A stretch of 64,000 nt of DNA. Origin: Bdellovibrionales bacterium. Its GTDB lineage: Bacteria > Bdellovibrionota > Bdellovibrionia > Bdellovibrionales > JAUICD01. Shown in pieces: positions 1 through 64,000 of the stretch. How positions within the stretch are numbered: position 1 is the first letter of the stretch; every line of letters starts with the position of its first letter. The notes under the pieces were generated by a model. The model saw only the letters and a program-made list of their open reading frames with translations. It made no database searches and was not told the DNA's origin. The stretch lies in the NCBI GenBank assembly GCA_965262715.1, contig OZ253553.1, forward strand, positions 832,001 to 896,000, given 5' to 3'. The translations under genes were made by a program, and so were the position numbers.

Positions 1-2068
1 AGTAGTCTTTTGAATTTTCTTTGCATTTAGTTTTCCCTTCGTCGTTTTGATTGCTTTCTTCAATTGAGTTGTTTTTTACACGAAGTGGAAACTTAGGAAA
101 AAAACCATCATTAGGACCAAGGTTAAGCTCTTCACAGCTTCCATGTTTTGCCTGTCCAAGCTGGCCTTTTAAATTATCTCCAAAACAAAACACTTGATCT
201 TCAAAGTTGACTGCACAGGTGTGGTTAGAGCCAGCACTGACATGTCTATAAGTTTTAATAACATCTTCATCTTTTTGATTGAAGTTTCTTTGAACATATA
301 CTCTTTCTAAAAGACTTGCCCATTTAGATTTTATAGATCTGCATTCTGCTTGAAGCTCTAAAATTTTTATTTCACATTTTATATCTACAGCTGCAGAAGC
401 AGATAGGTGGCCGCAAATGATAGTTTTATAGTGATCTCTGAATTTTAAAGCATCTTCGTCACCACCGCTGCCATTTTCTGGGGTAGTTGCATGATCCACA
501 TTATAGAATTCTTCACAGTCAAAGTTAGGTGGAACTCTTGGTAAATTGTAATCTCTTTCTTCTGTTTTATTTTCCCAAAACTTTTCTTCACCAGACTCAA
601 TAATAAAATCTATTTTATCTTCACTTTCATCGTCATCATCATGTGCTCCTAACTTACAACCAAAAAAGCCTAATTTAGTATAGTCTTTATCACTTTCTTC
701 ACCTTCTACTTCTGTCTCTTCTTCTTTTGGTCCCATTTGTGAGCAAGAGCTGCCAGGTTTGATTTTCTCTGCTTCAATACGCGCATTCAACTCTTTAACC
801 AAGTCTTTATTTTTTAGTGGAGTTTCTGTCTGTGTTTGCGGGCATTTAGGAATACCGTTTTCACATACAGGAACTCCCCCGCCTTCACATGTAGGAAATT
901 CTTTTTGATATGTATATGTGATATATGTGATACTATCCTTGGTTTTTTCTTGATATGTAATATAATTGTCACTATCTTCACAAAAAGGTATACTTTCGGA
1001 GAAAATATCTCTACAACTTGCTTCTTTACCACTATTAATATCACCGCATTTAACAGAAGTATTATTAGGAGGATCATAATCATTAGGTGTTGCAACTATA
1101 GCAATTTGGGTAGGCTCTGGGATGAAATCTTCATCTTCGTCGTACTCCCAAACAGGTGTTCCATCTTCTTCTATAGTCAGTTGAAATGGTATTCCTAATT
1201 GTCCTTCTGTGTTTTTACCCCAGCAAAAGATCCTTTCATCTCCTATATCTGCTAACAAACAATTGTGAAAATCACCAGCAGTTATATGTTTTATCTCCAC
1301 TTCACCTTCAATTTCTGTTTTTTTCTGTGGAAGCACAACAGCTACTGGAACTGAACTTGGACCTCCTTCTCTGCCCAATTGCCCTTGATCATTTTGTCCC
1401 CAACAAAAAATTTTATTATCTTCTAAAAGGGCGCAGCTATGGTCCACTCCCAGCACAACTTGTTTCACACCTTTTAATCTCTTATCTTCAGGTACAATCT
1501 CATCGTCATAACATTCTGTCACATCTTCATTGACCACATAATTTAAAAAGATATATTCATCTCTTCTATTAGAGCGGCATCCATTACCTAACTGTCCAGA
1601 AGTGTTATCTAGACCATAGCACTGTAAATAAGCTTCTTCATCGACAATAAAACAAGAGTGGTCTGATGAAACACCAGAGGTGATCATTTCTGCGCCAGCT
1701 TCTATACAGTGTTTGATACAACACATTCCTTTATCGCTATCAGAAATCTTAGAGGCTTCTATAATCTTTGTAATATAAAAATCTGAATCATCTATACAGG
1801 CATTGCCTTGATGGGCAGTAAGGCCAGGTTTTTCGGCAATCTCACGTTCTGCTACATCCTCACATGTAGAAACGGCTATAGGAGGATCAACTGGAGTGCC
1901 TCCGCCGCCAGTAGTAGTGGTGGTGGTGGTGGTAGTTGTACCACCTCCAATTTTATCATCCTCATTATCACTATCTGAACAACCCATCAATATGAAACAA
2001 CATATTAATAGAGGGAAATACTTAATTGTATCAAAGTAATCCGAGCTTCTTTTGCAAGATGTGTCCAT
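1..2068 (-). CDS. Cys-rich lipoprotein with RCC1/BLIP-II-like repeats; runs off the left edge of the window
   Basis: Not in the ORF track because there is no stop in the window. ATG at 2068 with AGGAG RBS. Manual translation gives MDTSCKR...LLICVFILMGC (lipobox), a Thr/Gly linker, and RCC1-like motifs ITSGVSSDHSCFIV..LQCYGLDNTSGQLGNG and VSAGSNHTCAVNFEDQVFCFGDNLKGQLG. Frame open wherever spot-checked, including at the edge. Confidence 0.8.
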   Translation of the reverse strand, partial: MDTSCKRSSDYFDTIKYFPLLICCFILMGCSDSDNEDDKIGGGTTTTTTTTTTGGGGTPVDPPIAVSTCEDVAEREIAEKPGLTAHQGNACIDDSDFYITKIIEASKISDSDKGMCCIKHCIEAGAEMITSGVSSDHSCFIVDEEAYLQCYGLDNTSGQLGNGCRSNRRDEYIFLNYVVNEDVTECYDDEIVPEDKRLKGVKQVVLGVDHSCALLEDNKIFCWGQNDQGQLGREGGPSSVPVAVVLPQKKTEIEGEVEIKHITAGDFHNCLLADIGDERIFCWGKNTEGQLGIPFQLTIEEDGTPVWEYDEDEDFIPEPTQIAIVATPNDYDPPNNTSVKCGDINSGKEASCRDIFSESIPFCEDSDNYITYQEKTKDSITYITYTYQKEFPTCEGGGVPVCENGIPKCPQTQTETPLKNKDLVKELNARIEAEKIKPGSSCSQMGPKEEETEVEGEESDKDYTKLGFFGCKLGAHDDDDESEDKIDFIIESGEEKFWENKTEERDYNLPRVPPNFDCEEFYNVDHATTPENGSGGDEDALKFRDHYKTIICGHLSASAAVDIKCEIKILELQAECRSIKSKWASLLERVYVQRNFNQKDEDVIKTYRHVSAGSNHTCAVNFEDQVFCFGDNLKGQLGQAKHGSCEELNLGPNDGFFPKFPLRVKNNSIEESNQNDEGKTKCKENSKDY

Positions 2069-2353
2069 TAATAATATACTCCTATTACTTTAATTTATTC
2101 GGATTTCTGTAAAAATTTATTAAAATAAAATGACGAAAATGAGGGCTTAACTGTATCAAATGAAGACTGATATGCTTTTTATTAGAAGTGGTTTGGCAAA
2201 ATAAGTTTTGCATTTTGCAATATATGCATATGCTATTCCGAGATCTGAGATAGTGGTAAAACCGGCAGCTGTATCCGGAATCTGGCAGTCGTAATGAGAA
2301 AGTAAGTTGTTTCTCAAAATAAAAGCACTTTAGTGACTAGCTCTGATTTTTAT

Positions 2354-3913
2354 TTAACGAACAAGTTTTCTTTTATCTAAGTTATACTTTTCTACTTTCA
2401 TGATGAGACCTGCTCTGGAAATGCCAAGCTCTTTTGCTAATCTAGATTTATTCCATCCGGTTCTTCTCAAACCTTCTTTAATCATTTCTCTTTCTAAGTC
2501 TTCAAGAGCATCCTTGAGCCTGCTATTTAATCTAGAATTATTTATTTTATTATTCTCAGAGGATGCATCAGTAATTCTCTCTGAGATCATTTGAGCTGTG
2601 ACTTGCTCTTCGTTTCCAGAAAGCACAACAATCCTTTCTATCTCATTTTGAAGCTCTCTAATGTTTCCAGGCCATGCATAATCATACAATTTTTTGATAG
2701 CACTTTTGGTCATCATTTTTTTAACACCCATTTGTTTAGATGATTTTTCTAAAAAATGATCGATAAGGGCTGGAATATCTTCCCTCCTATCTCTTAAAGC
2801 TGGAACATGAAGATTAATGACATTTAAACGGTAATAAAGGTCTTCTCTAAATGACCCTTTTTCAACCATCTCTCTCAAAGGCCTGTTTGTTGCTGCAATG
2901 ATACGAACATTCACACTCTTAGGTTCAGTACCACCTACAGGCATAAAAGTTCCTTCTTGTAAGACACGTAGCAATTTCACTTGCATAGATGGAGATGTAT
3001 CTCCAATCTCATCTAAGAAAAATGTACCTTTATCAGCTGTTTCAAAAAGCCCTTTTTTATCCTTAATAGCTCCTGTAAAAGAACCTTTAACATGTCCAAA
3101 CAGTTCTGATTCTAAGAGGTTATCATTAAAAGAAGAACAGTTTTGAATGACAATAGCTTTGTTTTTTCTTGGAGAATTGTAATGAACTGCTTTTGCAATT
3201 AGCTCTTTACCTGTTCCATTCTCACCTTGAATTAAGACTGTGCTTTCAGTTGAATTGATCCTATCTAACATGGCATAAAGATTCTGCATGGGTTGAGACT
3301 GACCAATCATATTGTCATATTTATAACGACTGCCAAGTTCTTTGTTGAGTTTATTGATGCGGTCTTCTCTAGCAGTTATTTCTAAATGAAGCGTGATGAC
3401 CTCTTTAGCTACAAGTTCAGTCAGGTCTGTAAAATGTCCTCTCTGAGCTTGATTTAATGTTTTGATATGATCTAAGCTTTCTGCCACTTGAATTTCTGAT
3501 AAGTTAAGGTGTAATAACTTTTTTCTAACGTCTTCTAGTCTGTGAATTGTATCAGATTGATCTTTTAAGAAACCTAAAGCCACGACTGTGCCAGCAAGAT
3601 CATTATCAATAATAATAGGTACAACCAAGATATCATAACCAATCATATCCCATTGAACGACAGCATAGCGATCTTGTGTGTGTTTAAGATCCTCTAAAGC
3701 TTTAACTACAAGTTGAGTGAGGTTTTTTTGCACTTCTTCACTTCTAAATACGTAGGCAACTGCTGGATTAAATAAGGAAGGCGCACTAGAAGTAGATGAT
3801 TTGATAAGTCCTCTATCGTCTGTAAAAACCAAATCAATTTGCCACCATGATAGCAATATCTCTTTTAATTTTTTGATGACATGTATATGCTCAAAATCAC
3901 TCCAGTTGATCAT
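2354..3913 (-). CDS. Sigma-54-dependent enhancer-binding protein (NtrC/Fis family) with N-terminal PocR-like sensor domain
   Basis: GENGTGKE Walker A, ESELFGHVKGSFTGA (GAFTGA variant), FLDEIG, WPGNIRELQN, C-terminal Fis HTH. Confidence 0.92.
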   Translation of the reverse strand: MINWSDFEHIHVIKKLKEILLSWWQIDLVFTDDRGLIKSSTSSAPSLFNPAVAYVFRSEEVQKNLTQLVVKALEDLKHTQDRYAVVQWDMIGYDILVVPIIIDNDLAGTVVALGFLKDQSDTIHRLEDVRKKLLHLNLSEIQVAESLDHIKTLNQAQRGHFTDLTELVAKEVITLHLEITAREDRINKLNKELGSRYKYDNMIGQSQPMQNLYAMLDRINSTESTVLIQGENGTGKELIAKAVHYNSPRKNKAIVIQNCSSFNDNLLESELFGHVKGSFTGAIKDKKGLFETADKGTFFLDEIGDTSPSMQVKLLRVLQEGTFMPVGGTEPKSVNVRIIAATNRPLREMVEKGSFREDLYYRLNVINLHVPALRDRREDIPALIDHFLEKSSKQMGVKKMMTKSAIKKLYDYAWPGNIRELQNEIERIVVLSGNEEQVTAQMISERITDASSENNKINNSRLNSRLKDALEDLEREMIKEGLRRTGWNKSRLAKELGISRAGLIMKVEKYNLDKRKLVR

Positions 3914-4182
3914 TTTGGGATCCTTGTAAATATTTTATTATTAAAATACGTTTTTAACTTAATGGTGTTTATTATTTATCGTCAAAACTTTAAACATCTT
4001 TAATAAATCTATTAAAAAAAACTTTACTTTATAGGGGTTTGGCATTTTCCATACCTTTATACAGGATGTATAAACTTGTATGTTCATATATGGTTCAATA
4101 CTTTCTAGAGAAACCATCTTAAAAAATAAGCAGTTATCTATATCTCAATATGTACACACATTGTGCTATGTGCTACAAGGGA

Positions 4183-4372
4183 TTTTGGCAGTCAGTATTT
4201 TGTTGACAGAGATACATCCCGTAGGGATACAGATCCCGTAGGGATACAGATCCCGTAGGGATATACATCCCGTAGTGTTATCGTCACGCTGACTGCCCAA
4301 AAACAAACAGATGCTCACCTCAAGAGGTTCGCCTCGAGAGGCTTGCCTCAAGAGGTTGGTTTATTTTGAGTG
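4183..4372 (+). repeat. Family-1 structured repeat, copy D, with about four 15-17-bp ATCCCGTAGGGAT mini-hairpin units and three CCTCRAGAGG hairpins
   Basis: ttttggcagtcagt...gctgactgcccaaaa inverted arms; homologous to 5989-6121 and 55345-55448. Confidence 0.75.
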
Positions 4373-4448
4373 AAAAGTTTGTGTGAAAATTCTAAATAGG
4401 TTAGGGTAGCATACGCTATAGTAGAAATTTTATGCAAAAGGAGGTTCT

Positions 4449-5756
4449 GTGCAAAAAAGAATATATATAGCAGATATCAAAAAAAACATGAACAAATACA
4501 AGGATCAACAGATAGAGCTTAAAGGATGGGTTTACTCTATAAGGTCTGCTGGAAAGCTTAGGTTTTTAATTTTTCGTGATGGAACAGGACTATGCCAATG
4601 TACCTTTATAAAATCAGAGATTGATTTAAAAACATGGGAAGATTGCTGTCAATTAGCCCAGGAGTCCACGGTCAAAGTTACAGGTTATCTTAGAGAGGAT
4701 CAAAGATCACCAGGCGGTTTTGAAATCACTGCAAAACATTTAGAGATTTTTTGTCATACAAAAGACTATCCTATTAGTCCAAAAGAGCATGGTGTGGATT
4801 TTTTAATGAATCACCGTCATTTATGGTTGAGGTCTAAACTTCAACATGCTGTTTTACGTATACGCAGTGAGATTGTTTCGGCTATTAGAGATTTCTTTAA
4901 TAGCAGAGATTTTACACTTATTGATGCCCCTATATTTACGGCAAATGCCTGCGAAGGGACATCTACACTTTTTCAGACTTCTTATTTTGATCAACAGGTC
5001 TATTTATCTCAAAGTGGTCAGCTTTATATGGAGGCAGCAGCAGCAGCATTTGGAAAAGTGTATTGCTTTGGACCTACATTTCGTGCAGAGAGGTCTAAGA
5101 CAAGAAGGCATTTGATAGAATTTTGGATGGTCGAACCAGAAGTCGCATTTAATGATCTTGTTGATAATATGGAGCTTGCAGAGCAGTTTGTAGAATATAT
5201 TATTCAAAGATGCCTCCAAAATAGAAAAGAAGAGCTGACAGTTTTAGAAAGGGATACATCACTATTACAAAAAGTCAAAGCTCCATTTCCAAGAGTTTTT
5301 TATAAGGAAGCAATTAAATTGATCAAATCACACAACCCTAATTTTCCTGAAGGTGATGATTTTGGAGCTCCAGAAGAAACCTTTTTAGGCAGTCAATTTG
5401 ATCGACCTGTCTTTGTGCACAATTACCCAGCTAATATCAAAGCATTTTATATGAAGCGTGATGAGAATAATCTAAATGAAAGTAAAAGTTGTGATTTAAT
5501 TGCTACAGAAGGTTATGGAGAAATTATTGGAGGAGGGCAGAGAGAAGATAATATTGATTTACTTCTAGAGCGTATAAGAGAACACAATCTCGAGCCAAAA
5601 GATTTTCAGTGGTATGTGGACTTAAGAAGTTATGGGGCTTTTCCATCATCAGGTTTTGGCTTAGGTGTTGAAAGATTTGTGTCTTGGGTATGTGGGCTTT
5701 CACATGTCAGGGAAACTATTGCCTTTCCAAGACTCTATGGCCGTATTTACCCTTAA
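4449..5756 (+). CDS. asnS: Asparagine--tRNA ligase
   Basis: OB-fold N-terminus, YLSQSGQLY, GPTFRAERSKTRRHLIEFWMVEPE, GFGLGVER. Confidence 0.96.
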   Translation: MQKRIYIADIKKNMNKYKDQQIELKGWVYSIRSAGKLRFLIFRDGTGLCQCTFIKSEIDLKTWEDCCQLAQESTVKVTGYLREDQRSPGGFEITAKHLEIFCHTKDYPISPKEHGVDFLMNHRHLWLRSKLQHAVLRIRSEIVSAIRDFFNSRDFTLIDAPIFTANACEGTSTLFQTSYFDQQVYLSQSGQLYMEAAAAAFGKVYCFGPTFRAERSKTRRHLIEFWMVEPEVAFNDLVDNMELAEQFVEYIIQRCLQNRKEELTVLERDTSLLQKVKAPFPRVFYKEAIKLIKSHNPNFPEGDDFGAPEETFLGSQFDRPVFVHNYPANIKAFYMKRDENNLNESKSCDLIATEGYGEIIGGGQREDNIDLLLERIREHNLEPKDFQWYVDLRSYGAFPSSGFGLGVERFVSWVCGLSHVRETIAFPRLYGRIYP

Positions 5757-5792
5757 AAGTGTCATGAAACGAAAAAATTTTTAAAGCTTTGA

Positions 5793-5879
5793 TTTGATAT
5801 TTTAAGCCAAACCTCGAAGTCAGCTGCTATAAAGCGGCGCACTCTGCAGAAGATCTCGTTTTTGGCTTAAAACATCAAA
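5793..5879 (+). repeat. Family-2 palindromic element (degenerate core)
   Basis: tttgatattttaagccaaa...tttggcttaaaacatcaaa arms; core ends ctctgcagaagatctcg. Confidence 0.7.
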
Positions 5880-5988
5880 CGTCAAGTTGCTATTATTATA
5901 AAGGTTTAGATGGATTTGAGAGAGAGAAAGAGAAAAATAAAGGGAAGTTTTCCTTAACATTTTATGAGAAAACGAGGAGTATCTATTC

Positions 5989-6121
5989 CACTCAAAATAA
6001 ACGGATTTTTGAGGCAATCAGCATTTTGTTGGGGAATACATCCCGTAGGGACATACATCCCGTAGTGTTAACCGTCACGCTGATTGCCCAAAAATGGTCA
6101 GAGGCCAGTTTATTTTTAGTG
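5989..6121 (+). repeat. Family-1 structured repeat, copy C
   Basis: P1 cactcaaaataaac/gtttatttttagtg; P2 tttttg(a)ggcaatcagc/gctgattgcccaaaaa; P3 tggtc-aga-ggcca. Confidence 0.8.
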
Positions 6122-6587
6122 AGACAGAAACGAGAGGCATTTTTAGTGAGACAGATGTGATTAGTTAGGGAAAGGTAGTGGGAATAGCTGAAAAGTTTCC
6201 CTAACATTTCGTTAGAGAGCAAGGAGTATCTTCTTAGTAAAAATGCCTCATACTTTCTAGGCAGTAAGCTATTTCCTGAAGACATGAGTCTTCAGGCTTA
6301 CTGCCAGAAAGTCGCCGGAGGCGAGAGGTATTTTTAGTGAGACAGAAACGAGAGGCATTTTTAGTGAGATAGATGTGATTGGTTAGGGAAAGGTAGTGGG
6401 AATAGCTGAAAAGTTTCCCTAACATTTCGTTAGAGAGCAAGGAGTATCTTCTTAGTAAAAATGCCTCATACTTTCTAGGCAGTAAGCTATTTCCTGAAGA
6501 CATGAGTCTTCAGGCTTACTGCCAGAAAGTCGCCGGAGGCGAGAGGTATTTTTAGTGAGACAGAAACGAGAGGCATTTTTAGTGAGA
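6111..6587 (+). repeat. 218-bp tandem repeat (~2.2 copies) carrying family-1 element copies A1 (6236-6339) and A2 (6454-6557)
   Basis: Units start at 6111, 6329 and 6547 and are near-identical. Confidence 0.92.
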
Positions 6588-6593
6588 AATCCC

Positions 6594-7448
6594 ATGGATG
6601 ATTTTGTTGTAAAAAGGTATCAAGGCATTTTAGTACAATTCTTAGGTAGTGACGGACAGTCTTTTTTACAAAGGCTGACTTCTATAGATATCACAAAGGT
6701 TAAAGAAGGTGATATGGTGCTTTCTACCTTTTTAGACGCTAAGGCCAGTGTTATAGCTGTTTTTTATGTGTTTAAAAAGGATTCTCATTTTAGTTTACTT
6801 GTATCTGAAACTTATAAAATTGATCTGACAGGGTACATTGAAAAAATGCATTTTTCAGAAGACCTCAAGTTAAATGTTGAGGATGTGAGTTGGTTAGAGA
6901 TGAGGTATGAAGAACTTCCATCTCAGCTGAGTGATATGAATGGATACACACTAAAAGACTGGAGTGTAAATCAAAAAATAATCAAGGGTCAGATTTTATT
7001 TCGTACCGAAATGACTCATCTTAAAAAGGACATAGTGACTTTTTTAGAAGAAAGTATCAATAAGCAACAATTTAATCTTTTAGAGTGTCATGCAATAAGT
7101 CCAGGCATAGATTCAAATTTATTTCGTTATATTATGATTTTAGATGGTCCTTTTGATCATCTTTTATCTAGGGATAAAGGTTGTTATCCTGGTCAAGAGG
7201 TGGTGGAGAAGATTTATAATATTGGTCGTCGTCCTAAAAAAATGAAATGTTGTCAAATAGATACATCATTTATGTCTATAAAAATGCCTGAAGGCCTTTT
7301 GCTTGAAAATAAAAAAGTGGGAAAGCTTTTGTGTGTCTTTCAATTAAGTGAACAAGCATGTCTAGGGCTAGCCATTTTACGCTATACATGCCATGCCTTA
7401 GAAATGCTGACAGAACTCAAAAAGTATCAGGTGCGTGTCATTTTATAA
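6594..7448 (+). CDS. ygfZ: Folate-binding Fe-S/tRNA-modification helper of the YgfZ/GcvT family
   Basis: KGCYPGQE signature; G.D...FLQRLTS. ATG 6594 preferred to the ORF-track GTG 6555, which lies inside the repeat. Confidence 0.85.
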   Translation: MDDFVVKRYQGILVQFLGSDGQSFLQRLTSIDITKVKEGDMVLSTFLDAKASVIAVFYVFKKDSHFSLLVSETYKIDLTGYIEKMHFSEDLKLNVEDVSWLEMRYEELPSQLSDMNGYTLKDWSVNQKIIKGQILFRTEMTHLKKDIVTFLEESINKQQFNLLECHAISPGIDSNLFRYIMILDGPFDHLLSRDKGCYPGQEVVEKIYNIGRRPKKMKCCQIDTSFMSIKMPEGLLLENKKVGKLLCVFQLSEQACLGLAILRYTCHALEMLTELKKYQVRVIL

Positions 7449-7603
7449 CTTTTATATATAATTAAATATATTATGGTCTGGTATTTCTTGTAGATGGAGT
7501 TGCATTATTTTATTTTTATAGGCGTATAATACTTGTATAAGCTAGAATGTCATGTAAAATGATAGTTATAAGACATTATAATAAATTCAACATAAAATAA
7601 ATT

Positions 7604-8449
7604 TTGGAGGTTATTTTGGGATTTATAAAATCAATATCTATCAAAAAATTTGTATGTGTATTTTCAACACTCTTTACAGGATTGACTTTAGGATCTTTTC
7701 TATTAGTTGGCTGTTCTACGGCACCAGATGTAGGTCAACTCAAGCAAATTTTTGAGGAAAACCCTGATATATTAGCTAATGCTATCAAGAAAAATCCAAA
7801 GCCTATTATGGATGCTCTCAACGACGCAGCTCAGGAAGCGCGTAGAGAACAGGTAGAGAATGCGCAAAAAGCACAGGATGAAGCTCGAGTTGATGCACGT
7901 AAAAACCCTAGAAAACCTCAAATTGACGATGATCGAGTCATTTTTGGTGAAAACAAGAAAGAGGCTAAAATCACTATTGTAGAATACTCTGATTTCCAAT
8001 GTGGTTACTGTGCACGAGCATATAACACAATGAAGCAAATCTTAGATAAGTATAAAGATAAAGTGCGTGTAATTTATAAGCATCTTCCTTTAGACTTCCA
8101 TCCAATGGCAGATCCAGCAGCTCGTTATTATGAAGCTATAGCTCTTCAAGACCATAAAAAGGCAGCACAGTTTCATGATAAAATCTTTGAAAATCAGGGC
8201 AGCCTAACTTCTGATGGTGAAAAGTTTCTAGAGAAAACAGCTAAAGAAGTTAAAGTCAATATGGCAAAACTCAAAAAGGATTTAGAATCTGATAAAGTCA
8301 AAAACCGTGTTCAAGCTGATAAGAAAGAAGCTACAAAATTTGGCTTCAACGGAACTCCAGGGTTTCTTGTTAATGGTGTCCCTCTTAACGGTGCTCAACC
8401 TATAGATGCTTTTGAAAAAGAGTTTAGAGATCAAGGGCTTTTGGATTAA
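7604..8449 (+). CDS. DsbA/thioredoxin-fold lipoprotein (Com1/DsbA family)
   Basis: LLVGC lipobox, EYSDFQCGYC, YKHLPL, GFNGTPGFLVNG. Confidence 0.9.
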   Translation: MEVILGFIKSISIKKFVCVFSTLFTGLTLGSFLLVGCSTAPDVGQLKQIFEENPDILANAIKKNPKPIMDALNDAAQEARREQVENAQKAQDEARVDARKNPRKPQIDDDRVIFGENKKEAKITIVEYSDFQCGYCARAYNTMKQILDKYKDKVRVIYKHLPLDFHPMADPAARYYEAIALQDHKKAAQFHDKIFENQGSLTSDGEKFLEKTAKEVKVNMAKLKKDLESDKVKNRVQADKKEATKFGFNGTPGFLVNGVPLNGAQPIDAFEKEFRDQGLLD

Positions 8450-8478
8450 TTATTGAGATTATACATAATTATGCTATA

Positions 8479-8519
8479 AAAATAAGCCAGGAGTTTTCAC
8501 TTCTGGCTTATTTTATTTT
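8479..8519 (+). terminator. Intrinsic (possibly bidirectional) terminator after the DsbA gene
   Basis: aaaataagccagga-loop-tctggcttatttt followed by a T-rich tract. Confidence 0.7.
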
Positions 8520-8535
8520 AAATGAGAGATATTCT

Positions 8536-9453
8536 ATGGATACCTTAAAAGAAAGAGTGAAAGAAAGTCCTCAAAAGCCAAACTGGTTAAAGGTGAGAGC
8601 ACCTGTTTCTCATAATTACTTTAAGCTTAAATCTATGTTTAAAAAGCTGAATTTAGCCACAGTTTGTCAGGAGGCAAGGTGTCCTAATATTGGAGAGTGT
8701 TGGCTTGGTGGAACAGCAACTATTATGTTAATGGGAGACGTTTGCACAAGAGGTTGTCGATTTTGCCATGTTAAAACGGGCAATCCTAGAGGTTTGATAG
8801 ATAAAAATGAGCCAGAAAAAGTGGGTTTTGCTGTCACTCAAATGGATTTGGACTATATAGTTTTGACGAGTGTAGATAGGGATGATTTACCTGATGGAGG
8901 TGCAGACCATTTTGCTCGAACAGTAGAAACCATTAAGCAATATCACAGAAAGCTTATTGTAGAAGTTCTTGTGCCAGACTTTAAGGCTTATCCAGATCAT
9001 ATTTTAAGAGTTGTTAATGCAAAACCTGATGTTTTTGCTCATAATATTGAAACAGTTGAGAGGCTTTCGCCTGCTGTGAGAGATGCAAGGGCGGGTTATG
9101 GCCAGTCACTCTTTGTATTAGAAAAAGTTAAAGATTTTGATAATTCCAGATACACAAAATCTTCTATTATGTTAGGTTTAGGAGAGACAAAAACAGAAAT
9201 TCGTCAGGCTTTAAGAGATTTAAGAAATGTAGGCTGTGATGTTGTGACCTTTGGTCAATATCTACAACCAACAAAAAGGCATTTAGATGTTAAAGAATAT
9301 GTAAGCCCAGATGAATTTAAAGAGTGGCAAATGTTTGCAGAAGGTATGGGATTTCTTTATGTTGCTAGCGGTCCACTCGTTAGAAGCTCCTACAAAGCTG
9401 GAGAATACTTTATGAAAGGAGTTATAGACAGACAAAAAGCAAATTTGTCTTAA
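8536..9453 (+). CDS. lipA: Lipoyl synthase
   Basis: CQEARCPNIGEC and CTRGCRFC clusters; VRSSY motif. Confidence 0.97.
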   Translation: MDTLKERVKESPQKPNWLKVRAPVSHNYFKLKSMFKKLNLATVCQEARCPNIGECWLGGTATIMLMGDVCTRGCRFCHVKTGNPRGLIDKNEPEKVGFAVTQMDLDYIVLTSVDRDDLPDGGADHFARTVETIKQYHRKLIVEVLVPDFKAYPDHILRVVNAKPDVFAHNIETVERLSPAVRDARAGYGQSLFVLEKVKDFDNSRYTKSSIMLGLGETKTEIRQALRDLRNVGCDVVTFGQYLQPTKRHLDVKEYVSPDEFKEWQMFAEGMGFLYVASGPLVRSSYKAGEYFMKGVIDRQKANLS

Positions 9454-9463
9454 TAATTAATTA

Positions 9464-9561
9464 TTTTGATATTTATAGCAAAGCCGAGTAGTCCTCGACA
9501 AGATTGCATTTCAGAAATCTTGTCTGCGGAAGAACTCGTCTTTTTGCTATAAATATCAAAA
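9464..9561 (+). repeat. Family-2 palindromic element
   Basis: ttttgatatttatagcaaa/tttgctataaatatcaaaa arms; core gtagtcctcga-[stem]-tctgcggaagaac. Confidence 0.8.
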
Positions 9562-9688
9562 TCTAATTTGCTAATACTCTTGACAAGGTGGTTATCCATA
9601 GGAGGATGAGACAGAAAAAGAGTGAAAGATAAAGAGAAGCAAATTCTTATATTTTGAGAAAACAAAAATGGAGAAGGAAGGAGTTAAG

Positions 9689-10912
9689 ATGTATGATATC
9701 AAGTTACCTGAGATTGGCGAAGGGGTTAATGAAGGTGAGCTATTAAAGTGGCTTGTCAAGGAAGGGGATGCTGTCAAGGTGGATCAGGGTCTTGTGGAGA
9801 TTTTAACAGATAAAGCATCTGTTGAAATTCCAAGTGCTGTGACGGGAACAGTGGAATCTCTTAAAGCTAATGTTGGAGATATGATTGAAGTAGGGCAGAC
9901 CTTAATGACTGTAAAGTTATCACAAGAATCTTCACAAAAAGTTGCCCAGCAAGTAACAAGCAATTATAAAGAAAGTTCTCAATCTGCTATTATTAAAGAT
10001 GCAAGAGCTGAAGATTCATCTGTAAAAAAGTTAAAAGACACCTCCGAGCAGGTATTGGCAACTCCTTCAACAAGGAGACTTGCTCAAAAATTAGATGTTG
10101 ATATCACTCAAGTTTCAGGTACAGGCAATATTGGCCGTGTGACACGAGAGGATGTAGAGAAAGCTTTCAAAACTGGTCATTCGCCGAGACAAGCTATTTC
10201 TGCAAAAGCAGATTTGAAGGACGAGGTGATTCCTTTAAGAGGTATTCGTAGAAAAATTGCAGAGAGGATGCAATTAGCTAAACAAACCATACCTCATTTT
10301 TCTATTATGGATGAGGCAAATGTCACTCAGTTGGTTCAATTAAGGGCAAAATGCAAAGAGCATTTTAAAGATGTTAAAATCACTTACCTACCTTTTATAA
10401 TGAAGGCACTTGTTTCTGCGTGTAAGGATTTTCCTATGTTAAATGCTTCTATAGATAAGGATCAAATTATCTATAGAAAGAATTTTCATATTGGCTTTGC
10501 AGCAGATACACCTGACGGACTTTTAGTTCCTGTGATTAAAAATGCAGATCAAAAAACCATTTTACAGATCAGTCAAGAAATAGAAGGCTTAGCCAATAAG
10601 GCGAAAGCAGGAAGACTCACATTAGAAGAGATGACAGGCAGTACTATCACTATTACAAATATTGGTAGTATTGGAGGCTCCTATGCTACACCTATTATCA
10701 ATCCACCTGAGGTAGCTATTATTGGCTTGTACCGCATAAAAAAAACACCAGTATTTAAAGATGGAGCTATTGAATCTGTTGATATGATGAATCTTTCATG
10801 TACAGCAGATCACAGATTGATTGATGGAGCGGTTGCTGCTAGGTTTTTGAAAACATTGATTCAGAAAATAGAAACCCCCGCTTTTTTAATAATAGATAAC
10901 TTAAGTATTTAA
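9689..10912 (+). CDS. 2-oxo-acid dehydrogenase E2 (dihydrolipoamide acyltransferase)
   Basis: Lipoyl domain (TDKA), E3-binding domain, catalytic DHRLIDGA. ATG 9689 has an AAGGAG RBS; alternative start 9668. Confidence 0.95.
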   Translation: MYDIKLPEIGEGVNEGELLKWLVKEGDAVKVDQGLVEILTDKASVEIPSAVTGTVESLKANVGDMIEVGQTLMTVKLSQESSQKVAQQVTSNYKESSQSAIIKDARAEDSSVKKLKDTSEQVLATPSTRRLAQKLDVDITQVSGTGNIGRVTREDVEKAFKTGHSPRQAISAKADLKDEVIPLRGIRRKIAERMQLAKQTIPHFSIMDEANVTQLVQLRAKCKEHFKDVKITYLPFIMKALVSACKDFPMLNASIDKDQIIYRKNFHIGFAADTPDGLLVPVIKNADQKTILQISQEIEGLANKAKAGRLTLEEMTGSTITITNIGSIGGSYATPIINPPEVAIIGLYRIKKTPVFKDGAIESVDMMNLSCTADHRLIDGAVAARFLKTLIQKIETPAFLIIDNLSI

Positions 10913-10964
10913 ATAATCTAAATCGTATTTCTCAGATTACTTCGATAAACTGAAAGGAGATATT

Positions 10965-12374
10965 TTGAAAGAGAAAACTTATGATGTTGTTGTTATCGGT
11001 GCGGGGCCTGGAGGCTATGTCTCTGCTATTCGATCATCACAATTAGGGTTGAAGACAGCTATTGTTGAAAAAAAGTATATGGGTGGAGTTTGTTTAAATG
11101 TAGGCTGTGTCCCTTCAAAAGCTCTTATAACTGCTTCTGAATTTTTTTATAAGTTAGCGCATGATGCTAAGGCTATGGGTATCTCAATCAATGGCTCTGC
11201 TTCTGTGGATATGAATAAACTGCAAAAGTGGAAAGAGTCTATTTGTAAAAAAATGTCATCTGGAATTTCTTCTCTGCTTAAAGGTAACAAAGTTGATATT
11301 GTTAATGGAGAAGCCTCATTTATTTCTCCAGAAAAGCTGGAAGTCAAATTACAAAATGATGATGTTCAATATATTCGCTCTAAATATTTTGTTTTGGCAA
11401 TGGGATCTTCTCCTATAGAGTTACCTCAATTTACTTTTGATGAAAAAAATATTTTATCTTCTACAGGGGGTCTTAACTTTCAGGAAGTTCCTAAAAGGAT
11501 TACTGTCATTGGTGGTGGTTATATTGGTTTAGAGATTGCAGGTTATTTGTGCCACTTAGGTTCCAAGGTAACTGTATTAGAAGCTAGTTCAGAGTTTTTA
11601 GGTGGACTAGCAGATAAAGATATAACTGAGGTGATAATAAAACATTTTAAAAAAATAGGTGTAACTCTTTTAACAAATTGCAAAGCACAATCTTGGAAGT
11701 CTAAAGGCGAAGATTTAATTGTAAATGTTGATATTCAAGGTCAAAAGCAGGATATATTAACTGATAAAATATTGATTGCAGTTGGAAGAAGGCCTAATTC
11801 TGATCAAGCAAATATAAAAGGAATTGGCTTAGAATTTGATAAAGGTTTTGTTAAAGTAGATAAGCAAAGGCGTACAAATATTCCTCATATTTTTGCTATC
11901 GGAGATATTGCAGGTCAACCTATGCTAGCGCATAAAGCAAGTTATGAGGGTATTTTAGTGGCTGAAGTCTTGGCAGGTAAAAAACGTATTTTTGATGCAA
12001 AGGTCATTCCATCTGTTGTTTTCACACATCCAGAATTTGCCTCTGTAGGCTTAAGTGAGAGAGAGTGTCAAGAGCAAGGATTATCAGTAAAGATAAGCCG
12101 GTTTCCATTTGCGGCAAATGCAAGAGCGTTTTGTTTTCAAGAGGTGAGCGGCTTTGTTAAGATGATTGCTGATTCTCGTAATGATTTGATTTTGGGAGTT
12201 CATATTGTAGGTCCTCAGGCAAGTCAATTAATCAGTGAGGCAGCACTTGCTATAGAGATGGGAGCGACATTAGAAGACATGGCATGTACTATTCATCCAC
12301 ATCCAACTCTTAGTGAAACTTTGATGGAGTCTTGTGAAGCGGCATTAGGGTATCCAATTCATATTTTACGTTAA
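10965..12374 (+). CDS. lpdA: Dihydrolipoamide dehydrogenase (E3)
   Basis: GAGPGGY, GGVCLNVGCVPSK, HPHPTLSE. Confidence 0.97.
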   Translation: MKEKTYDVVVIGAGPGGYVSAIRSSQLGLKTAIVEKKYMGGVCLNVGCVPSKALITASEFFYKLAHDAKAMGISINGSASVDMNKLQKWKESICKKMSSGISSLLKGNKVDIVNGEASFISPEKLEVKLQNDDVQYIRSKYFVLAMGSSPIELPQFTFDEKNILSSTGGLNFQEVPKRITVIGGGYIGLEIAGYLCHLGSKVTVLEASSEFLGGLADKDITEVIIKHFKKIGVTLLTNCKAQSWKSKGEDLIVNVDIQGQKQDILTDKILIAVGRRPNSDQANIKGIGLEFDKGFVKVDKQRRTNIPHIFAIGDIAGQPMLAHKASYEGILVAEVLAGKKRIFDAKVIPSVVFTHPEFASVGLSERECQEQGLSVKISRFPFAANARAFCFQEVSGFVKMIADSRNDLILGVHIVGPQASQLISEAALAIEMGATLEDMACTIHPHPTLSETLMESCEAALGYPIHILR

Positions 12375-12497
12375 TTTCTAGAATAGAATTTTTAATGGCT
12401 GTATTGTATAGAGAAAGATAGTTAAGTGTATAAAAATTTTATATTTTAGCTTATACGATAAATTATTCTTAGTATCTGTGTATGTAAGTATTATGAG

Positions 12498-13118
12498 TTG
12501 TGGTTTATGGGTAATGTTAGTTTGCAGTGTGTAGATTTAGGTTTGATTCCTTATAAGAAGGCTTTAGACTTTCAGTTGCAGTTGTTAGAAAAAGTGTATA
12601 AAAAAATAGCTGATGAAACATTGATTGTTTGTCGTCACCCTTTTGTATTAACTGTTGGGAGAAGTGCTAAGGAAAGTGATATTCAAAACTGGAATGGAGA
12701 AATTGTTAAGATACAAAGAGGTGGTGGAGTTACATTTCATGGACCAGGGCAGATTATCATTTATCCTATTTTAGATTTAAGGAAAAGAAATCAGGATTTG
12801 CATAGCTTTTTAAGAAAATTAGAAAAAAGTGTTATAGAAACATTAAAGTTTTATGATATTAAAGCATCTTGTAGAGATGGTGCAACGGGAGTTTGGGTAG
12901 GTGATAAAAAGATAACTTCTATTGGGATAGGAGTTAAAAAATGGATTTCCTACCATGGACTTGCCTTTAACTTTAAAAATGAATTCCTAAATCAAGGTAG
13001 CTTTAGTCCTTGTGGTTTTTCTCAAGATACTATGATAGGATTTACAGATATTGTAAGCGATGTTGACTTCGAAGAAGTTCAAAAAAAGCTTATTACACAA
13101 TTAAATAAGCTTTTTTAG
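12498..13118 (+). CDS. lipB: Octanoyltransferase
   Basis: RGGGVTFHGPGQ, KITSIG, HGLAFN, PCG. Confidence 0.95.
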   Translation: MWFMGNVSLQCVDLGLIPYKKALDFQLQLLEKVYKKIADETLIVCRHPFVLTVGRSAKESDIQNWNGEIVKIQRGGGVTFHGPGQIIIYPILDLRKRNQDLHSFLRKLEKSVIETLKFYDIKASCRDGATGVWVGDKKITSIGIGVKKWISYHGLAFNFKNEFLNQGSFSPCGFSQDTMIGFTDIVSDVDFEEVQKKLITQLNKLF

Positions 13119-13378
13119 AATTTCATCAGATAGTAAAATGACTAAAGGGTTTTCTTAGATTTCTTAGGTTTTTCTGGATAAAAGGACTCAACGTATCTAT
13201 TCTCGAGAGGTTTTTCATAATATGAATGAGTGTATTCATTGTAATGAGTATCATTACTTATAAAGTGACATCCATTCATCGCATAGAGTTGGTGTTATAG
13301 GCTCTTATTTAAAGTATATTAGATCATCAATAATAATAGTGCCAGTGTTTCCTTCTTCTACTACTTTCAATGGTTGTT

Positions 13379-13846
13379 TCAATGATTGTTGAAAAGGGTC
13401 CTTCTTATGTCTTCTATTCTTTCTATTATTCTTAGCTTGGCTTGTACTAAAGCTACTGTGACTCTATGAGTGTCGTCTCTATTCAAAGCTTCTGCAAGAG
13501 GTGTAATAGTTGTTTTTCTAAACCATCCCCTTTTAAACGATGGCATGCTAGGGTTTGCTCCAGCTTCCAATAAGGCTATAACAATTTCAAACCAATCATC
13601 GGAATCGTAGTTGTCATGAAAGGCATGTCTAACAGCTACAATTAATGGTGTATTGCCACCTTCATCTGTAATGTTGGGGTCTATATCTGCTTCTAATATT
13701 TCATCAATCCATGCTCGGTCTCCTAATGTTGATCTCATGTTATTTATTGTGGTTGTGGTCACTCCAAAACGTTGGGCAGCAGAAATTGTACCGGTCATTG
13801 ATATTAATGTAAAAATTGAAATAATTTTAAAATAAAAAGATGTCAT
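13379..13846 (-). CDS. Secreted ankyrin-repeat protein
   Basis: Signal peptide; GNTPLIVAV and LLEAGANP ankyrin motifs. Confidence 0.8.
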   Translation of the reverse strand: MTSFYFKIISIFTLISMTGTISAAQRFGVTTTTINNMRSTLGDRAWIDEILEADIDPNITDEGGNTPLIVAVRHAFHDNYDSDDWFEIVIALLEAGANPSMPSFKRGWFRKTTITPLAEALNRDDTHRVTVALVQAKLRIIERIEDIRRTLFNNH

Positions 13847-14126
13847 TATAATTTCTCCTTGTAATTTAAGATTTAGATTTTTAATTAAATATTATTGTTA
13901 AAATTTTTTATCAAAATTATTATAGGCGCTAGAGGTTTGAGTTAGATATTTATCTAAGTCTTGTCAATAATAAAAACCAACAAACCACTAACACCCTAAA
14001 TAATTCATATTAAAGAGAATTGATCCATTCAAGACATGAGCTTGATACATCTACATCTTCTTCTAAACTTTATATCTTAACAGTGCTGCATTCTTGCAAG
14101 CTTTTAGTTGTATTTTAAGCAAATTT

Positions 14127-14170
14127 TGTAAACTTTACAGCATGTTGCATCAAATAATGTAAACTTTACA
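14127..14170. promoter_or_regulatory. Two TGTAAACTTTACA palindromes 31 bp apart (candidate regulator sites)
   Basis: Exact copies at 14127-14139 and 14158-14170 in the divergent intergenic region. Confidence 0.5.
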
Positions 14171-14336
14171 ATGTTTCTTAGAAAGTAAAATTAGATTTGT
14201 AAAATATAAAATTTTAAGTTATAACCTCATTAACTTTAGTTTTAAGTTTTAGTTTAAATCTACCAATACAAACAAATGAAATGAAAATAATTTGTAAAAT
14301 AAAAATAAAAGTTTTTAATTTAGGAGGAAATAAATA

Positions 14337-15023
14337 ATGAAATTTATAAAATCAATAAGTTTAGCTGTGTTATTTACTATTTATGGAATAAGTGGAGCTT
14401 TTGCTCAAGATGATAATCCTGACTCACTTATTAAACCTAAACCTGTAGATCCCAGTGAGTTAAATCGTCTTTTGAAGCCTTTAGGAATGGAGCCTTATCC
14501 TTTTATTAAACAACCTGATCTAAGGATTATAAACTCTATGGAAAAAAACTATACTTATCCAACTTTGGAAAATGATTTTAAATATTTGACACATGAAATA
14601 GTAGAAGATGCCTATGTTCTTGTGTTTGGGAACTTTGGAGGAGAAGAGCAATTTTTTGATGGATATCTTCATGACAGAGATTTTCCAGAAGGAGTGCAAT
14701 ATAGCATGATTTGTGATCCTTTATTTTGGGAAGGAGATGAGGAGGATATAAACTATCTCAGTCGATCTGGTTTTTTAGATCAAGAGGCTAATTGTTCTGA
14801 ATTTGATGGTCGTAATGTATTTCCTTTAATTCATACAACTTCACAAGATGATAGAGTAGAACTTTTTGTTATTCCTCTTATAGATGGGCATTCACGAAGT
14901 AGAGTGATGGGAGCTGTTTCAGAAGTACAGGAATTACTAGATGCTGCAGAGAGTGGTGAATATATGACAGCTTTTGAAATAAGAAGCTTAATTGATGATC
15001 AATTAACTCGTTATGATAGATAG
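14337..15023 (+). CDS. Secreted hypothetical protein, paralog 1 of 3 (VEDAYxxVFGNFGG family)
   Basis: AGGAGG RBS; signal peptide ending GAFAQ; motifs shared with the next two ORFs. Confidence 0.85.
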   Translation: MKFIKSISLAVLFTIYGISGAFAQDDNPDSLIKPKPVDPSELNRLLKPLGMEPYPFIKQPDLRIINSMEKNYTYPTLENDFKYLTHEIVEDAYVLVFGNFGGEEQFFDGYLHDRDFPEGVQYSMICDPLFWEGDEEDINYLSRSGFLDQEANCSEFDGRNVFPLIHTTSQDDRVELFVIPLIDGHSRSRVMGAVSEVQELLDAAESGEYMTAFEIRSLIDDQLTRYDR

Positions 15024-15057
15024 AATTTTTAAAATTTTTTAAAGGAGAAAAAGAATT

Positions 15058-15753
15058 ATGAAATTTGTAAAATTAATGAGTTTAATTTTACTATTTATTA
15101 TTTGTGGAACAAGTGGAGTTTTTGCACAAAATACTTCTAAACCTATGCAAAGAGAGTTGATTGGATTACTGAATCTTGAATATCCAAACAACAACTCTCA
15201 AAGCCTACTTAATATCTATGAAGAAGTGAGGAGATGGACTGTCAATCTTAAACTTGAAGAGGCACGTGAAGCTTACGAAGAATCTAGAAGTAATGTTCTA
15301 GATAATACTCATACAGTGGAAGATGCTTATCTCTTAGTGTTTGGAAATTTTGGAGGAGAAGAGCCATTTTTTGATCAATATTTTGACCGATATCCTCATG
15401 ATACAAATATTTTAGTTCCTGAGGGAATACAGACTGATTTTGTTTGTTATGAGACATTTTGGTCAACTCTTAATGTAACCTATTTTCCTCGTCGTACGGA
15501 TTATGATTCAACTTGTAATCCAAATGAAAATCATAATCTTCTTTCCTTGTTTCATTCAGTATTAAGAGATACGGAAGTCTTTGTGATCCCTTTCCGTGGA
15601 AGGTTTTCATTGGATATCTTAAGATTAGCTGTTTCAATGGTGCAAGCTGATATGAGACATAGTGATGAATATCAGACAGCTCTACAAATAAAAAGTTCAA
15701 TCCTTGATTATTATGTGGCAATTATGAGAACAGAAGGTCAAGAGGAATTATAA
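15058..15753 (+). CDS. Secreted hypothetical protein, paralog 2 of 3
   Basis: AAGGAG RBS; signal peptide; VEDAYLLVFGNFGGEE. Confidence 0.85.
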   Translation: MKFVKLMSLILLFIICGTSGVFAQNTSKPMQRELIGLLNLEYPNNNSQSLLNIYEEVRRWTVNLKLEEAREAYEESRSNVLDNTHTVEDAYLLVFGNFGGEEPFFDQYFDRYPHDTNILVPEGIQTDFVCYETFWSTLNVTYFPRRTDYDSTCNPNENHNLLSLFHSVLRDTEVFVIPFRGRFSLDILRLAVSMVQADMRHSDEYQTALQIKSSILDYYVAIMRTEGQEEL

Positions 15754-15872
15754 ATTTATTTGTGCCATACTTAATTTGGCAGTTGTATTATAATATAGGA
15801 AAAGGCAGTTAATTGATGACCAATTAACTGATAGATAGAATTTTTAAAATTTTTTAAAGGAGAAAAAAAATT

Positions 15873-16577
15873 ATGAAGTTTGTAAAATTAATGAGTTTAA
15901 TTTTATTAGTTATTATTTGTGGAACAAGTGGAGCTTTTGCACAAAACTCTTCATTGACTCATCAGATTTATGAGTCATGGACTATTGATCCTAAGCTTGA
16001 AAAGATGTTTGAAGGTTATGAAACATCTTGGACTATCAATCCTGAACTTGAAGCAAGACTTCAACCTTATGAGACATCTTGGACTGTTATTGATCCTAGG
16101 TTTGAAGGTTATAAGTACAACCTTATAGACAATAATAGTACAGTGGAAGATGCTTATGTTGCTGTATTTGGAAATTTTGGTGGAAAAGAGATTTTATATC
16201 CTCCTTATGATGTTGATTTACCAGATGAGATGAGGGGCATTCCTATTGTATGTCATGTCTCATTTTGGGTAAATTTAAATGAAGGATATTCTCCTAATCT
16301 TGGCCCATTTTTTACTGAAATACATACTTGTCCTTCAGATATTATTGAAAGTTATGAGGTCTTTTCTTTATTCCATCCAATATCACACAGCCAAAATGGA
16401 GTAGGTTATTTTGTTATTCCTCTTAAGGATATTGGGCTTTCGCAAGATGTTTTGGAAGATGCCATTTTAATGGAGCAAGCTGAATTAATAAGCTCCATAG
16501 AAAGTGATGAATATATGACACCTCGTGAAATAAAGACTTTAATTAAGAAATCAATAAAGTTAACTATTGAGAGATAG
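15873..16577 (+). CDS. Secreted hypothetical protein, paralog 3 of 3, with three short YExSWTIxP repeats
   Basis: Signal peptide nearly identical to paralog 2; VEDAYVAVFGNFGGKE. Confidence 0.85.
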   Translation: MKFVKLMSLILLVIICGTSGAFAQNSSLTHQIYESWTIDPKLEKMFEGYETSWTINPELEARLQPYETSWTVIDPRFEGYKYNLIDNNSTVEDAYVAVFGNFGGKEILYPPYDVDLPDEMRGIPIVCHVSFWVNLNEGYSPNLGPFFTEIHTCPSDIIESYEVFSLFHPISHSQNGVGYFVIPLKDIGLSQDVLEDAILMEQAELISSIESDEYMTPREIKTLIKKSIKLTIER

Positions 16578-16748
16578 TAATTTCTTTCAGTATGGGCATT
16601 CATCATGTTGTGGAAGATCGTCGGTAATGTTAAACCATAAACATTTATCTTTAACAAAAATATGCTTTTCTGGTTGAATACCAATTTCATTATCAAATAG
16701 GCCTGCACTCATAAATATTCTATCAGGCTTTTTATGATAAAAGTAAAT
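16503..16748. repeat. 246-bp direct repeat (left target duplication of IS1634 element 1); partner at 18695-18940
   Basis: Sequence matches on both sides and abuts the IS ends exactly. Confidence 0.93.
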
Positions 16749-18694
16749 CCTGAGTTTGGCAGTTGAAAAAACAAAGTTGAGTAATTTTAATTACTTAAGG
16801 GCGCATTGGAATTTTGTGCCACTAGGTTTTTGTTTTGTGGTAGAGATTTAAGAGATTGTTTGTAGGTTTAAGTAGATTCAATTTTAAGTTGTTTTGATGG
16901 GATCTTAACTCCTATAGCTTTAAATACATCAGCGTTATTGCCATAAATATCTGTTCTTATCCAAATAGTTTTGTTTTTATATCTGACAGGTATAGCTCGT
17001 ACTTCTTTCAGCTTTGACATAGCTTCCGCTACACTCAATGGCCTTGACTTTATTTTCTTGTCTGTGATTGCTTTATCTTTTAATGTGATGTTTCTTTGAT
17101 GTAACTTCTTTGCAAAGTAAGCCTCACATAAGTAAGATAAAAAACACACAACTAAATGACCTAATATCCTCTTATCTGTCCAGTGGAACATAGGACGTGT
17201 CTTTAATGTACCCTTCAACTCTCTAAATGAATTCTCTACCTTCCATAATTGCTTATAGTTCATTATAATCTCTTCAGAGCTTAAATCTGTATTTGTAATT
17301 ATTCCAAAAAAACCATCTGTCCTCTCTGATTGTTCTATAGCTGACTTATTTAAAGTAGGCTTGCCTTTACTCTTAGGATGAACAATATACTTCTTATAAT
17401 TACTATTAGATAAAAAAGATCTTGTGCTTATGGACTTCTTTGATAATTGAGCTTCTATCTTAGATAGAATGTCTTCTCTTACTTTCTTATCTCGTTCTGC
17501 TCTCTTTCTTGACCAGGTAATTATACAACGATCATTATTATAACTTGTTTCGTATATAGCTAAATCTTCATTTATAAATTTAAAATTCTTTAAATTGTAT
17601 ATCTCTGCATGACGATCCTTTAATAAACCTAGCTTTAATCCTACTATAAATTCATCTCCCTTTGCTTTTACTGATTGGAGATTCTCATTAGAAAATAAAC
17701 CTCTATCTCCTACTAATATAAATCTTCTGACCTTAAACTTCTTTTTTAGCTTCGTCATAACTGAAGGTATTGTTTTACCTTCAAATGTATTCCCAGGATA
17801 AACATCAAATCCTAAAGGCATACCTTCTGTATCTATTAAAAGTCCAAATACCACTTGTGTACAATCACTCCTCTTCTCTTTGCTATAACCAAACCTTCGA
17901 AGATTAGCTAAATCCTCACGGGTACTCTCAAATCTCAATGTCGTTAAATCATACAAAATAACATCACACTCATTGAAAAAACTTAATTGAGACTTACCTC
18001 GCATATAAAGAGTCTTCTCTATATCTTCCTTATGCTTACTTAGAATATCTAAAGAACGATAAATATCATCGATCTTAATATCCTTCTCTAAAAAATCAGG
18101 GTAAAATAACTTCTGCCAATGAGAATATAACTTTAACTTAGAGCATGGCTCTATAAATCGATTCACAACCAATGTAAAAACTATCTTCATAAGATCGAAT
18201 CCAACTTTAGGATGCTTCTGCTTCAAATCTGTTAATAATTCATAGAGGTTTAATTGTTTGAAAATAGTATCTATAATAAGTAAGGGGCCTAATATAAAAG
18301 TGTCTTTAACATCAATCTCTTTAGCTATTTCACTGGCAGATACAACATCTAAATGACGGTTTATAAGTTTAGATATGTCTTCTAATCGAGCATCTTTAGC
18401 TCGGCCTAAAGACATGAGGGTCCTGTGATTACTTTTACCATCTTTCCAATAGCTTTCAGCTATGTGATAGTAAGTTTGGCCTCTGGAGTTTTTTGTCTTC
18501 TTTATGAACATAAAGATATACTAGAATGTAAAAATAAAAAATCAAGTAAAATAAGCGTATAATGCAATGTATATATAAAATTTATTTCACTAGGTTTTTG
18601 ACCAAAATTAAAAACCAATAACACCTAACTACTGTAAACAAAGCATTCCTTAAAAAAAATATCCCGAAAATTCAAATTAACTGCCAAACTCAGG
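16749..18694 (-). mobile_element. IS1634-family insertion sequence, apparently intact
   Basis: TIRs cctgagtttggcagtt / aactgccaaactcagg; 547-aa transposase; long direct repeats. Confidence 0.93.
16868..18511 (-). CDS. IS1634-family DDE transposase
   Basis: YDLTTLRFE, GYSKEKRSDC, VGDRG, YKQLWKVENSFRELK, RPMFHW. Confidence 0.93.
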   Translation of the reverse strand: MFIKKTKNSRGQTYYHIAESYWKDGKSNHRTLMSLGRAKDARLEDISKLINRHLDVVSASEIAKEIDVKDTFILGPLLIIDTIFKQLNLYELLTDLKQKHPKVGFDLMKIVFTLVVNRFIEPCSKLKLYSHWQKLFYPDFLEKDIKIDDIYRSLDILSKHKEDIEKTLYMRGKSQLSFFNECDVILYDLTTLRFESTREDLANLRRFGYSKEKRSDCTQVVFGLLIDTEGMPLGFDVYPGNTFEGKTIPSVMTKLKKKFKVRRFILVGDRGLFSNENLQSVKAKGDEFIVGLKLGLLKDRHAEIYNLKNFKFINEDLAIYETSYNNDRCIITWSRKRAERDKKVREDILSKIEAQLSKKSISTRSFLSNSNYKKYIVHPKSKGKPTLNKSAIEQSERTDGFFGIITNTDLSSEEIIMNYKQLWKVENSFRELKGTLKTRPMFHWTDKRILGHLVVCFLSYLCEAYFAKKLHQRNITLKDKAITDKKIKSRPLSVAEAMSKLKEVRAIPVRYKNKTIWIRTDIYGNNADVFKAIGVKIPSKQLKIEST

Positions 18695-18940
18695 AGTGAT
18701 GAATATATGACACCTCGTGAAATAAAGACTTTAATTAAGAAATCAATAAAGTTAACTATTGAGAGATAGTAATTTCTTTCAGTATGGGCATTCATCATGT
18801 TGTGGAAGATCGTCGGTAATGTTAAACCATAAACATTTATCTTTAACAAAAATATGCTTTTCTGGTTGAATACCAATTTCATTATCAAATAGGCCTGCAC
18901 TCATAAATATTCTATCAGGCTTTTTATGATAAAAGTAAAT
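18695..18940. repeat. 246-bp direct repeat (right target duplication of IS1634 element 1)
   Basis: Matches 16503-16748. Confidence 0.93.
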
Positions 18941-19189
18941 AAGAGATGAACCACATTTAGAACAGAAAGACCTGCTAGCCCATTGACTCGATGGAAATAA
19001 AGTTTCTAGATGCTCACCTTTAATATATTTAAATTTATCTTTTTTCACTCCAACAAAGGGACCGAACGGACCACCGCTAAATTTTTGGCACATTTTACAG
19101 TGACAAAATGCAAAATCAAATAAAGTGCCAGTGTACTCAAATTGGATACATCCACACAAACATGAACCTTTTTTTACATTATTCATCAA
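18779..19189 (-). CDS. GFA/CENP-V family Zn-binding protein
   Basis: GSCLCG, CHCKMCQK, RSFCSKCGS. Confidence 0.92.
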   Translation of the reverse strand: MMNNVKKGSCLCGCIQFEYTGTLFDFAFCHCKMCQKFSGGPFGPFVGVKKDKFKYIKGEHLETLFPSSQWASRSFCSKCGSSLIYFYHKKPDRIFMSAGLFDNEIGIQPEKHIFVKDKCLWFNITDDLPQHDECPY

Positions 19190-19346
19190 TCCCTCCTATT
19201 ATCAATAGTGATGAACTTTAGTTAGAAGTCATCTCAAAATTATTTCCTGTGCTCATGTTTTTAAAACAATAATTGCCTATTCTTTACAAAAGGTTTTTAT
19301 CAATACTATCTATCAAATAGGTAAAATTTTTATTACAGAGTTAATT

Positions 19347-20306
19347 TTACAAAAGACTTTCTTTACAAGCTCCATCAGTTGATATGTCAGGAGTAATTGG
19401 GATAGTGTTACTGGGTTTTGTTTCAAGTAAAGTGTTAGTGACTGCTTTATAATACTGCGCATAGTTTTTTTGAGTCATTAGGTCCAACGGTGTAAGACCT
19501 TCGTTGTTTCTCGCATGCGTATCAGATCCATTTTCTATCAAGAATTGAATAAATTTTATATAAGACATATAGTAGGAAAATAGAAAGCTTTTATCTAAGA
19601 CGTCTAGATTTGCTGAGAGAGAGGTTTGTTGAATATCTTCATTAGATAGTCCAGTCTTTTGAACTTCTGGCAAACGATGAGTAAAAACGCGATAAAAAAA
19701 CGGAGGTTTTTGGTCAAGAAAAATAGCATTTTTAATGGCTAAATGAAGTGGTGTATCTCCATCATCATTTTTTGCATTTATATCTGCATTGTTTTTTAAT
19801 AAAAACTCAATTGTGGATCTATAATATCCAAAAAAGTTCTCTGTAGTGTTTGTTAATGGAAATTTGAGGCATGCACTGCACGATTTAATAATTTCATGCA
19901 GTGGTGTATTACTATCACTATTTCTTGCATTCACATCTGCGCCTTTAGATAGCAAGGTGGCTATATCAGGTATGTTATTGTTAATAACAAGTCGATGCAG
20001 CATTGTCCATGGTCGACCATCTAAGTGGGCTCCTCCATGTCTTATCAAAATATCTATAATAGCGGCTCTTTTTTCTTTTAGAGGACTTGGCTCTTCTTCG
20101 TGGTAGAGTTCAAAAGCTGTTTCTAATGGTGATATTGGTATTGATGGCACCGCATAACCTGCATAGCGATTATTTATGATATGCCTTACATCTTTCAAAT
20201 CAGCTGTTTTAATAGCTTCTATCAATAAGAAATCTAATTGAGGTGACTGCCCTTTTGCTATGGATGTTAAGCTTAAAAGAAATGAAAATATCAATATTAT
20301 TCTCAT
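19347..20306 (-). CDS. Secreted ankyrin-repeat protein, paralog 1 of 3
   Basis: Signal peptide from ATG 20306 (ORF track starts at 20345); GADVNA..NTPLH, GDTPLHLA, GLTPLD. Confidence 0.9.
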   Translation of the reverse strand: MRIILIFSFLLSLTSIAKGQSPQLDFLLIEAIKTADLKDVRHIINNRYAGYAVPSIPISPLETAFELYHEEEPSPLKEKRAAIIDILIRHGGAHLDGRPWTMLHRLVINNNIPDIATLLSKGADVNARNSDSNTPLHEIIKSCSACLKFPLTNTTENFFGYYRSTIEFLLKNNADINAKNDDGDTPLHLAIKNAIFLDQKPPFFYRVFTHRLPEVQKTGLSNEDIQQTSLSANLDVLDKSFLFSYYMSYIKFIQFLIENGSDTHARNNEGLTPLDLMTQKNYAQYYKAVTNTLLETKPSNTIPITPDISTDGACKESLL

Positions 20307-20388
20307 ATATTGTAAATACCTTTTTATTATTAGAACTGGTCTCAAAAACTATAAATTTATTATAAATAAATATATTACCAAGTACATC

Positions 20389-20441
20389 TTCAAGCAATCC
20401 GGCAAGCCGGGAGCAACTCCCGGTTTGCCGGGTTGCTTGAA
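20389..20441 (+). repeat. GC-rich 25-bp-arm hairpin, related to the element at about 57450-57556 (minus strand)
   Basis: ttcaagcaatccggcaagccgggag-caa-ctcccggtttgccgggttgcttgaa; flank tattaccaagtac shared with the reverse complement near 57540. Confidence 0.7.
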
Positions 20442-20897
20442 TGCCAGATCCTAGAATAACGGTGACTTGCTATTTTAACTTTTAACTCACAAAAGCAAAA
20501 TACAAAATATTTATTGATGAAGTAAAACCTTTAAGTCCGGTTAATAGGCAACTTGACATTAACCTGTGAATGCTCATCCTACAAATCCATTATTATTTAA
20601 GAAAGTATGTATTGTATAAATAAAAAAAGTTTTAATAACAACTATTTTTTATAAATTATGTAATTTTGTAGTGGAAATATAAAAACCTTACTACTATAAT
20701 AAACTTAGCAAGATATTGAGGATGATCTATATTATTTCTAAGAACATGATATGCTGCTAAAACGGCTTCTAAAGAGTCATGTTAGGAGATGACGCAATCT
20801 ACTATAATTTTAAATATGTACTGAAACCTCAAAATTGATATCTGTGCAAAAAAAATCCTTAATTTCACTAAAATATGGAAATGATCAGAGATATTTG

Positions 20898-21890
20898 CTA
20901 TGTAAGGCTGTCCTGGCAAGCCCTATCATTATTAGGGGTACCATCAGATTTTGTTTCAAGTAAAGTGTTAGTGACTGCTTTATAGTACTGTATGTGCTCT
21001 TTTTGAGCTAGTAGATCTATAGGTGTTAGTCCATCATTATTTTTTGCATAAATATCAGCACCATTTTCTATTAAGGTTTTAATAAATTTTATATAATGTA
21101 TATAGTAGGAACTTAAAAAGCTTCCATCTAAAATATCTAAGATGGAGATATTTATTGGAAGAGATGTTGATGAGGTATCCTTGTTAAACGCTCCAGCCTC
21201 CTGGGTTTTTGAAGAATGACGGATGAGAGTACGATAAAAAAATGGAGGTTTTTGGTCGAGGAATACAGTATTTTTAATAGCTAAATGAAGAGGTGTATCG
21301 CCATCATTATTTTTTGCATTTATATCTGCGTCGTTTTCTAATAAAAACTCAATTGTCACTCTAGCACTTCTAAAAGAGTGTCTTTCACTATTTTTCAATG
21401 GAAATCTAAGGCATCTACTGCACAATTTAACAACTTCATGTAGAGGTGTATTTCCTGATATGTCCTTTGCATTTATATCCGCATTTTTATATTTTAAGCT
21501 CTTCATATCTTGCACATTATGTTCACTAGCCAGCTGATGCAATATTGTCCATGGTTGACCATTTAAATGGGCTCCTCCATGTTTTATCAAAATATCTATA
21601 ACTTTGTGATTGTTTGCGTACCTGTCTGCCGGATTTGATATAAGTCCTTGTTCTGGTCTATTGTAGAGCCTGAGTGCCAATTCTAGTGGGGATATGAATG
21701 TCGATGGTGAGATGGGAATATAACTTTCTTGAACATTAGCTCCCTTTTCTATTAAGTCATTTACGGCTTCTGGATCACCTACTTGGATAGCATCTATTAA
21801 TAAAATATCTAACTGAGGTGATTGTCCTGTTGCTGTGAAAGTTACATTTAAAAGAAATAGAAATGTTAATATTGCTTTTATATACAGCAT
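20898..21890 (-). CDS. Secreted ankyrin-repeat protein, paralog 2 of 3
   Basis: Signal peptide, ankyrin motifs, FLDQKPPFFYR block. Confidence 0.9.
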   Translation of the reverse strand: MLYIKAILTFLFLLNVTFTATGQSPQLDILLIDAIQVGDPEAVNDLIEKGANVQESYIPISPSTFISPLELALRLYNRPEQGLISNPADRYANNHKVIDILIKHGGAHLNGQPWTILHQLASEHNVQDMKSLKYKNADINAKDISGNTPLHEVVKLCSRCLRFPLKNSERHSFRSARVTIEFLLENDADINAKNNDGDTPLHLAIKNTVFLDQKPPFFYRTLIRHSSKTQEAGAFNKDTSSTSLPINISILDILDGSFLSSYYIHYIKFIKTLIENGADIYAKNNDGLTPIDLLAQKEHIQYYKAVTNTLLETKSDGTPNNDRACQDSLT

Positions 21891-22242
21891 AAATAACTTT
21901 TTATTATTAATAATTTTTTAATGGTTTATCGCAAGGTGTTCATATGATAGGTATTTTTTTCACAAATTTTACTGTTGGGCTGGCTTTTAAATTCAGCTTT
22001 GTATAAAAATTGCGTGATTATTTATTAATAATATAAACTTTTTTAAAAGACAATAAGAATTGATGAATACAGGTACAATAGGCGAGGCTTAGCAGACCTA
22101 AAGTTGTTAGAAGATTTTTTATTTTACGAGGGTTTTGGTTGTATAAATTCCAGGAGTTTACGATCTGACACAGTTTTTATGAGATATAGAAACCTATGTT
22201 TGAAGTCAATATTTTTGACAAGTTGTCAGATAAATTAAGTAT

Positions 22243-23268
22243 TTACGAAAGACTATCTTTACAAGCTTTATCATTAGAGTCTTCATTAGTTCTTAAGTCA
22301 TAAGGATAAACAATATCATAATATTTAATTGAGGTGTCCTTAGGTTTTGTTTCAAGTAAGGTGTGAGTGAATGTTGTATAGTATTGCGAATATTCTTTTT
22401 GAGCCATTAGGTCCAAAGGTGTCAAGCCATCATTATTTTCTGCATAAACATCAGCACCATTTTCTATCCAAAGTCGAATAGAAGATAGATAATGTATATA
22501 GAGGTTTGTAAAAGAACTATCCAAAACAGCTAAAGTCATAGTATTTAAAAGAGTGGTTAATTGAGCACTTCTTTTTTCATTAGACGATACAGGTTCTGGA
22601 GTTCTTACTAAATGGCGAGCAAAAGCGCGGTAAAAGAATGGAGGCTCTTGATCAAGGAAAACAGTATTTTTAATGATTAGATGAAGAGGCGTATCACCAC
22701 TATCGTTTTTTGCATTGATATCTGCGCCTTTGTCTATTAAAAACTGAGCTGTTTGTTTATTATATTCGAAGAAACGTTTTGTAACGTTATCTTTCAATGG
22801 GAGTTTTAGAATTTTATATGGACTGGCAATTCTATGTAGTGGTGTATTTCCAAATATATCTCTCGCATTTACATCTGCGTCTAAAGATAGCAAGATAGCT
22901 ATACCTTGTATGTTATGTTCACTAGCTAATCGGTGTAATATTGTCCATGGCAAATTATTTAAGTGGGCTCCTCCGTGTTTTATTAAAATATTTACAATTT
23001 CGTATCTACTTGCAGAGCTTGATGTGGCTCTTTGCCCTGTTCTAATGTAGGAGTTAATGGCAAATTCTAATGGTAGTATTGCTGATGGTCGTATCGTATA
23101 ACTTCCATAAACACTAGCCCCTTCTTTTATTAAATTGGTTACAACTTCTGAATCACCTCTTTGAATAGCACTTATCAATAAAAAATATAAAGAGGGTGGT
23201 TCTTCTTTTGATCCTTTTGATATAGAAGTTAAACTTAGAAGAAATAAAAATATCAATATTGGTTTCAT
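22243..23268 (-). CDS. Secreted ankyrin-repeat protein, paralog 3 of 3
   Basis: Signal peptide, ankyrin motifs, FLDQEPPFFYR block. Confidence 0.9.
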   Translation of the reverse strand: MKPILIFLFLLSLTSISKGSKEEPPSLYFLLISAIQRGDSEVVTNLIKEGASVYGSYTIRPSAILPLEFAINSYIRTGQRATSSSASRYEIVNILIKHGGAHLNNLPWTILHRLASEHNIQGIAILLSLDADVNARDIFGNTPLHRIASPYKILKLPLKDNVTKRFFEYNKQTAQFLIDKGADINAKNDSGDTPLHLIIKNTVFLDQEPPFFYRAFARHLVRTPEPVSSNEKRSAQLTTLLNTMTLAVLDSSFTNLYIHYLSSIRLWIENGADVYAENNDGLTPLDLMAQKEYSQYYTTFTHTLLETKPKDTSIKYYDIVYPYDLRTNEDSNDKACKDSLS

Positions 23269-23523
23269 GTGTAATGCAAATACCTTTTTCTTATTAATAA
23301 CTTTATATTTTCATAATAATAAATTCTTGTTTATCTCGCTTCGATTGTAGAAATTTAGTAACTTTTAAATTGTTAATAGCTATTTAAAACTTCATTTTTT
23401 ACTACTTAATTTAAAAGGGTATATCATAGAAATTATAACAACACAATAAAAGGGTTTTAATAATGGCTATTTATTATAAACTATGTAAATTTTACAGTAA
23501 AAATATAGAATCTCTACTCTACT

Positions 23524-25425
23524 CTACTCTACTGTAACAGATTTAGCGAGGTTTCGAGGACGATCTACGTTGTTTCCAAGGGCATTAGCTGTGTAATAAG
23601 CAATAAGTTGTACTACAATGGCTTCTAAAATAGGTAATGTTGAAAAATGGGTTTTTGGTAAAATAGAGTAAATGTTGTCTTTAAAAAGTTGGTTTTTTTT
23701 ATCTTCAGAAAGATCCTCACCTGTTGTTATTTCAATAATTTTACCTTTTCTAGCTTGAATCTCTTTTAAGTTATTTCTCATTTTATAATAGATATGATCA
23801 TCTTTTGGAATAAGAGCAATCACTTTTGTTTTCTCATTTATCAAGGCGATAGGACCATGTTTCATTTCTCCTGCAGCATAACCTTCCGCATGAATATAAG
23901 CAAGCTCCTTAAGTTTTAAGGCCCCTTCAAGGGCAATAGGAAAACTTATTCCACGTCCTATATATAAAATGTTTTGAAGATTTTTAATTTGACTGGCAAT
24001 CTCCTTTAGATGATTGCAGTGAGAAAAGAGATATTCTATTTGAGATGGTAAAACAGTTAAAGCTTCATAAATATCTTTTTCCAACTTGAGTGGTTGCTTA
24101 TCAGAAGTAGTTAACTTTTTTAATCCAAGAGCAAGTATATTGAGAATAGCAATTGTGTTTGTAAATGTTTTTGTACTTGCAACACTCACTTCTATCCCAG
24201 CAGACATGTCAATACAGGCATTTGCCTCTCTGTCAATCGTAGAATGAGGCATATTACAGATAGCAAGTGTGTATTTTCCCATTTGCTTTGCTAAACGTAG
24301 GGCAGCTAAAGTGTCAGCTGTTTCTCCGCTCTGGGAAATAAAAAGAAAAAGGGTGTGGTCAGGAAATACGAAGTCCTGATAACGAAATTCACTAGCAAGT
24401 TCTACCTTTACAGGGATGTGAGCATGAGCTTCGAGAAGATGTTTACCTACCAAACCTGCATAATAACTAGATCCACAAGCAATAATAACAATATGTTTTG
24501 TATCTTTTAAAATATGATGAAAAGATTTTGACTTTGTATTTTGGTCTTCTTGATGGGAGTTCCTGATTTTAAAGTCTAGAGATTCTAGGCGTAGAGTTTG
24601 TGTAGATGGATTTAAAAAATGTAAATTTAACCTTTGAAGACAGGCAGGTTGTTCAAATATTTCTTTAAGCATAAAGTGAGGGTAATTTTTTTTATCTATG
24701 ATTTTTACTGTTTCAGGTAACGTCACAGGCTTTCTATAAATTTGGCGTGCTTTTTGATCAAAAATTTGATAATCCATGTTTTTAATTTTTACAACTTCAT
24801 CATCTTGAAGATAAATGATTTGATTTGTGTGTTTTATCAAAGGCTGAATGTCGCTAGCTACAAAAATTTCTGATGGATTGATTCCAATTACTAAAGGTGG
24901 ACCTGATTTGAAAGCCACCCAAGTATCAGGTTGCTTTTCATTAATAGCAAGTACAGAGTAGACTCCTTTTAGACAAGTTACAATTTCTAAAACAGCTTGC
25001 AGAATATCTTGTGTTTTATCAAAAGCTGCAGAAAGAAGATGAGCTATAAGCTCTGAATCTGTTTCAGAGTGAATTTTAGCTCCTGATGTTAAAATCTGTT
25101 TTTTCAACTGAAGGTCATTCTCGATAATACCATTATGAACAATACTAAAATCTCCTACACAATGAGGGTGAGCATTTTTTTCAGAGACAATACCATGAGT
25201 GGCCCAACGTGTGTGACCTATGCCGAGATTTCCATCAAAATCTATGTTTTCTAGCTCTTCTTGCAATCCCTCAAGTGCGCCTTTTACACGCACTTTTTTA
25301 ATTTTATTTTTGTGAAAGATAGCTACACCTGCGCTATCATAACCCCTATATTCTAGGGCTTTTAAGCCATCAAGTAAGACTTCTTTGGTGTTTTGAAAAC
25401 CTTGATATCCAATAATTCCACACAT
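23524..25425 (-). CDS. glmS: Glutamine--fructose-6-phosphate transaminase (isomerizing)
   Basis: MCGIIG, LEYRGYDSAG, GHTRWATHG, SQSGETADT, PRNLAKSVTVE. Confidence 0.98.
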   Translation of the reverse strand: MCGIIGYQGFQNTKEVLLDGLKALEYRGYDSAGVAIFHKNKIKKVRVKGALEGLQEELENIDFDGNLGIGHTRWATHGIVSEKNAHPHCVGDFSIVHNGIIENDLQLKKQILTSGAKIHSETDSELIAHLLSAAFDKTQDILQAVLEIVTCLKGVYSVLAINEKQPDTWVAFKSGPPLVIGINPSEIFVASDIQPLIKHTNQIIYLQDDEVVKIKNMDYQIFDQKARQIYRKPVTLPETVKIIDKKNYPHFMLKEIFEQPACLQRLNLHFLNPSTQTLRLESLDFKIRNSHQEDQNTKSKSFHHILKDTKHIVIIACGSSYYAGLVGKHLLEAHAHIPVKVELASEFRYQDFVFPDHTLFLFISQSGETADTLAALRLAKQMGKYTLAICNMPHSTIDREANACIDMSAGIEVSVASTKTFTNTIAILNILALGLKKLTTSDKQPLKLEKDIYEALTVLPSQIEYLFSHCNHLKEIASQIKNLQNILYIGRGISFPIALEGALKLKELAYIHAEGYAAGEMKHGPIALINEKTKVIALIPKDDHIYYKMRNNLKEIQARKGKIIEITTGEDLSEDKKNQLFKDNIYSILPKTHFSTLPILEAIVVQLIAYYTANALGNNVDRPRNLAKSVTVE

Positions 25426-25510
25426 CTTCTACCTTATTTATTTTAAGCTCAAAACTGTTTGATTATTTTTTTTGGGTTAGCTTCATTTTAGATATAAACT
25501 GATTATGTTT

Positions 25511-26050
25511 TTAATTTAAATTTTGTCGTATTTGGGCAACATAAGGTAAGTTTCTAAAATATCCTTGATGTTCTAAACCATACCCTGAGACACATTGTTC
25601 TTTAATCTCAAAACCCGCATAATCTATATTGATGTTTGCCTTAAGAGTGGCGGGCCTTAAAAGGAATGTTGCTGTTATTAAAGATTTTGGTTTTCCAATA
25701 TTTATAAACTTTTTCAAATACTCCAAACCAAATCCAGTTACGACAATATCTTTTATCAAAAGAACATGTTTATCTCTAATAGACTCAGAAAGGTCCAATG
25801 TAAATGTATGAAATTGACGAGTTGTATCTTCCAAATGAGTGGACATGTCAATGAAATCACATTGAATGTCTCTATTGATAGAGCGGATTAAGTCAGAATA
25901 AAATACAAAAGATCCTTTTAAAGCGCAAATAGCTGTGAGGTCTTCATCCGGAGGAAATCTTTTAGAAATTTGCGCGCCAAGCTCCTTTATGCGATTTTTG
26001 ATTTGTTCTTCAGAAAAAAGGACTTTAAAATTTTTTGGGTGAGGTAACAT
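25511..26050 (-). CDS. Hypoxanthine phosphoribosyltransferase-like protein with a degenerate PRPP motif
   Basis: LFSEEQIKNRIKELG, LKGSFVF, DYAGFEI..GYGL..RNLPY; motif reads LLIKDIVVTG. Confidence 0.8.
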   Translation of the reverse strand: MLPHPKNFKVLFSEEQIKNRIKELGAQISKRFPPDEDLTAICALKGSFVFYSDLIRSINRDIQCDFIDMSTHLEDTTRQFHTFTLDLSESIRDKHVLLIKDIVVTGFGLEYLKKFINIGKPKSLITATFLLRPATLKANINIDYAGFEIKEQCVSGYGLEHQGYFRNLPYVAQIRQNLN

Positions 26051-26164
26051 TTTATAATATCCTTCTAGGGTTAGATCTTACGATTTTGCCTGTTTGATCA
26101 ATAAGTCATATTATAAAACCTAAATAAAGTAAAGGCAATTCATGAGTTTAGCTTAAAAAGAAGA

Positions 26165-26255
26165 TGGCGGAGGGGGAGAGATTCGAACTCTCGGTACTGA
26201 AGACCAGTACGACAGTTTAGCAAACTGCTGGTTTAAGCCACTCACCCACCCCTCC
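26165..26255 (-). tRNA. tRNA-Ser(GCT)
   Basis: GGAGGGG acceptor stem; anticodon arm GCAGT-TTGCTAA-ACTGT; long variable arm; GTTCGAATC T-loop; encoded CCA. Confidence 0.96.
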
Positions 26256-29234
26256 TTTTTCACTAAAATGCATCTCGCCTCTGGCGATTTTCTGACAGTC
26301 AGCCTGAAGGTTCACACCTTCAGAAAAAGCTGACTGTCTAGAAAAACTGATGCATTTTAGTAGGAAGAATCTTCTTGTTTTTTTTAAACATGTTAAGGAA
26401 ATCATCCCCTTTTCAGTCTATTTATCTTCCAAAGCTAATATTTGTGCAACAGATATTTTTTTTGTTGTTCCCACATTCAAGTTTTCTCTGAAAGAAAAGA
26501 TAAAAAATAATAGAATGTCTTTGGCCTCAAAATAAGCTTTATCTCTTTTCATTTATCATTGTTTTTTGAAATAACCGTTAGTGTTATTTCAAAAATAAGA
26601 GATACAGCAATGAAAAGAGACCGGAGGGCTTATTTTGAGGGAAACAGCTAGCAAACTGCTGGTTTAAGCCACTCACCCACCCCTCCTTTTTCACTAAAAT
26701 GCATCTCGCCTCTGGCGATTTTCTGACAGTCAGCCTGAAGGTTCACACCTTCAGAAAAAGCTGACTGTCTAGAAAAACTGATGCATTTTAGTAGGAAGAA
26801 TCTTCTTGTTTTTTTTAAACATGTTAAGGAAATCATCCCCTTTTCAGTCTATTTATCTTCCAAAGCTAATATTTGTGCAACAGATATTTTTTTTGTTGTT
26901 CCCACATTCAAGTTTTCTCTGAAAGAAAAGATAAAAAATAATAGAATGTCTTTGGCCTCAAAATAAGCTTTATCTCTTTTCATTTATCATTGTTTTTTGA
27001 AATAACCGTTAGTGTTATTTCAAAAATAAGAGATACAGCAATGAAAAGAGACCGGAGGGCTTATTTTGAGGGAAACAGCTAGCAAACTGCTGGTTTAAGC
27101 CACTCACCCACCCCTCCTTTTTCACTAAAATGCATCTCGCCTCTGGCGATTTTCTGACAGTCAGCCTGAAGGTTCACACCTTCAGAAAAAGCTGACTGTC
27201 TAGAAAAACTGATGCATTTTAGTAGGAAGAATCTTCTTGTTTTTTTTAAACATGTTAAGGAAATCATCCCCTTTTCAGTCTATTTATCTTCCAAAGCTAA
27301 TATTTGTGCAACAGATATTTTTTTTGTTGTTCCCACATTCAAGTTTTCTCTGAAAGAAAAGATAAAAAATAATAGAATGTCTTTGGCCTCAAAATAAGCT
27401 TTATCTCTTTTCATTTATCATTGTTTTTTGAAATAACCGTTAGTGTTATTTCAAAAATAAGAGATACAGCAATGAAAAGAGACCGGAGGGCTTATTTTGA
27501 GGGAAACAGCTAGCAAACTGCTGGTTTAAGCCACTCACCCACCCCTCCTTTTTCACTAAAATGCATCTCGCCTCTGGCGATTTTCTGACAGTCAGCCTGA
27601 AGGTTCACACCTTCAGAAAAAGCTGACTGTCTAGAAAAACTGATGCATTTTAGTAGGAAGAATCTTCTTGTTTTTTTTAAACATGTTAAGGAAATCATCC
27701 CCTTTTCAGTCTATTTATCTTCCAAAGCTAATATTTGTGCAACAGATATTTTTTTTGTTGTTCCCACATTCAAGTTTTCTCTGAAAGAAAAGATAAAAAA
27801 TAATAGAATGTCTTTGGCCTCAAAATAAGCTTTATCTCTTTTCATTTATCATTGTTTTTTGAAATAACCGTTAGTGTTATTTCAAAAATAAGAGATACAG
27901 CAATGAAAAGAGACCGGAGGGCTTATTTTGAGGGAAACAGCTAGCAAACTGCTGGTTTAAGCCACTCACCCACCCCTCCTTTTTCACTAAAATGCATCTC
28001 GCCTCTGGCGATTTTCTGACAGTCAGCCTGAAGGTTCACACCTTCAGAAAAAGCTGACTGTCTAGAAAAACTGATGCATTTTAGTAGGAAGAATCTTCTT
28101 GTTTTTTTTAAACATGTTAAGGAAATCATCCCCTTTTCAGTCTATTTATCTTCCAAAGCTAATATTTGTGCAACAGATATTTTTTTTGTTGTTCCCACAT
28201 TCAAGTTTTCTCTGAAAGAAAAGATAAAAAATAATAGAATGTCTTTGGCCTCAAAATAAGCTTTATCTCTTTTCATTTATCATTGTTTTTTGAAATAACC
28301 GTTAGTGTTATTTCAAAAATAAGAGATACAGCAATGAAAAGAGACCGGAGGGCTTATTTTGAGGGAAACAGCTAGCAAACTGCTGGTTTAAGCCACTCAC
28401 CCACCCCTCCTTTTTCACTAAAATGCATCTCGCCTCTGGCGATTTTCTGACAGTCAGCCTGAAGGTTCACACCTTCAGAAAAAGCTGACTGTCTAGAAAA
28501 ACTGATGCATTTTAGTAGGAAGAATCTTCTTGTTTTTTTTAAACATGTTAAGGAAATCATCCCCTTTTCAGTCTATTTATCTTCCAAAGCTAATATTTGT
28601 GCAACAGATATTTTTTTTGTTGTTCCCACATTCAAGTTTTCTCTGAAAGAAAAGATAAAAAATAATAGAATGTCTTTGGCCTCAAAATAAGCTTTATCTC
28701 TTTTCATTTATCATTGTTTTTTGAAATAACCGTTAGTGTTATTTCAAAAATAAGAGATACAGCAATGAAAAGAGACCGGAGGGCTTATTTTGAGGGAAAC
28801 AGCTAGCAAACTGCTGGTTTAAGCCACTCACCCACCCCTCCTTTTTCACTAAAATGCATCTCGCCTCTGGCGATTTTCTGACAGTCAGCCTGAAGGTTCA
28901 CACCTTCAGAAAAAGCTGACTGTCTAGAAAAACTGATGCATTTTAGTAGGAAGAATCTTCTTGTTTTTTTTAAACATGTTAAGGAAATCATCCCCTTTTC
29001 AGTCTATTTATCTTCCAAAGCTAATATTTGTGCAACAGATATTTTTTTTGTTGTTCCCACATTCAAGTTTTCTCTGAAAGAAAAGATAAAAAATAATAGA
29101 ATGTCTTTGGCCTCAAAATAAGCTTTATCTCTTTTCATTTATCATTGTTTTTTGAAATAACCGTTAGTGTTATTTCAAAAATAAGAGATACAGCAATGAA
29201 AAGAGACCGGAGGGCTTATTTTGAGGGAAACAGC
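26218..29234. repeat. Tandem array of 7 apparently identical 431-bp units, each containing the tRNA-Ser 5' half, a family-1 element, a long hairpin and the trmD 3' end
   Basis: Units start at 26218, 26649, 27080, 27511, 27942, 28373 and 28804; the ORF track repeats with an exact 431-bp period. Confidence 0.97.
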
Positions 29235-30010
29235 TTTTTGGCATCTTTTGGAAGACCACAAGTTTCTCGTTCTTTTTCAGATAGATCCCAATAAAACTCT
29301 TCAATAGCCTTTTTTTCCTCAATAGAAATTTTATGAGCTTCTAGAAGGTGAGGTCTGCGAAAAAATGTTCTTAAAGTAGCTATTTTTCTCTCCCAGTCAG
29401 CGATTTCCTGATGATGGCCACTCAACAATACTTCAGGAACAGATCGCCTATTAAATACTCTAGGACGGGTGAACTGTGGTGGCTCTAAAAGTCCTTTTTC
29501 ATCGAAAGAATCTTTCTGTGAAGATACTTGATTGCCTAAAATTCCATGTTGCAACCGGACAATAACATCAATGACAACCATAGCAGCTAGTTCTCCACCG
29601 CTTAGAATATAGTTTCCAATAGACAATTCAATATCTATATCATCACAAATAACTCTTTCATCGATTCCTCCATAACGACCACAAATTAATATGAGTTGAT
29701 TTTTTTCGCTCAAGTCTCTAGCTAAGTCTTGAGTGAGAAGATGGCCTTGAGGACTCAAATAAATAGAAAGAGATTTAGGATGCCTTTTTATAGACCTGAT
29801 GGCCTTTGACAAAGGCTCTGGTCGATAAATCATTCCGTCACTACCTCCAAATGGGCGGTCATCTACCTGTTTGTATTTTTTGTCAGAAAATTGACGCAAA
29901 TCTATAGGATTTAGACAAATTTTATTGTCTAAAATTGCTTGCCCCACAATTCCTTTAAAGGCTGTTGACACAAAGATGTCTGGAAAAATTGTGACTATGT
30001 CAAGTTGCAA
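29216..30010 (-). CDS. trmD: tRNA (guanine37-N1)-methyltransferase
   Basis: VDDRPFGG, YLSPQG, CGRYGGIDER, SIGNYILSGGE, VPEVLLSGHH. Confidence 0.97.
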   Translation of the reverse strand: MQLDIVTIFPDIFVSTAFKGIVGQAILDNKICLNPIDLRQFSDKKYKQVDDRPFGGSDGMIYRPEPLSKAIRSIKRHPKSLSIYLSPQGHLLTQDLARDLSEKNQLILICGRYGGIDERVICDDIDIELSIGNYILSGGELAAMVVIDVIVRLQHGILGNQVSSQKDSFDEKGLLEPPQFTRPRVFNRRSVPEVLLSGHHQEIADWERKIATLRTFFRRPHLLEAHKISIEEKKAIEEFYWDLSEKERETCGLPKDAKKLFPSK

Positions 30011-30677
30011 AAAGATTCGCCTTTTTTCTGCCTTTGAAAGATTTATTTTTTGAAAGAAGGAGATTTTTCATGTTTTTATTTGGTATTTCATCTAAAAGAC
30101 CTTCTGGCAAATCCATGTAGACGTGTTGAGCTTGCCAGTCAATTTGAACTAGAAACTCTCTTACAAAAGGAATATCATAAATGTATCCATCTTTTTTGAC
30201 TTGAATGAGGTCTTGATGGCCATTAGAAGAAAAACTAACAATAGGTCCTATTTGATGGCCTAAATTGATCACTATAAAATTCTTAAGTTCAATGAGGTAA
30301 ATTTCTTCGCCTGATTGACTGGTAAAGCTAGATATAGGAACACTTACAAAAGCCCCATGCCACTTTTCAGCTTCTGAGCGGTCATCACAACCTTGAAATT
30401 TTACAATATAGCCTTCTTTGTGATTTCTAAAATAGTCAATATTAAAAGTAGAACTCAATTCTGCTTTCAAATTTACAATAGATTGAGGAGATTTGCCCTG
30501 TATTAAAGCATTTGTTTTCCTGTCTTTTATTAAAGTAAGTTCAGAGAGGTTATAAATCCATTTGGCCTGTCGAGTAAAAGGAAGAATAAATAGCTCTCCT
30601 TTGATACCATAAGCTCCTTTTACTTTGGCAAGTCTTATACTCTCTTTAAATTTGTTATTTGTTCTTGTCATTAGCAA
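30000..30677 (-). CDS. rimM: 16S rRNA processing protein
   Basis: GAYGIKGEL, DDRSEAE, GEEIY, IPFV..DLPEGLL; overlaps the trmD start. Confidence 0.9.
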   Translation of the reverse strand: MLMTRTNNKFKESIRLAKVKGAYGIKGELFILPFTRQAKWIYNLSELTLIKDRKTNALIQGKSPQSIVNLKAELSSTFNIDYFRNHKEGYIVKFQGCDDRSEAEKWHGAFVSVPISSFTSQSGEEIYLIELKNFIVINLGHQIGPIVSFSSNGHQDLIQVKKDGYIYDIPFVREFLVQIDWQAQHVYMDLPEGLLDEIPNKNMKNLLLSKNKSFKGRKKANLFAT

Positions 30678-30934
30678 TATCTTTCATTATAAGTTAGTTA
30701 TATTGAGTAACTTTGTATCCATTTTGAATCAAATAAAGGCCTTGTATTGTTAAGTTTATTTGTAATCCATAATTTTCTATGTTATTTGTCAACCATTTAT
30801 AATACAATAAAGACAAAATGTTATGACCATATCTTAATGTGTGAGTTTCTCTTATATTTACCTAAGAGGGATGCATTTTACATACAAATGTTATAATTTA
30901 CAAACTTAAAAGCTACAAAGCTATAAATAAATAG

Positions 30935-33784
30935 GTGATCCTTATGTCTGAAAAATTCAAATCCCAAGCTTCTTCACCTGACGAAGTTGAAAAGTCTGTG
31001 TTAGAAACACAAAAAGGTAAATCTCACCGCAAAAGTAACATCAATTTTACATGGAAAAAAGGTCTTTTTTACTTTTCTACCGTAGGTTTGATCTCTATAT
31101 GTTTAGTATTGGTTTTAGTGGCTCTTTACATATTTTTTCTTTCTACCACTCTACCTCATCTTGTCACGGCAGACGCTTATAAACCTCGTCTTGTTTCTGA
31201 AGTTTTTGATATAAATGGTGAAAAAATTGGAGAATTTTTCAGAGAAAAGCGTAAGCTTATTGCGATTAAAGATATTCCTGAAAAACTCATGCAAGCCTTT
31301 ATAGCAGCAGAAGATGCTAGATTTTATGAACATCAAGGCATCAATTATCTAGCTATTTTAAGGGCTTTTATGGTGAATTTAAGAGAAGGCCGTAAAGTAC
31401 AGGGAGGGTCAACAATCACTCAGCAAGTGGCTAGATCCTTACTGCTAACCCGTGAAAAAACCTATACTCGTAAACTCAAAGAAGTTCTACTGGCCTACAA
31501 AATGGAGGCCCATCTCACAAAAGAAGAAATTCTTTATCTTTATCTCAATCAGATATATCTAGGATCTGGAGTTTATGGAGTTGTGGTAGCTGCTGAAGTT
31601 TACTTTCGCAAAGACATTAAAGATTTGGCTTTAGAGGAGATAGCTATTTTAGCAGGTCTACCTCAAGCACCTAGCCGTTATTCTCCTATTATCAACCCTA
31701 AAGCGGCTAAAAATCGCCAAAAGTATGTTCTTGAGCGTATGGAAGACCAAGAATTTATTTCTAAAGAAGAAAAAGAAGAAGCACTTCAAAAAAATGTTAA
31801 AGTTTATTTTCGTAAAAATTATGAACAAGCTGCTCCTTACTATGTAGAAACTATCCGTCAGCAACTTGTCAAAGAATTAGGAGAAGATACTGTATTGGAC
31901 CAAGGCGTAAAAGTTTATACAACTATGAATCTTAAAAGGCAGATCATTGCTCAAAAAAGTCTTAAAGCAGGGTTAAGGCAGATTGATAAGAGACAGGGTT
32001 ATAGAGGAGCTAAAAACCATCTTGAAACTCCTGAGCAAATAGATCAATTCTTATTAGAGACACAAAAATCTTTGATGGATGATAAGAATCCTTCACATAC
32101 TATCAATAGTTTAGGTGAAGCTCAAAAAGAGTCCCAATTGCCCTTGCCAGCACCTTTAGTACAAAAAGATACCAATATTCCAAATTATATTGAAAAAGGT
32201 GAGATTGTAAAAGGGGTTGTTAGCCAAATCGATGATAGATGGGGTCTTGTCACTGTACATTTTCCGGAATCAAAAGGACTCATTGATATAGAAAGCATGA
32301 AATGGGCTGCGCCTCCTGATCCAAATGTGCATTGGAGATTTAGAAACATCACTAAACCATCGCAAGCGTTAAAAACTGGGGATGTTATTGAAATAAAGGT
32401 AGTAGATGAAGCCTTTCGTTCTACAAGGCTAGATCAGCTAGGAGCAAAATCTAAGAAATTGCTAGCTCAAAAATACACTTTTGAAGAAGTTACTCTTTTA
32501 GAGTTAGAACAGGAACCTTTAGTACAAGGAGCTTTGATTTCTTTTGACTTAAAAACAGAAAATCTCACTGCTATGGTCGGTGGCCGTAATTTTCAACAAT
32601 CAAAATTCAATAGAGCTATTCAAGCACTTAGACAATCTGGTTCTTCTTTTAAGCCGATTATTTATTTGAGCGCTTTAGATAAAGGCTTTAAACCAAATAG
32701 TGTTATCAATGACTCTCCTATTGTTTATAAAGAGGAGGCATCGGATAAGACAGATGAACCATTTACATGGAGACCTGGCAATTATTCAGCTCGTTTTGGA
32801 GGAGATATTCTACTAAGAAATGCTCTCAAACAATCTAAGAATATCCCTACTGTTAAAATTTTAGAGAAAATAGGTGTTGGATGGGTTGCCCAATATGCAA
32901 AACGTTTAGGAATTTTTCATCCTTTAAATATGGATTTGAGTCTCGGCTTGGGTTCTAGTAGTGTGACCCTTTATGAAATGACAAAAGTCTTTGCTCACTT
33001 TGCAAGATTGGGCAAAAAGATATCTCCATTAACTATCGATAAAGTAGAAGATATGAGAGGAGAAATTATCTTAGGACAAGTTTCTATGGATCAAAGATTC
33101 AAGGATCAGTTAGTGGAACTCGATAATCAATTTGCTTTAGAACGTATAGAGTTTTTAAGTCCACTTTACACAGGTAATGACGACATTTTAGATCAAGAGT
33201 TCGAAAGTATAGATAAAATAGCAAAAGCACCTGAGATTGATGTAAGTAGCCAAGTAACTCAACCTTTAATTTTCTTTGAAGATTCTGAGCAATTGATTGT
33301 ACCTCAGACGGCCTATTTAATAACTTCTCTTTTAAAGGCTGTAGTGGAAGAGTCAGGTGGAACAGGGGCAAGGGCTAGAAGTCTTGGCCGAACATCTGCT
33401 GGAAAAACAGGCACAACAAATGGCTATTTTGATGCATGGTATGTGGGATACACGCCTCAATTTGTTACAGGTGTCTGGATTGGTTTTGATGATGAAAGGA
33501 CTTTAGGAAGAGGAGAAACAGGAAGTTCAGCAGCTCTGCCAATTTGGTTAGAATATATGAAGCAAATCCATGAAGATATGCCAAAAGAAGAGTTTATAGT
33601 TCCTGATCAGATTGTTTTTGCCAATATTGATAATGAAACAGGTTACTTAGCTTCTGCATCTTCAAAAAATGTTGTCATGCAAGCTTTTTTAGAAGGAACT
33701 CAACCAACATTAAATACAGAAGACTCCATTCAATCACAAGAAAGGCATACTGCAGATTTTTATAAAGAGGACTTATCAGAATGA
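30935..33784 (+). CDS. mrcA: Penicillin-binding protein 1A (bifunctional transglycosylase/transpeptidase)
   Basis: AEDARFYEH, GGSTITQQ, RKLKE; SSFK, SKN and KTGT motifs. Confidence 0.93.
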   Translation: MILMSEKFKSQASSPDEVEKSVLETQKGKSHRKSNINFTWKKGLFYFSTVGLISICLVLVLVALYIFFLSTTLPHLVTADAYKPRLVSEVFDINGEKIGEFFREKRKLIAIKDIPEKLMQAFIAAEDARFYEHQGINYLAILRAFMVNLREGRKVQGGSTITQQVARSLLLTREKTYTRKLKEVLLAYKMEAHLTKEEILYLYLNQIYLGSGVYGVVVAAEVYFRKDIKDLALEEIAILAGLPQAPSRYSPIINPKAAKNRQKYVLERMEDQEFISKEEKEEALQKNVKVYFRKNYEQAAPYYVETIRQQLVKELGEDTVLDQGVKVYTTMNLKRQIIAQKSLKAGLRQIDKRQGYRGAKNHLETPEQIDQFLLETQKSLMDDKNPSHTINSLGEAQKESQLPLPAPLVQKDTNIPNYIEKGEIVKGVVSQIDDRWGLVTVHFPESKGLIDIESMKWAAPPDPNVHWRFRNITKPSQALKTGDVIEIKVVDEAFRSTRLDQLGAKSKKLLAQKYTFEEVTLLELEQEPLVQGALISFDLKTENLTAMVGGRNFQQSKFNRAIQALRQSGSSFKPIIYLSALDKGFKPNSVINDSPIVYKEEASDKTDEPFTWRPGNYSARFGGDILLRNALKQSKNIPTVKILEKIGVGWVAQYAKRLGIFHPLNMDLSLGLGSSSVTLYEMTKVFAHFARLGKKISPLTIDKVEDMRGEIILGQVSMDQRFKDQLVELDNQFALERIEFLSPLYTGNDDILDQEFESIDKIAKAPEIDVSSQVTQPLIFFEDSEQLIVPQTAYLITSLLKAVVEESGGTGARARSLGRTSAGKTGTTNGYFDAWYVGYTPQFVTGVWIGFDDERTLGRGETGSSAALPIWLEYMKQIHEDMPKEEFIVPDQIVFANIDNETGYLASASSKNVVMQAFLEGTQPTLNTEDSIQSQERHTADFYKEDLSE

Positions 33785-36576
33785 AGTCCATTCAGTTAAG
33801 GGGTGTTAATCAAAATAATTTAAAAAATATCAATGTGAATTTTCCTTTAGGAGATATAACTGTTGTTTGTGGTCCTAGTGGTAGTGGTAAAAGCTCTTTA
33901 GCTTTTGAAACATTATATGCCAAGGGACAGAGAGAATATATCAACAGTCTTTCAAGTTATGTAAGGCAATTTTTAGATAGGTCTCCTCAACCAGATGTGG
34001 ATGATGTGAAGAATATCCCTCCTGCTATTGCTATTGAGCAAAACAATCATGTAACAACAAGCCGTTCTACAGTAGGTACTTTAACAGAAATTATTGATTA
34101 CTTACGATTGTTATTTGCAAATATAGGCACTCCTATTTGCTTAGAGCATGGTGTTCCTATTGTGGCAGATACTGTGACAAGCGCAACGAATCAAGTGGTT
34201 AAAATATTTAATGGTCAAAGAGGTTATATATTATCAGGTGTTATGAAAGAGTTTATAAACAGTCATCCAGATTTATTGCAATTTCTCTTAAAATCTGGAT
34301 ACACTCGTATTTTTTATAAACAAGAAGTGATAAAAGTTCAACCTAAAATGAGCTTACCTAAGGACGACTTTGAGATTATCATTGATCGCACAGGTTTTAG
34401 CTTAGAGGATAAGGGTCGTATTGCAGATTCTATTGCACAAGCTTATTCTGTTTTTAATCACCTTAATATGTGCAAAAAAGCAAAGGCAAGAGTTATCACA
34501 ACAGATGGGCAAGAACTTAAGTTGAGTGAAAGTCCAATTTGTCGACAGTGTGGTTTTGCTCTGCCTCCTATCACTCATCAGCTTTTTAATTTTTCTAGTC
34601 CTTTAGGAGTGTGTCGAAAATGTGAAGGTGCAGGACGTTTATTGAAGTTCGATAGGAATAAGATTATCCCTAGTCCTAATCTCTCGTTACTACAAGATGC
34701 TATACACCCTATTTCAGTGCCTTTTTTAAGGTATGAACGTAAAGATTTTCTTAAGACATGCGTGAATCACTATAATATTGATGTAAATATACCTTGGAAT
34801 CAGATATCAGAGGAAAAGCAATCATTAGTGTGGGATGGAAAGGGTCGATATCCAGGCCTAATAGAATACCTTGAACTATGCGCAAAATATCGGCAAGACG
34901 CTAGATCATCACATTTTATTCGATCTTATCAAAGCTACATTGTTTGTAAAGAATGTGAGGGAAGTCGGCTGCGCAAAGAGGCTAATGCTGTAAGGATTAA
35001 GAAGAAAACAATCACAGAAATTTGCAGTTGGACTTTAGAAGACGCACTGTCTTTTTTTGAAAATTTATCTCATGAAAAGGCAGAAAAAATAAGGGTTGTT
35101 TCAGAAGTTCTACAGCAAATAACTTCAAGGTTGCGTTTTTTATGTGATGTAGGTGTTAATTACTTAACTTTAGATCGTCTTACAAAAACTCTCTCTGCAG
35201 GTGAATATCAGAGAGTTCATTTAGCTCATCAGCTGGGTAAGTCCCTCTCTCAGACTCTATATGTTCTAGATGAACCTACTGTAGGATTGCATCCGAAAGA
35301 TAATGAACGATTGATTAAGATTTTAAATCAGCTTAGAGACCTAGGAAATACTCTTGTTGTTGTTGAGCATGATAAAGGTATCATTAATAATAGTCATTAT
35401 ATTGTAGAAATGGGGCCAGGCGCAGGTCAAGAAGGAGGGACTGTTGTATTCTCAGGTAAGACAAAGGATTTTCTGAAAACTTCTACTCTGACAGCTCAAG
35501 CTATAAAGTCAAAAAATATCTTCTATAAAAAGTCCAACCAAGAAAACACATCTTTAAAATTTGATACTCCTTTTATGAAAATAACAGGTTGTTCAGGACA
35601 TAATTTAAAATCTATTGATGCAAAAATTCCTCTTAATAACTTGGTTGCTGTCACAGGTGTTAGTGGTTCTGGCAAATCTTCTCTATTGAAGGGCACACTC
35701 TATCCAGCTCTTGTAAATTCTTTAAAAGATAGTAATGAACAAAACATGGATGTTTTGCCTTATAAATCTCTAAAAATTCCTGACAACACTATTGAGGATG
35801 TTCTTTTTGTGGATCAAAGCCCTATTGGAGGCACATGGAGAAGTTATCCAGCCACTTATCTAAAAATTTATGATCGTATTCGGATATTGATGGCTTCTAC
35901 TCCAGAAGCTAGAAAAAGAAATTATGATGCAAGCTTTTTTAGTCTCATGACAGATTCTGGAGGACGTTGTCCTTATTGCCAGGGTGAAGGATTTGAAACT
36001 ATTGATATGGCCTTTGTAGATGATGTGAAATTGATCTGTGAGTATTGTAATGGTGAAAGGTTTCAAAAAGAAGTTTTTGATGTTATTTATAAAGGGAAAA
36101 ATATTAATGAAATATTAAGCCTTACAGTTTCAGAAGCTGCAGAGTTTTTTAAAGACATTCCTTCTATTTATAAAGTACTTGTTTTTTTAAAAGAAATTGG
36201 TTTGGAATATTTATGTATCGGACAAAGTACAAAGAGTTTAAGTGGAGGTGAATCTCAAAGGTTAAAATTAACAAGACAAATTCTTCATGTTAAAAAAGAT
36301 GCATCTCTTTATATTTTAGATGAACCGACAACAGGTCTACATCCTAGAGAAGTTGAAATGCTAGTTTTAATTATCAGAAAGCTTATAAAAAAAGGAGGTA
36401 GTGTTATTATTATTGAGCACAATATAGATCTTATTAAAGAAGCAGATTATGTGGTAGAATTGGGCCCTGGAGGTGGTAAAAAGGGGGGAGAGATTATGTT
36501 TCAAGGACCTACTCAATTGCTATGTCAGAATACAAAATGCGCTACAGCCCCTTATTTAAAGTCCTACTTTATGTAG
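33781..36576 (+). CDS. uvrA: Excinuclease ABC subunit A (UvrA family, possibly a paralog)
   Basis: GPSGSGKSSLAF, Zn fingers, two ABC cassettes with LDEPT; ATGA overlap with PBP1A. Confidence 0.88.
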   Translation: MKSIQLRGVNQNNLKNINVNFPLGDITVVCGPSGSGKSSLAFETLYAKGQREYINSLSSYVRQFLDRSPQPDVDDVKNIPPAIAIEQNNHVTTSRSTVGTLTEIIDYLRLLFANIGTPICLEHGVPIVADTVTSATNQVVKIFNGQRGYILSGVMKEFINSHPDLLQFLLKSGYTRIFYKQEVIKVQPKMSLPKDDFEIIIDRTGFSLEDKGRIADSIAQAYSVFNHLNMCKKAKARVITTDGQELKLSESPICRQCGFALPPITHQLFNFSSPLGVCRKCEGAGRLLKFDRNKIIPSPNLSLLQDAIHPISVPFLRYERKDFLKTCVNHYNIDVNIPWNQISEEKQSLVWDGKGRYPGLIEYLELCAKYRQDARSSHFIRSYQSYIVCKECEGSRLRKEANAVRIKKKTITEICSWTLEDALSFFENLSHEKAEKIRVVSEVLQQITSRLRFLCDVGVNYLTLDRLTKTLSAGEYQRVHLAHQLGKSLSQTLYVLDEPTVGLHPKDNERLIKILNQLRDLGNTLVVVEHDKGIINNSHYIVEMGPGAGQEGGTVVFSGKTKDFLKTSTLTAQAIKSKNIFYKKSNQENTSLKFDTPFMKITGCSGHNLKSIDAKIPLNNLVAVTGVSGSGKSSLLKGTLYPALVNSLKDSNEQNMDVLPYKSLKIPDNTIEDVLFVDQSPIGGTWRSYPATYLKIYDRIRILMASTPEARKRNYDASFFSLMTDSGGRCPYCQGEGFETIDMAFVDDVKLICEYCNGERFQKEVFDVIYKGKNINEILSLTVSEAAEFFKDIPSIYKVLVFLKEIGLEYLCIGQSTKSLSGGESQRLKLTRQILHVKKDASLYILDEPTTGLHPREVEMLVLIIRKLIKKGGSVIIIEHNIDLIKEADYVVELGPGGGKKGGEIMFQGPTQLLCQNTKCATAPYLKSYFM

Positions 36577-36670
36577 AATTCATCTAAGCCTATCGTTTTT
36601 TAGAATTTACATATAGGTTTATCTTTAGCAATAGCTGAAACTTTTTGAAAGTTGATTTATAACTATGAAT

Positions 36671-37012
36671 GGCCTTGTTGCACAAACATCAAGTTTATGT
36701 GCTAGAGATTTGTGACAGGCTTCTTCACTAGCAAACAGGCAACCCTCGTGCCTTGTATTTCTGTTATTCTATAATTTTATTATACGTAACTTCAAATCGC
36801 ATTGTTTATAAAACGATCACTGATAAAGAGAAAGGCAATGAGATGAAGCTATCAGAGCTTGATCTTAAAGAGGGTTACATCGTCCCTGTTTTTTTGAACT
36901 CACTTGATTTTCAAGTCCGTGTCATGAAAAAGGTTTTCACAAACGAAAATGGACATCAAGGGACTCTCTAATTTTTATAGACATATTCCCTAAATCTTTG
37001 TGCAACAAGACC
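36671..37012. mobile_element. Non-autonomous 342-bp derivative bounded by IS903-group ends
   Basis: ggccttgttgcacaaac...atctttgtgcaacaagacc match both ends of IS 44735-46051; no target duplication seen. Confidence 0.75.
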
Positions 37013-37041
37013 GTTTAGAGTTAGAAATTAAAGAAAACAAC

Positions 37042-37230
37042 ATTTGGGTATTTGGCAAATTTCAAATTATCTAAGCCCATAAGCTTTAGTTACAGTTTTC
37101 AAATAGAAGAATTGAACACAAATGGTAATAGGGAAATTCTTTTCTTGTGTTTTTTCTTACTAAAAAGAAAATATAAGGAGTTATTTTCAAAAAAGGCACA
37201 TATTGTATCAATTTGCAACGGTCCTGGACT
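37042..37230. repeat. 189-bp direct repeat (left target duplication of IS1634 element 2); partner at 40507-40695
   Basis: Same sequence on both sides, abutting the TIRs. Confidence 0.93.
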
Positions 37231-37579
37231 CCTGAGTTTGACACTTAATTTGAATTTTCGTGATATTTTTTTCAAGGAATGTTGTATTTATAGTCATTAG
37301 CGGTTATTGTGTTTGTATTTTGGTCAAAAAGTGTAGTGTACTTATTTATCATACACTACGCGTCATATACCTTATTTTCTTTTATTTTTTATATTTTTCT
37401 TGTAATGTATTTTTATGTTCATAAGGTCTACAAGAAATCCGAGAAGGGACATATATTATCATCTTGTTGAGAGCTACAGATTAGGTTCTCAAGTGAAGCA
37501 AAGGATTCTAATGTCTTTAGGTAAAGCCGCGGATAAGGAAGTTAACTTGAAGAAGCTTCTAGAAGTTGAGGTGTACCCT

Positions 37580-38362
37580 TTATTTGGAGGATCCGTTCCA
37601 TATTTTACTCACTTCTGAGATTCCCATTGTTGTTAATTCTCCTGTTTTCCATTTAGCTTCAAATTCATTAGGTGATAAGTAACCTAATGAAGAATGTCGC
37701 CTTTTTTTATTATACATACCTTCGATAAACTTTGGAATACTTCTTAATACATCTTCAAAAGTTTTATATTCACACAGATGAACCTCTTCTCGTTTTAAAG
37801 AGCTAAAGAAAGATTCAACAAATGCATTATCCCAACAATTGGCTTTTCTCGACATACTGATCTTAAAGCCTTTTTCTTTAAGCTTGTAGGTATAATCTTT
37901 ACTGGTGTATTGCACACCTTGATCACTATGATGAATACATCCTTTAGTATCTGATCTCTGCTCTAAACTCATCTCTAAAGCTCCTAAACAAAGCTCTGTG
38001 TTGATCTCTCTAGAAATAGCCCACCCTACAATCTTCCTTGAAAAAATATCTAAAATCACTGCTAAAAAAACAAAACCATCTTGAATCCTAATGTATGTGA
38101 TATCTGTTACCCAAAGCTGGTTGGGTCTATTCACTTCAATGCCAAAAGTTAAATTCGGATAAACTCGATTTGAATGTTTAGAATCCGTGGTTGAAACCTT
38201 AAAACCTTTGTAAATCAAAGCCTTTAAACCGTATTTCCGCATAATGCGAGCAATCCTCTTGTGGTTGGCTTTAATACTCTTCTCTTGCTCAAGTTCCAAT
38301 TGAATACGACGTATTCCATACATCGGGTATTTACACTGTATCCTCTCAATCTGCTCTTTCAA
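37580..38362 (-). CDS. IS3 transposase OrfB (integrase-core DDE); frame extends upstream to the A7 slippery site at 38527-38533
   Basis: WVTDITYI, HHSDQGVQY, DNAFVESFF..LKRE. Confidence 0.93.
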   Translation of the reverse strand: MKEQIERIQCKYPMYGIRRIQLELEQEKSIKANHKRIARIMRKYGLKALIYKGFKVSTTDSKHSNRVYPNLTFGIEVNRPNQLWVTDITYIRIQDGFVFLAVILDIFSRKIVGWAISREINTELCLGALEMSLEQRSDTKGCIHHSDQGVQYTSKDYTYKLKEKGFKISMSRKANCWDNAFVESFFSSLKREEVHLCEYKTFEDVLRSIPKFIEGMYNKKRRHSSLGYLSPNEFEAKWKTGELTTMGISEVSKIWNGSSK

Positions 38363-38433
38363 ATCAAAATCCCTTTGCTCTCGCTCTTGCTGTGAAATCT
38401 TTCTCTTGTAATAGTAGCTACTTAAAGGTAACC

Positions 38434-38784
38434 CTAACGCTTTACACGTTTTTGAAATTGATCCAAATTCTTTCCAGTGATTACCGACGATCCTACGCTT
38501 TTCCTCTGTTGAAGCTCCTTTTTGGCTTTTTTTAAAAACTCGTTTTCTAAGCTGAGCTGTCCTACCTTTGCCTGAAGAGCATATATTTGTCTCTCTAGAG
38601 ATCTCTCCCTTGATGAAGGGTTTCCCAAAGGTGTCCCTTGTTGATACTTCTTAAACCACTCTAAGACTGTTTGGCGATGAAGTTGATGCTCCCGGCAAAT
38701 CTCTAACAAAGATCTGCCTTCATGCATCGATTTACAAATAGCTTCCTTAAATTCAACATTAAATCGTCTTCTTACTTTGCCCAT
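38434..38784 (-). CDS. IS3 transposase OrfA (HTH plus leucine zipper)
   Basis: RRRFNVEFK, ENEFLKKA; TTA-AAA-AAA-G slippery site whose -1 frame is open into OrfB. Confidence 0.92.
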   Translation of the reverse strand: MGKVRRRFNVEFKEAICKSMHEGRSLLEICREHQLHRQTVLEWFKKYQQGTPLGNPSSRERSLERQIYALQAKVGQLSLENEFLKKAKKELQQRKSVGSSVITGKNLDQFQKRVKR

Positions 38785-40506
38785 GATCTTCCTCCTGATC
38801 TTATAGCTTTTTATAGCTAAAATTCAGGAATCTCAAGTGAGTTACTTTATCACTTAACTCTCCAGTTTATGGGGTACAGACCAAGTATTATCTAAAGAGT
38901 TAGAGATAATTCCTGCTAGTAAGTTATTAAAAGAGATTGATGTTAAAGACACTTTTATATTAGGTCCCTTACTTATAATAGATGCTATTTTCAAACAATT
39001 AAATCTCTATGAATTATTAACAGATTTAAAACAAAAGCACCCTAAAGTACAATTTGATTTTGTTAAGATTATTTTTACATTGGTTATAAGCCGTTTTGTA
39101 GAGCCATGTTCTAAGCTTAAAGTATTTTCACACTGGCAGAAGTTATTTTACCCTGATTTTTTAGAAGAGGAGCTTCATCTTCAAGACATTTATCGTTCTT
39201 TAGATATTCTAAGTAAGCATAAGGAAGATATAGAGAAGACTCTTTATACACAAGGTAAGTCTCAGTTAAGTTTTTTCAATGAGTGTGATGTTATTTTGTA
39301 TGATTTAACGACATTGAGATTTGAGAGTACCCGAGAGGATTTAGATAATCTTCGAAGATTTGGTTATAGCAAAGAGAAGAGGAGTGATTGTACCCAGGTG
39401 GTATTTGGACTTTTAGTAGATAGAGAAGGTATGCCCTTAGGCTTTGATGTTTATCCTGGAAATACCTTTGAAGGTAAAACCATACCTTCAGTTATGGAGA
39501 AACTAAAAAAGAAGTTTAAGATCAGAAGATTTATATTAGTAGGAGATAGAGGTTTATTTTCTAATGAGAATTTACAATCTGTAAAAGCAAAGGGAGATGA
39601 ATTTATAGTAGGATTAAAGCTAGGTTTATTAAAGGATCGTCATGCAGAGATATACAATTTAAAGAATTTTAAATTTATAAATGAAAATTTAGCTATATAC
39701 GAGACGAGTTATAATGATAATCGTTGTATAATTACCTGGTCAAGAAAGAGAGCAGAACGAGATAAGAAAGTAAGAGAAGATATTCTATCTAAGTTAGAAG
39801 ATAAGCTTTCAAAATCGTCATCAAGCACAAAGGATTTTGTATCTAATAGCAATTATAAGAAGTATATTATTCATCCTAAGAGTAAAGGCAAGCCTACTTT
39901 AAATAAGTCAGCCATAGAACAATCAGAGAGGACAGATGGTTTTTTTGGAATCATTACAAATACAGATAGTTTAAGTTCTGAAGAGATTATAACGAACTAT
40001 AAGCAATTATGGAAGGTAGAGAATTCATTTAGAGAATTGAAAGGTACATTAAAGACACGTCCTATGTTCCACTGGACAGATAAGAGGATCTTAGGACATT
40101 TAGTTGTGTGTTTTTTATCTTACTTATGTGAGGCTTATTTTTCAAAGAAGTTACATCAGAGAAACATCACATTAAAAGATAAAGCAATTACAGACAAGAG
40201 AATAAAGTCAAGGCCATTGAGTGTGGCAGAAGCTATGTCAAAGCTGAAAGAAGTACGAGCTATACCTGTGAGGATAAAGGATAAGACACTTTGGATCAGA
40301 ACAGATATTAACGGTAACAATGCTGATGTATTTAAAGCTATAGGAGCAAAGATCCCATCAAAACAACTTAAAGTAGAATCTACTTAGACCTACAAACAAT
40401 CTCTTAAATCTCTACCACAAAATCAAAATGTAGTGGTACAAAATCACACATCCACTGTAACTAACTAAAATAACTTAACTTTATTTTCGCAACTGTCAAA
40501 CTCAGG

Positions 40507-40695
40507 ATTTGGGTATTTGGCAAATTTCAAATTATCTAAGCCCATAAGCTTTAGTTACAGTTTTCAAATAGAAGAATTGAACACAAATGGTAATAGGGAA
40601 ATTCTTTTCTTGTGTTTTTTCTTACTAAAAAGAAAATATAAGGAGTTATTTTCAAAAAAGGCACATATTGTATCAATTTGCAACGGTCCTGGACT
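40507..40695. repeat. 189-bp direct repeat (right target duplication of IS1634 element 2)
   Basis: Matches 37042-37230. Confidence 0.93.
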
Positions 40696-40754
40696 TTTTC
40701 ATGACCTTAATGCCATATCGAAAAAAGATAGAAACTTCGAATAACTCAATAAAA

Positions 40755-40932
40755 TCAATAACTTGATAGTGTAACTTACGTACAAAAGTTACAGTCCTGT
40801 CCCCTTAAAATCATTGATGTTTTTGGTCATTTTCCACACCAAAGACTATTAGCAATTAAAGCTCTTCAATACCTGTATCGGTAGTTATTTCAATAACTTA
40901 ATACTGTAACTTTTGTACGTAAGTTACAGTCC
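40755..40932. other. Pair of TGTAACTT-N8-AAGTTACA sites (40770-40793, 40905-40928) with reverse-complementary spacers; candidate recombination or operator sites
   Basis: Spacers acgtacaa and ttgtacgt; both sites preceded by tcaataacttRata; third copy at 60721-60760. Confidence 0.6.
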
Positions 40933-41084
40933 AGGTAGGCTAAAAACCAAGTCTTTTAGCTTGGTTTTAAAGATTTACATTTTTGATATTTTTACTTATT
41001 TTACCTTTCAAATTTTTGGACAACTAGCAGTACATAGCACATAAAAGAAGGTTCGTAATACAACGATGATGAAAGTATAGAGCA

Positions 41085-44000
41085 ATGAAAAAAATAATGA
41101 AATTCTTTAGGGTTATAAAAAAACGAAACATAAAAAAGCATTTTTTGTTAAGTTTTAATAATGCCTTTTATCTACTTCTATTGGCTTCACTTTTCTTGTT
41201 ATTAGCTTTTCAAAACTGCGGTTCAAATGTAAGTCAAGCTCCTAACCTGTTTTCTGAACAAACGGTATCTAATGATAAAGGTTATATTATTGCTTATTTA
41301 CCATCAGAAGATGAAAGCATCTCGATAGAAGATTATTTCCTAATTGATAGTGATGTGAAACTAAAGGTTATGAATAGTCATTCTGATTCTGAAGATTTTA
41401 AATGGAAAATCACTAGAGCCTTTGAAACTATTACTGATGGAGAAGAGACAACAACTGAACCAGAATACCAACATAAATTCGAACAATATGGAAGTTACGA
41501 TATTTTTGCTACATCTTATAAAAGCTCTGATTTGTTAACCGTGGCCAGTAAAAGACTTGTGATTGGTGAGGAATGCTCATTAACAGATGTCTTAGAGATA
41601 TTTCTTGAAAGCGGTTCTTTGACTGTTGGACAGACTGCCACTTTTGAATTAAAGAATGCTATAGATTTTTCGAACATCTTATGGAAGGTCACATTACCTT
41701 CTTCAACTGAGGAGACAAACGAAGATGATAGTGAAAGTATTGAATTAGACTTTACCAATGAATCTGCTGGTTCTGTTACTATTGAGGTGTCTGCAGAAGA
41801 TCCTGACAATTCTGATTGCCTCACCTATCGAAAACAAGTTTTGCAAGTGAGCTCTAATTCTAAACCTCATTTTAATCCAATAATTATTAAACATAATGAT
41901 GAAGAAATTGCTGTGATGTTAGAAAGTAATAACATTTATAAGTATTTAAGACCTGAAGGTGGAACTTGGACATTACATACAAATATTCAAAATGCTAATC
42001 AATGTGAACTTCAAATTGATAGTGGCAGTGAGGATGTACTAAATTGCAGTGATGGTGTAATAGACATCACTTCAACTGAAGTCTGTGTAAAAAGTACTAT
42101 AGCAATACAAGCTTCAACCTCTTCTTCTACCACTATAGATAGTCAAACTTCGGCAGATGATATAGTTGAACAGTTTTATTATAATTACTGTCCATCAGAT
42201 GGCAGCTATTGTTATTTTTCCGGACCTTTACCTGGTCCATTAAGTTATCAGACCTGTGACAATTCTATATTAGGCCAAGCTGTTACACGCAATCCATCTT
42301 CAATCGTAAATGGAGAATGTAATAACTCCGTCAAAAATGGTTGTATTCAAGGTACTTTAAATGACATAGATGATTCAGAAACTCATTATCAGTGGCAGTG
42401 TTTAGGTACCAACGATGGCACTGATGCTACAGGTTGCTGCAGTATGGCCATTGATACAGCAGCACCAATAAATGGTGTTTGCGGCGATGACACCATCAGA
42501 AATGGTTGTACTGCTGGGACTCCAGACGACGGCGCAATAGCTGATACAAGTACTCATTATACATGGCATTGTGTTGGCTCAAATGGTGGTGCAACAGCAA
42601 GTTGTACAAAAGCTATACCTCCTGTCAACGGCGTTTGTAATAACAGTCAACAAAATGGTTGTTCTTCGGGCACAGCAAATGATGCAGCTATAGCCGATAC
42701 AAACACTCATTATACATGGCACTGTGAAGGTTCAAATGGAGGCAGCACTGCTACAAATTGTCAAAAAGCAAAATCTGCACCAGTAAACGGCGTTTGTAAT
42801 AACAGTCAACAAAATGGTTGTTCTTCGGGCACAGCAAATGATGCAGCTATAGCCGATACAAACACTCATTATACATGGCACTGTGAAGGTTCAAATGGAG
42901 GCAGCACTGCTACAAATTGTCAAAAAGCAAAATCTGCACCAGTAAACGGTGTTTGTAATAATAATCAAAGAAATAGCTGTTCTTCGGGCACTGCAAACGA
43001 TGGCGCAATAGCCGATACAAATACACATTATACATGGCACTGCGTAGGTGCAAATGGAGGCACTACTGCTACAAATTGTCAAAAAGAGAAACCTGTTAAC
43101 GGTGCTTGTAATAATGCTCAAAGAAATGGCTGTTCTTCGGGCACTGCAAACGATGGCGCAATAGCTGATACAAATACACATTATACATGGCATTGTGTAG
43201 GTGCAAATGGCGGCACTACTGCTACAAACTGTCAAAAGGCAAAACCTGTTAAAGGTATTTGTAATAACAGTCAACAAAATGGTTGTTCTTCCGGCACAGC
43301 AAATGACTCAGCTATAACCGATACAAATACTCATTATACATGGCACTGTGTGGGTAAAAATGGAGGCAGTACTGCTACAAATTGTCAAAAGGCGAAACCT
43401 GCATCAGTAAACGGTGTTTGTAATAACAGTCAGCGAAATGGCTGCTCTGCTGGCAGAGCAAACGACGCCGTAATAGTCGATACAAATACACATTATACAT
43501 GGCACTGTGAAGGTTCAAATGGCGGCACTACAGCACAAAGTTGTCAAAAACTAATGCCTATCCATGGCGTTTGTGATAACAGTAAACAAAATAGCTGCTC
43601 TTCCGGCACTCCAAACGACGGCGTTATTGCAGATACAAATACACATTATACATGGTACTGCATAGGTGCAAATGGCGGCACTACTGCTATAGATTGTCAA
43701 AAGCTGATACCTATCGATGCCGTTTGTGATCAAAGCCAAAGAAATGGTTGCTCTGCTGGGACTGCAAAGGCATTGCCAGATAATACACATTCCACCCTTT
43801 ATCTATGGACTTGTGAAGGTTTGCATGGAGGTGGAAATCAAAGTTGTACTAGATTAAAAAGTATCATCGAAGGAGTTTGTGATAACAGCCAACGAAATGG
43901 CTGCAGCTCTGGGACTCCAGACGATGGCGCAATAAATGATACAGATACACATTATACATGGCTCTGTATGGGTGCAAATGGCGGCGCTACTGCTACAAAT

Positions 44001-44171
44001 TGTCAGATACAGAAAACACCTATCAATGGTTCTTGTAATCTGGGGCAAAGGAATGGTTGCTATTCGGGCACTCCAAAGGCACAGCCAGATGATGAGATAA
44101 ATAACTCTTATGTATGGCTTTGTGAAGGTTCAAATGGCGGCAAAACAGCAAGATGTTTCAAACGAAGATAA
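41085..44171 (+). CDS. Large surface lipoprotein: Ig/PKD-like N-terminal half plus 12 four-Cys repeats of ~51-53 aa
   Basis: LAFQNCG lipobox; repeat consensus PVNGVCNNSQxNGCSSGTANDxAIADTNTHYTWHCxGxNGGxTATNCQK. Confidence 0.88.
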   Translation: MKKIMKFFRVIKKRNIKKHFLLSFNNAFYLLLLASLFLLLAFQNCGSNVSQAPNLFSEQTVSNDKGYIIAYLPSEDESISIEDYFLIDSDVKLKVMNSHSDSEDFKWKITRAFETITDGEETTTEPEYQHKFEQYGSYDIFATSYKSSDLLTVASKRLVIGEECSLTDVLEIFLESGSLTVGQTATFELKNAIDFSNILWKVTLPSSTEETNEDDSESIELDFTNESAGSVTIEVSAEDPDNSDCLTYRKQVLQVSSNSKPHFNPIIIKHNDEEIAVMLESNNIYKYLRPEGGTWTLHTNIQNANQCELQIDSGSEDVLNCSDGVIDITSTEVCVKSTIAIQASTSSSTTIDSQTSADDIVEQFYYNYCPSDGSYCYFSGPLPGPLSYQTCDNSILGQAVTRNPSSIVNGECNNSVKNGCIQGTLNDIDDSETHYQWQCLGTNDGTDATGCCSMAIDTAAPINGVCGDDTIRNGCTAGTPDDGAIADTSTHYTWHCVGSNGGATASCTKAIPPVNGVCNNSQQNGCSSGTANDAAIADTNTHYTWHCEGSNGGSTATNCQKAKSAPVNGVCNNSQQNGCSSGTANDAAIADTNTHYTWHCEGSNGGSTATNCQKAKSAPVNGVCNNNQRNSCSSGTANDGAIADTNTHYTWHCVGANGGTTATNCQKEKPVNGACNNAQRNGCSSGTANDGAIADTNTHYTWHCVGANGGTTATNCQKAKPVKGICNNSQQNGCSSGTANDSAITDTNTHYTWHCVGKNGGSTATNCQKAKPASVNGVCNNSQRNGCSAGRANDAVIVDTNTHYTWHCEGSNGGTTAQSCQKLMPIHGVCDNSKQNSCSSGTPNDGVIADTNTHYTWYCIGANGGTTAIDCQKLIPIDAVCDQSQRNGCSAGTAKALPDNTHSTLYLWTCEGLHGGGNQSCTRLKSIIEGVCDNSQRNGCSSGTPDDGAINDTDTHYTWLCMGANGGATATNCQIQKTPINGSCNLGQRNGCYSGTPKAQPDDEINNSYVWLCEGSNGGKTARCFKRR

Positions 44172-44591
44172 CAGTCAACGAAATAGCTGCTCTCAAGCTT
44201 TCCATTCGTGGTATTGAGGAGCTAACTCAATATTCATGGTCAAAAAGCTCTATTTTAAGGGCTTTAAGAGAGCATAAGATCAAAAGTAATATTTATACAT
44301 GAATTTTTAAAAACAGGAGGAAATAATGGAAATATTCATTAAAATGATTATAAATATCTCATTGCTACTTGGATCAGGTTACCCACGCCAAAGAGCTTTT
44401 ATTCGATGTTGAGCAAGTAGCCATGAAGAGAGTCAAAAAAGGACTTTCATCATCAGAAGGCCTTGCTAAAAAACTCACTGGCACAAAGTTACCCTTCTGA
44501 TGACTTAAGAGATAAGAATGGAAATGGAGATAGGTATTGTATTTGCTCCAGCCTTACTACTTGCAGCACAAGCATAGCTTGTAAGAATTGG

Positions 44592-44666
44592 TGCTGTTTA
44601 TAGCAAAGGCAAGTTCTTCCGCTTAAGCTTTAGCTCGAGGATTACTTGACTTTGCTATAAACATCA
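44592..44666 (-). repeat. Family-2 palindromic element
   Basis: Reverse complement: tgatgtttatagcaaag-tcaagtaatcctcgagctaaagcttaagcggaagaacttgc-ctttgctataaacagca. Confidence 0.8.
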
Positions 44667-44811
44667 AAGCACATCCCTTCAAATAAAATAATTTAATATA
44701 ATCTTTCACAATAATTAAAACTTTGTTGGAATATGGTCTTGTTGCACAAAGATTTAAATAGTTTTTATTTTATTTATTTTTTAAGTAAGATTGTTACTTA
44801 ATATTTTTTTA

Positions 44812-45729
44812 TCAAGCTGAAAGAGAAGAAGGCACAATCATCTGATTAAGGATTTTACATTTAATAAACACTTCATTTGCTTGACGATGAAATTCTCTAG
44901 AAGATAATTTATCACCTAATAAAGTTTTAAATCTATACATAGCTGTTTCTGATATAGACCTCCTGTGATATTTATGTTTTTTTTTCCACTTCTTTCTACC
45001 CATCTTCTTGATTTCTCTAATATAAGTATCTCTAAGAAGCGGCGATCCCCGACAATTTCCATGCCTCTTAATCACAGCATTCTTTCTAGGTGGAGCAACC
45101 AATTTTATACTTCTATCACTTGTAAACTGATAACAATTCTTACAGTCATAAGCCCCATCAACTGAAACTTGGCCTATCTCATCTTCATATCCTGTCAATA
45201 ACTCTTCAAAAACCTCATTATCCTTTACAGAATTATCACTTAAAACAGATGCCTTAATCTGGGAATTTGACTCATCTACCGCTAAATGTAGCTTCTTCCA
45301 TGTCCTTCTCTTAGAATACCCATGCTGACGGACTTTCCACTCTCCCTCCCCATAAACTTTAAGACCTGTGGAATCAATGACAATATGAGGATTCTTGTGA
45401 GAAGATAGCTTTCTTTCTAGTTTTACTGATAACTTCTGTAATCTTCTGCAAAGAGTTGTATAATTAGGTATTTCTATATCAAGACCCATAAGTTCAACTA
45501 GGGATTTAGCAAAACCTTCTGTAGATCGCAATTTTAAACCAAATATGAATCTTAATATATTAAGAGTTTCAATAGCTTTATCAGAGTAAACTTGTTGACC
45601 CCCTTGCTTTGAAGAACATTTTGCATACCAAGATTTGACGATATCTGCTGAAAACCAAAAAGTGATTTGACCTCTATTGACTAGAGACTTATTATAAAGA
45701 CTCCAGTTTATTTTTTTATTTTTACCCAT
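44812..45729 (-). CDS. IS5/IS903-group transposase
   Basis: NWSLYNKSLVNRG, IDSTGLKVYGEGEW, WKKLHLAVD, DGAYD, YHRRSISETAMYRFK. ATG 45729 has an AAGGAG RBS; the ORF track starts at 45798. Confidence 0.95.
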   Translation of the reverse strand: MGKNKKINWSLYNKSLVNRGQITFWFSADIVKSWYAKCSSKQGGQQVYSDKAIETLNILRFIFGLKLRSTEGFAKSLVELMGLDIEIPNYTTLCRRLQKLSVKLERKLSSHKNPHIVIDSTGLKVYGEGEWKVRQHGYSKRRTWKKLHLAVDESNSQIKASVLSDNSVKDNEVFEELLTGYEDEIGQVSVDGAYDCKNCYQFTSDRSIKLVAPPRKNAVIKRHGNCRGSPLLRDTYIREIKKMGRKKWKKKHKYHRRSISETAMYRFKTLLGDKLSSREFHRQANEVFIKCKILNQMIVPSSLSA

Positions 45730-45860
45730 CTCTAGCTCCTTCTGATTTAGTGATTGTGAAAGTTGGGGATGGGTAAATTTTATAATCATTAAAAACAAAA
45801 AATCAAAGTAATAGATATATCAAACTCATAAAAGATCTTATTGCATAAAAATTTAAGAAT

Positions 45861-46014
45861 GAGATTTGTGAAAGACTTCTGAAATAGGACTAGGCTAGCG
45901 GCTTAGGGTAAATATCTCTTAAACTATTTTATTCTATAATAAAATCTTAAAATAATAGCAATACAAGGCACGGGGGCCCTCTAAGGACTATGGAAGATGC
46001 CTTTCACAAATCTC
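45861..46014 (+). repeat. Family-3 IR-bounded element inside the IS903-like 5' region; homologs at ~48113-48246 and 36705-36783 (both minus strand)
   Basis: gagatttgtgaaag/ctttcacaaatctc ends; shared internal tattttattctataat...atacaaggcacggggg. Confidence 0.7.
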
Positions 46015-46340
46015 TGGCTTATAAACTAAATGATGTTTGTGCAACAAGGCCTTGGAATATTAATCTTAAAATGATATAACTTTTAAAAATATCTATAAAC
46101 ACAAAAGAGTTGCACTTGCAGTTTGAAGTTACGATTTAATGTTTTTACAAGTTTTTTCACTTAATTTTTCTTTTCAAAAAAAATATAATATGCTAATCTT
46201 TTTTCAAGTTAGGTATGCTTAGTTTAAGAAATACTTTTTTTGTGTTATTTTTTTAATAAATAGTTGTGTCAGAAACTATATTTGTGAACTAAATTCACTA
46301 CTAGATATGAGATGAAAAACCAGAACTAAAAAAGGATTTA

Positions 46341-48008
46341 ATGATGCGCTCTCATAAAATTACTTTATTTTGCCTTATTTTATTATTATCAAAAAATCTG
46401 CTAGCTGTTCCATCAACCTCTCAAAAGGTTATGATTTCTTCAGAATCTCTTGGAGCCATCTTGGCGGGTCAAACTATAGCTAGACAAGGAGGAAATGTTG
46501 TAGATATTGCAGTAGCAAGCGCGCTGGCTATGTCAGTGGAGCTGCCACAAAGTGCTTCTTTAGGTGGTGGAGGGTTTGCTCTCATTAAAATAGGCTCTCA
46601 AGTTGATGTGTTAGATTATAGAGAAGTAGCACCTAATGCCACTTCTCCAGACTTTTATAAAACAAAACCTAAAACAGCTTCTATTGATGGAGCTCATGCT
46701 ATAGGTGTCCCAGGAGTTGTAGCGGGATTATATGCTTTACACAAAAAATACGGTCGATTAAAGTGGAAGAGACTTTTTAAACCAGCCCTTCAAATTGCAA
46801 GAAAAGGCTTTATTATTTCTACAGAAATGCATGAAATCATTAAATCAAATGCAGCACGTTTTTCAACCGCTGGGCACACTCTTCTAATGAATAAAAAGCA
46901 GGCTAAAAGACCTGGAGATACCATAAAGTATCGAGGTATGTATGCTGCCCTCAAGAAAATCCGCAGAAAAGGAGATAGAGGCTTCTATGAGGGTCCAATA
47001 GCTAAAGATATTATCAATACTATCACATCTTTAGGTGGTGTGATGACTCTTGAAGATTTGTTAAACTATAAAGTGCGTTGGCTAAAACCAATTACTTTAG
47101 ATTTTAAAGGTTATAAAGTCTATTCTATGCCTCTTCCTAGCACAGGCGGTATTGTGCTTGCATCAGCCCTACGTCTTACTCAAAAGCTTAACCTCAATGA
47201 ATACTCTGCTTTTTCTAGTACGGAAGCTCATTTAATAGCAGAAATTTTAGCTCGTGCTTTTAGGGGACGATCTCTCCTGGGAGACTCTGACTTTTTTAAA
47301 GATAGTCCTCATGAAATGCTTTTATCAAATAAATATCTTGAAGATTTAGGTAAAACAATTGAGCTTAAAAAAACCTTAGCTTTACCTCCTCTTATCATTC
47401 CTAAAAAGAAGACTTCACAACAAAAGGAAAGCAATCAAACTACACATTTAGCTGTTATAGATCACCAAGGAAATGCTGTATCCCTCACAACAACTTTAAA
47501 TGGGAACTTTGGATCTGGTGTCTTTAGTCAAAAATTTGGTATTTCACTGAATAATGAAATGGATGATTTTACAACAAGACATGGTCAGCCTAATATGTTC
47601 GGACTTATACAAGGTTTAGGTAACAAGGTAGAACCAGGTAAAAGACCTTTAAGTTCTATGAGTCCTACTATTATCACAAAAGATGGAAAAGCCGTTTTAG
47701 CCTTAGGAGCAAGAGGGGGTCCTCGAATTATCAGTGCTGTTTTTCAAGTGATCTATCGTGTTTTAGTCAATGAATTTGATATAGATCTTGCGGTGCAATC
47801 TCCTAGAATACATCATCAATTTTTACCTCATGTTATTTTTCATGATCCTCATCGTATCAGCAAAGATGTTCTAGATAATTTAAAAAGGAAAGGACATAAA
47901 TTAAAACCTGGATCAATAGGAAAAGTTATTGCTGTGGGTAGAAGAAAGGACAATATTCTTGTAGGAACTTTTGATGCAAGAGGGGTAGGGAAAGCTGCTG
48001 GTTTGTAA
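46341..48008 (+). CDS. ggt: Gamma-glutamyltransferase
   Basis: Signal peptide; GGGGF, DYRE.AP, TTH autocleavage site, NNEMDDF, PGKRPLSSMSP. Confidence 0.95.
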   Translation: MMRSHKITLFCLILLLSKNLLAVPSTSQKVMISSESLGAILAGQTIARQGGNVVDIAVASALAMSVELPQSASLGGGGFALIKIGSQVDVLDYREVAPNATSPDFYKTKPKTASIDGAHAIGVPGVVAGLYALHKKYGRLKWKRLFKPALQIARKGFIISTEMHEIIKSNAARFSTAGHTLLMNKKQAKRPGDTIKYRGMYAALKKIRRKGDRGFYEGPIAKDIINTITSLGGVMTLEDLLNYKVRWLKPITLDFKGYKVYSMPLPSTGGIVLASALRLTQKLNLNEYSAFSSTEAHLIAEILARAFRGRSLLGDSDFFKDSPHEMLLSNKYLEDLGKTIELKKTLALPPLIIPKKKTSQQKESNQTTHLAVIDHQGNAVSLTTTLNGNFGSGVFSQKFGISLNNEMDDFTTRHGQPNMFGLIQGLGNKVEPGKRPLSSMSPTIITKDGKAVLALGARGGPRIISAVFQVIYRVLVNEFDIDLAVQSPRIHHQFLPHVIFHDPHRISKDVLDNLKRKGHKLKPGSIGKVIAVGRRKDNILVGTFDARGVGKAAGL

Positions 48009-48460
48009 ATTCTAATAAGGTAATCATAATAGTTTCTAAGATACTTTAATTATTAGAAGCTTATCTTACAAAGTGCTAGTTCTATTATTTGAGCTTACCT
48101 TAATGTAATGATCTAGTTATAGCAGGCATCCCCCGTGCCTTGTATCTCTGTTATTTTAAAAGTCTATTATAGAATAAAATATTTTATATAAGCCTTGTCT
48201 CATAAGGTACTGGCCTAGGCTTATTCCAGAAGCCCACCATAACTCTATCTCAATATTGTAAAATGCAAAACTTATTTTGTCAGATCGCTTCTAATTGCTT
48301 TTGTTTGGTTTTTGTATCTTGAATTTGCTTAAAGCTGCTTAGAGTTAGGATTATAATGCCTTATCATTTATTTTATTGTGACATGTTTATCGTTGACATG
48401 CTAGTAAAAGCTATGTTAGACCACTTGTTTTGAAATTAAATAAGAAATAGGGAGATAATA

Positions 48461-49741
48461 ATGTTAAATATTGTCAAAAATAATTTCCAAAAGAGCTTTA
48501 TAAGCTTAATCATAATTTTACAATCGACTATGGTTTTTAGTTTTGAAATGACTGATGAAGGCATAAAGAAAGCCATTCAAGATTACTATCTAGATTATAC
48601 TCAAGATAACACTTACCAAGTATTAGCAAGATTAGATTTAGGTATAGATCAAGATGACTTTTCTAACCCCTAATGAGTTTCATAGACAAAAGATGGTTTG
48701 CTGAAGTTATTCATAGTTTATCCATTTAATTTTACTTATATATAATAACTTCTGAAAATGCTTATTTGACAGCTTGATGTTTATGGCAAAGGATCGTTCT
48801 TCCGCAGAGCTTTAGCTCGAGGACTACGAGACTTTGCCATAAACATCAAAATACATTCATTCAAATTAAATAATTTACTATAATCTTTCATGATAATTAA
48901 AACTTTGTTGAAATATTAATCTTAAAATGATACAATTTTTAAAAATATCTATAAACACAAAAGTGTTGCACTTGCGATTTGAAGTTACGTAAGTTATAAT
49001 ACTTTAAAGATGAGATTTACAGGTCAATCTATAAATCTAAATGTTAAAGTGCTTTTTGCAAACAACCCCATTAAAGAGACTCCCCATGATGAGACTCTTT
49101 TTTATTCTGGAATTTGTATTCCTTTCACTCGAACAGTTTTTTTAGATCGTGCTTTTTGGAATTATCATAGAAATAATGAAAAAATAAGGGAGTCTTCTTT
49201 GTTTCATGAATTAGCGCATTGTGATTTAAATAGAAAACATAATGATGGTTTTGATGCTAGACAACCTTCTTTTTCATTTATGCATATTGAGAATTTAAAG
49301 ATGTTCAACTTCTCTGAAGATATTAATGAAAGGAAGAATCAGCAATGCTCTCAAGAGTCTATAGAAGAATTTATAAGAAGAGAAAGTTATCCTCCTACAA
49401 GTTGTACTGCAAACCTTGCACTTTATTATTATGAAACCGCTTTAGATAGTGATTTAGATAAAGTCTTTGAAGAAATGTATAAGGAACTCTTTTCAATGCG
49501 AAACACTAGAAGTAGTGTTATAACAGGCCTAGATGTTACTAGATTTTTTTCAAATCAGTGTTTTGTTTCTTACAGATACCAATTTTTTGAATCATTTGAT
49601 ATCCCTCTTCTTAAACATCTAACTGTTGGTTCTACACTTACACCTAATTTTGAAAGTTTTTATATAACGCGGGAAAGAGAGATACGAAAGGGTGAGTTTG
49701 TAGCCCATTCAACCAACTGCAATCGATTATTAGGTATATAA
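48461..49741 (+). pseudogene. Probable secreted HExxH metallopeptidase-like gene split into 48461-48673 and 49010-49741 by an inserted repeat segment
   Basis: First ORF has an RBS and signal peptide but stops at 70 aa; second carries LFHELAHCDLNRKH; the gap contains a family-2 element plus 140 bp also present near 44.6-46.1 kb. Confidence 0.55.
48774..48849 (-). repeat. Family-2 palindromic element
   Basis: Perfect 18-bp arms ttgatgtttatggcaaag/ctttgccataaacatcaa; core (reverse complement) gtagtcctcgagctaaagctctgcggaagaac. Confidence 0.82.
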
Positions 49742-49869
49742 AGATATAATGATAAAAATGTGCCTACAAACTTAAAGCATTGACTGATTATAAAAAAAAG
49801 GAAATAATTTAAATTCGAGGTTTTGTGTTTTAAACAAAAGCGAGACATGCGGAATGAAGAGGGTATATT

Positions 49870-51579
49870 ATGTCAAGCTCTCATCGAGAGTCTATGGAAG
49901 CAGATGTTGTTATTGTCGGTGGTGGTGTTGCTGGCCTTTCTATGGCTATTCATTTTCAAAATCTCATTTCAAAGTACAATCAACAAAATAATCAAGAGTT
50001 AGAACCCACTATTTTAGTTTTAGAAAAAGGCTCTCAAATAGGAGCTCATAGCTTTTCAGGAGCTGTTTTTAATCCATGTGCTTTAGAATTTTTAGAACCT
50101 CAAGAAATCTCTGATGCGCTCTCTGCTTGTTTAGCTACTCCTGTGCAAAAAGAGGCTGTTTATTATTTAGGTACTCATTATAAAATCAAGTTTCCTTTTG
50201 TGCCTCCTCCTCTTAAAAATAAAGGCCATCATATTATTTCACTTTCATTGCTAAATAAGTGGTTAGGTCAAAAAGCTGAAGAATTAGGAGTTCATATTTT
50301 ACCAGGTTTTGCAGCTACACAAGTACTTTATGAAAATAATAAAGTGGTAGGAATTAGAACAGGAGATCGTGGGAGAGATAAGAAAGGGTTAAAAAAATCT
50401 AATTTTGAAATGGGAATGGATATTAAAGCCAAAGTTACTATTTTTGCAGAAGGTCCTAGAGGGTCTCTTTTTAGGAAATTAGCATCTCACTTACAACTAA
50501 GAAAAGGCAAAGCTCCTGACACTTATTCTGAAGGAGTTAAAGAGATTATTCAAATGCCAAAAGGGAGCACACCTGCAGGTCAAGTTATACATACATTAGG
50601 GTATCCTCTTAAAGAGTCTGTGGGTGGAACTTTCATTTACACTCTAAGTGAAGACCGTATCGTTATAGGTTTGGTTGGATATTTAGGAACACAAGACCCT
50701 CTTTTTGACCCACATAGAGAATTGCAAAAACTTAAAAAACATCCATTTATCTATCAAATGATCAAAGGAGGAGAAGTTGTTGAATATGGTGGAAGAGTTA
50801 TTCCTGCAGGAGGATGGAATTCTATGCCTCAGCTTTATCATGACGGCATGATGGTCATTGGCGACAGCGCGGGTATGGTAGATGACCAAAAGCTCAAAGG
50901 AATTCATTTAGCTATGAAATCAGGGGTTTTAGCTGCACAGACAGCTTTTAAGTCTTTAATAAGCAATGATTTTTCCAAAAAAAGTTTAAAAGGGTATGAA
51001 GACAACGTAATGAAGAGCTATATTAAAAAAGAACTTTATAATGTTCGCAATTTTCATCACACTCTAAATAAAGGGCTTTTTATATCAGCCCCTTTGTTAG
51101 TAATGCAGCAATTGATGAAAGGACGCACATTGATTAAGAGTGTAATAAAGAAAGATTTTAAAACAACAGCTCCTATTTTAGATATTTGGGGTGTGGAAAA
51201 AGAAAAGCATATTGAAAATCAACTACCATCTCCTGATGGAAAGTTATTTTTTGATAAATTATCTAGTGTTTATTTAACAGGAACTGCACATGAAGAAGAT
51301 TCTCCTAACCACTTGTTACTTCAAAATGGCGATATTTGTCAGGATGTTTGTTATGAAAAGTTTAATTCTCCTTGTCACTTTTTTTGTCCTGCCAATGTTT
51401 ATGAGATGATCCCAGAGGAAAAGACAAACCACTTAGGTCAAAAAATAACCAAGAAGAAGCTAAAAATCAATTACACGAATTGTATTCATTGTAAAACTTG
51501 TGATATTAAATGTCCTTTTGACAATATTTTATGGACTCCTCCAGAAGGAGGAGGAGGCCCTAATTATCAGAATACTTAA
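49870..51579 (+). CDS. Electron transfer flavoprotein-ubiquinone oxidoreductase
   Basis: DVVIVGGGVAGL, LEKGSQIGAH..SGA, KGIHLAMKSG, FCPANVYE, NCIHCKTCDIK, W.PPEGGGGP. Confidence 0.95.
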   Translation: MSSSHRESMEADVVIVGGGVAGLSMAIHFQNLISKYNQQNNQELEPTILVLEKGSQIGAHSFSGAVFNPCALEFLEPQEISDALSACLATPVQKEAVYYLGTHYKIKFPFVPPPLKNKGHHIISLSLLNKWLGQKAEELGVHILPGFAATQVLYENNKVVGIRTGDRGRDKKGLKKSNFEMGMDIKAKVTIFAEGPRGSLFRKLASHLQLRKGKAPDTYSEGVKEIIQMPKGSTPAGQVIHTLGYPLKESVGGTFIYTLSEDRIVIGLVGYLGTQDPLFDPHRELQKLKKHPFIYQMIKGGEVVEYGGRVIPAGGWNSMPQLYHDGMMVIGDSAGMVDDQKLKGIHLAMKSGVLAAQTAFKSLISNDFSKKSLKGYEDNVMKSYIKKELYNVRNFHHTLNKGLFISAPLLVMQQLMKGRTLIKSVIKKDFKTTAPILDIWGVEKEKHIENQLPSPDGKLFFDKLSSVYLTGTAHEEDSPNHLLLQNGDICQDVCYEKFNSPCHFFCPANVYEMIPEEKTNHLGQKITKKKLKINYTNCIHCKTCDIKCPFDNILWTPPEGGGGPNYQNT

Positions 51580-51708
51580 AGCAGTCTGAAAAATGCTAGA
51601 TCTACTACTTGAGATTACCTTAGTGCAATAATCCAGAGTTGTGGCAGTCCAGCAAACGGACAACAAGCCCCTGAAATAGTTGTTAGACTGCCCGGAATAA
51701 CAAAGATT

Positions 51709-51808
51709 TACCACTTTAATGTCTCTTTCGGGGATGGTTAAAATCCCTCGCCTTTAAGCGACGCTCGATTCTATTTGAACCCGAGGGCTTCAAATCGAGG
51801 GTTGTTCA
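51709..51808 (+). mobile_element. Possible IS200/IS605/IS607-type right-end remnant (PATE-like)
   Basis: aaatccctcgcctttaagcga...gggttgttca resembles the subterminal hairpin of these elements, with an extra hairpin inside. Confidence 0.4.
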
Positions 51809-51861
51809 GTTGTTAATGTGTATATTTCATAATACAAAAATTTATTTTTGAGACCACAGTT

Positions 51862-53358
51862 CTAATATTTTTTTTTAAAAATCATTCTTAAAATAATTTG
51901 CTGTATGACATTTCTTTTTATCATCTTGAAGAATATAAAATTTACAATATCTTCTTCATCCGCATTATCTATATTTTCAAAAGGGCTAAGATCTATTTTA
52001 AATTTATTAATTATTTCTATTTTACTTAGTTGTTTATTTGTTTTTAAAGTTCTTTTAAGCTCTCTTTCTATAGATTCGAAAAGATTCCATTCTTCAGCGA
52101 GCCTTTTAACCAAAAAATCTTCTGAGATAATATGTATTGCTTCATTTTTAAAAAGATCTTCTTTTTTCCATGTTTCTATTTGCTTATCAATTATATAAGA
52201 CTGAGTCTTTTCATGTTTTTTTAAAAAATATCTTTTTGCTTCTTGCATAGAATTTTCTTCTTGCGTCAATATATCTTCTTCAGGTATATGTATAGGGTTT
52301 TTTTTAACTAACTCTTTTAAAATATCTCTTTCAAATTTTTCTTCAATTCTTTTTTTCTCTAGATTTGTATATTCTTTTTTAAGCTTTTTATTCATGTCTT
52401 TAATGGAGGAAAATCCACTTTCTTTTGCAAATGTGTCATTTGCTTTTGGAGGGGACATATTGAAGATTTGCTTTAAATGGATTTGTAAAGTAAAAGAAGA
52501 TTTTGAATATAAAGGATGAGTATTTGGGAATATTACTGGAATTTTTTTAATTTGGCCGGGTTTCATATCAATAATATTGGTTATTAAAAGTTCACTCAAA
52601 TATTCATCAAAAAATACGACTAACATTTTTTCCACTGTGAGAATGCTGGGTATGAATGTGATTTTTTTAACATCATCAATATCTTTTTTTATTATATCTG
52701 TAAAGGTGTCTTCAATAATGTAAGAAGATGCATCTAAATCAAGGTTAAAGGCCATAAAAACAAAATCATTTAAAGATTCTATTAAATTATTATTAAGGAA
52801 ATATTTACAATCTATAAGCGCATATTCACCAGGGTTTGTTTTACGTATTTCATTAATGGGTATTCGAACACTTAAAATTTCTCTTTCTCTATTAATCTCT
52901 CGTTCAATTATCTTATTTACTTTTTTCATTTCGAACTTTTCTTTCACGACAAGGAGTTCATGAATGCTTTCGAATAAGTGATCTATTCCTTTAATGAATA
53001 CATCTTTTTGAGCTTCAAACTCTATAGAAAACTTCAAAGAGACATCTTTTTCAAATTGTTCTAGTTGTATATTCGATTCTTTAATGAGATTTAATTGATG
53101 GGAGCGCATAGCCTTATTTACAAATTTATTGACTAAATAATTGAGTACATCTTTTTGAACTTCTTTTTGGTAGATTTTATGGACTATTTCTAGTGGAGCT
53201 TTCCCTGGGCGAAACCCTTTAATATTGGATTTAGCTTGTGCCTTGCTATAAAAAAAATTAAAAGTTTCATCTACAACTTCAGATGGAATTTCAATAAACA
53301 TATTATACTTTTTATCTGAGATATGGGTTAAGTTAGTGATCACTTCATTTTTTATCAT
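51862..53358 (-). CDS. tig: Divergent trigger factor
   Basis: Ribosome-binding motif IKGFRPGKAP; FKBP-like IDC/MKPGQIK..FP; helical C-domain; very AT-rich. Confidence 0.72.
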   Translation of the reverse strand: MIKNEVITNLTHISDKKYNMFIEIPSEVVDETFNFFYSKAQAKSNIKGFRPGKAPLEIVHKIYQKEVQKDVLNYLVNKFVNKAMRSHQLNLIKESNIQLEQFEKDVSLKFSIEFEAQKDVFIKGIDHLFESIHELLVVKEKFEMKKVNKIIEREINREREILSVRIPINEIRKTNPGEYALIDCKYFLNNNLIESLNDFVFMAFNLDLDASSYIIEDTFTDIIKKDIDDVKKITFIPSILTVEKMLVVFFDEYLSELLITNIIDMKPGQIKKIPVIFPNTHPLYSKSSFTLQIHLKQIFNMSPPKANDTFAKESGFSSIKDMNKKLKKEYTNLEKKRIEEKFERDILKELVKKNPIHIPEEDILTQEENSMQEAKRYFLKKHEKTQSYIIDKQIETWKKEDLFKNEAIHIISEDFLVKRLAEEWNLFESIERELKRTLKTNKQLSKIEIINKFKIDLSPFENIDNADEEDIVNFIFFKMIKRNVIQQIILRMIFKKKY

Positions 53359-53592
53359 TATGAACCTCCTTTAAAATTCTCAGGTAGCTTTTCCATATAT
53401 CATTTTTCACCTATGATCAATAAATAATCTCTTAAATTTCTTTTTTAAAAAACTATGGCGATTGCCCAAAATTCTATAAAGAACTGAAATTATTATGCAA
53501 AGCACCTATAATATGGTGAAGTTTTTATAAATCAAAAAGATATTTTTTTTTCTAAATTAGGTAGAAATAATTGCCATAAAAAATCAAGGGTA

Positions 53593-54093
53593 CTAGAGAT
53601 GAGAAAAATAAGGGTGCAGTGTATTATAGACGTGTTCTAAGCTCATAGAGATCACCTTCGTTTCTGCGATTAGAGGTAGGAAATTTGTATCTCCAGACCA
53701 CCTAGGTATAATGTGGTAGTGAAGATGCTCCGGCAATCCTGCTCCAGCATGACTTCCTAAGTTGATCCCAATATTTAGAGCTTCTGGATTAAATGCTTTT
53801 TGCAAAATATCTAAGGTTATTTTGATAGTTTCTTGTACCTTGATGTACTCTTCTTGAGGAAGTTTTAGAAGATTAGATTCATGTGTGCGTGGCAAAATCA
53901 ATAAATGACCACTATTATAAGGATACTTATTCACAAAGACTAAGCTAAAATCATCGTGGTAAAGGATTAAAGATTCAAAACACACTCCTTGTTTAAGCGC
54001 ATGGCAAAAAGTACATGGAGCAGGTGTTTTTTTTCTCGCTTTTGTAATATACTTGATGCGATCTGGGCGGAACCAAAGATTTAACCTCGACAT
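53593..54093 (-). CDS. HIT-family hydrolase
   Basis: CTFC, NKYPYNSGHLLILP, AGAGLPEHLHYHIIPRWSGD. Confidence 0.93.
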   Translation of the reverse strand: MSRLNLWFRPDRIKYITKARKKTPAPCTFCHALKQGVCFESLILYHDDFSLVFVNKYPYNSGHLLILPRTHESNLLKLPQEEYIKVQETIKITLDILQKAFNPEALNIGINLGSHAGAGLPEHLHYHIIPRWSGDTNFLPLIAETKVISMSLEHVYNTLHPYFSHL

Positions 54094-54134
54094 TTGTAAG
54101 TTCCTTTTTTACACACATTAAGTAAGTTATCAGG

Positions 54135-55067
54135 TCAATGAGATGGCATTAAATACATAGGAGTTTGGGGATAAAATAAGAAAGAAAAAAAGTGGCTTCC
54201 AGGATAAAAACTTTCTATGTCTTCAAACCATCTAAAAAATGAAGACCTATCTTTAGGATTAAAAATTTTTAAAGATGCTTCACCAGTTAGTTCTTCTGCA
54301 AGTTCAATAGCATCTGAGAAATTACCCACTTTATCAGCAAAGCCTAACTCTACAGCTTTTTCACCGGTAAAAATACGGCCATCTGCATTTCGGTCAACCA
54401 AGCCTGGATCAAGATTGCGTCCTTTTACAATATCATCTTTAAATTGTTTTAAAACTTCATCCAAAACACCTCGTAAATAAGTTTCTTCTTCTGTGGACAT
54501 ACTTCTATAATCTGCACCCACATCTTTATACTTACCTGTTTTAATTGCATATCTTCTAATTTTAGCCCACTTGTAAAGATTTTCTAAATTAGCAAAGTTT
54601 ATAATGACTCCAATAGATCCCACAAGGGTACCTGCTTGAGTGACAATTTGATCTGCTCCTGCAGAAATATAATAAGCTCCGCTTGTAGCTATAGCTTCAA
54701 GAGACATAATAACAGGTTTTTTAAACTCCTCGCGTATTTTAATTAATTCTCTATAGATAGCTTGACTTGGGCCTACAGCACCTCCAGGTGAATTGACCCT
54801 TATCACAACAGCCTTTACACTATCTTTATCAATATAATCTCTTAAGGTTTTGAGAAATTTACTGGATCTCATAATGACTCCTTCAAGGTCTAAAACTAAA
54901 ACTGATGAGTCATTTGACAATGTTTTTGTACTTCTATTTGAAACTAATGATTGTAAAGCTCCATAAGATAAGAAAACACCTATTGCAATACTTAAGAATG
55001 TAAATAGGAAAGATAATTTCCAAAAGTTTTTAAAAAAAGATGAAAAACACTTAGACCATGATGCCAT
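54135..55067 (-). CDS. sppA: Signal peptide peptidase SppA (short form)
   Basis: RVNSPGG, ATSGAYYIS, GSIGVI, KTGKYKD, DGRIFTG. Confidence 0.93.
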   Translation of the reverse strand: MASWSKCFSSFFKNFWKLSFLFTFLSIAIGVFLSYGALQSLVSNRSTKTLSNDSSVLVLDLEGVIMRSSKFLKTLRDYIDKDSVKAVVIRVNSPGGAVGPSQAIYRELIKIREEFKKPVIMSLEAIATSGAYYISAGADQIVTQAGTLVGSIGVIINFANLENLYKWAKIRRYAIKTGKYKDVGADYRSMSTEEETYLRGVLDEVLKQFKDDIVKGRNLDPGLVDRNADGRIFTGEKAVELGFADKVGNFSDAIELAEELTGEASLKIFNPKDRSSFFRWFEDIESFYPGSHFFSFLFYPQTPMYLMPSH

Positions 55068-55344
55068 AAATCTCTCCCTTGATTTTATCTCTTAAAATAT
55101 CCTAAGATAGTTTTTTAAATATATTTACTATAAAAGTCTCAGATATGCTATAAGTCAACCTAAAAAACCTACTTTGTTGAACGACTTTTAGGGGCTGGCT
55201 ACCTTTCAAGTTTTTTATTTTAAAAGGTTTTAGGGCATGAAAATTAAGTATTTTGACATAGTTTATACAAATAAGCACTAATTTATCAGCTTCCTTGATG
55301 AGTTGAATATGACCAATAGTTTCTAATATCGCTTGAACCTGTTT

Positions 55345-55489
55345 CACTTAAATAAATCAGCCTCTCAAGGCAAACCTCTCGAGGCAAGTCTCTGACGACT
55401 AATGTCTTCAGCAAATAGATGATTCTAGAAAGTCTGCTTATTTTGAGTAAGGAAGTATTTCTCATTTTTTATATCATGCTAAGAAAACT
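55345..55489 (-). repeat. Family-1 structured repeat, copy E (degenerate), upstream of sppA
   Basis: Reverse complement: actcaaaataagcagactttctag...ctgaagacattagtc...gcctcgagaggtttgccttgagaggctgatttatttaagtg. Confidence 0.65.
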
Positions 55490-55740
55490 ATTTAAGTTAT
55501 ATTCGAGGTTAATTCTATAAAGTGTCCTTTGGTCTTTTGATGTTGACTTTACGTTGTCTTCAAATAAATTAAAAACAGATTTTGTTACCAGATACTATCT
55601 GCCGGTCATCTGTTTTACCTGATTGTCAGATTAAAATAAAAGCTTAATAAGATATAGCTTGTAATTTCAATGATTTATATCGAAACAACAACAGTCCCTA
55701 GCATAGGTTTAATATACTCTTTCTAAAAGGTGTTTTTTAA

Positions 55741-57363
55741 ATGATTTTTGCAAGAAAATATTTTAGAAATATTAGAATATTTTTTGCTTTGCTCTGCACT
55801 CTTCTATCCGCTTGTAAGAGTCAAAAATCCGAAAGTTTTGTTTATTGTTCTGAGGGTGCCCCTAGCAGTTTTAACCCACAAATAGCGATGGACGGCACAA
55901 CATACAATGCTACATATCCAATTTACAATACTCTTGTTGCCTTTAAATATGGCACAACAGATATTATCCCAAGTTTAGCTGAAAATTGGCAGATAGATGC
56001 TAAAGGATTGGAGTACACATTTCATTTAAGAAAAAATGTGGCATTTCACACAACACCTTATTTTACTCCAACTCGCAACTTCAATGTAGATGATGTGATT
56101 TTTAGTTTTCAAAGACAAAAAGACAGGAACCACCCTTATCACAATGTTAACAACGCTATATACCGTTATTTTCAATCCATGAGTATGAATAAAGTTATCA
56201 AAGATATTGTCAAGATAAATGATCATAGAGTTAAGTTTATTCTTCAAAAAGTAGAAGCTTCTTTTCTTAAAAATCTAGCTATGGATTTTGCAAGTATTTT
56301 ATCTAAAGAATACGCTGATCAACTTTTAAAATCTGAAAATCCTCAAAAAATAGATTATGAGCCTATTGGAACAGGTCCTTTTTCATTTATTGAATATCAA
56401 AAAGACACTTTTATAAAGTATAAGGCATTTGAGAGTTATTTTTCAAAAAGAGGTAATATTAAGGCAATTACTTTTGTTATTACACCTGATGCAAGCTTGC
56501 GGCTTCAAAAACTTAAAACAAATGAGTGTCAATTTATGGCTTATCCTCAAGTTACAGATTTGGAGACTATCAAAAAAAATAAGAATCTCAAGCTTATAAA
56601 AAAGCCAGGGTTTAACATAGGTTATCTTGCTATGAATGTTAAAAAAAAGCCTTTTGATAATCAGCTTGTACGGCAGGCTATCAATCATGCTTTAAATAAA
56701 GAGGCATACATTAAAACTATTTATTTAGGCAATGCTAAAAAAGCTAAAAATCCTATTCCTCCTATGCTTTGGGGTTATAATGAAAATACCGAAGAATATG
56801 CTTACGATCCACAGAAAGCCAAAACCTTATTGAAAAAAGCGGGGTTTTCTAAGGGCTTTAAAACAGACTTATGGGTTTTACCCGTAGCAAGACCTTATAT
56901 GCCTGCAGGTAAAAAACTAGGAGAGATGATGCAAATGGATCTAGCAAAAATAGGTATCTCTGTAAAACTGCTAACTTATGATTGGCCTACATTTTTAAGT
57001 AAAGCAGGCCGAGGTGATCATACTTTAATACAAATAGGATGGAGAACAGATAATGGAGATCCTGATAATTTCTTTTACACTCTTTTGAGCTGCGATGCTA
57101 TCAAAGGAGGTTCTAATTTATCATCATGGTGTCACAAAGCATTTGACCATCTTGTGACCAAGGCTAAAAGATCACGAAATATTCAAGAAAGAATTAACCT
57201 TTATAAGAAGGCGCAAAAGATTTTTCATCAAGAAAGCCCTTGGGTTCCTTTGGTTCATTCTATGGTTTATCGCGCAATGAATAAAAATGTGTTTGGCTAT
57301 AAAATACATCCTACAGATCGTGATATCTTTACATTTATAAATATCAAAAAAGATAGCAAATAA
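55741..57363 (+). CDS. dppA: Dipeptide ABC transporter substrate-binding lipoprotein
   Basis: LSAC lipobox; VYCSEGAP..FNPQ, PIGTGPF, PVARPYMP, DNGDPDNF. Confidence 0.9.
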   Translation: MIFARKYFRNIRIFFALLCTLLSACKSQKSESFVYCSEGAPSSFNPQIAMDGTTYNATYPIYNTLVAFKYGTTDIIPSLAENWQIDAKGLEYTFHLRKNVAFHTTPYFTPTRNFNVDDVIFSFQRQKDRNHPYHNVNNAIYRYFQSMSMNKVIKDIVKINDHRVKFILQKVEASFLKNLAMDFASILSKEYADQLLKSENPQKIDYEPIGTGPFSFIEYQKDTFIKYKAFESYFSKRGNIKAITFVITPDASLRLQKLKTNECQFMAYPQVTDLETIKKNKNLKLIKKPGFNIGYLAMNVKKKPFDNQLVRQAINHALNKEAYIKTIYLGNAKKAKNPIPPMLWGYNENTEEYAYDPQKAKTLLKKAGFSKGFKTDLWVLPVARPYMPAGKKLGEMMQMDLAKIGISVKLLTYDWPTFLSKAGRGDHTLIQIGWRTDNGDPDNFFYTLLSCDAIKGGSNLSSWCHKAFDHLVTKAKRSRNIQERINLYKKAQKIFHQESPWVPLVHSMVYRAMNKNVFGYKIHPTDRDIFTFINIKKDSK

Positions 57364-57814
57364 AAGCTTAAAATACTGAATTCATAATGCTTATGACCAT
57401 CATTTCCAGATAAATATATAAGGTTCATAACTATTTAAGCATTCTTTTTTTTCCGGGATATGGCAAACCGGCACTCTGGCATACAGTACCCGGAATCAAA
57501 ATATCCGGCATCTGTTTCTAGGTTGCCTTGGTTGCCTAAAGAAGTACTTGGTAATACACTTCATGGTTTTTAAGATGAATTTATAATATTCATTAGTATA
57601 ATCTTTCATAAGTGCATAAAAGGTATTTTTGATCAAATATGAGACATTTATATCTTTTTAAATTTTTTTTAATAAGCTTGCAGCATAGTATAAATATTTG
57701 TTTTATAAGGAGAAAATTAATAATTTATTAGACCATATTTTGTTATCATATAAGTCAAAAAATCCGATACATTTCATAATATCAACGAGTTTAACCTTTA
57801 GTACATAAAAAGTT

Positions 57815-59407
57815 ATGCGCATAAATTTTTTACTTATATCTCTTAGTATTTTTTCTCTTATAGGAATAGGAGGTTATTTTTGGCCACTTATTTGGTGGCT
57901 ATTTGCACCTACTACTCTTTGTTTTTCAATTGGCTTGGTAGATATGGCCCAAAAAAAGCGGGCTATTTTAAAGAACTTTCCAGTTATTGGTCGCCTAAGA
58001 TATTTTTTTGAAGCTATACGTCCTGAGATTCAACAGTACTTTGTAGAGAACAATACAAATGGGACACCTTTTTCTCGTGAGTATCGGAGCATTGTTTATC
58101 AGAGAGCTAAGAGAGCTTTAGATACTGTGCCTTTCGGCACAGAAAGAGATGTGTATTCCGTTGGTTATGAGTGGGTCAATCATTCTCTGACCCCAGAAAA
58201 GGTAGACCCTCAAAGTTTACGTGTGCTCATAGGAGGAAAAGATTGCAAAAAACCTTACTCTTGTAGTGTTTTTAACATAGCTGCTATGAGTTATGGCTCT
58301 TTGAGCAAAAATGCTATTTTAGCACTTAATGGTGGAGCTAAAATGGGAAATTTTTACCATAATACAGGAGAAGGTTCCATTAGTCCTCATCACCGCAAGC
58401 CAGGAGGAGATATTGTATGGCAGATTGGTACTGGTTATTTTGGATGTCGGGATAAGATGGGAGAATTTTCTGAAGACGTATTTCAAGAAGCAGCATCTGA
58501 TGATCAGGTTAAAATGATAGAGCTTAAGCTTTCTCAAGGAGCTAAGCCAGCACATGGAGGCATTCTTCCTGCTAAAAAAATCACATCTGAAATTGCTAAG
58601 ATAAGAGGAGTGCAAATGGGGGAAGATATTGTTTCTCCTGCTTATCATAGCACATTTCAAACGCCTCGTGGACTTTTACACTTTATACAAAAATTAAGAG
58701 AACTTTCTGAACACAAACCTGTTGGTTTTAAATTATGTATTGGCCATCATTATGAATTTGTTGCTATATGCCAAGCTATGTTAGAGGAGAAAATTTATCC
58801 AGATTTTATAGCTGTGGATGGAGGAGAAGGCGGTACAGGCGCAGCACCTCTTGAGTTTTCTAACGCTGTTGGTATGCCACTTGATGAAAGCCTTGTTTTT
58901 GTACATGACATATTGGCAGGATATAACCTTAAAAAACATATTAAATTGATCTGTTCAGGTAAAGTGATCACTGCATTTCAAATGTTAAATAAAATAGCTC
59001 TTGGCGCAGATGTTTTAACATCTGCCAGAGGAATGATGATGGCGTTAGGTTGTATTCAAGCTAGAAAATGCAACTCTAATAATTGTCCAGTGGGCGTGGC
59101 TACACAGAAAACCCATCTGGTGATTGGGTTAGATGTAAAAGATAAAAAAAATCGTGTTTATTTTTATCATAAAAAAAATATTGAGAACCTTGCCGCTCTT
59201 ATTGGCGCAACAGGCTGTAGTCTAGCTGATGAGATTGAAAGAAGTTTTATAAATAGACGTATTAATAGGACAGAGGTGAGAACTTATGAAGAACTCTTTC
59301 CTTCAATTAAAGCTGGAGATTTTCTTAATGGTCATATTCCAGAAAAATTTAGAATTGATATCCAGCTAGCAACCCCAGATTCTTTTAAAGCCAAAATAGC
59401 TGCTTAA
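57815..59407 (+). CDS. FMN-binding glutamate synthase family protein with N-terminal TM segments
   Basis: AMSYGSLS, NTGEG, ELKLSQGAKP.HGG.LP, VDGGEGGTGAAP, CIQARKC...CPVGVATQ. Confidence 0.93.
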   Translation: MRINFLLISLSIFSLIGIGGYFWPLIWWLFAPTTLCFSIGLVDMAQKKRAILKNFPVIGRLRYFFEAIRPEIQQYFVENNTNGTPFSREYRSIVYQRAKRALDTVPFGTERDVYSVGYEWVNHSLTPEKVDPQSLRVLIGGKDCKKPYSCSVFNIAAMSYGSLSKNAILALNGGAKMGNFYHNTGEGSISPHHRKPGGDIVWQIGTGYFGCRDKMGEFSEDVFQEAASDDQVKMIELKLSQGAKPAHGGILPAKKITSEIAKIRGVQMGEDIVSPAYHSTFQTPRGLLHFIQKLRELSEHKPVGFKLCIGHHYEFVAICQAMLEEKIYPDFIAVDGGEGGTGAAPLEFSNAVGMPLDESLVFVHDILAGYNLKKHIKLICSGKVITAFQMLNKIALGADVLTSARGMMMALGCIQARKCNSNNCPVGVATQKTHLVIGLDVKDKKNRVYFYHKKNIENLAALIGATGCSLADEIERSFINRRINRTEVRTYEELFPSIKAGDFLNGHIPEKFRIDIQLATPDSFKAKIAA

Positions 59408-59597
59408 ATAAAAACCCTTTAAAAAATTCAAAAAATCTTGCTATTTTCTTAAGTTTCATCTATCTTCACAAAAAACTTACTTATTGAGTGAAACAGTCCT
59501 TTTATGTGGTATTTCAGTTAAGAGGTTGTTTTGAAAATGTGAGCACAGGAAGTTATTTTAAGATGAGTTCTAATGAATTAGATTGTAGGAGATAATT

Positions 59598-60107
59598 ATG
59601 AAGCATTCAAGATCAAGACTTCTTTTAATTGTTATATTTTGTAGTATAACCCTCAATTCACCATCTATTGCAGATGCAGCAGATGCAAAAAGTTATTGTG
59701 CTAGAGCCTTAAGTAATGCAAATAAATTATTAAAAAACTTAGCGCATGGAAAAACGGCTTTGATGTATGCAGCCCAACATGGTGATGTTAATTTCGTATT
59801 AGAAGCTGTAAGAAAAAAATTTATTCCTAGAAGTAGCACAGGAGAGTCGCTTGCACAATATCACTTTTATTTATATGTTAATCATGTAGATTCTAATGGT
59901 AAAACAGCTTTGATGTATGCAGCTGAAAAGGGCCACAAAGATGCTGTTATCACTTTAATACGCGCAGCTGCCGACATAAATATTAAAGATGGAAATAATA
60001 AAACAGCTTCAATACATGCAGCTGAAAATGGCCACCATGATATTGCAGAAATGCTAACAAGAGAAGATATCTTAGATGAGTTAGGTGGTCTATCTTATGT
60101 ATTTTAA
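59598..60107 (+). CDS. Secreted ankyrin-repeat protein
   Basis: AGGAG RBS, signal peptide, two GKTALMYAA motifs. Confidence 0.88.
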   Translation: MKHSRSRLLLIVIFCSITLNSPSIADAADAKSYCARALSNANKLLKNLAHGKTALMYAAQHGDVNFVLEAVRKKFIPRSSTGESLAQYHFYLYVNHVDSNGKTALMYAAEKGHKDAVITLIRAAADINIKDGNNKTASIHAAENGHHDIAEMLTREDILDELGGLSYVF

Positions 60108-60720
60108 TAAATAGAAAAAATTTGCATTTTTGCATTAATTAAAAGTAAGGTTCATGACACCTTAAGGTGTTAACGTTTTCAATTGGATATGTCTTTAACT
60201 TATAATTAATTCAATCTTTTTATCCGGGATTCTGGCAAACTTGGAGCTTATTTATATAAGCTATGTCAAAACACCTGATTCTTATAATTAAGGACTGTTA
60301 AATCAACACCCCCTTTCTAGACCTATTTGTCTTGCCCCTTGCAAAATAGTAACCACTCATCTGAGCAAACTTTCCAGGCGAAATCTAAGTCTAAATGCTC
60401 TTAATAAATGTGAAATAAATATTGTATAATACATTATTTTATTTTGTATTATACAAATTTTATATTTTATAATACAAATAAATAGGAGTTTTTCATCTAT
60501 TTTTTCTATTCATTTTTTTGGCTTCATCAATCCTCTTCATGCAAACCCCATATCAAGGGTTGAGTACAATAGAGGGGTAAATGGCCTATCAAGGCCTTTT
60601 AAACGTATATAGAGAGCTTAAGAAGGGTTAGAAAAGACCCTTTAAAACCTCTACTGATAAGTCAAATTCTATTTATAAGATGCTTCCTATGTAGTATATA
60701 AGGCATAAGACTTAAGTCGG

Positions 60721-60760
60721 TGTGACTTTTAGTTAAAAGTTACAGTATCAAGTAGTTGAA
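60721..60760 (-). other. Third TGTAACTT-N8-AAGT(T/C)ACA site, ~140 bp downstream of the tyrosine recombinase gene
   Basis: Reverse complement ttcaactacttgatac-tgtaactt-ttaactaa-aagtcaca matches ttcaataacttaatac-tgtaactt-N8-aagttaca at 40889-40928. Confidence 0.55.
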
Positions 60761-60896
60761 ATTATTATGTTTTTTTCCTTAAATATATTACTTTTCGTAT
60801 TATGTTTCATTAATATGAAACATTTTATTAGAAAAATTATTTTCCGCACAAGTTGAAAAAACAGTATAAGAATGGGCTTTAATGAAAGTCTTACCA

Positions 60897-61454
60897 TTAC
60901 AAAATGAGCTTTTTAAGCTCTTTTTGTGAATAGATATAATTGGCATAGATCATTGTATTGGTGATACTGCGATGCCCTAATGCCAACTGGACTAATCTTA
61001 GATCTTTTGTTTTTTTATAGAGTTCAATAGCAAATGTATGCCTCAAAGCATGAAGTTTTTTATTAACAGGCCTGTAATGTCCCCATATTTGTCGAAAGCG
61101 GTTATATGAAATCTCAAAAAGCTGTTGTTCTGATTTTGCATTAGAAAGTCTCGCATATTTCATAAGTTTTTTAAAAAGACGAGGACTTAAAGGTAGTTCC
61201 CTATCATTTGAATTTTTAATTCCTCTAAAAAAAATGGTTTGATCAAATTCATTTATATCTGAATACCTAAGATTGAGTATTTCTGTTGCCCTGGCTCCTG
61301 TTTTTAAGGCTACATAAAGAATTAAAGCATCTCTAGGATAAACTTGCATACATTCTTTGAGGATACCTTCTAATTGTTCTACTTCATGAGCTAAAAGGTA
61401 TTTATTTTTATTTAATCCATATAGTTTTACTTGCTCTTGTTTTTCCAAATCCAT
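60897..61454 (-). CDS. Small tyrosine recombinase (catalytic domain only)
   Basis: TGARATEIL (R), GIKNS (K), HALRHTFA, LGHRSITNTMIY. Confidence 0.93.
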   Translation of the reverse strand: MDLEKQEQVKLYGLNKNKYLLAHEVEQLEGILKECMQVYPRDALILYVALKTGARATEILNLRYSDINEFDQTIFFRGIKNSNDRELPLSPRLFKKLMKYARLSNAKSEQQLFEISYNRFRQIWGHYRPVNKKLHALRHTFAIELYKKTKDLRLVQLALGHRSITNTMIYANYIYSQKELKKLIL

Positions 61455-61668
61455 TTTGTAAATACCTTTTGCTGCTTTAAACTTATACTCTATTTATAGG
61501 CATTTTTAAAGAATAAAATACATCAAACTCAAGAGTAGAGGCTATAGTGGGCTTAAGTTTCTAAATAGAATTTTTAATTTAAAAATTTATTTTAAAAATA
61601 ACTTGAATCTTTTTAATAAAATTGCGAGTTTTCTGTATAGTCACTAAGTACTTATCTTAAAGAGGAGA

Positions 61669-62058
61669 TTGCAAACTGTGAAGGACGATCGATTTAAACT
61701 ACAATATCATATTCCAAAGCTTTCTTATATCCTTTTTAGAGCTTTAAAGTCTCCTCTATTGATTTATTTTACTATTGCTGGAAACTTGCTGACTTTTTCT
61801 GCAGCTTATATTTTTTATTTTTTTGAAAATGAAATAAATGAAAATGTATCTAGTTATTTAGATGCAGTTTGGTGGGCTCTTTGCACTGTTTCTACAGTTG
61901 GTTATGGTGATATTGTTCCAGTAACAATAGCAGGTCGTATTGTTGGGGTATTTCTTATTATTGTAGGAGTGGCTTTCTTTTTAGGATTTATGGCAGCTCT
62001 TGTTTCAATGATGTCTACCTTTATTGCAGAAGAACAAAGGAATATAAAGAGAAGATAA
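61669..62058 (+). CDS. Two-TM potassium channel pore protein (KcsA-like)
   Basis: AVWWALCTVSTVGYGD selectivity filter between two hydrophobic helices; GAGGAG RBS. Confidence 0.9.
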   Translation: MQTVKDDRFKLQYHIPKLSYILFRALKSPLLIYFTIAGNLLTFSAAYIFYFFENEINENVSSYLDAVWWALCTVSTVGYGDIVPVTIAGRIVGVFLIIVGVAFFLGFMAALVSMMSTFIAEEQRNIKRR

Positions 62059-62139
62059 TTTTTTTGTTAAAAATAAAACACAAGTAAGCTTGTGATTTTA
62101 TCGCTTTTTAACTAACAACAAAACAATTTTGTACAGTTT

Positions 62140-63159
62140 ATGAAAATTCACAAATTATTATTATTACTACCAGTGTTGTTAGCTCACCAGATAGCTCCTT
62201 TTCTCTTAAAACTCATTTCTTTTTGGCGTAAAATTTATATCAATAAGTGGTCTTCTTTTAGGTGGCGTAACTTAAATTTTCCAAATCCACTAGGTATTGC
62301 TGGAGGGATAGATAAAAATGCTTTTAATATTTCCGATTGGTGGAAGTGGAATATAGGATTTGTAGAGGTAGGTACAGTCACTGTTAAGGGCCAAAAATGC
62401 AATCCTTCCCCCTTACTTATAAGGGATATTCAAAATCAAAATCTTTGGAATCACTTAGGTTTTCCAAATAAAGGGGCAGATATTATAAAAAGAAGACTTC
62501 TAAAACTTAAAAGGCCTTACCCAACCCCTCTTTTTTTGAATATAGGTAAAAACAGAGAAACTCCAGAAAATAAAGCTTCTAATGATTATGTTTTTTTGAT
62601 TCAAACTTTTCGCAAATTGGTTGATGGATTTGTGATCAACATTTCTAGTCCTAATACAAAAGGGCTTAGAAATCTCCTATCCATTCAAAAAATAACAGGT
62701 TTTCTAATGCCTATAGTGAAAATAGCCAAAGAAGGTAATCAGCCTTGTCATTTATTTTTAAAACTCAGTCCAGATATGAGCAAGTCAGATCTTCTCTATG
62801 TTATTGATGAGAGTCTTAGGCTTGGTTTTGATGGATGGATCCTTACAAATACCACACAAGAAAGGCCGCTTTCACATTCTTATCCTTCAACAGGAGGTCT
62901 TTCAGGTAGATTTTTAAAACAGAAATCTTTAGAATGTCTTAAGTGGGCTCATGTTCATTTAATTCAAAAATTAGGTATAGAAAAGAGGAAGGATTACCTG
63001 CTTATTTCTGTAGGAGGTGTGATGCAAGCTGAAGATGTTTTTGAGCGTCTGAATTGTGGGGCTGACCTTATTCAAGTTTACACAGCTCTTGTTTTTGAGG
63101 GACCTTGCTTTTTTCAAAAAATCTATAAGCTTAAAATGGGGATAAAAAACCAAAGTTAA
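62140..63159 (+). CDS. pyrD: Quinone-dependent dihydroorotate dehydrogenase (class 2)
   Basis: NPLGIAGGIDK, NIGKN, NISSPNTKGLR, LKLSPD, TNTT, GGLSG. Confidence 0.93.
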   Translation: MKIHKLLLLLPVLLAHQIAPFLLKLISFWRKIYINKWSSFRWRNLNFPNPLGIAGGIDKNAFNISDWWKWNIGFVEVGTVTVKGQKCNPSPLLIRDIQNQNLWNHLGFPNKGADIIKRRLLKLKRPYPTPLFLNIGKNRETPENKASNDYVFLIQTFRKLVDGFVINISSPNTKGLRNLLSIQKITGFLMPIVKIAKEGNQPCHLFLKLSPDMSKSDLLYVIDESLRLGFDGWILTNTTQERPLSHSYPSTGGLSGRFLKQKSLECLKWAHVHLIQKLGIEKRKDYLLISVGGVMQAEDVFERLNCGADLIQVYTALVFEGPCFFQKIYKLKMGIKNQS

Positions 63160-63473
63160 ATTTATAAATCCAATTTTCCAAATGATGACCTAAACTTTAT
63201 ATATGGGTTTTTACGAAATAAAAGATTTATTTATAAAATCTATTAGATGACATTCCCCAATCACACAAGAGCACTAAATATTTGAAGTCCTTAGGGTTTA
63301 TTATAAATTTTCTGTAGCTCTAAAAAAAAATAATAAAATTTTCTAACCAAAGGTATACTTTATTCAGTCTAGTTTTATAAAGGTCATAAATACAGATGTT
63401 GCACAACGTTAGCTTTATTGTGAGACTATTTATGAGCTATTAGGAAAACTTTTTTAGAGGGGGGGATGCAAGT

Positions 63474-63863
63474 ATGCTCAAAAATATTCTCATTCAAAAA
63501 GGGCTTTCTAAAAGGGAAGCAGAAGTTGTAGAAATGGTTACTAAAGGTTTATCTAATAAGGAGGTAGCAAACCAACTTTTTGTAACAGAAAAAACTATTA
63601 AGTTTCATTTAACCAATATCTATAAAAAGATGAGCTTAAAATCAAGAGCTCAGCTTATTGTATGGTGTATGCCTCATCAACACTTTATAGGAGAAGAAGC
63701 CAGAAGGTCACAAGCACTCCAAAATAGCGGTCAAGACCTACTGACTCATCAAGGTTCTATTCCTAGAGGTAGTTCTACTGTAACCTCTAGTAACAATACA
63801 CCAGATTATTTAAACCGTCCCAATAATCCTTCTGTTGGGCAACCTAACCTTTGGGAAAAGTAA
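63474..63863 (+). CDS. LuxR-type HTH transcriptional regulator (solo DNA-binding domain with low-complexity tail)
   Basis: LSKREAEVV..GLSNKEVA.QLFVTEKTIKFHLTNIYKK. Confidence 0.92.
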   Translation: MLKNILIQKGLSKREAEVVEMVTKGLSNKEVANQLFVTEKTIKFHLTNIYKKMSLKSRAQLIVWCMPHQHFIGEEARRSQALQNSGQDLLTHQGSIPRGSSTVTSSNNTPDYLNRPNNPSVGQPNLWEK

Positions 63864-64000
63864 ATAGAGAGAGGGGCATATTGCTTTGGAATAATAAAAG
63901 GATGAGTGGGGGAACAGGAAGTTAGATGTTTATAAATGGCTTAATAATGTAGCCAAATGAATACACACCTAATTGTCTATGTTTCATCACCCACCCCTCC

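Follow-up and report, generated by a model that had tools for sequence, protein, structure and literature searches.

The 64,000-nt stretch of a Bdellovibrionales bacterium genome analyzed here (the window) carries copies of a non-coding repeat of ∼148 nt that consists of a leader, a junction, and a 3′ tail. This element is polar, with one fixed 3′ end and a variable 5′ side, and its polarity is the new point of the present analysis. Model searches found 427 matches in the genome that holds the window (G000) and 1,073 in the 2.4 Mb searched of a congener (G001), and the element makes up about 2% of G000 and 5.5% of the G001 sequence covered. Its sense strand is predicted to form a three-way junction followed by a short unpaired 3′ tail. 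We read it as a selfish folded template that is copied by 3′-end template switching, and give this reading a probability of about 0.5. The initial annotation had proposed an undescribed mobile structured element, and this is supported by the hundreds of copies, the lineage-specific sites, the filled and empty paralogous sites, the covariation and the absence of an Rfam match.

By model searches the element is restricted to one Bdellovibrionales genus, with two carrier genomes; the same model had no match in 140 further genomes of the class, and the element was not found in two further genomes of the family. Matches on three contigs of another genome, G004, were left out of the distribution and are probably contamination, since one of the three contigs carries a second rplN gene. 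Four pattern matches outside the Bdellovibrionales, which scored at most about 10 bits and covered the tail alone, were also dropped. Narrow searches of viral contigs, JGI metagenomes, phages, and plasmids (a single pattern or query for each) gave no match. The Rfam search that had been suggested earlier as a check matched no known family; none reaches its gathering threshold, and the best score is 27 bits against thresholds of 60–100 (microRNA models). None of 262 syntenic gaps between G000 and G001 holds a copy in both genomes, and movement has therefore been separate in each lineage. The copies are younger in G001, where the nearest unrelated neighbor stands at a median of 94% (134 sampled), than in G000 (87%; 228 sampled). 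The element is not tolerated inside intact long ORFs of either genome, and inspection by eye found no autonomous version among the truncated copies listed or among genes with an element on both sides.

The predicted folding of intact copies lies at z −5.6 to −10.6 relative to shuffled sequences. Covariation of the closing stem P1, the stem P2 with its bulged A, and P3, which had been noticed in the window, is borne out on the larger set: 343 cells have two-sided changes versus 120 in shuffles, a level that was reached in none of 500 shuffles, and slid controls gave 30–44. Of 158 copies, 148 have AGA as their P3 loop. The modular apex is likewise real, as is the leader, which forms part of the ∼148-nt unit; the leader is conserved in sequence, and its two putative hairpins (leader helices 1 and 2) were rejected for having almost no covariation. 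The reported preference of G-T wobbles for one strand is clear in G000 (173 G-T versus 86 A-C) but weak in G001 (71 versus 60), with the exception of one pair that is G-T in 142 of 142 copies there. Of 100 copies, 71 are predicted to fold better as the sense strand when treated as RNA, and 80 of 100 when treated as DNA. The 20 nt upstream of the element are A-rich, and the downstream flank is at background.

Every window copy listed in the initial annotation exists. The first (4183–4376, plus strand) is 5′-truncated and begins at P2; it has an apex with four mini-hairpin repeats and a tripled P3, and lies 72 nt ahead of the asnS start codon. A full copy with leader, P1, P2 with a mini-hairpin apex, P3, and 3′ tail (5949–6127, plus) is followed at 6128–6154 (plus; genome position 837949) by an extra 3′ tail of another variant, with nine mismatches to the copy's own end and two to another copy. 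A full copy of a second subfamily, followed by a tail (6196–6345, plus), has a duplicate with its own tail at 6414–6588 (plus), the end of which is 7 nt ahead of an ATG in the frame of a ygfZ-like gene. A 218-bp tandem duplication (2.2 copies, 99%) spans 6111–6587 (plus) and is bounded by the tails of older copies. Farther on, a full copy on the minus strand (26257–26401) has its 3′ end against the 5′ start of tRNA-Ser(GCT) (26165–26255, minus) and recurs every 431 nt up to 28843–28987. A divergent plus-strand copy (26473–26648; 27.5 bits in the model search), with the same P1 and tail and a different long P2, recurs at the same spacing, and the last of these overlaps the 3′ end of trmD. As assembled, this array consists of 7.0 identical 431-bp units (26218–29235); at its junction the 3′ end of the plus-strand copy is fused to a site within tRNA-Ser, the first 38 nt of which are duplicated in the array. 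Both tandem amplifications reported earlier are real in the assembly, and the divergent copy in each 431-bp unit and the extra 3′ tails beside window copies are additions to that description. The copy that had been placed ahead of sppA (55339–55487, minus) exists but is degenerate, with P2 partly deleted (z −1.6), and some 270 nt separate it from the sppA start; its flanks are those of an insertion into a four-helix-bundle gene elsewhere in G000. Contigs compared with window positions 1–20,000 provided no usable empty allele.

The polarity is visible at gene edges. In G000 the 3′ end lies at most 10 nt from, or overlaps, a convergent stop codon at 24 of 102 loci; the same holds for the 5′ end with respect to upstream stops at 6 of 117 (p 1e-4), and the corresponding values in G001 are 65 of 220 and 2 of 216 (p 2e-19). 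In 13 cases with an orthologue the stop codon comes from the element, whose sequence takes the place of the protein's final residues. The 3′ end also abuts the CCA of five of 38 tRNA calls in G000 (within 0–4 nt) and four of 32 in G001 (4–9 nt; three different tRNAs), and in both genomes it adjoins tRNA 5′ starts as well. The CCA fusions prompted the idea of tRNA-primed reverse transcription, but since the 3′ end borders stop codons and tRNA 5′ starts as well, this idea was abandoned.

Filled sites, compared with their empty paralogues, have 0–55 extra bases on the 5′ side, and the change at the target lies anywhere between a duplication of 25 bp and a loss of 30 bp. The paralogues are 74–100% identical; later divergence may account for some of these “extra” bases and “deletions,” and many of the pairs go back to a single event. 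At the 3′ junction the microhomology measures 2 nt at G000 positions 1403438 and 923394, 3 nt at G001 1200776, and 7–8 nt at G000 2507590 and G001 756667, and G001 1827549 is a clean insertion with none. In one insertion family a later deletion is flush with the 3′ end (175971 versus 1248722). Tails of a foreign variant are present at 36 of 47 junctions in one set and 29 of 31 in another. Across 168 contexts, no short target duplication of fixed length exceeds chance. Site-specific integration at a core common to both ends was rejected, as the upstream bases and the 3′ end do not match locus by locus.

Tandem arrays are closely associated with the element, which is contained in 28 of 30 non-coding arrays in G000 and 37 of 45 in G001. 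Of the 22 G000 array boundaries with a start in unique DNA, 12 coincide with a 3′ end (chance 0.048 each), and the count of 22 takes in both ends of some arrays and one family twice; in G001 the figure is two of ten (p 0.07). Array junctions often lie over 1–8 nt of microhomology.

If the element spreads by template switching, free DNA 3′ ends would anneal to its tail over one to a few bases, and copying would run from the 3′ end toward and beyond the 5′ end of the element. The template would be a folded single strand, either a transcript or an exposed DNA strand. A primer at a distant site would then give a new copy with a variable stretch of the donor's upstream flank, an upstream primer in cis would give a tandem duplication, and a downstream primer in cis an adjacent deletion. 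Such deletions would be halted by selection where they meet a stop codon, a ribosome-binding site, or the edge of a tRNA, and a deletion that reached the next copy would leave a foreign tail. Well-folding copies would be copied more often, which would maintain the covariation. Counted for this reading are the polarity in two genomes, the microhomology, the foreign tails, and the array breaks at the 3′ end. Counted against it are the low number of G001 array boundaries at a 3′ end and the younger age of the G001 copies, in a genome where no reverse transcriptase was found. In addition, the abutment of genes could partly reflect selection against insertions together with longer 5′ carry-over, with no later deletion, and the AG found at some junctions is also compatible with an HUH enzyme that cuts CT on the other strand.

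As to the polymerase, the larger share of the probability given to template switching goes, tentatively, to a DNA polymerase of the host at work on breaks or stalled forks, and the smaller share to a reverse transcriptase of the group II intron type that is present only intermittently. Fixed 3′ ends, variable 5′ ends, and chimeric junctions are features of SINE-like retroposition, and the element has all three. Group II intron reverse transcriptases are described as switching templates via short 3′-end pairing and as able to join microhomologies, and this type of switching, or end joining of the G2L4 type, resembles the present case in its fixed 3′ end, 5′ truncations or extra bases, chimeric tails, and short microhomology (10.1101/2022.03.14.484287). 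The element differs in that its tail is not poly(A)-like and in the distribution of the enzyme: G000, with the older copies, has a reverse transcriptase of the group II intron type, whereas G001 (rated 90% complete), where the copies are young, has no match to RVT_1, to group II intron RNA, or to the G000 intron enzyme.

It is possible, though on balance doubtful, that the element does without its own transposase, recombinase, or reverse transcriptase and that its 150-nt fold acts as a single-stranded landing pad, which would catch free 3′ ends by microhomology, be copied by host repair or replication polymerases, and be a polar focus of deletions and amplifications in its surroundings. We know of no precedent for host-only spread on such a scale. 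RecA is present and Ku was not found, and IS110 was found in neither G000 nor G001. Rpn nucleases are reported to leave 3′-OH ends, and the authors of that report favor polymerase template switching (PMC5350276). Rpn genes are numerous (19 matches in G000 and 16 in G001), and they are also abundant in the element-free genome G003. Rpn-like ORFs lie near copies in 41 of 45 cases in G001, a set that included low-complexity false members and broken genes, and in 10 of 43 in G000; Rpn was rejected as the cognate enzyme on these counts and because the layout is not fixed.

The main rival to template switching, which we consider improbable but not negligible, is that the element is a non-autonomous single-stranded DNA element whose 3′ end is cut by an HUH tyrosine nuclease (RAYT-, IS200/IS605- or IS91-like) and transferred to sites selected with little specificity. 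The variable 5′ carry-over and the arrays would then stem from leaky termination, and the enzyme would have been lost, be present only transiently, or have diverged beyond detection. The strand-specific fold, the conserved bulge, the two functionally different ends, and the lack of a fixed duplication agree with this, as does AG at the junctions of four G000 arrays and two dispersed events; TnpA-REP is described as cutting at CT on either side of a hairpin, with any 3′-OH able to resolve the intermediate (PMC8266576). However, RAYT (NF047646) has no match in G000 or G001, no Y1 transposase was found in G001, and the single Y1 gene of G000 has its own hairpin ends, different from those of the element, and no element alongside. 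A Y2/IS91 search gave none in five genomes, and its controls also gave none of 14. The flank base tables contain no invariant target tetranucleotide after the 3′ end, conservation declines across the last three bases (most G001 copies end in CAA, not CAG), the length of the microhomology varies between 0 and 8 nt, and target sequence is either lost or duplicated. No HUH candidate came from a motif screen of the proteins common to both genomes or, judged from sequence starts, from the genes that have the element on the same side in each genome (26 of 1,102 pairs). The check for a linked RAYT or reverse transcriptase gene has found no enzyme tied to the element.

Two known HUH systems invite comparison. 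IS91 is described as having distinct ori and ter ends, no target duplication, and adjacent DNA carried by one-ended transposition (PMC13181058), and the element, like IS91/ISCR, has one fixed end and one leaky end; unlike them it has no transposase inside, none was found nearby, it has no target tetranucleotide, it loses or duplicates target bases, and its microhomology is variable. REP/BIME/REPIN sequences with RAYT are likewise described as hundreds of extragenic, strand-specific folds with mosaics, tandem clusters that include flanks, and no fixed duplication (PMC3116915, PMC8266576), but the present element is a polar three-way junction and not an inverted REP doublet, no RAYT was found in its carriers, and it has no conserved GTAG (or GGAG) hairpin foot. 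In 217 contexts the position of the GTAG motif start on the opposite strand is split about evenly, and there is no motif at the sense 5′ foot. The suggestion that the element is REP/RPE/MITE-like stands only as a resemblance: RAYT was found in neither carrier, the GTAG foot and a fixed target duplication are missing, and none of the IS ends listed matches.

It is quite unlikely that the element is a regulatory or structural signal maintained by the host (a promoter or protein-binding leader, attenuator, or RNA stabilizer) and dispersed by ordinary recombination and gene conversion. Several features point that way: the first 20 nt are conserved almost without covariation and contain an imperfect palindrome, P3 and the following T-run resemble a terminator on the sense strand (three found versus 0.5 in shuffles), copies lie immediately ahead of essential tRNAs and ribosome-binding sites, and co-directional gaps in G000 have a slight sense bias (74:50, p 0.04). 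Orientation as a whole is nevertheless near random, with the next gene downstream on the same strand in 125 and the opposite strand in 104 cases in G000 and in 246 and 198 in G001; the statement that copies are always sense-upstream of a gene is true of the window alone. This orientation, together with the lack of any syntenic gap with a copy in both genomes, means that the proposed cis-regulatory leader is not supported. Also against a host signal, no common function was found among the neighboring genes, copies contain no sigma-70 match, insertion targets include other repeats, a four-helix-bundle gene, and CRISPR repeats, and the element was not found in the two other family genomes or the rest of the class sample.

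The view that the element is a MITE mobilized in trans by a DDE transposase of the genome, with IS1634 and its long variable duplications (38–337 bp at 22 of 32 copies) as the most plausible source, is by now largely refuted: it draws on the weak inverted repeat, about 11 nt long, that the two ends form, on the presence of IS1634 in G000 (41 matches), G001 (10) and one element-bearing G004 contig and not in the element-free G002 and G003, and on flanking repeats of 11–79 nt at 13 of 187 G000 loci versus about one by chance, but 174 of the 187 loci have no flanking repeat, the G001 excess is small (33 of 399 versus 13–20 by chance), a short fixed duplication is absent, the element ends match none of the IS ends listed (IS1634, IS30, IS5-like, and IS256-like), and strong end asymmetry and internal covariation are unexpected for a MITE.

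Other small bacterial repeats share some of these properties. ERIC, Correia, and RUP are bacterial MITE families. The element resembles bacterial MITEs in size, copy number, intergenic location, and strong predicted RNA fold (in part PMC3733652) and differs in its weak terminal inverted repeat and in the lack of a fixed duplication and of a match among the IS ends listed. CGTC-tagged repeats, which include the Rickettsia palindromic elements, are described as abundant palindromic repeats with no dedicated transposase (PMC3733652), but the element is larger, multi-branched, and extensively covarying, has no CGTC tag at either end, and is not found inside intact long ORFs. How small enzyme-less repeats spread in bacteria is an open question for several families, and hundreds of natural junctions with a readable polarity in two genomes make it directly testable here. 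The element also reshapes its host, in that it is associated with non-coding arrays, rewritten protein C-termini, and replaced tRNA flanks. If a lost RAYT or reverse transcriptase explains it, it would add a further REPIN- or SINE-like family, this one from an uncultured genus.

Further candidates were rejected. One was a Xer/dif-like site; the tyrosine recombinases look like a standard Xer and a short catalytic-domain form, and such recombinases also occur in the element-free G002, where one is comparably short. Four-helix-bundle genes are both targets and carriers of the element, but as a link they fail, with 19 matches also in G004, nearly all on contigs without copies. IS608-like guide covariation between upstream bases and leader is weak and without coherent pattern (best z 5.0, then 4.8, in 288 tests, uncorrected for relatedness). 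Finally, snap-back copies are a minor feature of the 5′ junction, found in eight of 160 flanks versus 1.4 in shuffled sequences, and they may be remnants of head-to-head pairs.

The genome that holds the window at C1:832001–896000 (G000; 2.94 Mb in one contig, 33.6% GC) carries a family of folded repeats whose unit, in an alignment of 170 copies, is about 148 nt long and runs from TTTCCYTAACAT to TTTKAGKGARACAG. All copies listed by the initial annotation were found in the window; intact copies have fold z-scores of −5.6 to −10.6, unlike the copy near sppA (z only −1.6). The covariation claimed for stems P1, P2 and P3 is borne out in 47 diverse copies (42 from G000, three from its congener G001 and two from G004, another genome with matches): 89.8% of the cells are paired, and two-sided changes occupy 343 cells versus 120 in shuffles and 30–44 in slid controls, both of which remove relatedness only in part. 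In the same set covariation is nearly absent from two possible leader hairpins. The reported bias of G-T wobbles to one strand holds in G000 (173 G-T versus 86 A-C in 158 copies) and is slight in G001 (only 71 versus 60 in 142 copies, one pair excepted), where a single G-T pair at the P1 foot is present in 142 of 142 copies. Of 100 copies, 71 fold better as the sense strand under RNA parameters and 80 do so under DNA parameters. These wobble counts and the sense-strand folding indicate that the fold is probably strand-specific; as predicted it fits RNA and single-stranded DNA alike. An Rfam search was without a match, in line with an undescribed element.

The profile finds 470 matches in G000, 427 of them above 30 bits and 305 full length, for a total of 59 kb. 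In G001, a member of the same genus with a median protein identity of 66%, there are 590 exact leader motifs and 1,073 matches, the latter amounting to 133 kb of the sequence read (2.4 of 2.57 Mb). None of the 427 and 1,073 copies, respectively, lies within a long ORF, once ORFs with at least 15% element overlap are taken out beforehand; dispensable genes do carry element interruptions. A model search found no copy in 140 other genomes of the class, and blastn matched it in two of 40 relatives. In G004 the matches are confined to contigs C1, C4 and C11, which hold all nine of its element motifs; because C11 has a second rplN (and that genome's only IS1634; C4 has its only Rpn match), these contigs are probably contaminants whose source is related to the genus of the window.

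The element had been described as always sense-upstream of a gene, but in G000 it shares the strand of the downstream gene in 125 cases and opposes it in 104 (246 and 198 in G001), and leading and lagging strand use is similar (119:110 in G000). The four sense-upstream copies of the window are a small-sample effect. Among 262 syntenic orthologue gaps, nine have a copy only in G000, seven only in G001 and none in both, which, with the near-even orientation counts, argues against the proposed cis-regulatory leader.

The two ends of the element are unlike. No short fixed duplication was found in 168 contexts. Flanking repeats of 11–79 nt are present at 13 of 187 G000 loci (about one expected), and at 10 of the 12 loci listed they start no more than 6 nt from the 3′ end; the G001 excess is slight (33 of 399 versus 13–20 expected). 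Filled and empty paralogous sites could be compared at 27 G000 loci, about a dozen events on reading, and at 17 G001 loci. The 5′ side has 0–55 bases without a counterpart in the empty target, the 3′ junction is flush or almost so, several with 2–8 shared bases, and the target change spans a duplication of 25 bp at one extreme and a loss of 30 bp at the other. The G001 5′ extras are mostly differing lengths of a few common upstream sequences, and so were carried over from the donor. The 20 nt upstream of the element are A-rich, and the downstream flank is immediately at background. Around one copy behind tRNA-Pro (G000:C1:937316–937800), 30 bp of the tRNA 3′ end are duplicated as flanks; an almost identical copy, 11 kb off at G000:C1:948250, has with it 11 bp from the left flank and 23 bp from the right, and the pair looks like a circular permutation of a single repeat unit. 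The CRISPR locus at G000:C1:476700–490700 (28-nt repeat, cas-like genes at 483–490 kb) has an array that terminates in an element copy with the repeat duplicated on its flanks, and two more isolated CRISPR repeat pairs each have a copy inside.

Of the two ends, the 3′ end is the hot one. At 24 of 102 G000 loci it overlaps a convergent stop codon or comes within 10 nt of one, compared with six of 117 for 5′ ends (65 of 220 versus two of 216 in G001); in 13 cases with orthologues it touches the stop codon, and most of these supply the stop and last residues. It also adjoins the CCA end at five of 38 tRNA calls in G000 and four of 32 in G001, as well as tRNA 5′ starts, for example that of tRNA-Ser in the window. 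Many copies then have an extra tail of 13–30 nt, mostly derived from another variant (36/47 and 29/31). Most non-coding arrays contain the element: 28 of 30 do so in G000, and in G001 the count is 37 of 45. Array boundaries that start in unique DNA are joined to its 3′ end in 12 of 22 cases in G000 (expected 0.048 each) and in only two of 10 in G001. The window's 431-bp array is one of these: it joins a site within tRNA-Ser to the 3′ end of a + strand copy that is divergent and was overlooked by the initial annotation.

One rule, we infer, fits the junction, tail, array and stop/tRNA data: an opposite-strand 3′ end meets the element's tail and would be joined to it or extended on it. Coming from a distant site, such an end would yield a further copy whose 5′ side is ragged; arriving from upstream, it would yield a duplication; and from downstream, a deletion, which selection would stop at whatever needed feature comes next or which would leave a foreign tail. 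The variable microhomology, ragged last bases and lost target bases favour primed copying of a folded template over precise nicking. Template switching of this kind is described for group II intron reverse transcriptases (RTs) in bioRxiv 10.1101/2022.03.14.484287, and Rpn nucleases, according to PMC5350276, supply primable ends for RecA-independent recombination. The main rival is movement by an HUH enzyme, since by analogy with the systems in PMC13181058 and PMC8266576 this would produce equal polarity, and AG at six junctions is compatible with an HUH cut at CT. IS1634, which tracks the element in occurrence and makes long duplications here (38–337 bp at 22 of 32 G000 copies), has ends unlike those of the element, which argues against it as the mover. 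The window's IS1634 copies (16503–18940 and 37042–40695) have direct repeats of 246 and 189 nt on their flanks.

G000 has one intact group II intron RT and five intron RNA matches (G000:C1:1928383–1929872, 1880079, 1433978, 1775502 and 1199100; one intact ORF and four further RNA matches, three of the latter with ORF remnants), an RT that reads from its sequence as retron-like, and one IS200-type transposase bearing its own ends. G001, whose dispersed copies are younger, has no match to a group II intron RT, intron RNA, retron-like RT or IS200-type transposase, and RAYT, IS110 and Ku matches are found in neither genome; IS91 searches drew blanks in five genomes and equally in 14 controls. Noteworthy here are the polarity of the junctions and, for G001 with the youngest copies, the absence of a known mobiliser. 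No candidate enzyme emerged from motif and neighbourhood screens of proteomes that are annotated in part, so these may encode an enzyme of unrecognised kind. A stand-alone tyrosine recombinase of catalytic-domain size (185–198 aa) lies at window 60897–61454; similar short forms occur in G001 and in G002, a relative that lacks the element, and none in G004 or the likewise element-free G003.

In abundance, fold and clusters the element resembles REPINs, as characterised in PMC3116915, and in polarity it is like one-ended or retroposed elements; in its working it is like a blend of the two, yet it lacks a defining trait of each family. The CGTC-type repeats (PMC3733652) are a precedent for repeats without a transposase. 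The literature search, which extended to few subscription journals and partial texts, returned no description of this family.

Other repeats were noted as well. A second hairpin family (window 5760–5895 and 9450–9560) resembles a hairpin that the resident IS30 has inside its 3′ end, and is often fused to the element on the upstream or downstream side. A third repeat, which is MITE-like and has inverted ends (window 19215–19290 and 59480–59575), is elsewhere in the genome both host to and carrier of the element. PF05635 four-helix-bundle genes (19, 14 and 19 copies in G000, G001 and G004) are dispersed, with short tandem repeats on their flanks and no adjoining transposase seen; one G000 lineage was interrupted by the element and spread later. 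Three or four degenerate tRNA-like tandem repeats precede tRNA-Trp (G000:C1:2198524–2198955). Window 19347–23268 contains three related tandem genes, of which the first shows weak matches of ankyrin type; window 41085–44171 encodes a 1,028-aa protein, without an NCBIfam match, that has about ten cysteine-containing 153-bp repeats.

Follow-up and report, generated by a model that had tools for sequence, protein, structure and literature searches.

A perfect seven-copy array of tRNA-Ser 5' halves in a Bdellovibrionales genome, probably seeded at the 3' end of a reversed hairpin repeat

The tandem repeats at tyrT of Escherichia coli lie downstream of the tRNA, hold its 3' end, and are diverged. 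In integrative elements, the anticodon loop of tRNA genes serves as an integrase crossover zone. Fragments of tRNA genes are usually ascribed to such elements (PMC9897764, in part). A further class of repeats, the BIME-2/REP sequences of E. coli, is amplified by TnpA-REP; the published model invokes a nick, primed synthesis, and rejoining near the hairpin (part of PMC3333891), and the exchange rule calls for two C^T sites on one strand (parts of PMC3333891 and PMC8266576). Insertion sequences of the IS1634/IS1549 type generate target duplications of 8-514 bp, for which, according to part of the text of PMC2266710, no mechanism had been proposed. A literature search, largely of open-access papers, found neither the element family treated here nor such upstream arrays of tRNA halves described.

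The locus lies in the genome of a Bdellovibrionales bacterium (2.94 Mb, single contig; GenBank assembly GCA_965262715.1; here G000), within a stretch of 64,000 nucleotides that was analysed as a whole and is called the window below. It resembles tyrT in that tandem repeats with part of a tRNA adjoin the gene, but the array is upstream, holds the 5' half, and has identical copies. With the tRNA fragments of integrative elements it shares partial tRNA copies beside an intact gene; the unit, however, carries neither integrase nor cargo, and what has been duplicated is the neighbouring stretch from trmD to the tRNA, in situ. Intergenic hairpin repeats by the hundred, with near-identical tandem copies at any one locus, recall the BIME-2/REP sequences (parts of PMC3333891 and PMC8266576), and the TnpA-REP amplification model has the same shape as the jump-back that we propose below (PMC3333891, in part). 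In contrast to these, the element here is a three-way junction of ~160 nt and the unit carries host flank; moreover, a REP is a palindrome of 20-40 nt with a 5' GTAG, whereas our element has no conserved GTAG at its stem foot. IS1634/IS1549, a family active in this genome, likewise leaves perfect duplications, tens to hundreds of bases long and with no homology at their ends, but the array has no IS between its copies, its junction sits at the end of a hairpin element, and the target matrix fits it poorly.

On the minus strand the order is rimM, trmD, the array, tRNA-Ser(GCT), hpt, and glmS. A preliminary description, made from the letters alone, had reported seven copies of a 431-bp unit and 5' halves of tRNA-Ser(GCT) upstream of the intact gene, and both observations were borne out. 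A direct test gave period-431 identity without a mismatch over 26218-29235 (3018 bp, or 7 x 431 + 1), and Tandem Repeats Finder returned a 431-bp unit in 7.0 copies with 100% matches over the same interval; there is a single distinct unit sequence (7/7 units identical), the count being that of the assembly. Six exact 38-nt copies of the half accompany one complete tRNA, which is the single tRNA found by ARAGORN and Rfam in the window (26165-26255, minus strand) and the sole carrier of that anticodon in the 39 calls made by ARAGORN across the genome. The features of the locus, in window coordinates, are:

25511..26050, minus strand: hpt, downstream of the tRNA; sigma-70-like site at 26138-26110
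26165..26255, minus strand: intact tRNA-Ser(GCT), its first 38 nt being the end of the leftmost unit
26218..29235, no strand assigned: tandem array, seven 431-bp units without differences and a 1-nt terminal overlap (period test, Tandem Repeats Finder)
26252..26410, minus strand: element copy A, a canonical ~160-nt repeat (159.7 bits; included in the model)
26411..26474, no strand assigned: AT-rich spacer, peculiar to the locus, across which copies A and B stand back to back by their 5' ends
26475..26650, plus strand: probable element copy B, the 116-nt hairpin of the preliminary description with its flanks (covariance model, 31 bits)
starts at 26906, 27337, 27768, 28199, and 28630, and last at 29061-29236, plus strand: further positions of copy B
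26645..26652, plus strand: novel junction, first of six, the 3' end of B joined to AG in the antisense of the tRNA anticodon loop
26649..26686, minus strand: tRNA-Ser 5' half (nt 1-38), first of six, 100% identical over 38 nt
27080-27117, 27511-27548, 27942-27979, 28373-28410, and 28804-28841: remaining five tRNA-Ser 5' halves, 100% identical over 38 nt
29216..30010, minus strand: trmD, its last codons and stop within the 3' arm of copy B
30000..30677, minus strand: rimM, upstream of trmD

The two repeat ends of the array share 1 nt in register, and the junction carries no inserted bases. The microhomology proposed earlier (AAACTGT in the tRNA, AAGCTGT in trmD) is a real match, but it lies one base off the repeat register, in which the overlap is the 1 nt just given. 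The unit is strongly structured (z -9.4); the array has no ORF of at least 80 aa, and no integrase or cargo lies between the partial and the intact tRNA. Because the copies are identical, the array suggests a recent event. The junction is probably real; the number of units, taken from the assembly, could be wrong or differ from cell to cell.

By BLAST, unit positions ~240-395 match more than 300 other places in the genome. A sequence profile of this element family gives 453 matches at E<1e-5, covering 2.2% of the genome, which is a lower bound as an AT-rich subfamily escapes the profile. The consensus of ~160 nt forms a three-way junction with a branched 40-pair stem, in which 28 pairs are changed on both sides among 48 copies. 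Rfam holds no family for it. G001, a genome of the same genus, contains the family in abundance; searches of G002 and G003 found none. Copy A abuts the 5' end of the tRNA with its 3' end, and this arrangement recurs every 431 bp up to 28838-28996; the adjoining spacer (unit positions ~151-210) has no other BLAST cover in the genome. Elsewhere in the window there are a second element array (6111-6587; 218 bp x 2.2, with repeated 27-nt element tails) and a 1028-aa ORF with coding repeats of 153/159 bp (41085-44171), which has several paralogs in the genome and belongs to no NCBIfam family.

The 116-nt hairpin of each unit had been read as a leader unrelated to this element; its full-length match to a covariance model indicates that it is probably a reversed copy, B, of the same family, diverged, AT-rich, and oriented opposite to copy A. 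The model was built from 48 family copies with B left out, and B matches it over positions 1-160 at 31 bits in 7/7 units (E about 4e-4 in 64 kb); the best background in the window scores 14.4 bits and the other strand of B 8.6 bits. The plus strand of B forms the tiers of stems typical of the family and ends in the family end TTTTGAGGGAAACAGC. With the sequence profile, the 3' arm of B alone matches, at 8.8-9.7 bits, the maximum of a reversed-genome control being 9.5. True elements can reach 23 bits on the wrong strand in the covariance model, and a paralog of B (77% identical; G000:C1:387300-387445), itself of the AT-rich subfamily missed by the sequence profile, scores 20 bits on the opposite strand. 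We therefore take the stem and end of B to be derived from the family; its 5' part is probable, its assignment not being firm. The 3' arm of B encodes the last codons and stop of trmD; compared with its counterparts in G001 and G002, TrmD is longer by 6-7 residues at its end. The unit is probably, then, two elements back to back, one with its 3' end at trmD and the other at the tRNA. Measured from copy A, the junction lies 42 nt downstream, inside the tRNA, and it looked like an exception until B was recognised. The earlier suggestion that an embedded element drove the amplification stands in so far as the array is element-linked; the responsible copy is probably B at the junction rather than the mid-unit copy A, 42 nt away.

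Near-perfect tandem arrays overlap an element in 27 of 73 cases in this genome, and the non-coding ones with a period of at least 100 do so in 22 of 27, compared with 23% of non-coding windows drawn at random. Ordinary recombination between adjacent copies accounts for part of the surplus. Many arrays, in addition, have a non-homologous junction at the element 3' end, joined ~25 to ~280 nt upstream of the element start. The end motif occurs 235 times in the genome, versus 9 times after shuffling and 32 times when the genome is reversed; it was written after B had been noticed, and the B variant makes up 10 of the 235 occurrences, 7 of these from the array itself. Among 45 near-perfect arrays with a period of at least 100, the motif lies in the junction interval or at most 6 nt from it in 13. 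Ten of these have their near edge at -1 to +6 nt relative to the motif; in the other three the junction interval is a shared element tail of 39-46 nt and little informative. The rule holds for three of the four arrays whose terminal overlap does not exceed 2 nt; the exception belongs to a compound repeat without the element. The probability that a position drawn at random falls in the junction zone is 0.07% genome-wide and 0.8% near elements (9-nt zone). Where junctions land in host DNA, AG appears among the first 3 nt in 8/9 cases versus a background of 13%, these nine having been picked by hand with one paralogous array and three in-tail cases dropped. Since the element's own continuation is usually AG, this preference fits short-homology annealing as well as enzyme specificity. 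The junction of the tRNA-Ser array conforms to the pattern: it lies +3/+4 nt past the end motif of B and lands on TAG, which fits the criterion of 0-8 nt plus AG. It reads GGAAACAGC and then TAGC, the same bases as at genome position 2252907, and over the last 8 nt it matches other element-end junctions base for base. As for where junctions land, half of the 16 sites (8) precede a stop codon in the same orientation by 19-62 nt. Six coincide with no long frame, and the remaining two fall on an open frame in antisense, although one of these is really the rpmJ tail in sense; the tails of rpmJ, 5S, and tRNA-Arg are further sense captures.

We propose, with a probability of roughly 0.68, that the array was amplified recently, starting from the fixed 3' end of the reversed hairpin repeat B, with the tRNA half as a passenger. 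A free 3' end would form just past folded copy B, either by the nick of a putative nuclease or by release of the folded nascent strand. It would re-anneal upstream through 1-4 nt of homology, in B's own orientation; the last bases of B are ACAG, a tetranucleotide also found in the tRNA antisense 4-7 nt ahead of the join. The annealed end would then be joined imprecisely at AG ~430 bases upstream and the 431 bp copied again, a primed jump-back. Expansion to seven units could have come from RecA-type recombination (RecA is present in the genome), from slippage, or from repeated rounds of the same reaction. Capture of the tRNA in antisense together with another element favours a mechanism at the DNA level over one templated by mRNA, given that antisense capture of the tRNA is hard to obtain from a read-through mRNA; the re-copying of sense tails at most clean junctions would also fit copying from mRNA. 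More tentatively, and we would sooner doubt than assert it, an enzyme of the genus may recognise the fold and 3' end of the element rather than its sequence, nick there, and drive one-ended rolling re-copying upstream on either strand.

Several known agents were considered as sources of such an activity, and no mobilising enzyme came to light. A Y2 transposase, as carried by rolling-circle elements of the IS91/ISCR type, was found in 0/5 genomes, the control genomes being silent too. Retro-mobility was set aside: G001 is rich in the element, with hundreds of candidates, and has no RVT_1 match, although RVT_1 matches exist in G000. No RAYT-like gene is common to the two carrier genomes G000 and G001; the former has one Y1_Tnp gene, whose surrounding 1.8 kb shows no element copies, and the latter has none. 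A C^T to C^T exchange does not describe the array junction, which needs T^T or A^A at one partner site; on the antisense strand, a C^T exchange would fit 4/9 junctions. A REP/BIME system with RAYT was therefore rejected for want of a shared RAYT-like gene, a GTAG palindrome, and a C^T to C^T exchange. There is no replication-strand bias (95/192 element loci, 11/22 junctions). Loss of a repair gene was likewise discarded as a cause: RecA, PolA, and MutS are present in 5/5 genomes, SbcD in G000 only, and Ku in none, which forms no pattern.

The duplications could be compared across assemblies. Three contigs binned with G004 (C11, C4, and C1; L045-L047) are mostly 85-91% identical to G000 over long segments. 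As G004's own trmD and tRNA-Ser loci are distant from those of G000, these contigs are probably mis-binned DNA of a close relative of G000; the joint presence of the element and IS1634 in G004 was accordingly dropped as independent evidence. The contigs share the rpsQ junction of G000 but have two adjacent element copies there, G000 having four. G001 has arrays of its own with element-end junctions, in 17 regions of 20 kb chosen around elements (~13% of its genome), and several arrays in G000 show substitutions from copy to copy, so that they are not one read repeated. The relative's rpsQ junction, the G001 arrays, and the substituted G000 copies together establish that fixed-end duplication is a process occurring in cells. 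For the trmD-tRNA-Ser locus itself, a second assembly was found in 0/383 other genomes of the order, and metagenome contigs yielded five distant TrmD loci (best 49%) and no second copy of the array locus; a match in genome contigs (L084) was rejected as a second copy, being a chance 21-nt match without the hairpin.

An artefact of assembly or library, with a single unit or a minority allele given as seven copies, would agree with the identity of all seven, and long-read metagenome assemblers are known to produce false duplications and repeats in excess (bioRxiv 10.1101/2025.04.22.649783, in part). We nevertheless consider it unlikely: the junction obeys a rule found in diverged arrays and in an independent assembly, and a 3.7-kb array with units distinguished by substitutions is resolved on the same contig. 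Generic slippage or template switching unrelated to element ends, with the two hairpins included by chance, could draw on the strong structure of the unit and is a route that also operates in the genus, because element-free upstream tRNA duplications exist there, namely two 46-nt tRNA-Pro 5' copies in G001 and four altered tRNA-Trp copies. It would, however, have to place the junction by chance in the 9-nt zone that takes up 0.8% of positions near elements and to reproduce the last 8 nt of other element-end junctions, and we regard it as quite improbable for this array. The same holds, more strongly, for the footprint of an IS1634-family insertion, in which a 431-bp target duplication would have lost its IS cleanly and then been amplified. 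This family has 41 matches in the genome, of which paired copies (n=29) show target duplications of 50-1666 bp, 97-100% identical, 24/29 reading A...T, and extend past the 8-514 bp given in PMC2266710; the unit fits the range of 50-1666 bp and can read A...T, and long variable repeats are known for IS1634/IS1549 (PMC2266710, in part). Against this, neither the junction nor the array contains an IS, an IS end, or terminal inverted repeats; the unit ends score 0.78 on the target matrix, a value reached by 14.6% of random pairs and below 23/27 real targets; and A...T occurs in 20.6% of random pairs. Ten short non-element arrays that were inspected held no other empty footprint, the five genomes have no Ku, and the position of the junction at the end of B would be left unexplained, all of which makes such a footprint very unlikely. 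An IS1634 copy with an inserted IS3, flanked by a perfect 189-bp target duplication, lies at 37231-40506 of the window.

A last alternative, to which we give next to no credence, is that the array was selected because it yields tRNA-half decoy RNAs or raises tRNA-Ser expression. Read-through from rimM-trmD would cross the six halves, all of which have a D arm and an anticodon-like stem, and in G001 too a family element lies directly 5' of tRNA-Ser(GCT). The preliminary description had foreseen an anticodon-like stem across the junction with a 6-nt loop; the stem is indeed predicted, because the end of B resembles the anticodon stem, with a pair probability of 0.73-0.88 in 3/4 fragments and 0.25 in one, but at minimum energy the loop has 4 nt instead of 6 or 7. 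The halves lack the T arm, the 3' acceptor strand, and the CCA end. A 58-nt junction fragment could, by prediction, fold an acceptor-like stem, which copy B's hairpin would sequester in a longer RNA. The ideas of decoys and of promoter dosage thus found no support: the break follows the end-plus-AG rule known from non-tRNA loci, the 431-bp unit has no sigma-70-like site on the minus strand, the linkage of trmD and tRNA-Ser is missing in the same-genus G001 (trmD lies elsewhere, and no halves occur within the stretch read), and the identical copies suggest a recent event. The six tRNA halves are, in our reading, likely passengers of the amplification seeded at B, not decoy RNAs, though they may be transcribed as a side product; the intact tRNA is untouched. 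On the plus strand, a sigma-70-like site lies in the 5' part of B (window 26488-26516); at its position canonical elements have TTAACA and, 17 nt later, a poor -10 box, and the count of sites is not above chance (4 found versus 2.4 expected).

Other tRNA genes of the genus show related arrangements. In G000, an element lies no more than ~21 nt from one end of the tRNA in 8/38 calls, and in four of them it meets the tRNA 3' end tail to tail. A 20-nt copy of a tRNA-Asp anticodon arm (G000:C1:2650161-2650180) lies beyond an oppositely oriented element and is possibly an older antisense capture. The four altered tRNA-Trp copies (G000:C1:2198524-2198951) stand directly upstream of intact tRNA-Trp in an 89-bp unit, with an 8-nt anticodon loop, a shortened variable region, and no element. 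In G001 the two upstream copies of the first ~46 nt of tRNA-Pro(TGG) (L062, 15710-16287) belong to a 258-bp unit with a different hairpin and without the family element. Given these element-free tRNA-Pro copies, upstream tRNA halves are recurrent by-products.

What this locus appears to add to hairpin-repeat amplification is an upstream jump from a copy that sequence profiles miss, together with the capture of host DNA in antisense. It matters as a test case for how an abundant hairpin repeat duplicates host DNA, and not as a tRNA-half system. Copy B has drifted in sequence and kept its fold and end, yet it seems to be the starting point of the duplication. For annotators, the array means that upstream tRNA 5' halves can arise without integrases. 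If an enzyme of the genus does read the fold and 3' end of the element, the process would be a RAYT-free relative of BIME amplification that re-copies gene ends, even through an essential tRNA, and the array, fired from a copy missed by sequence profiles, would be its cleanest test substrate.
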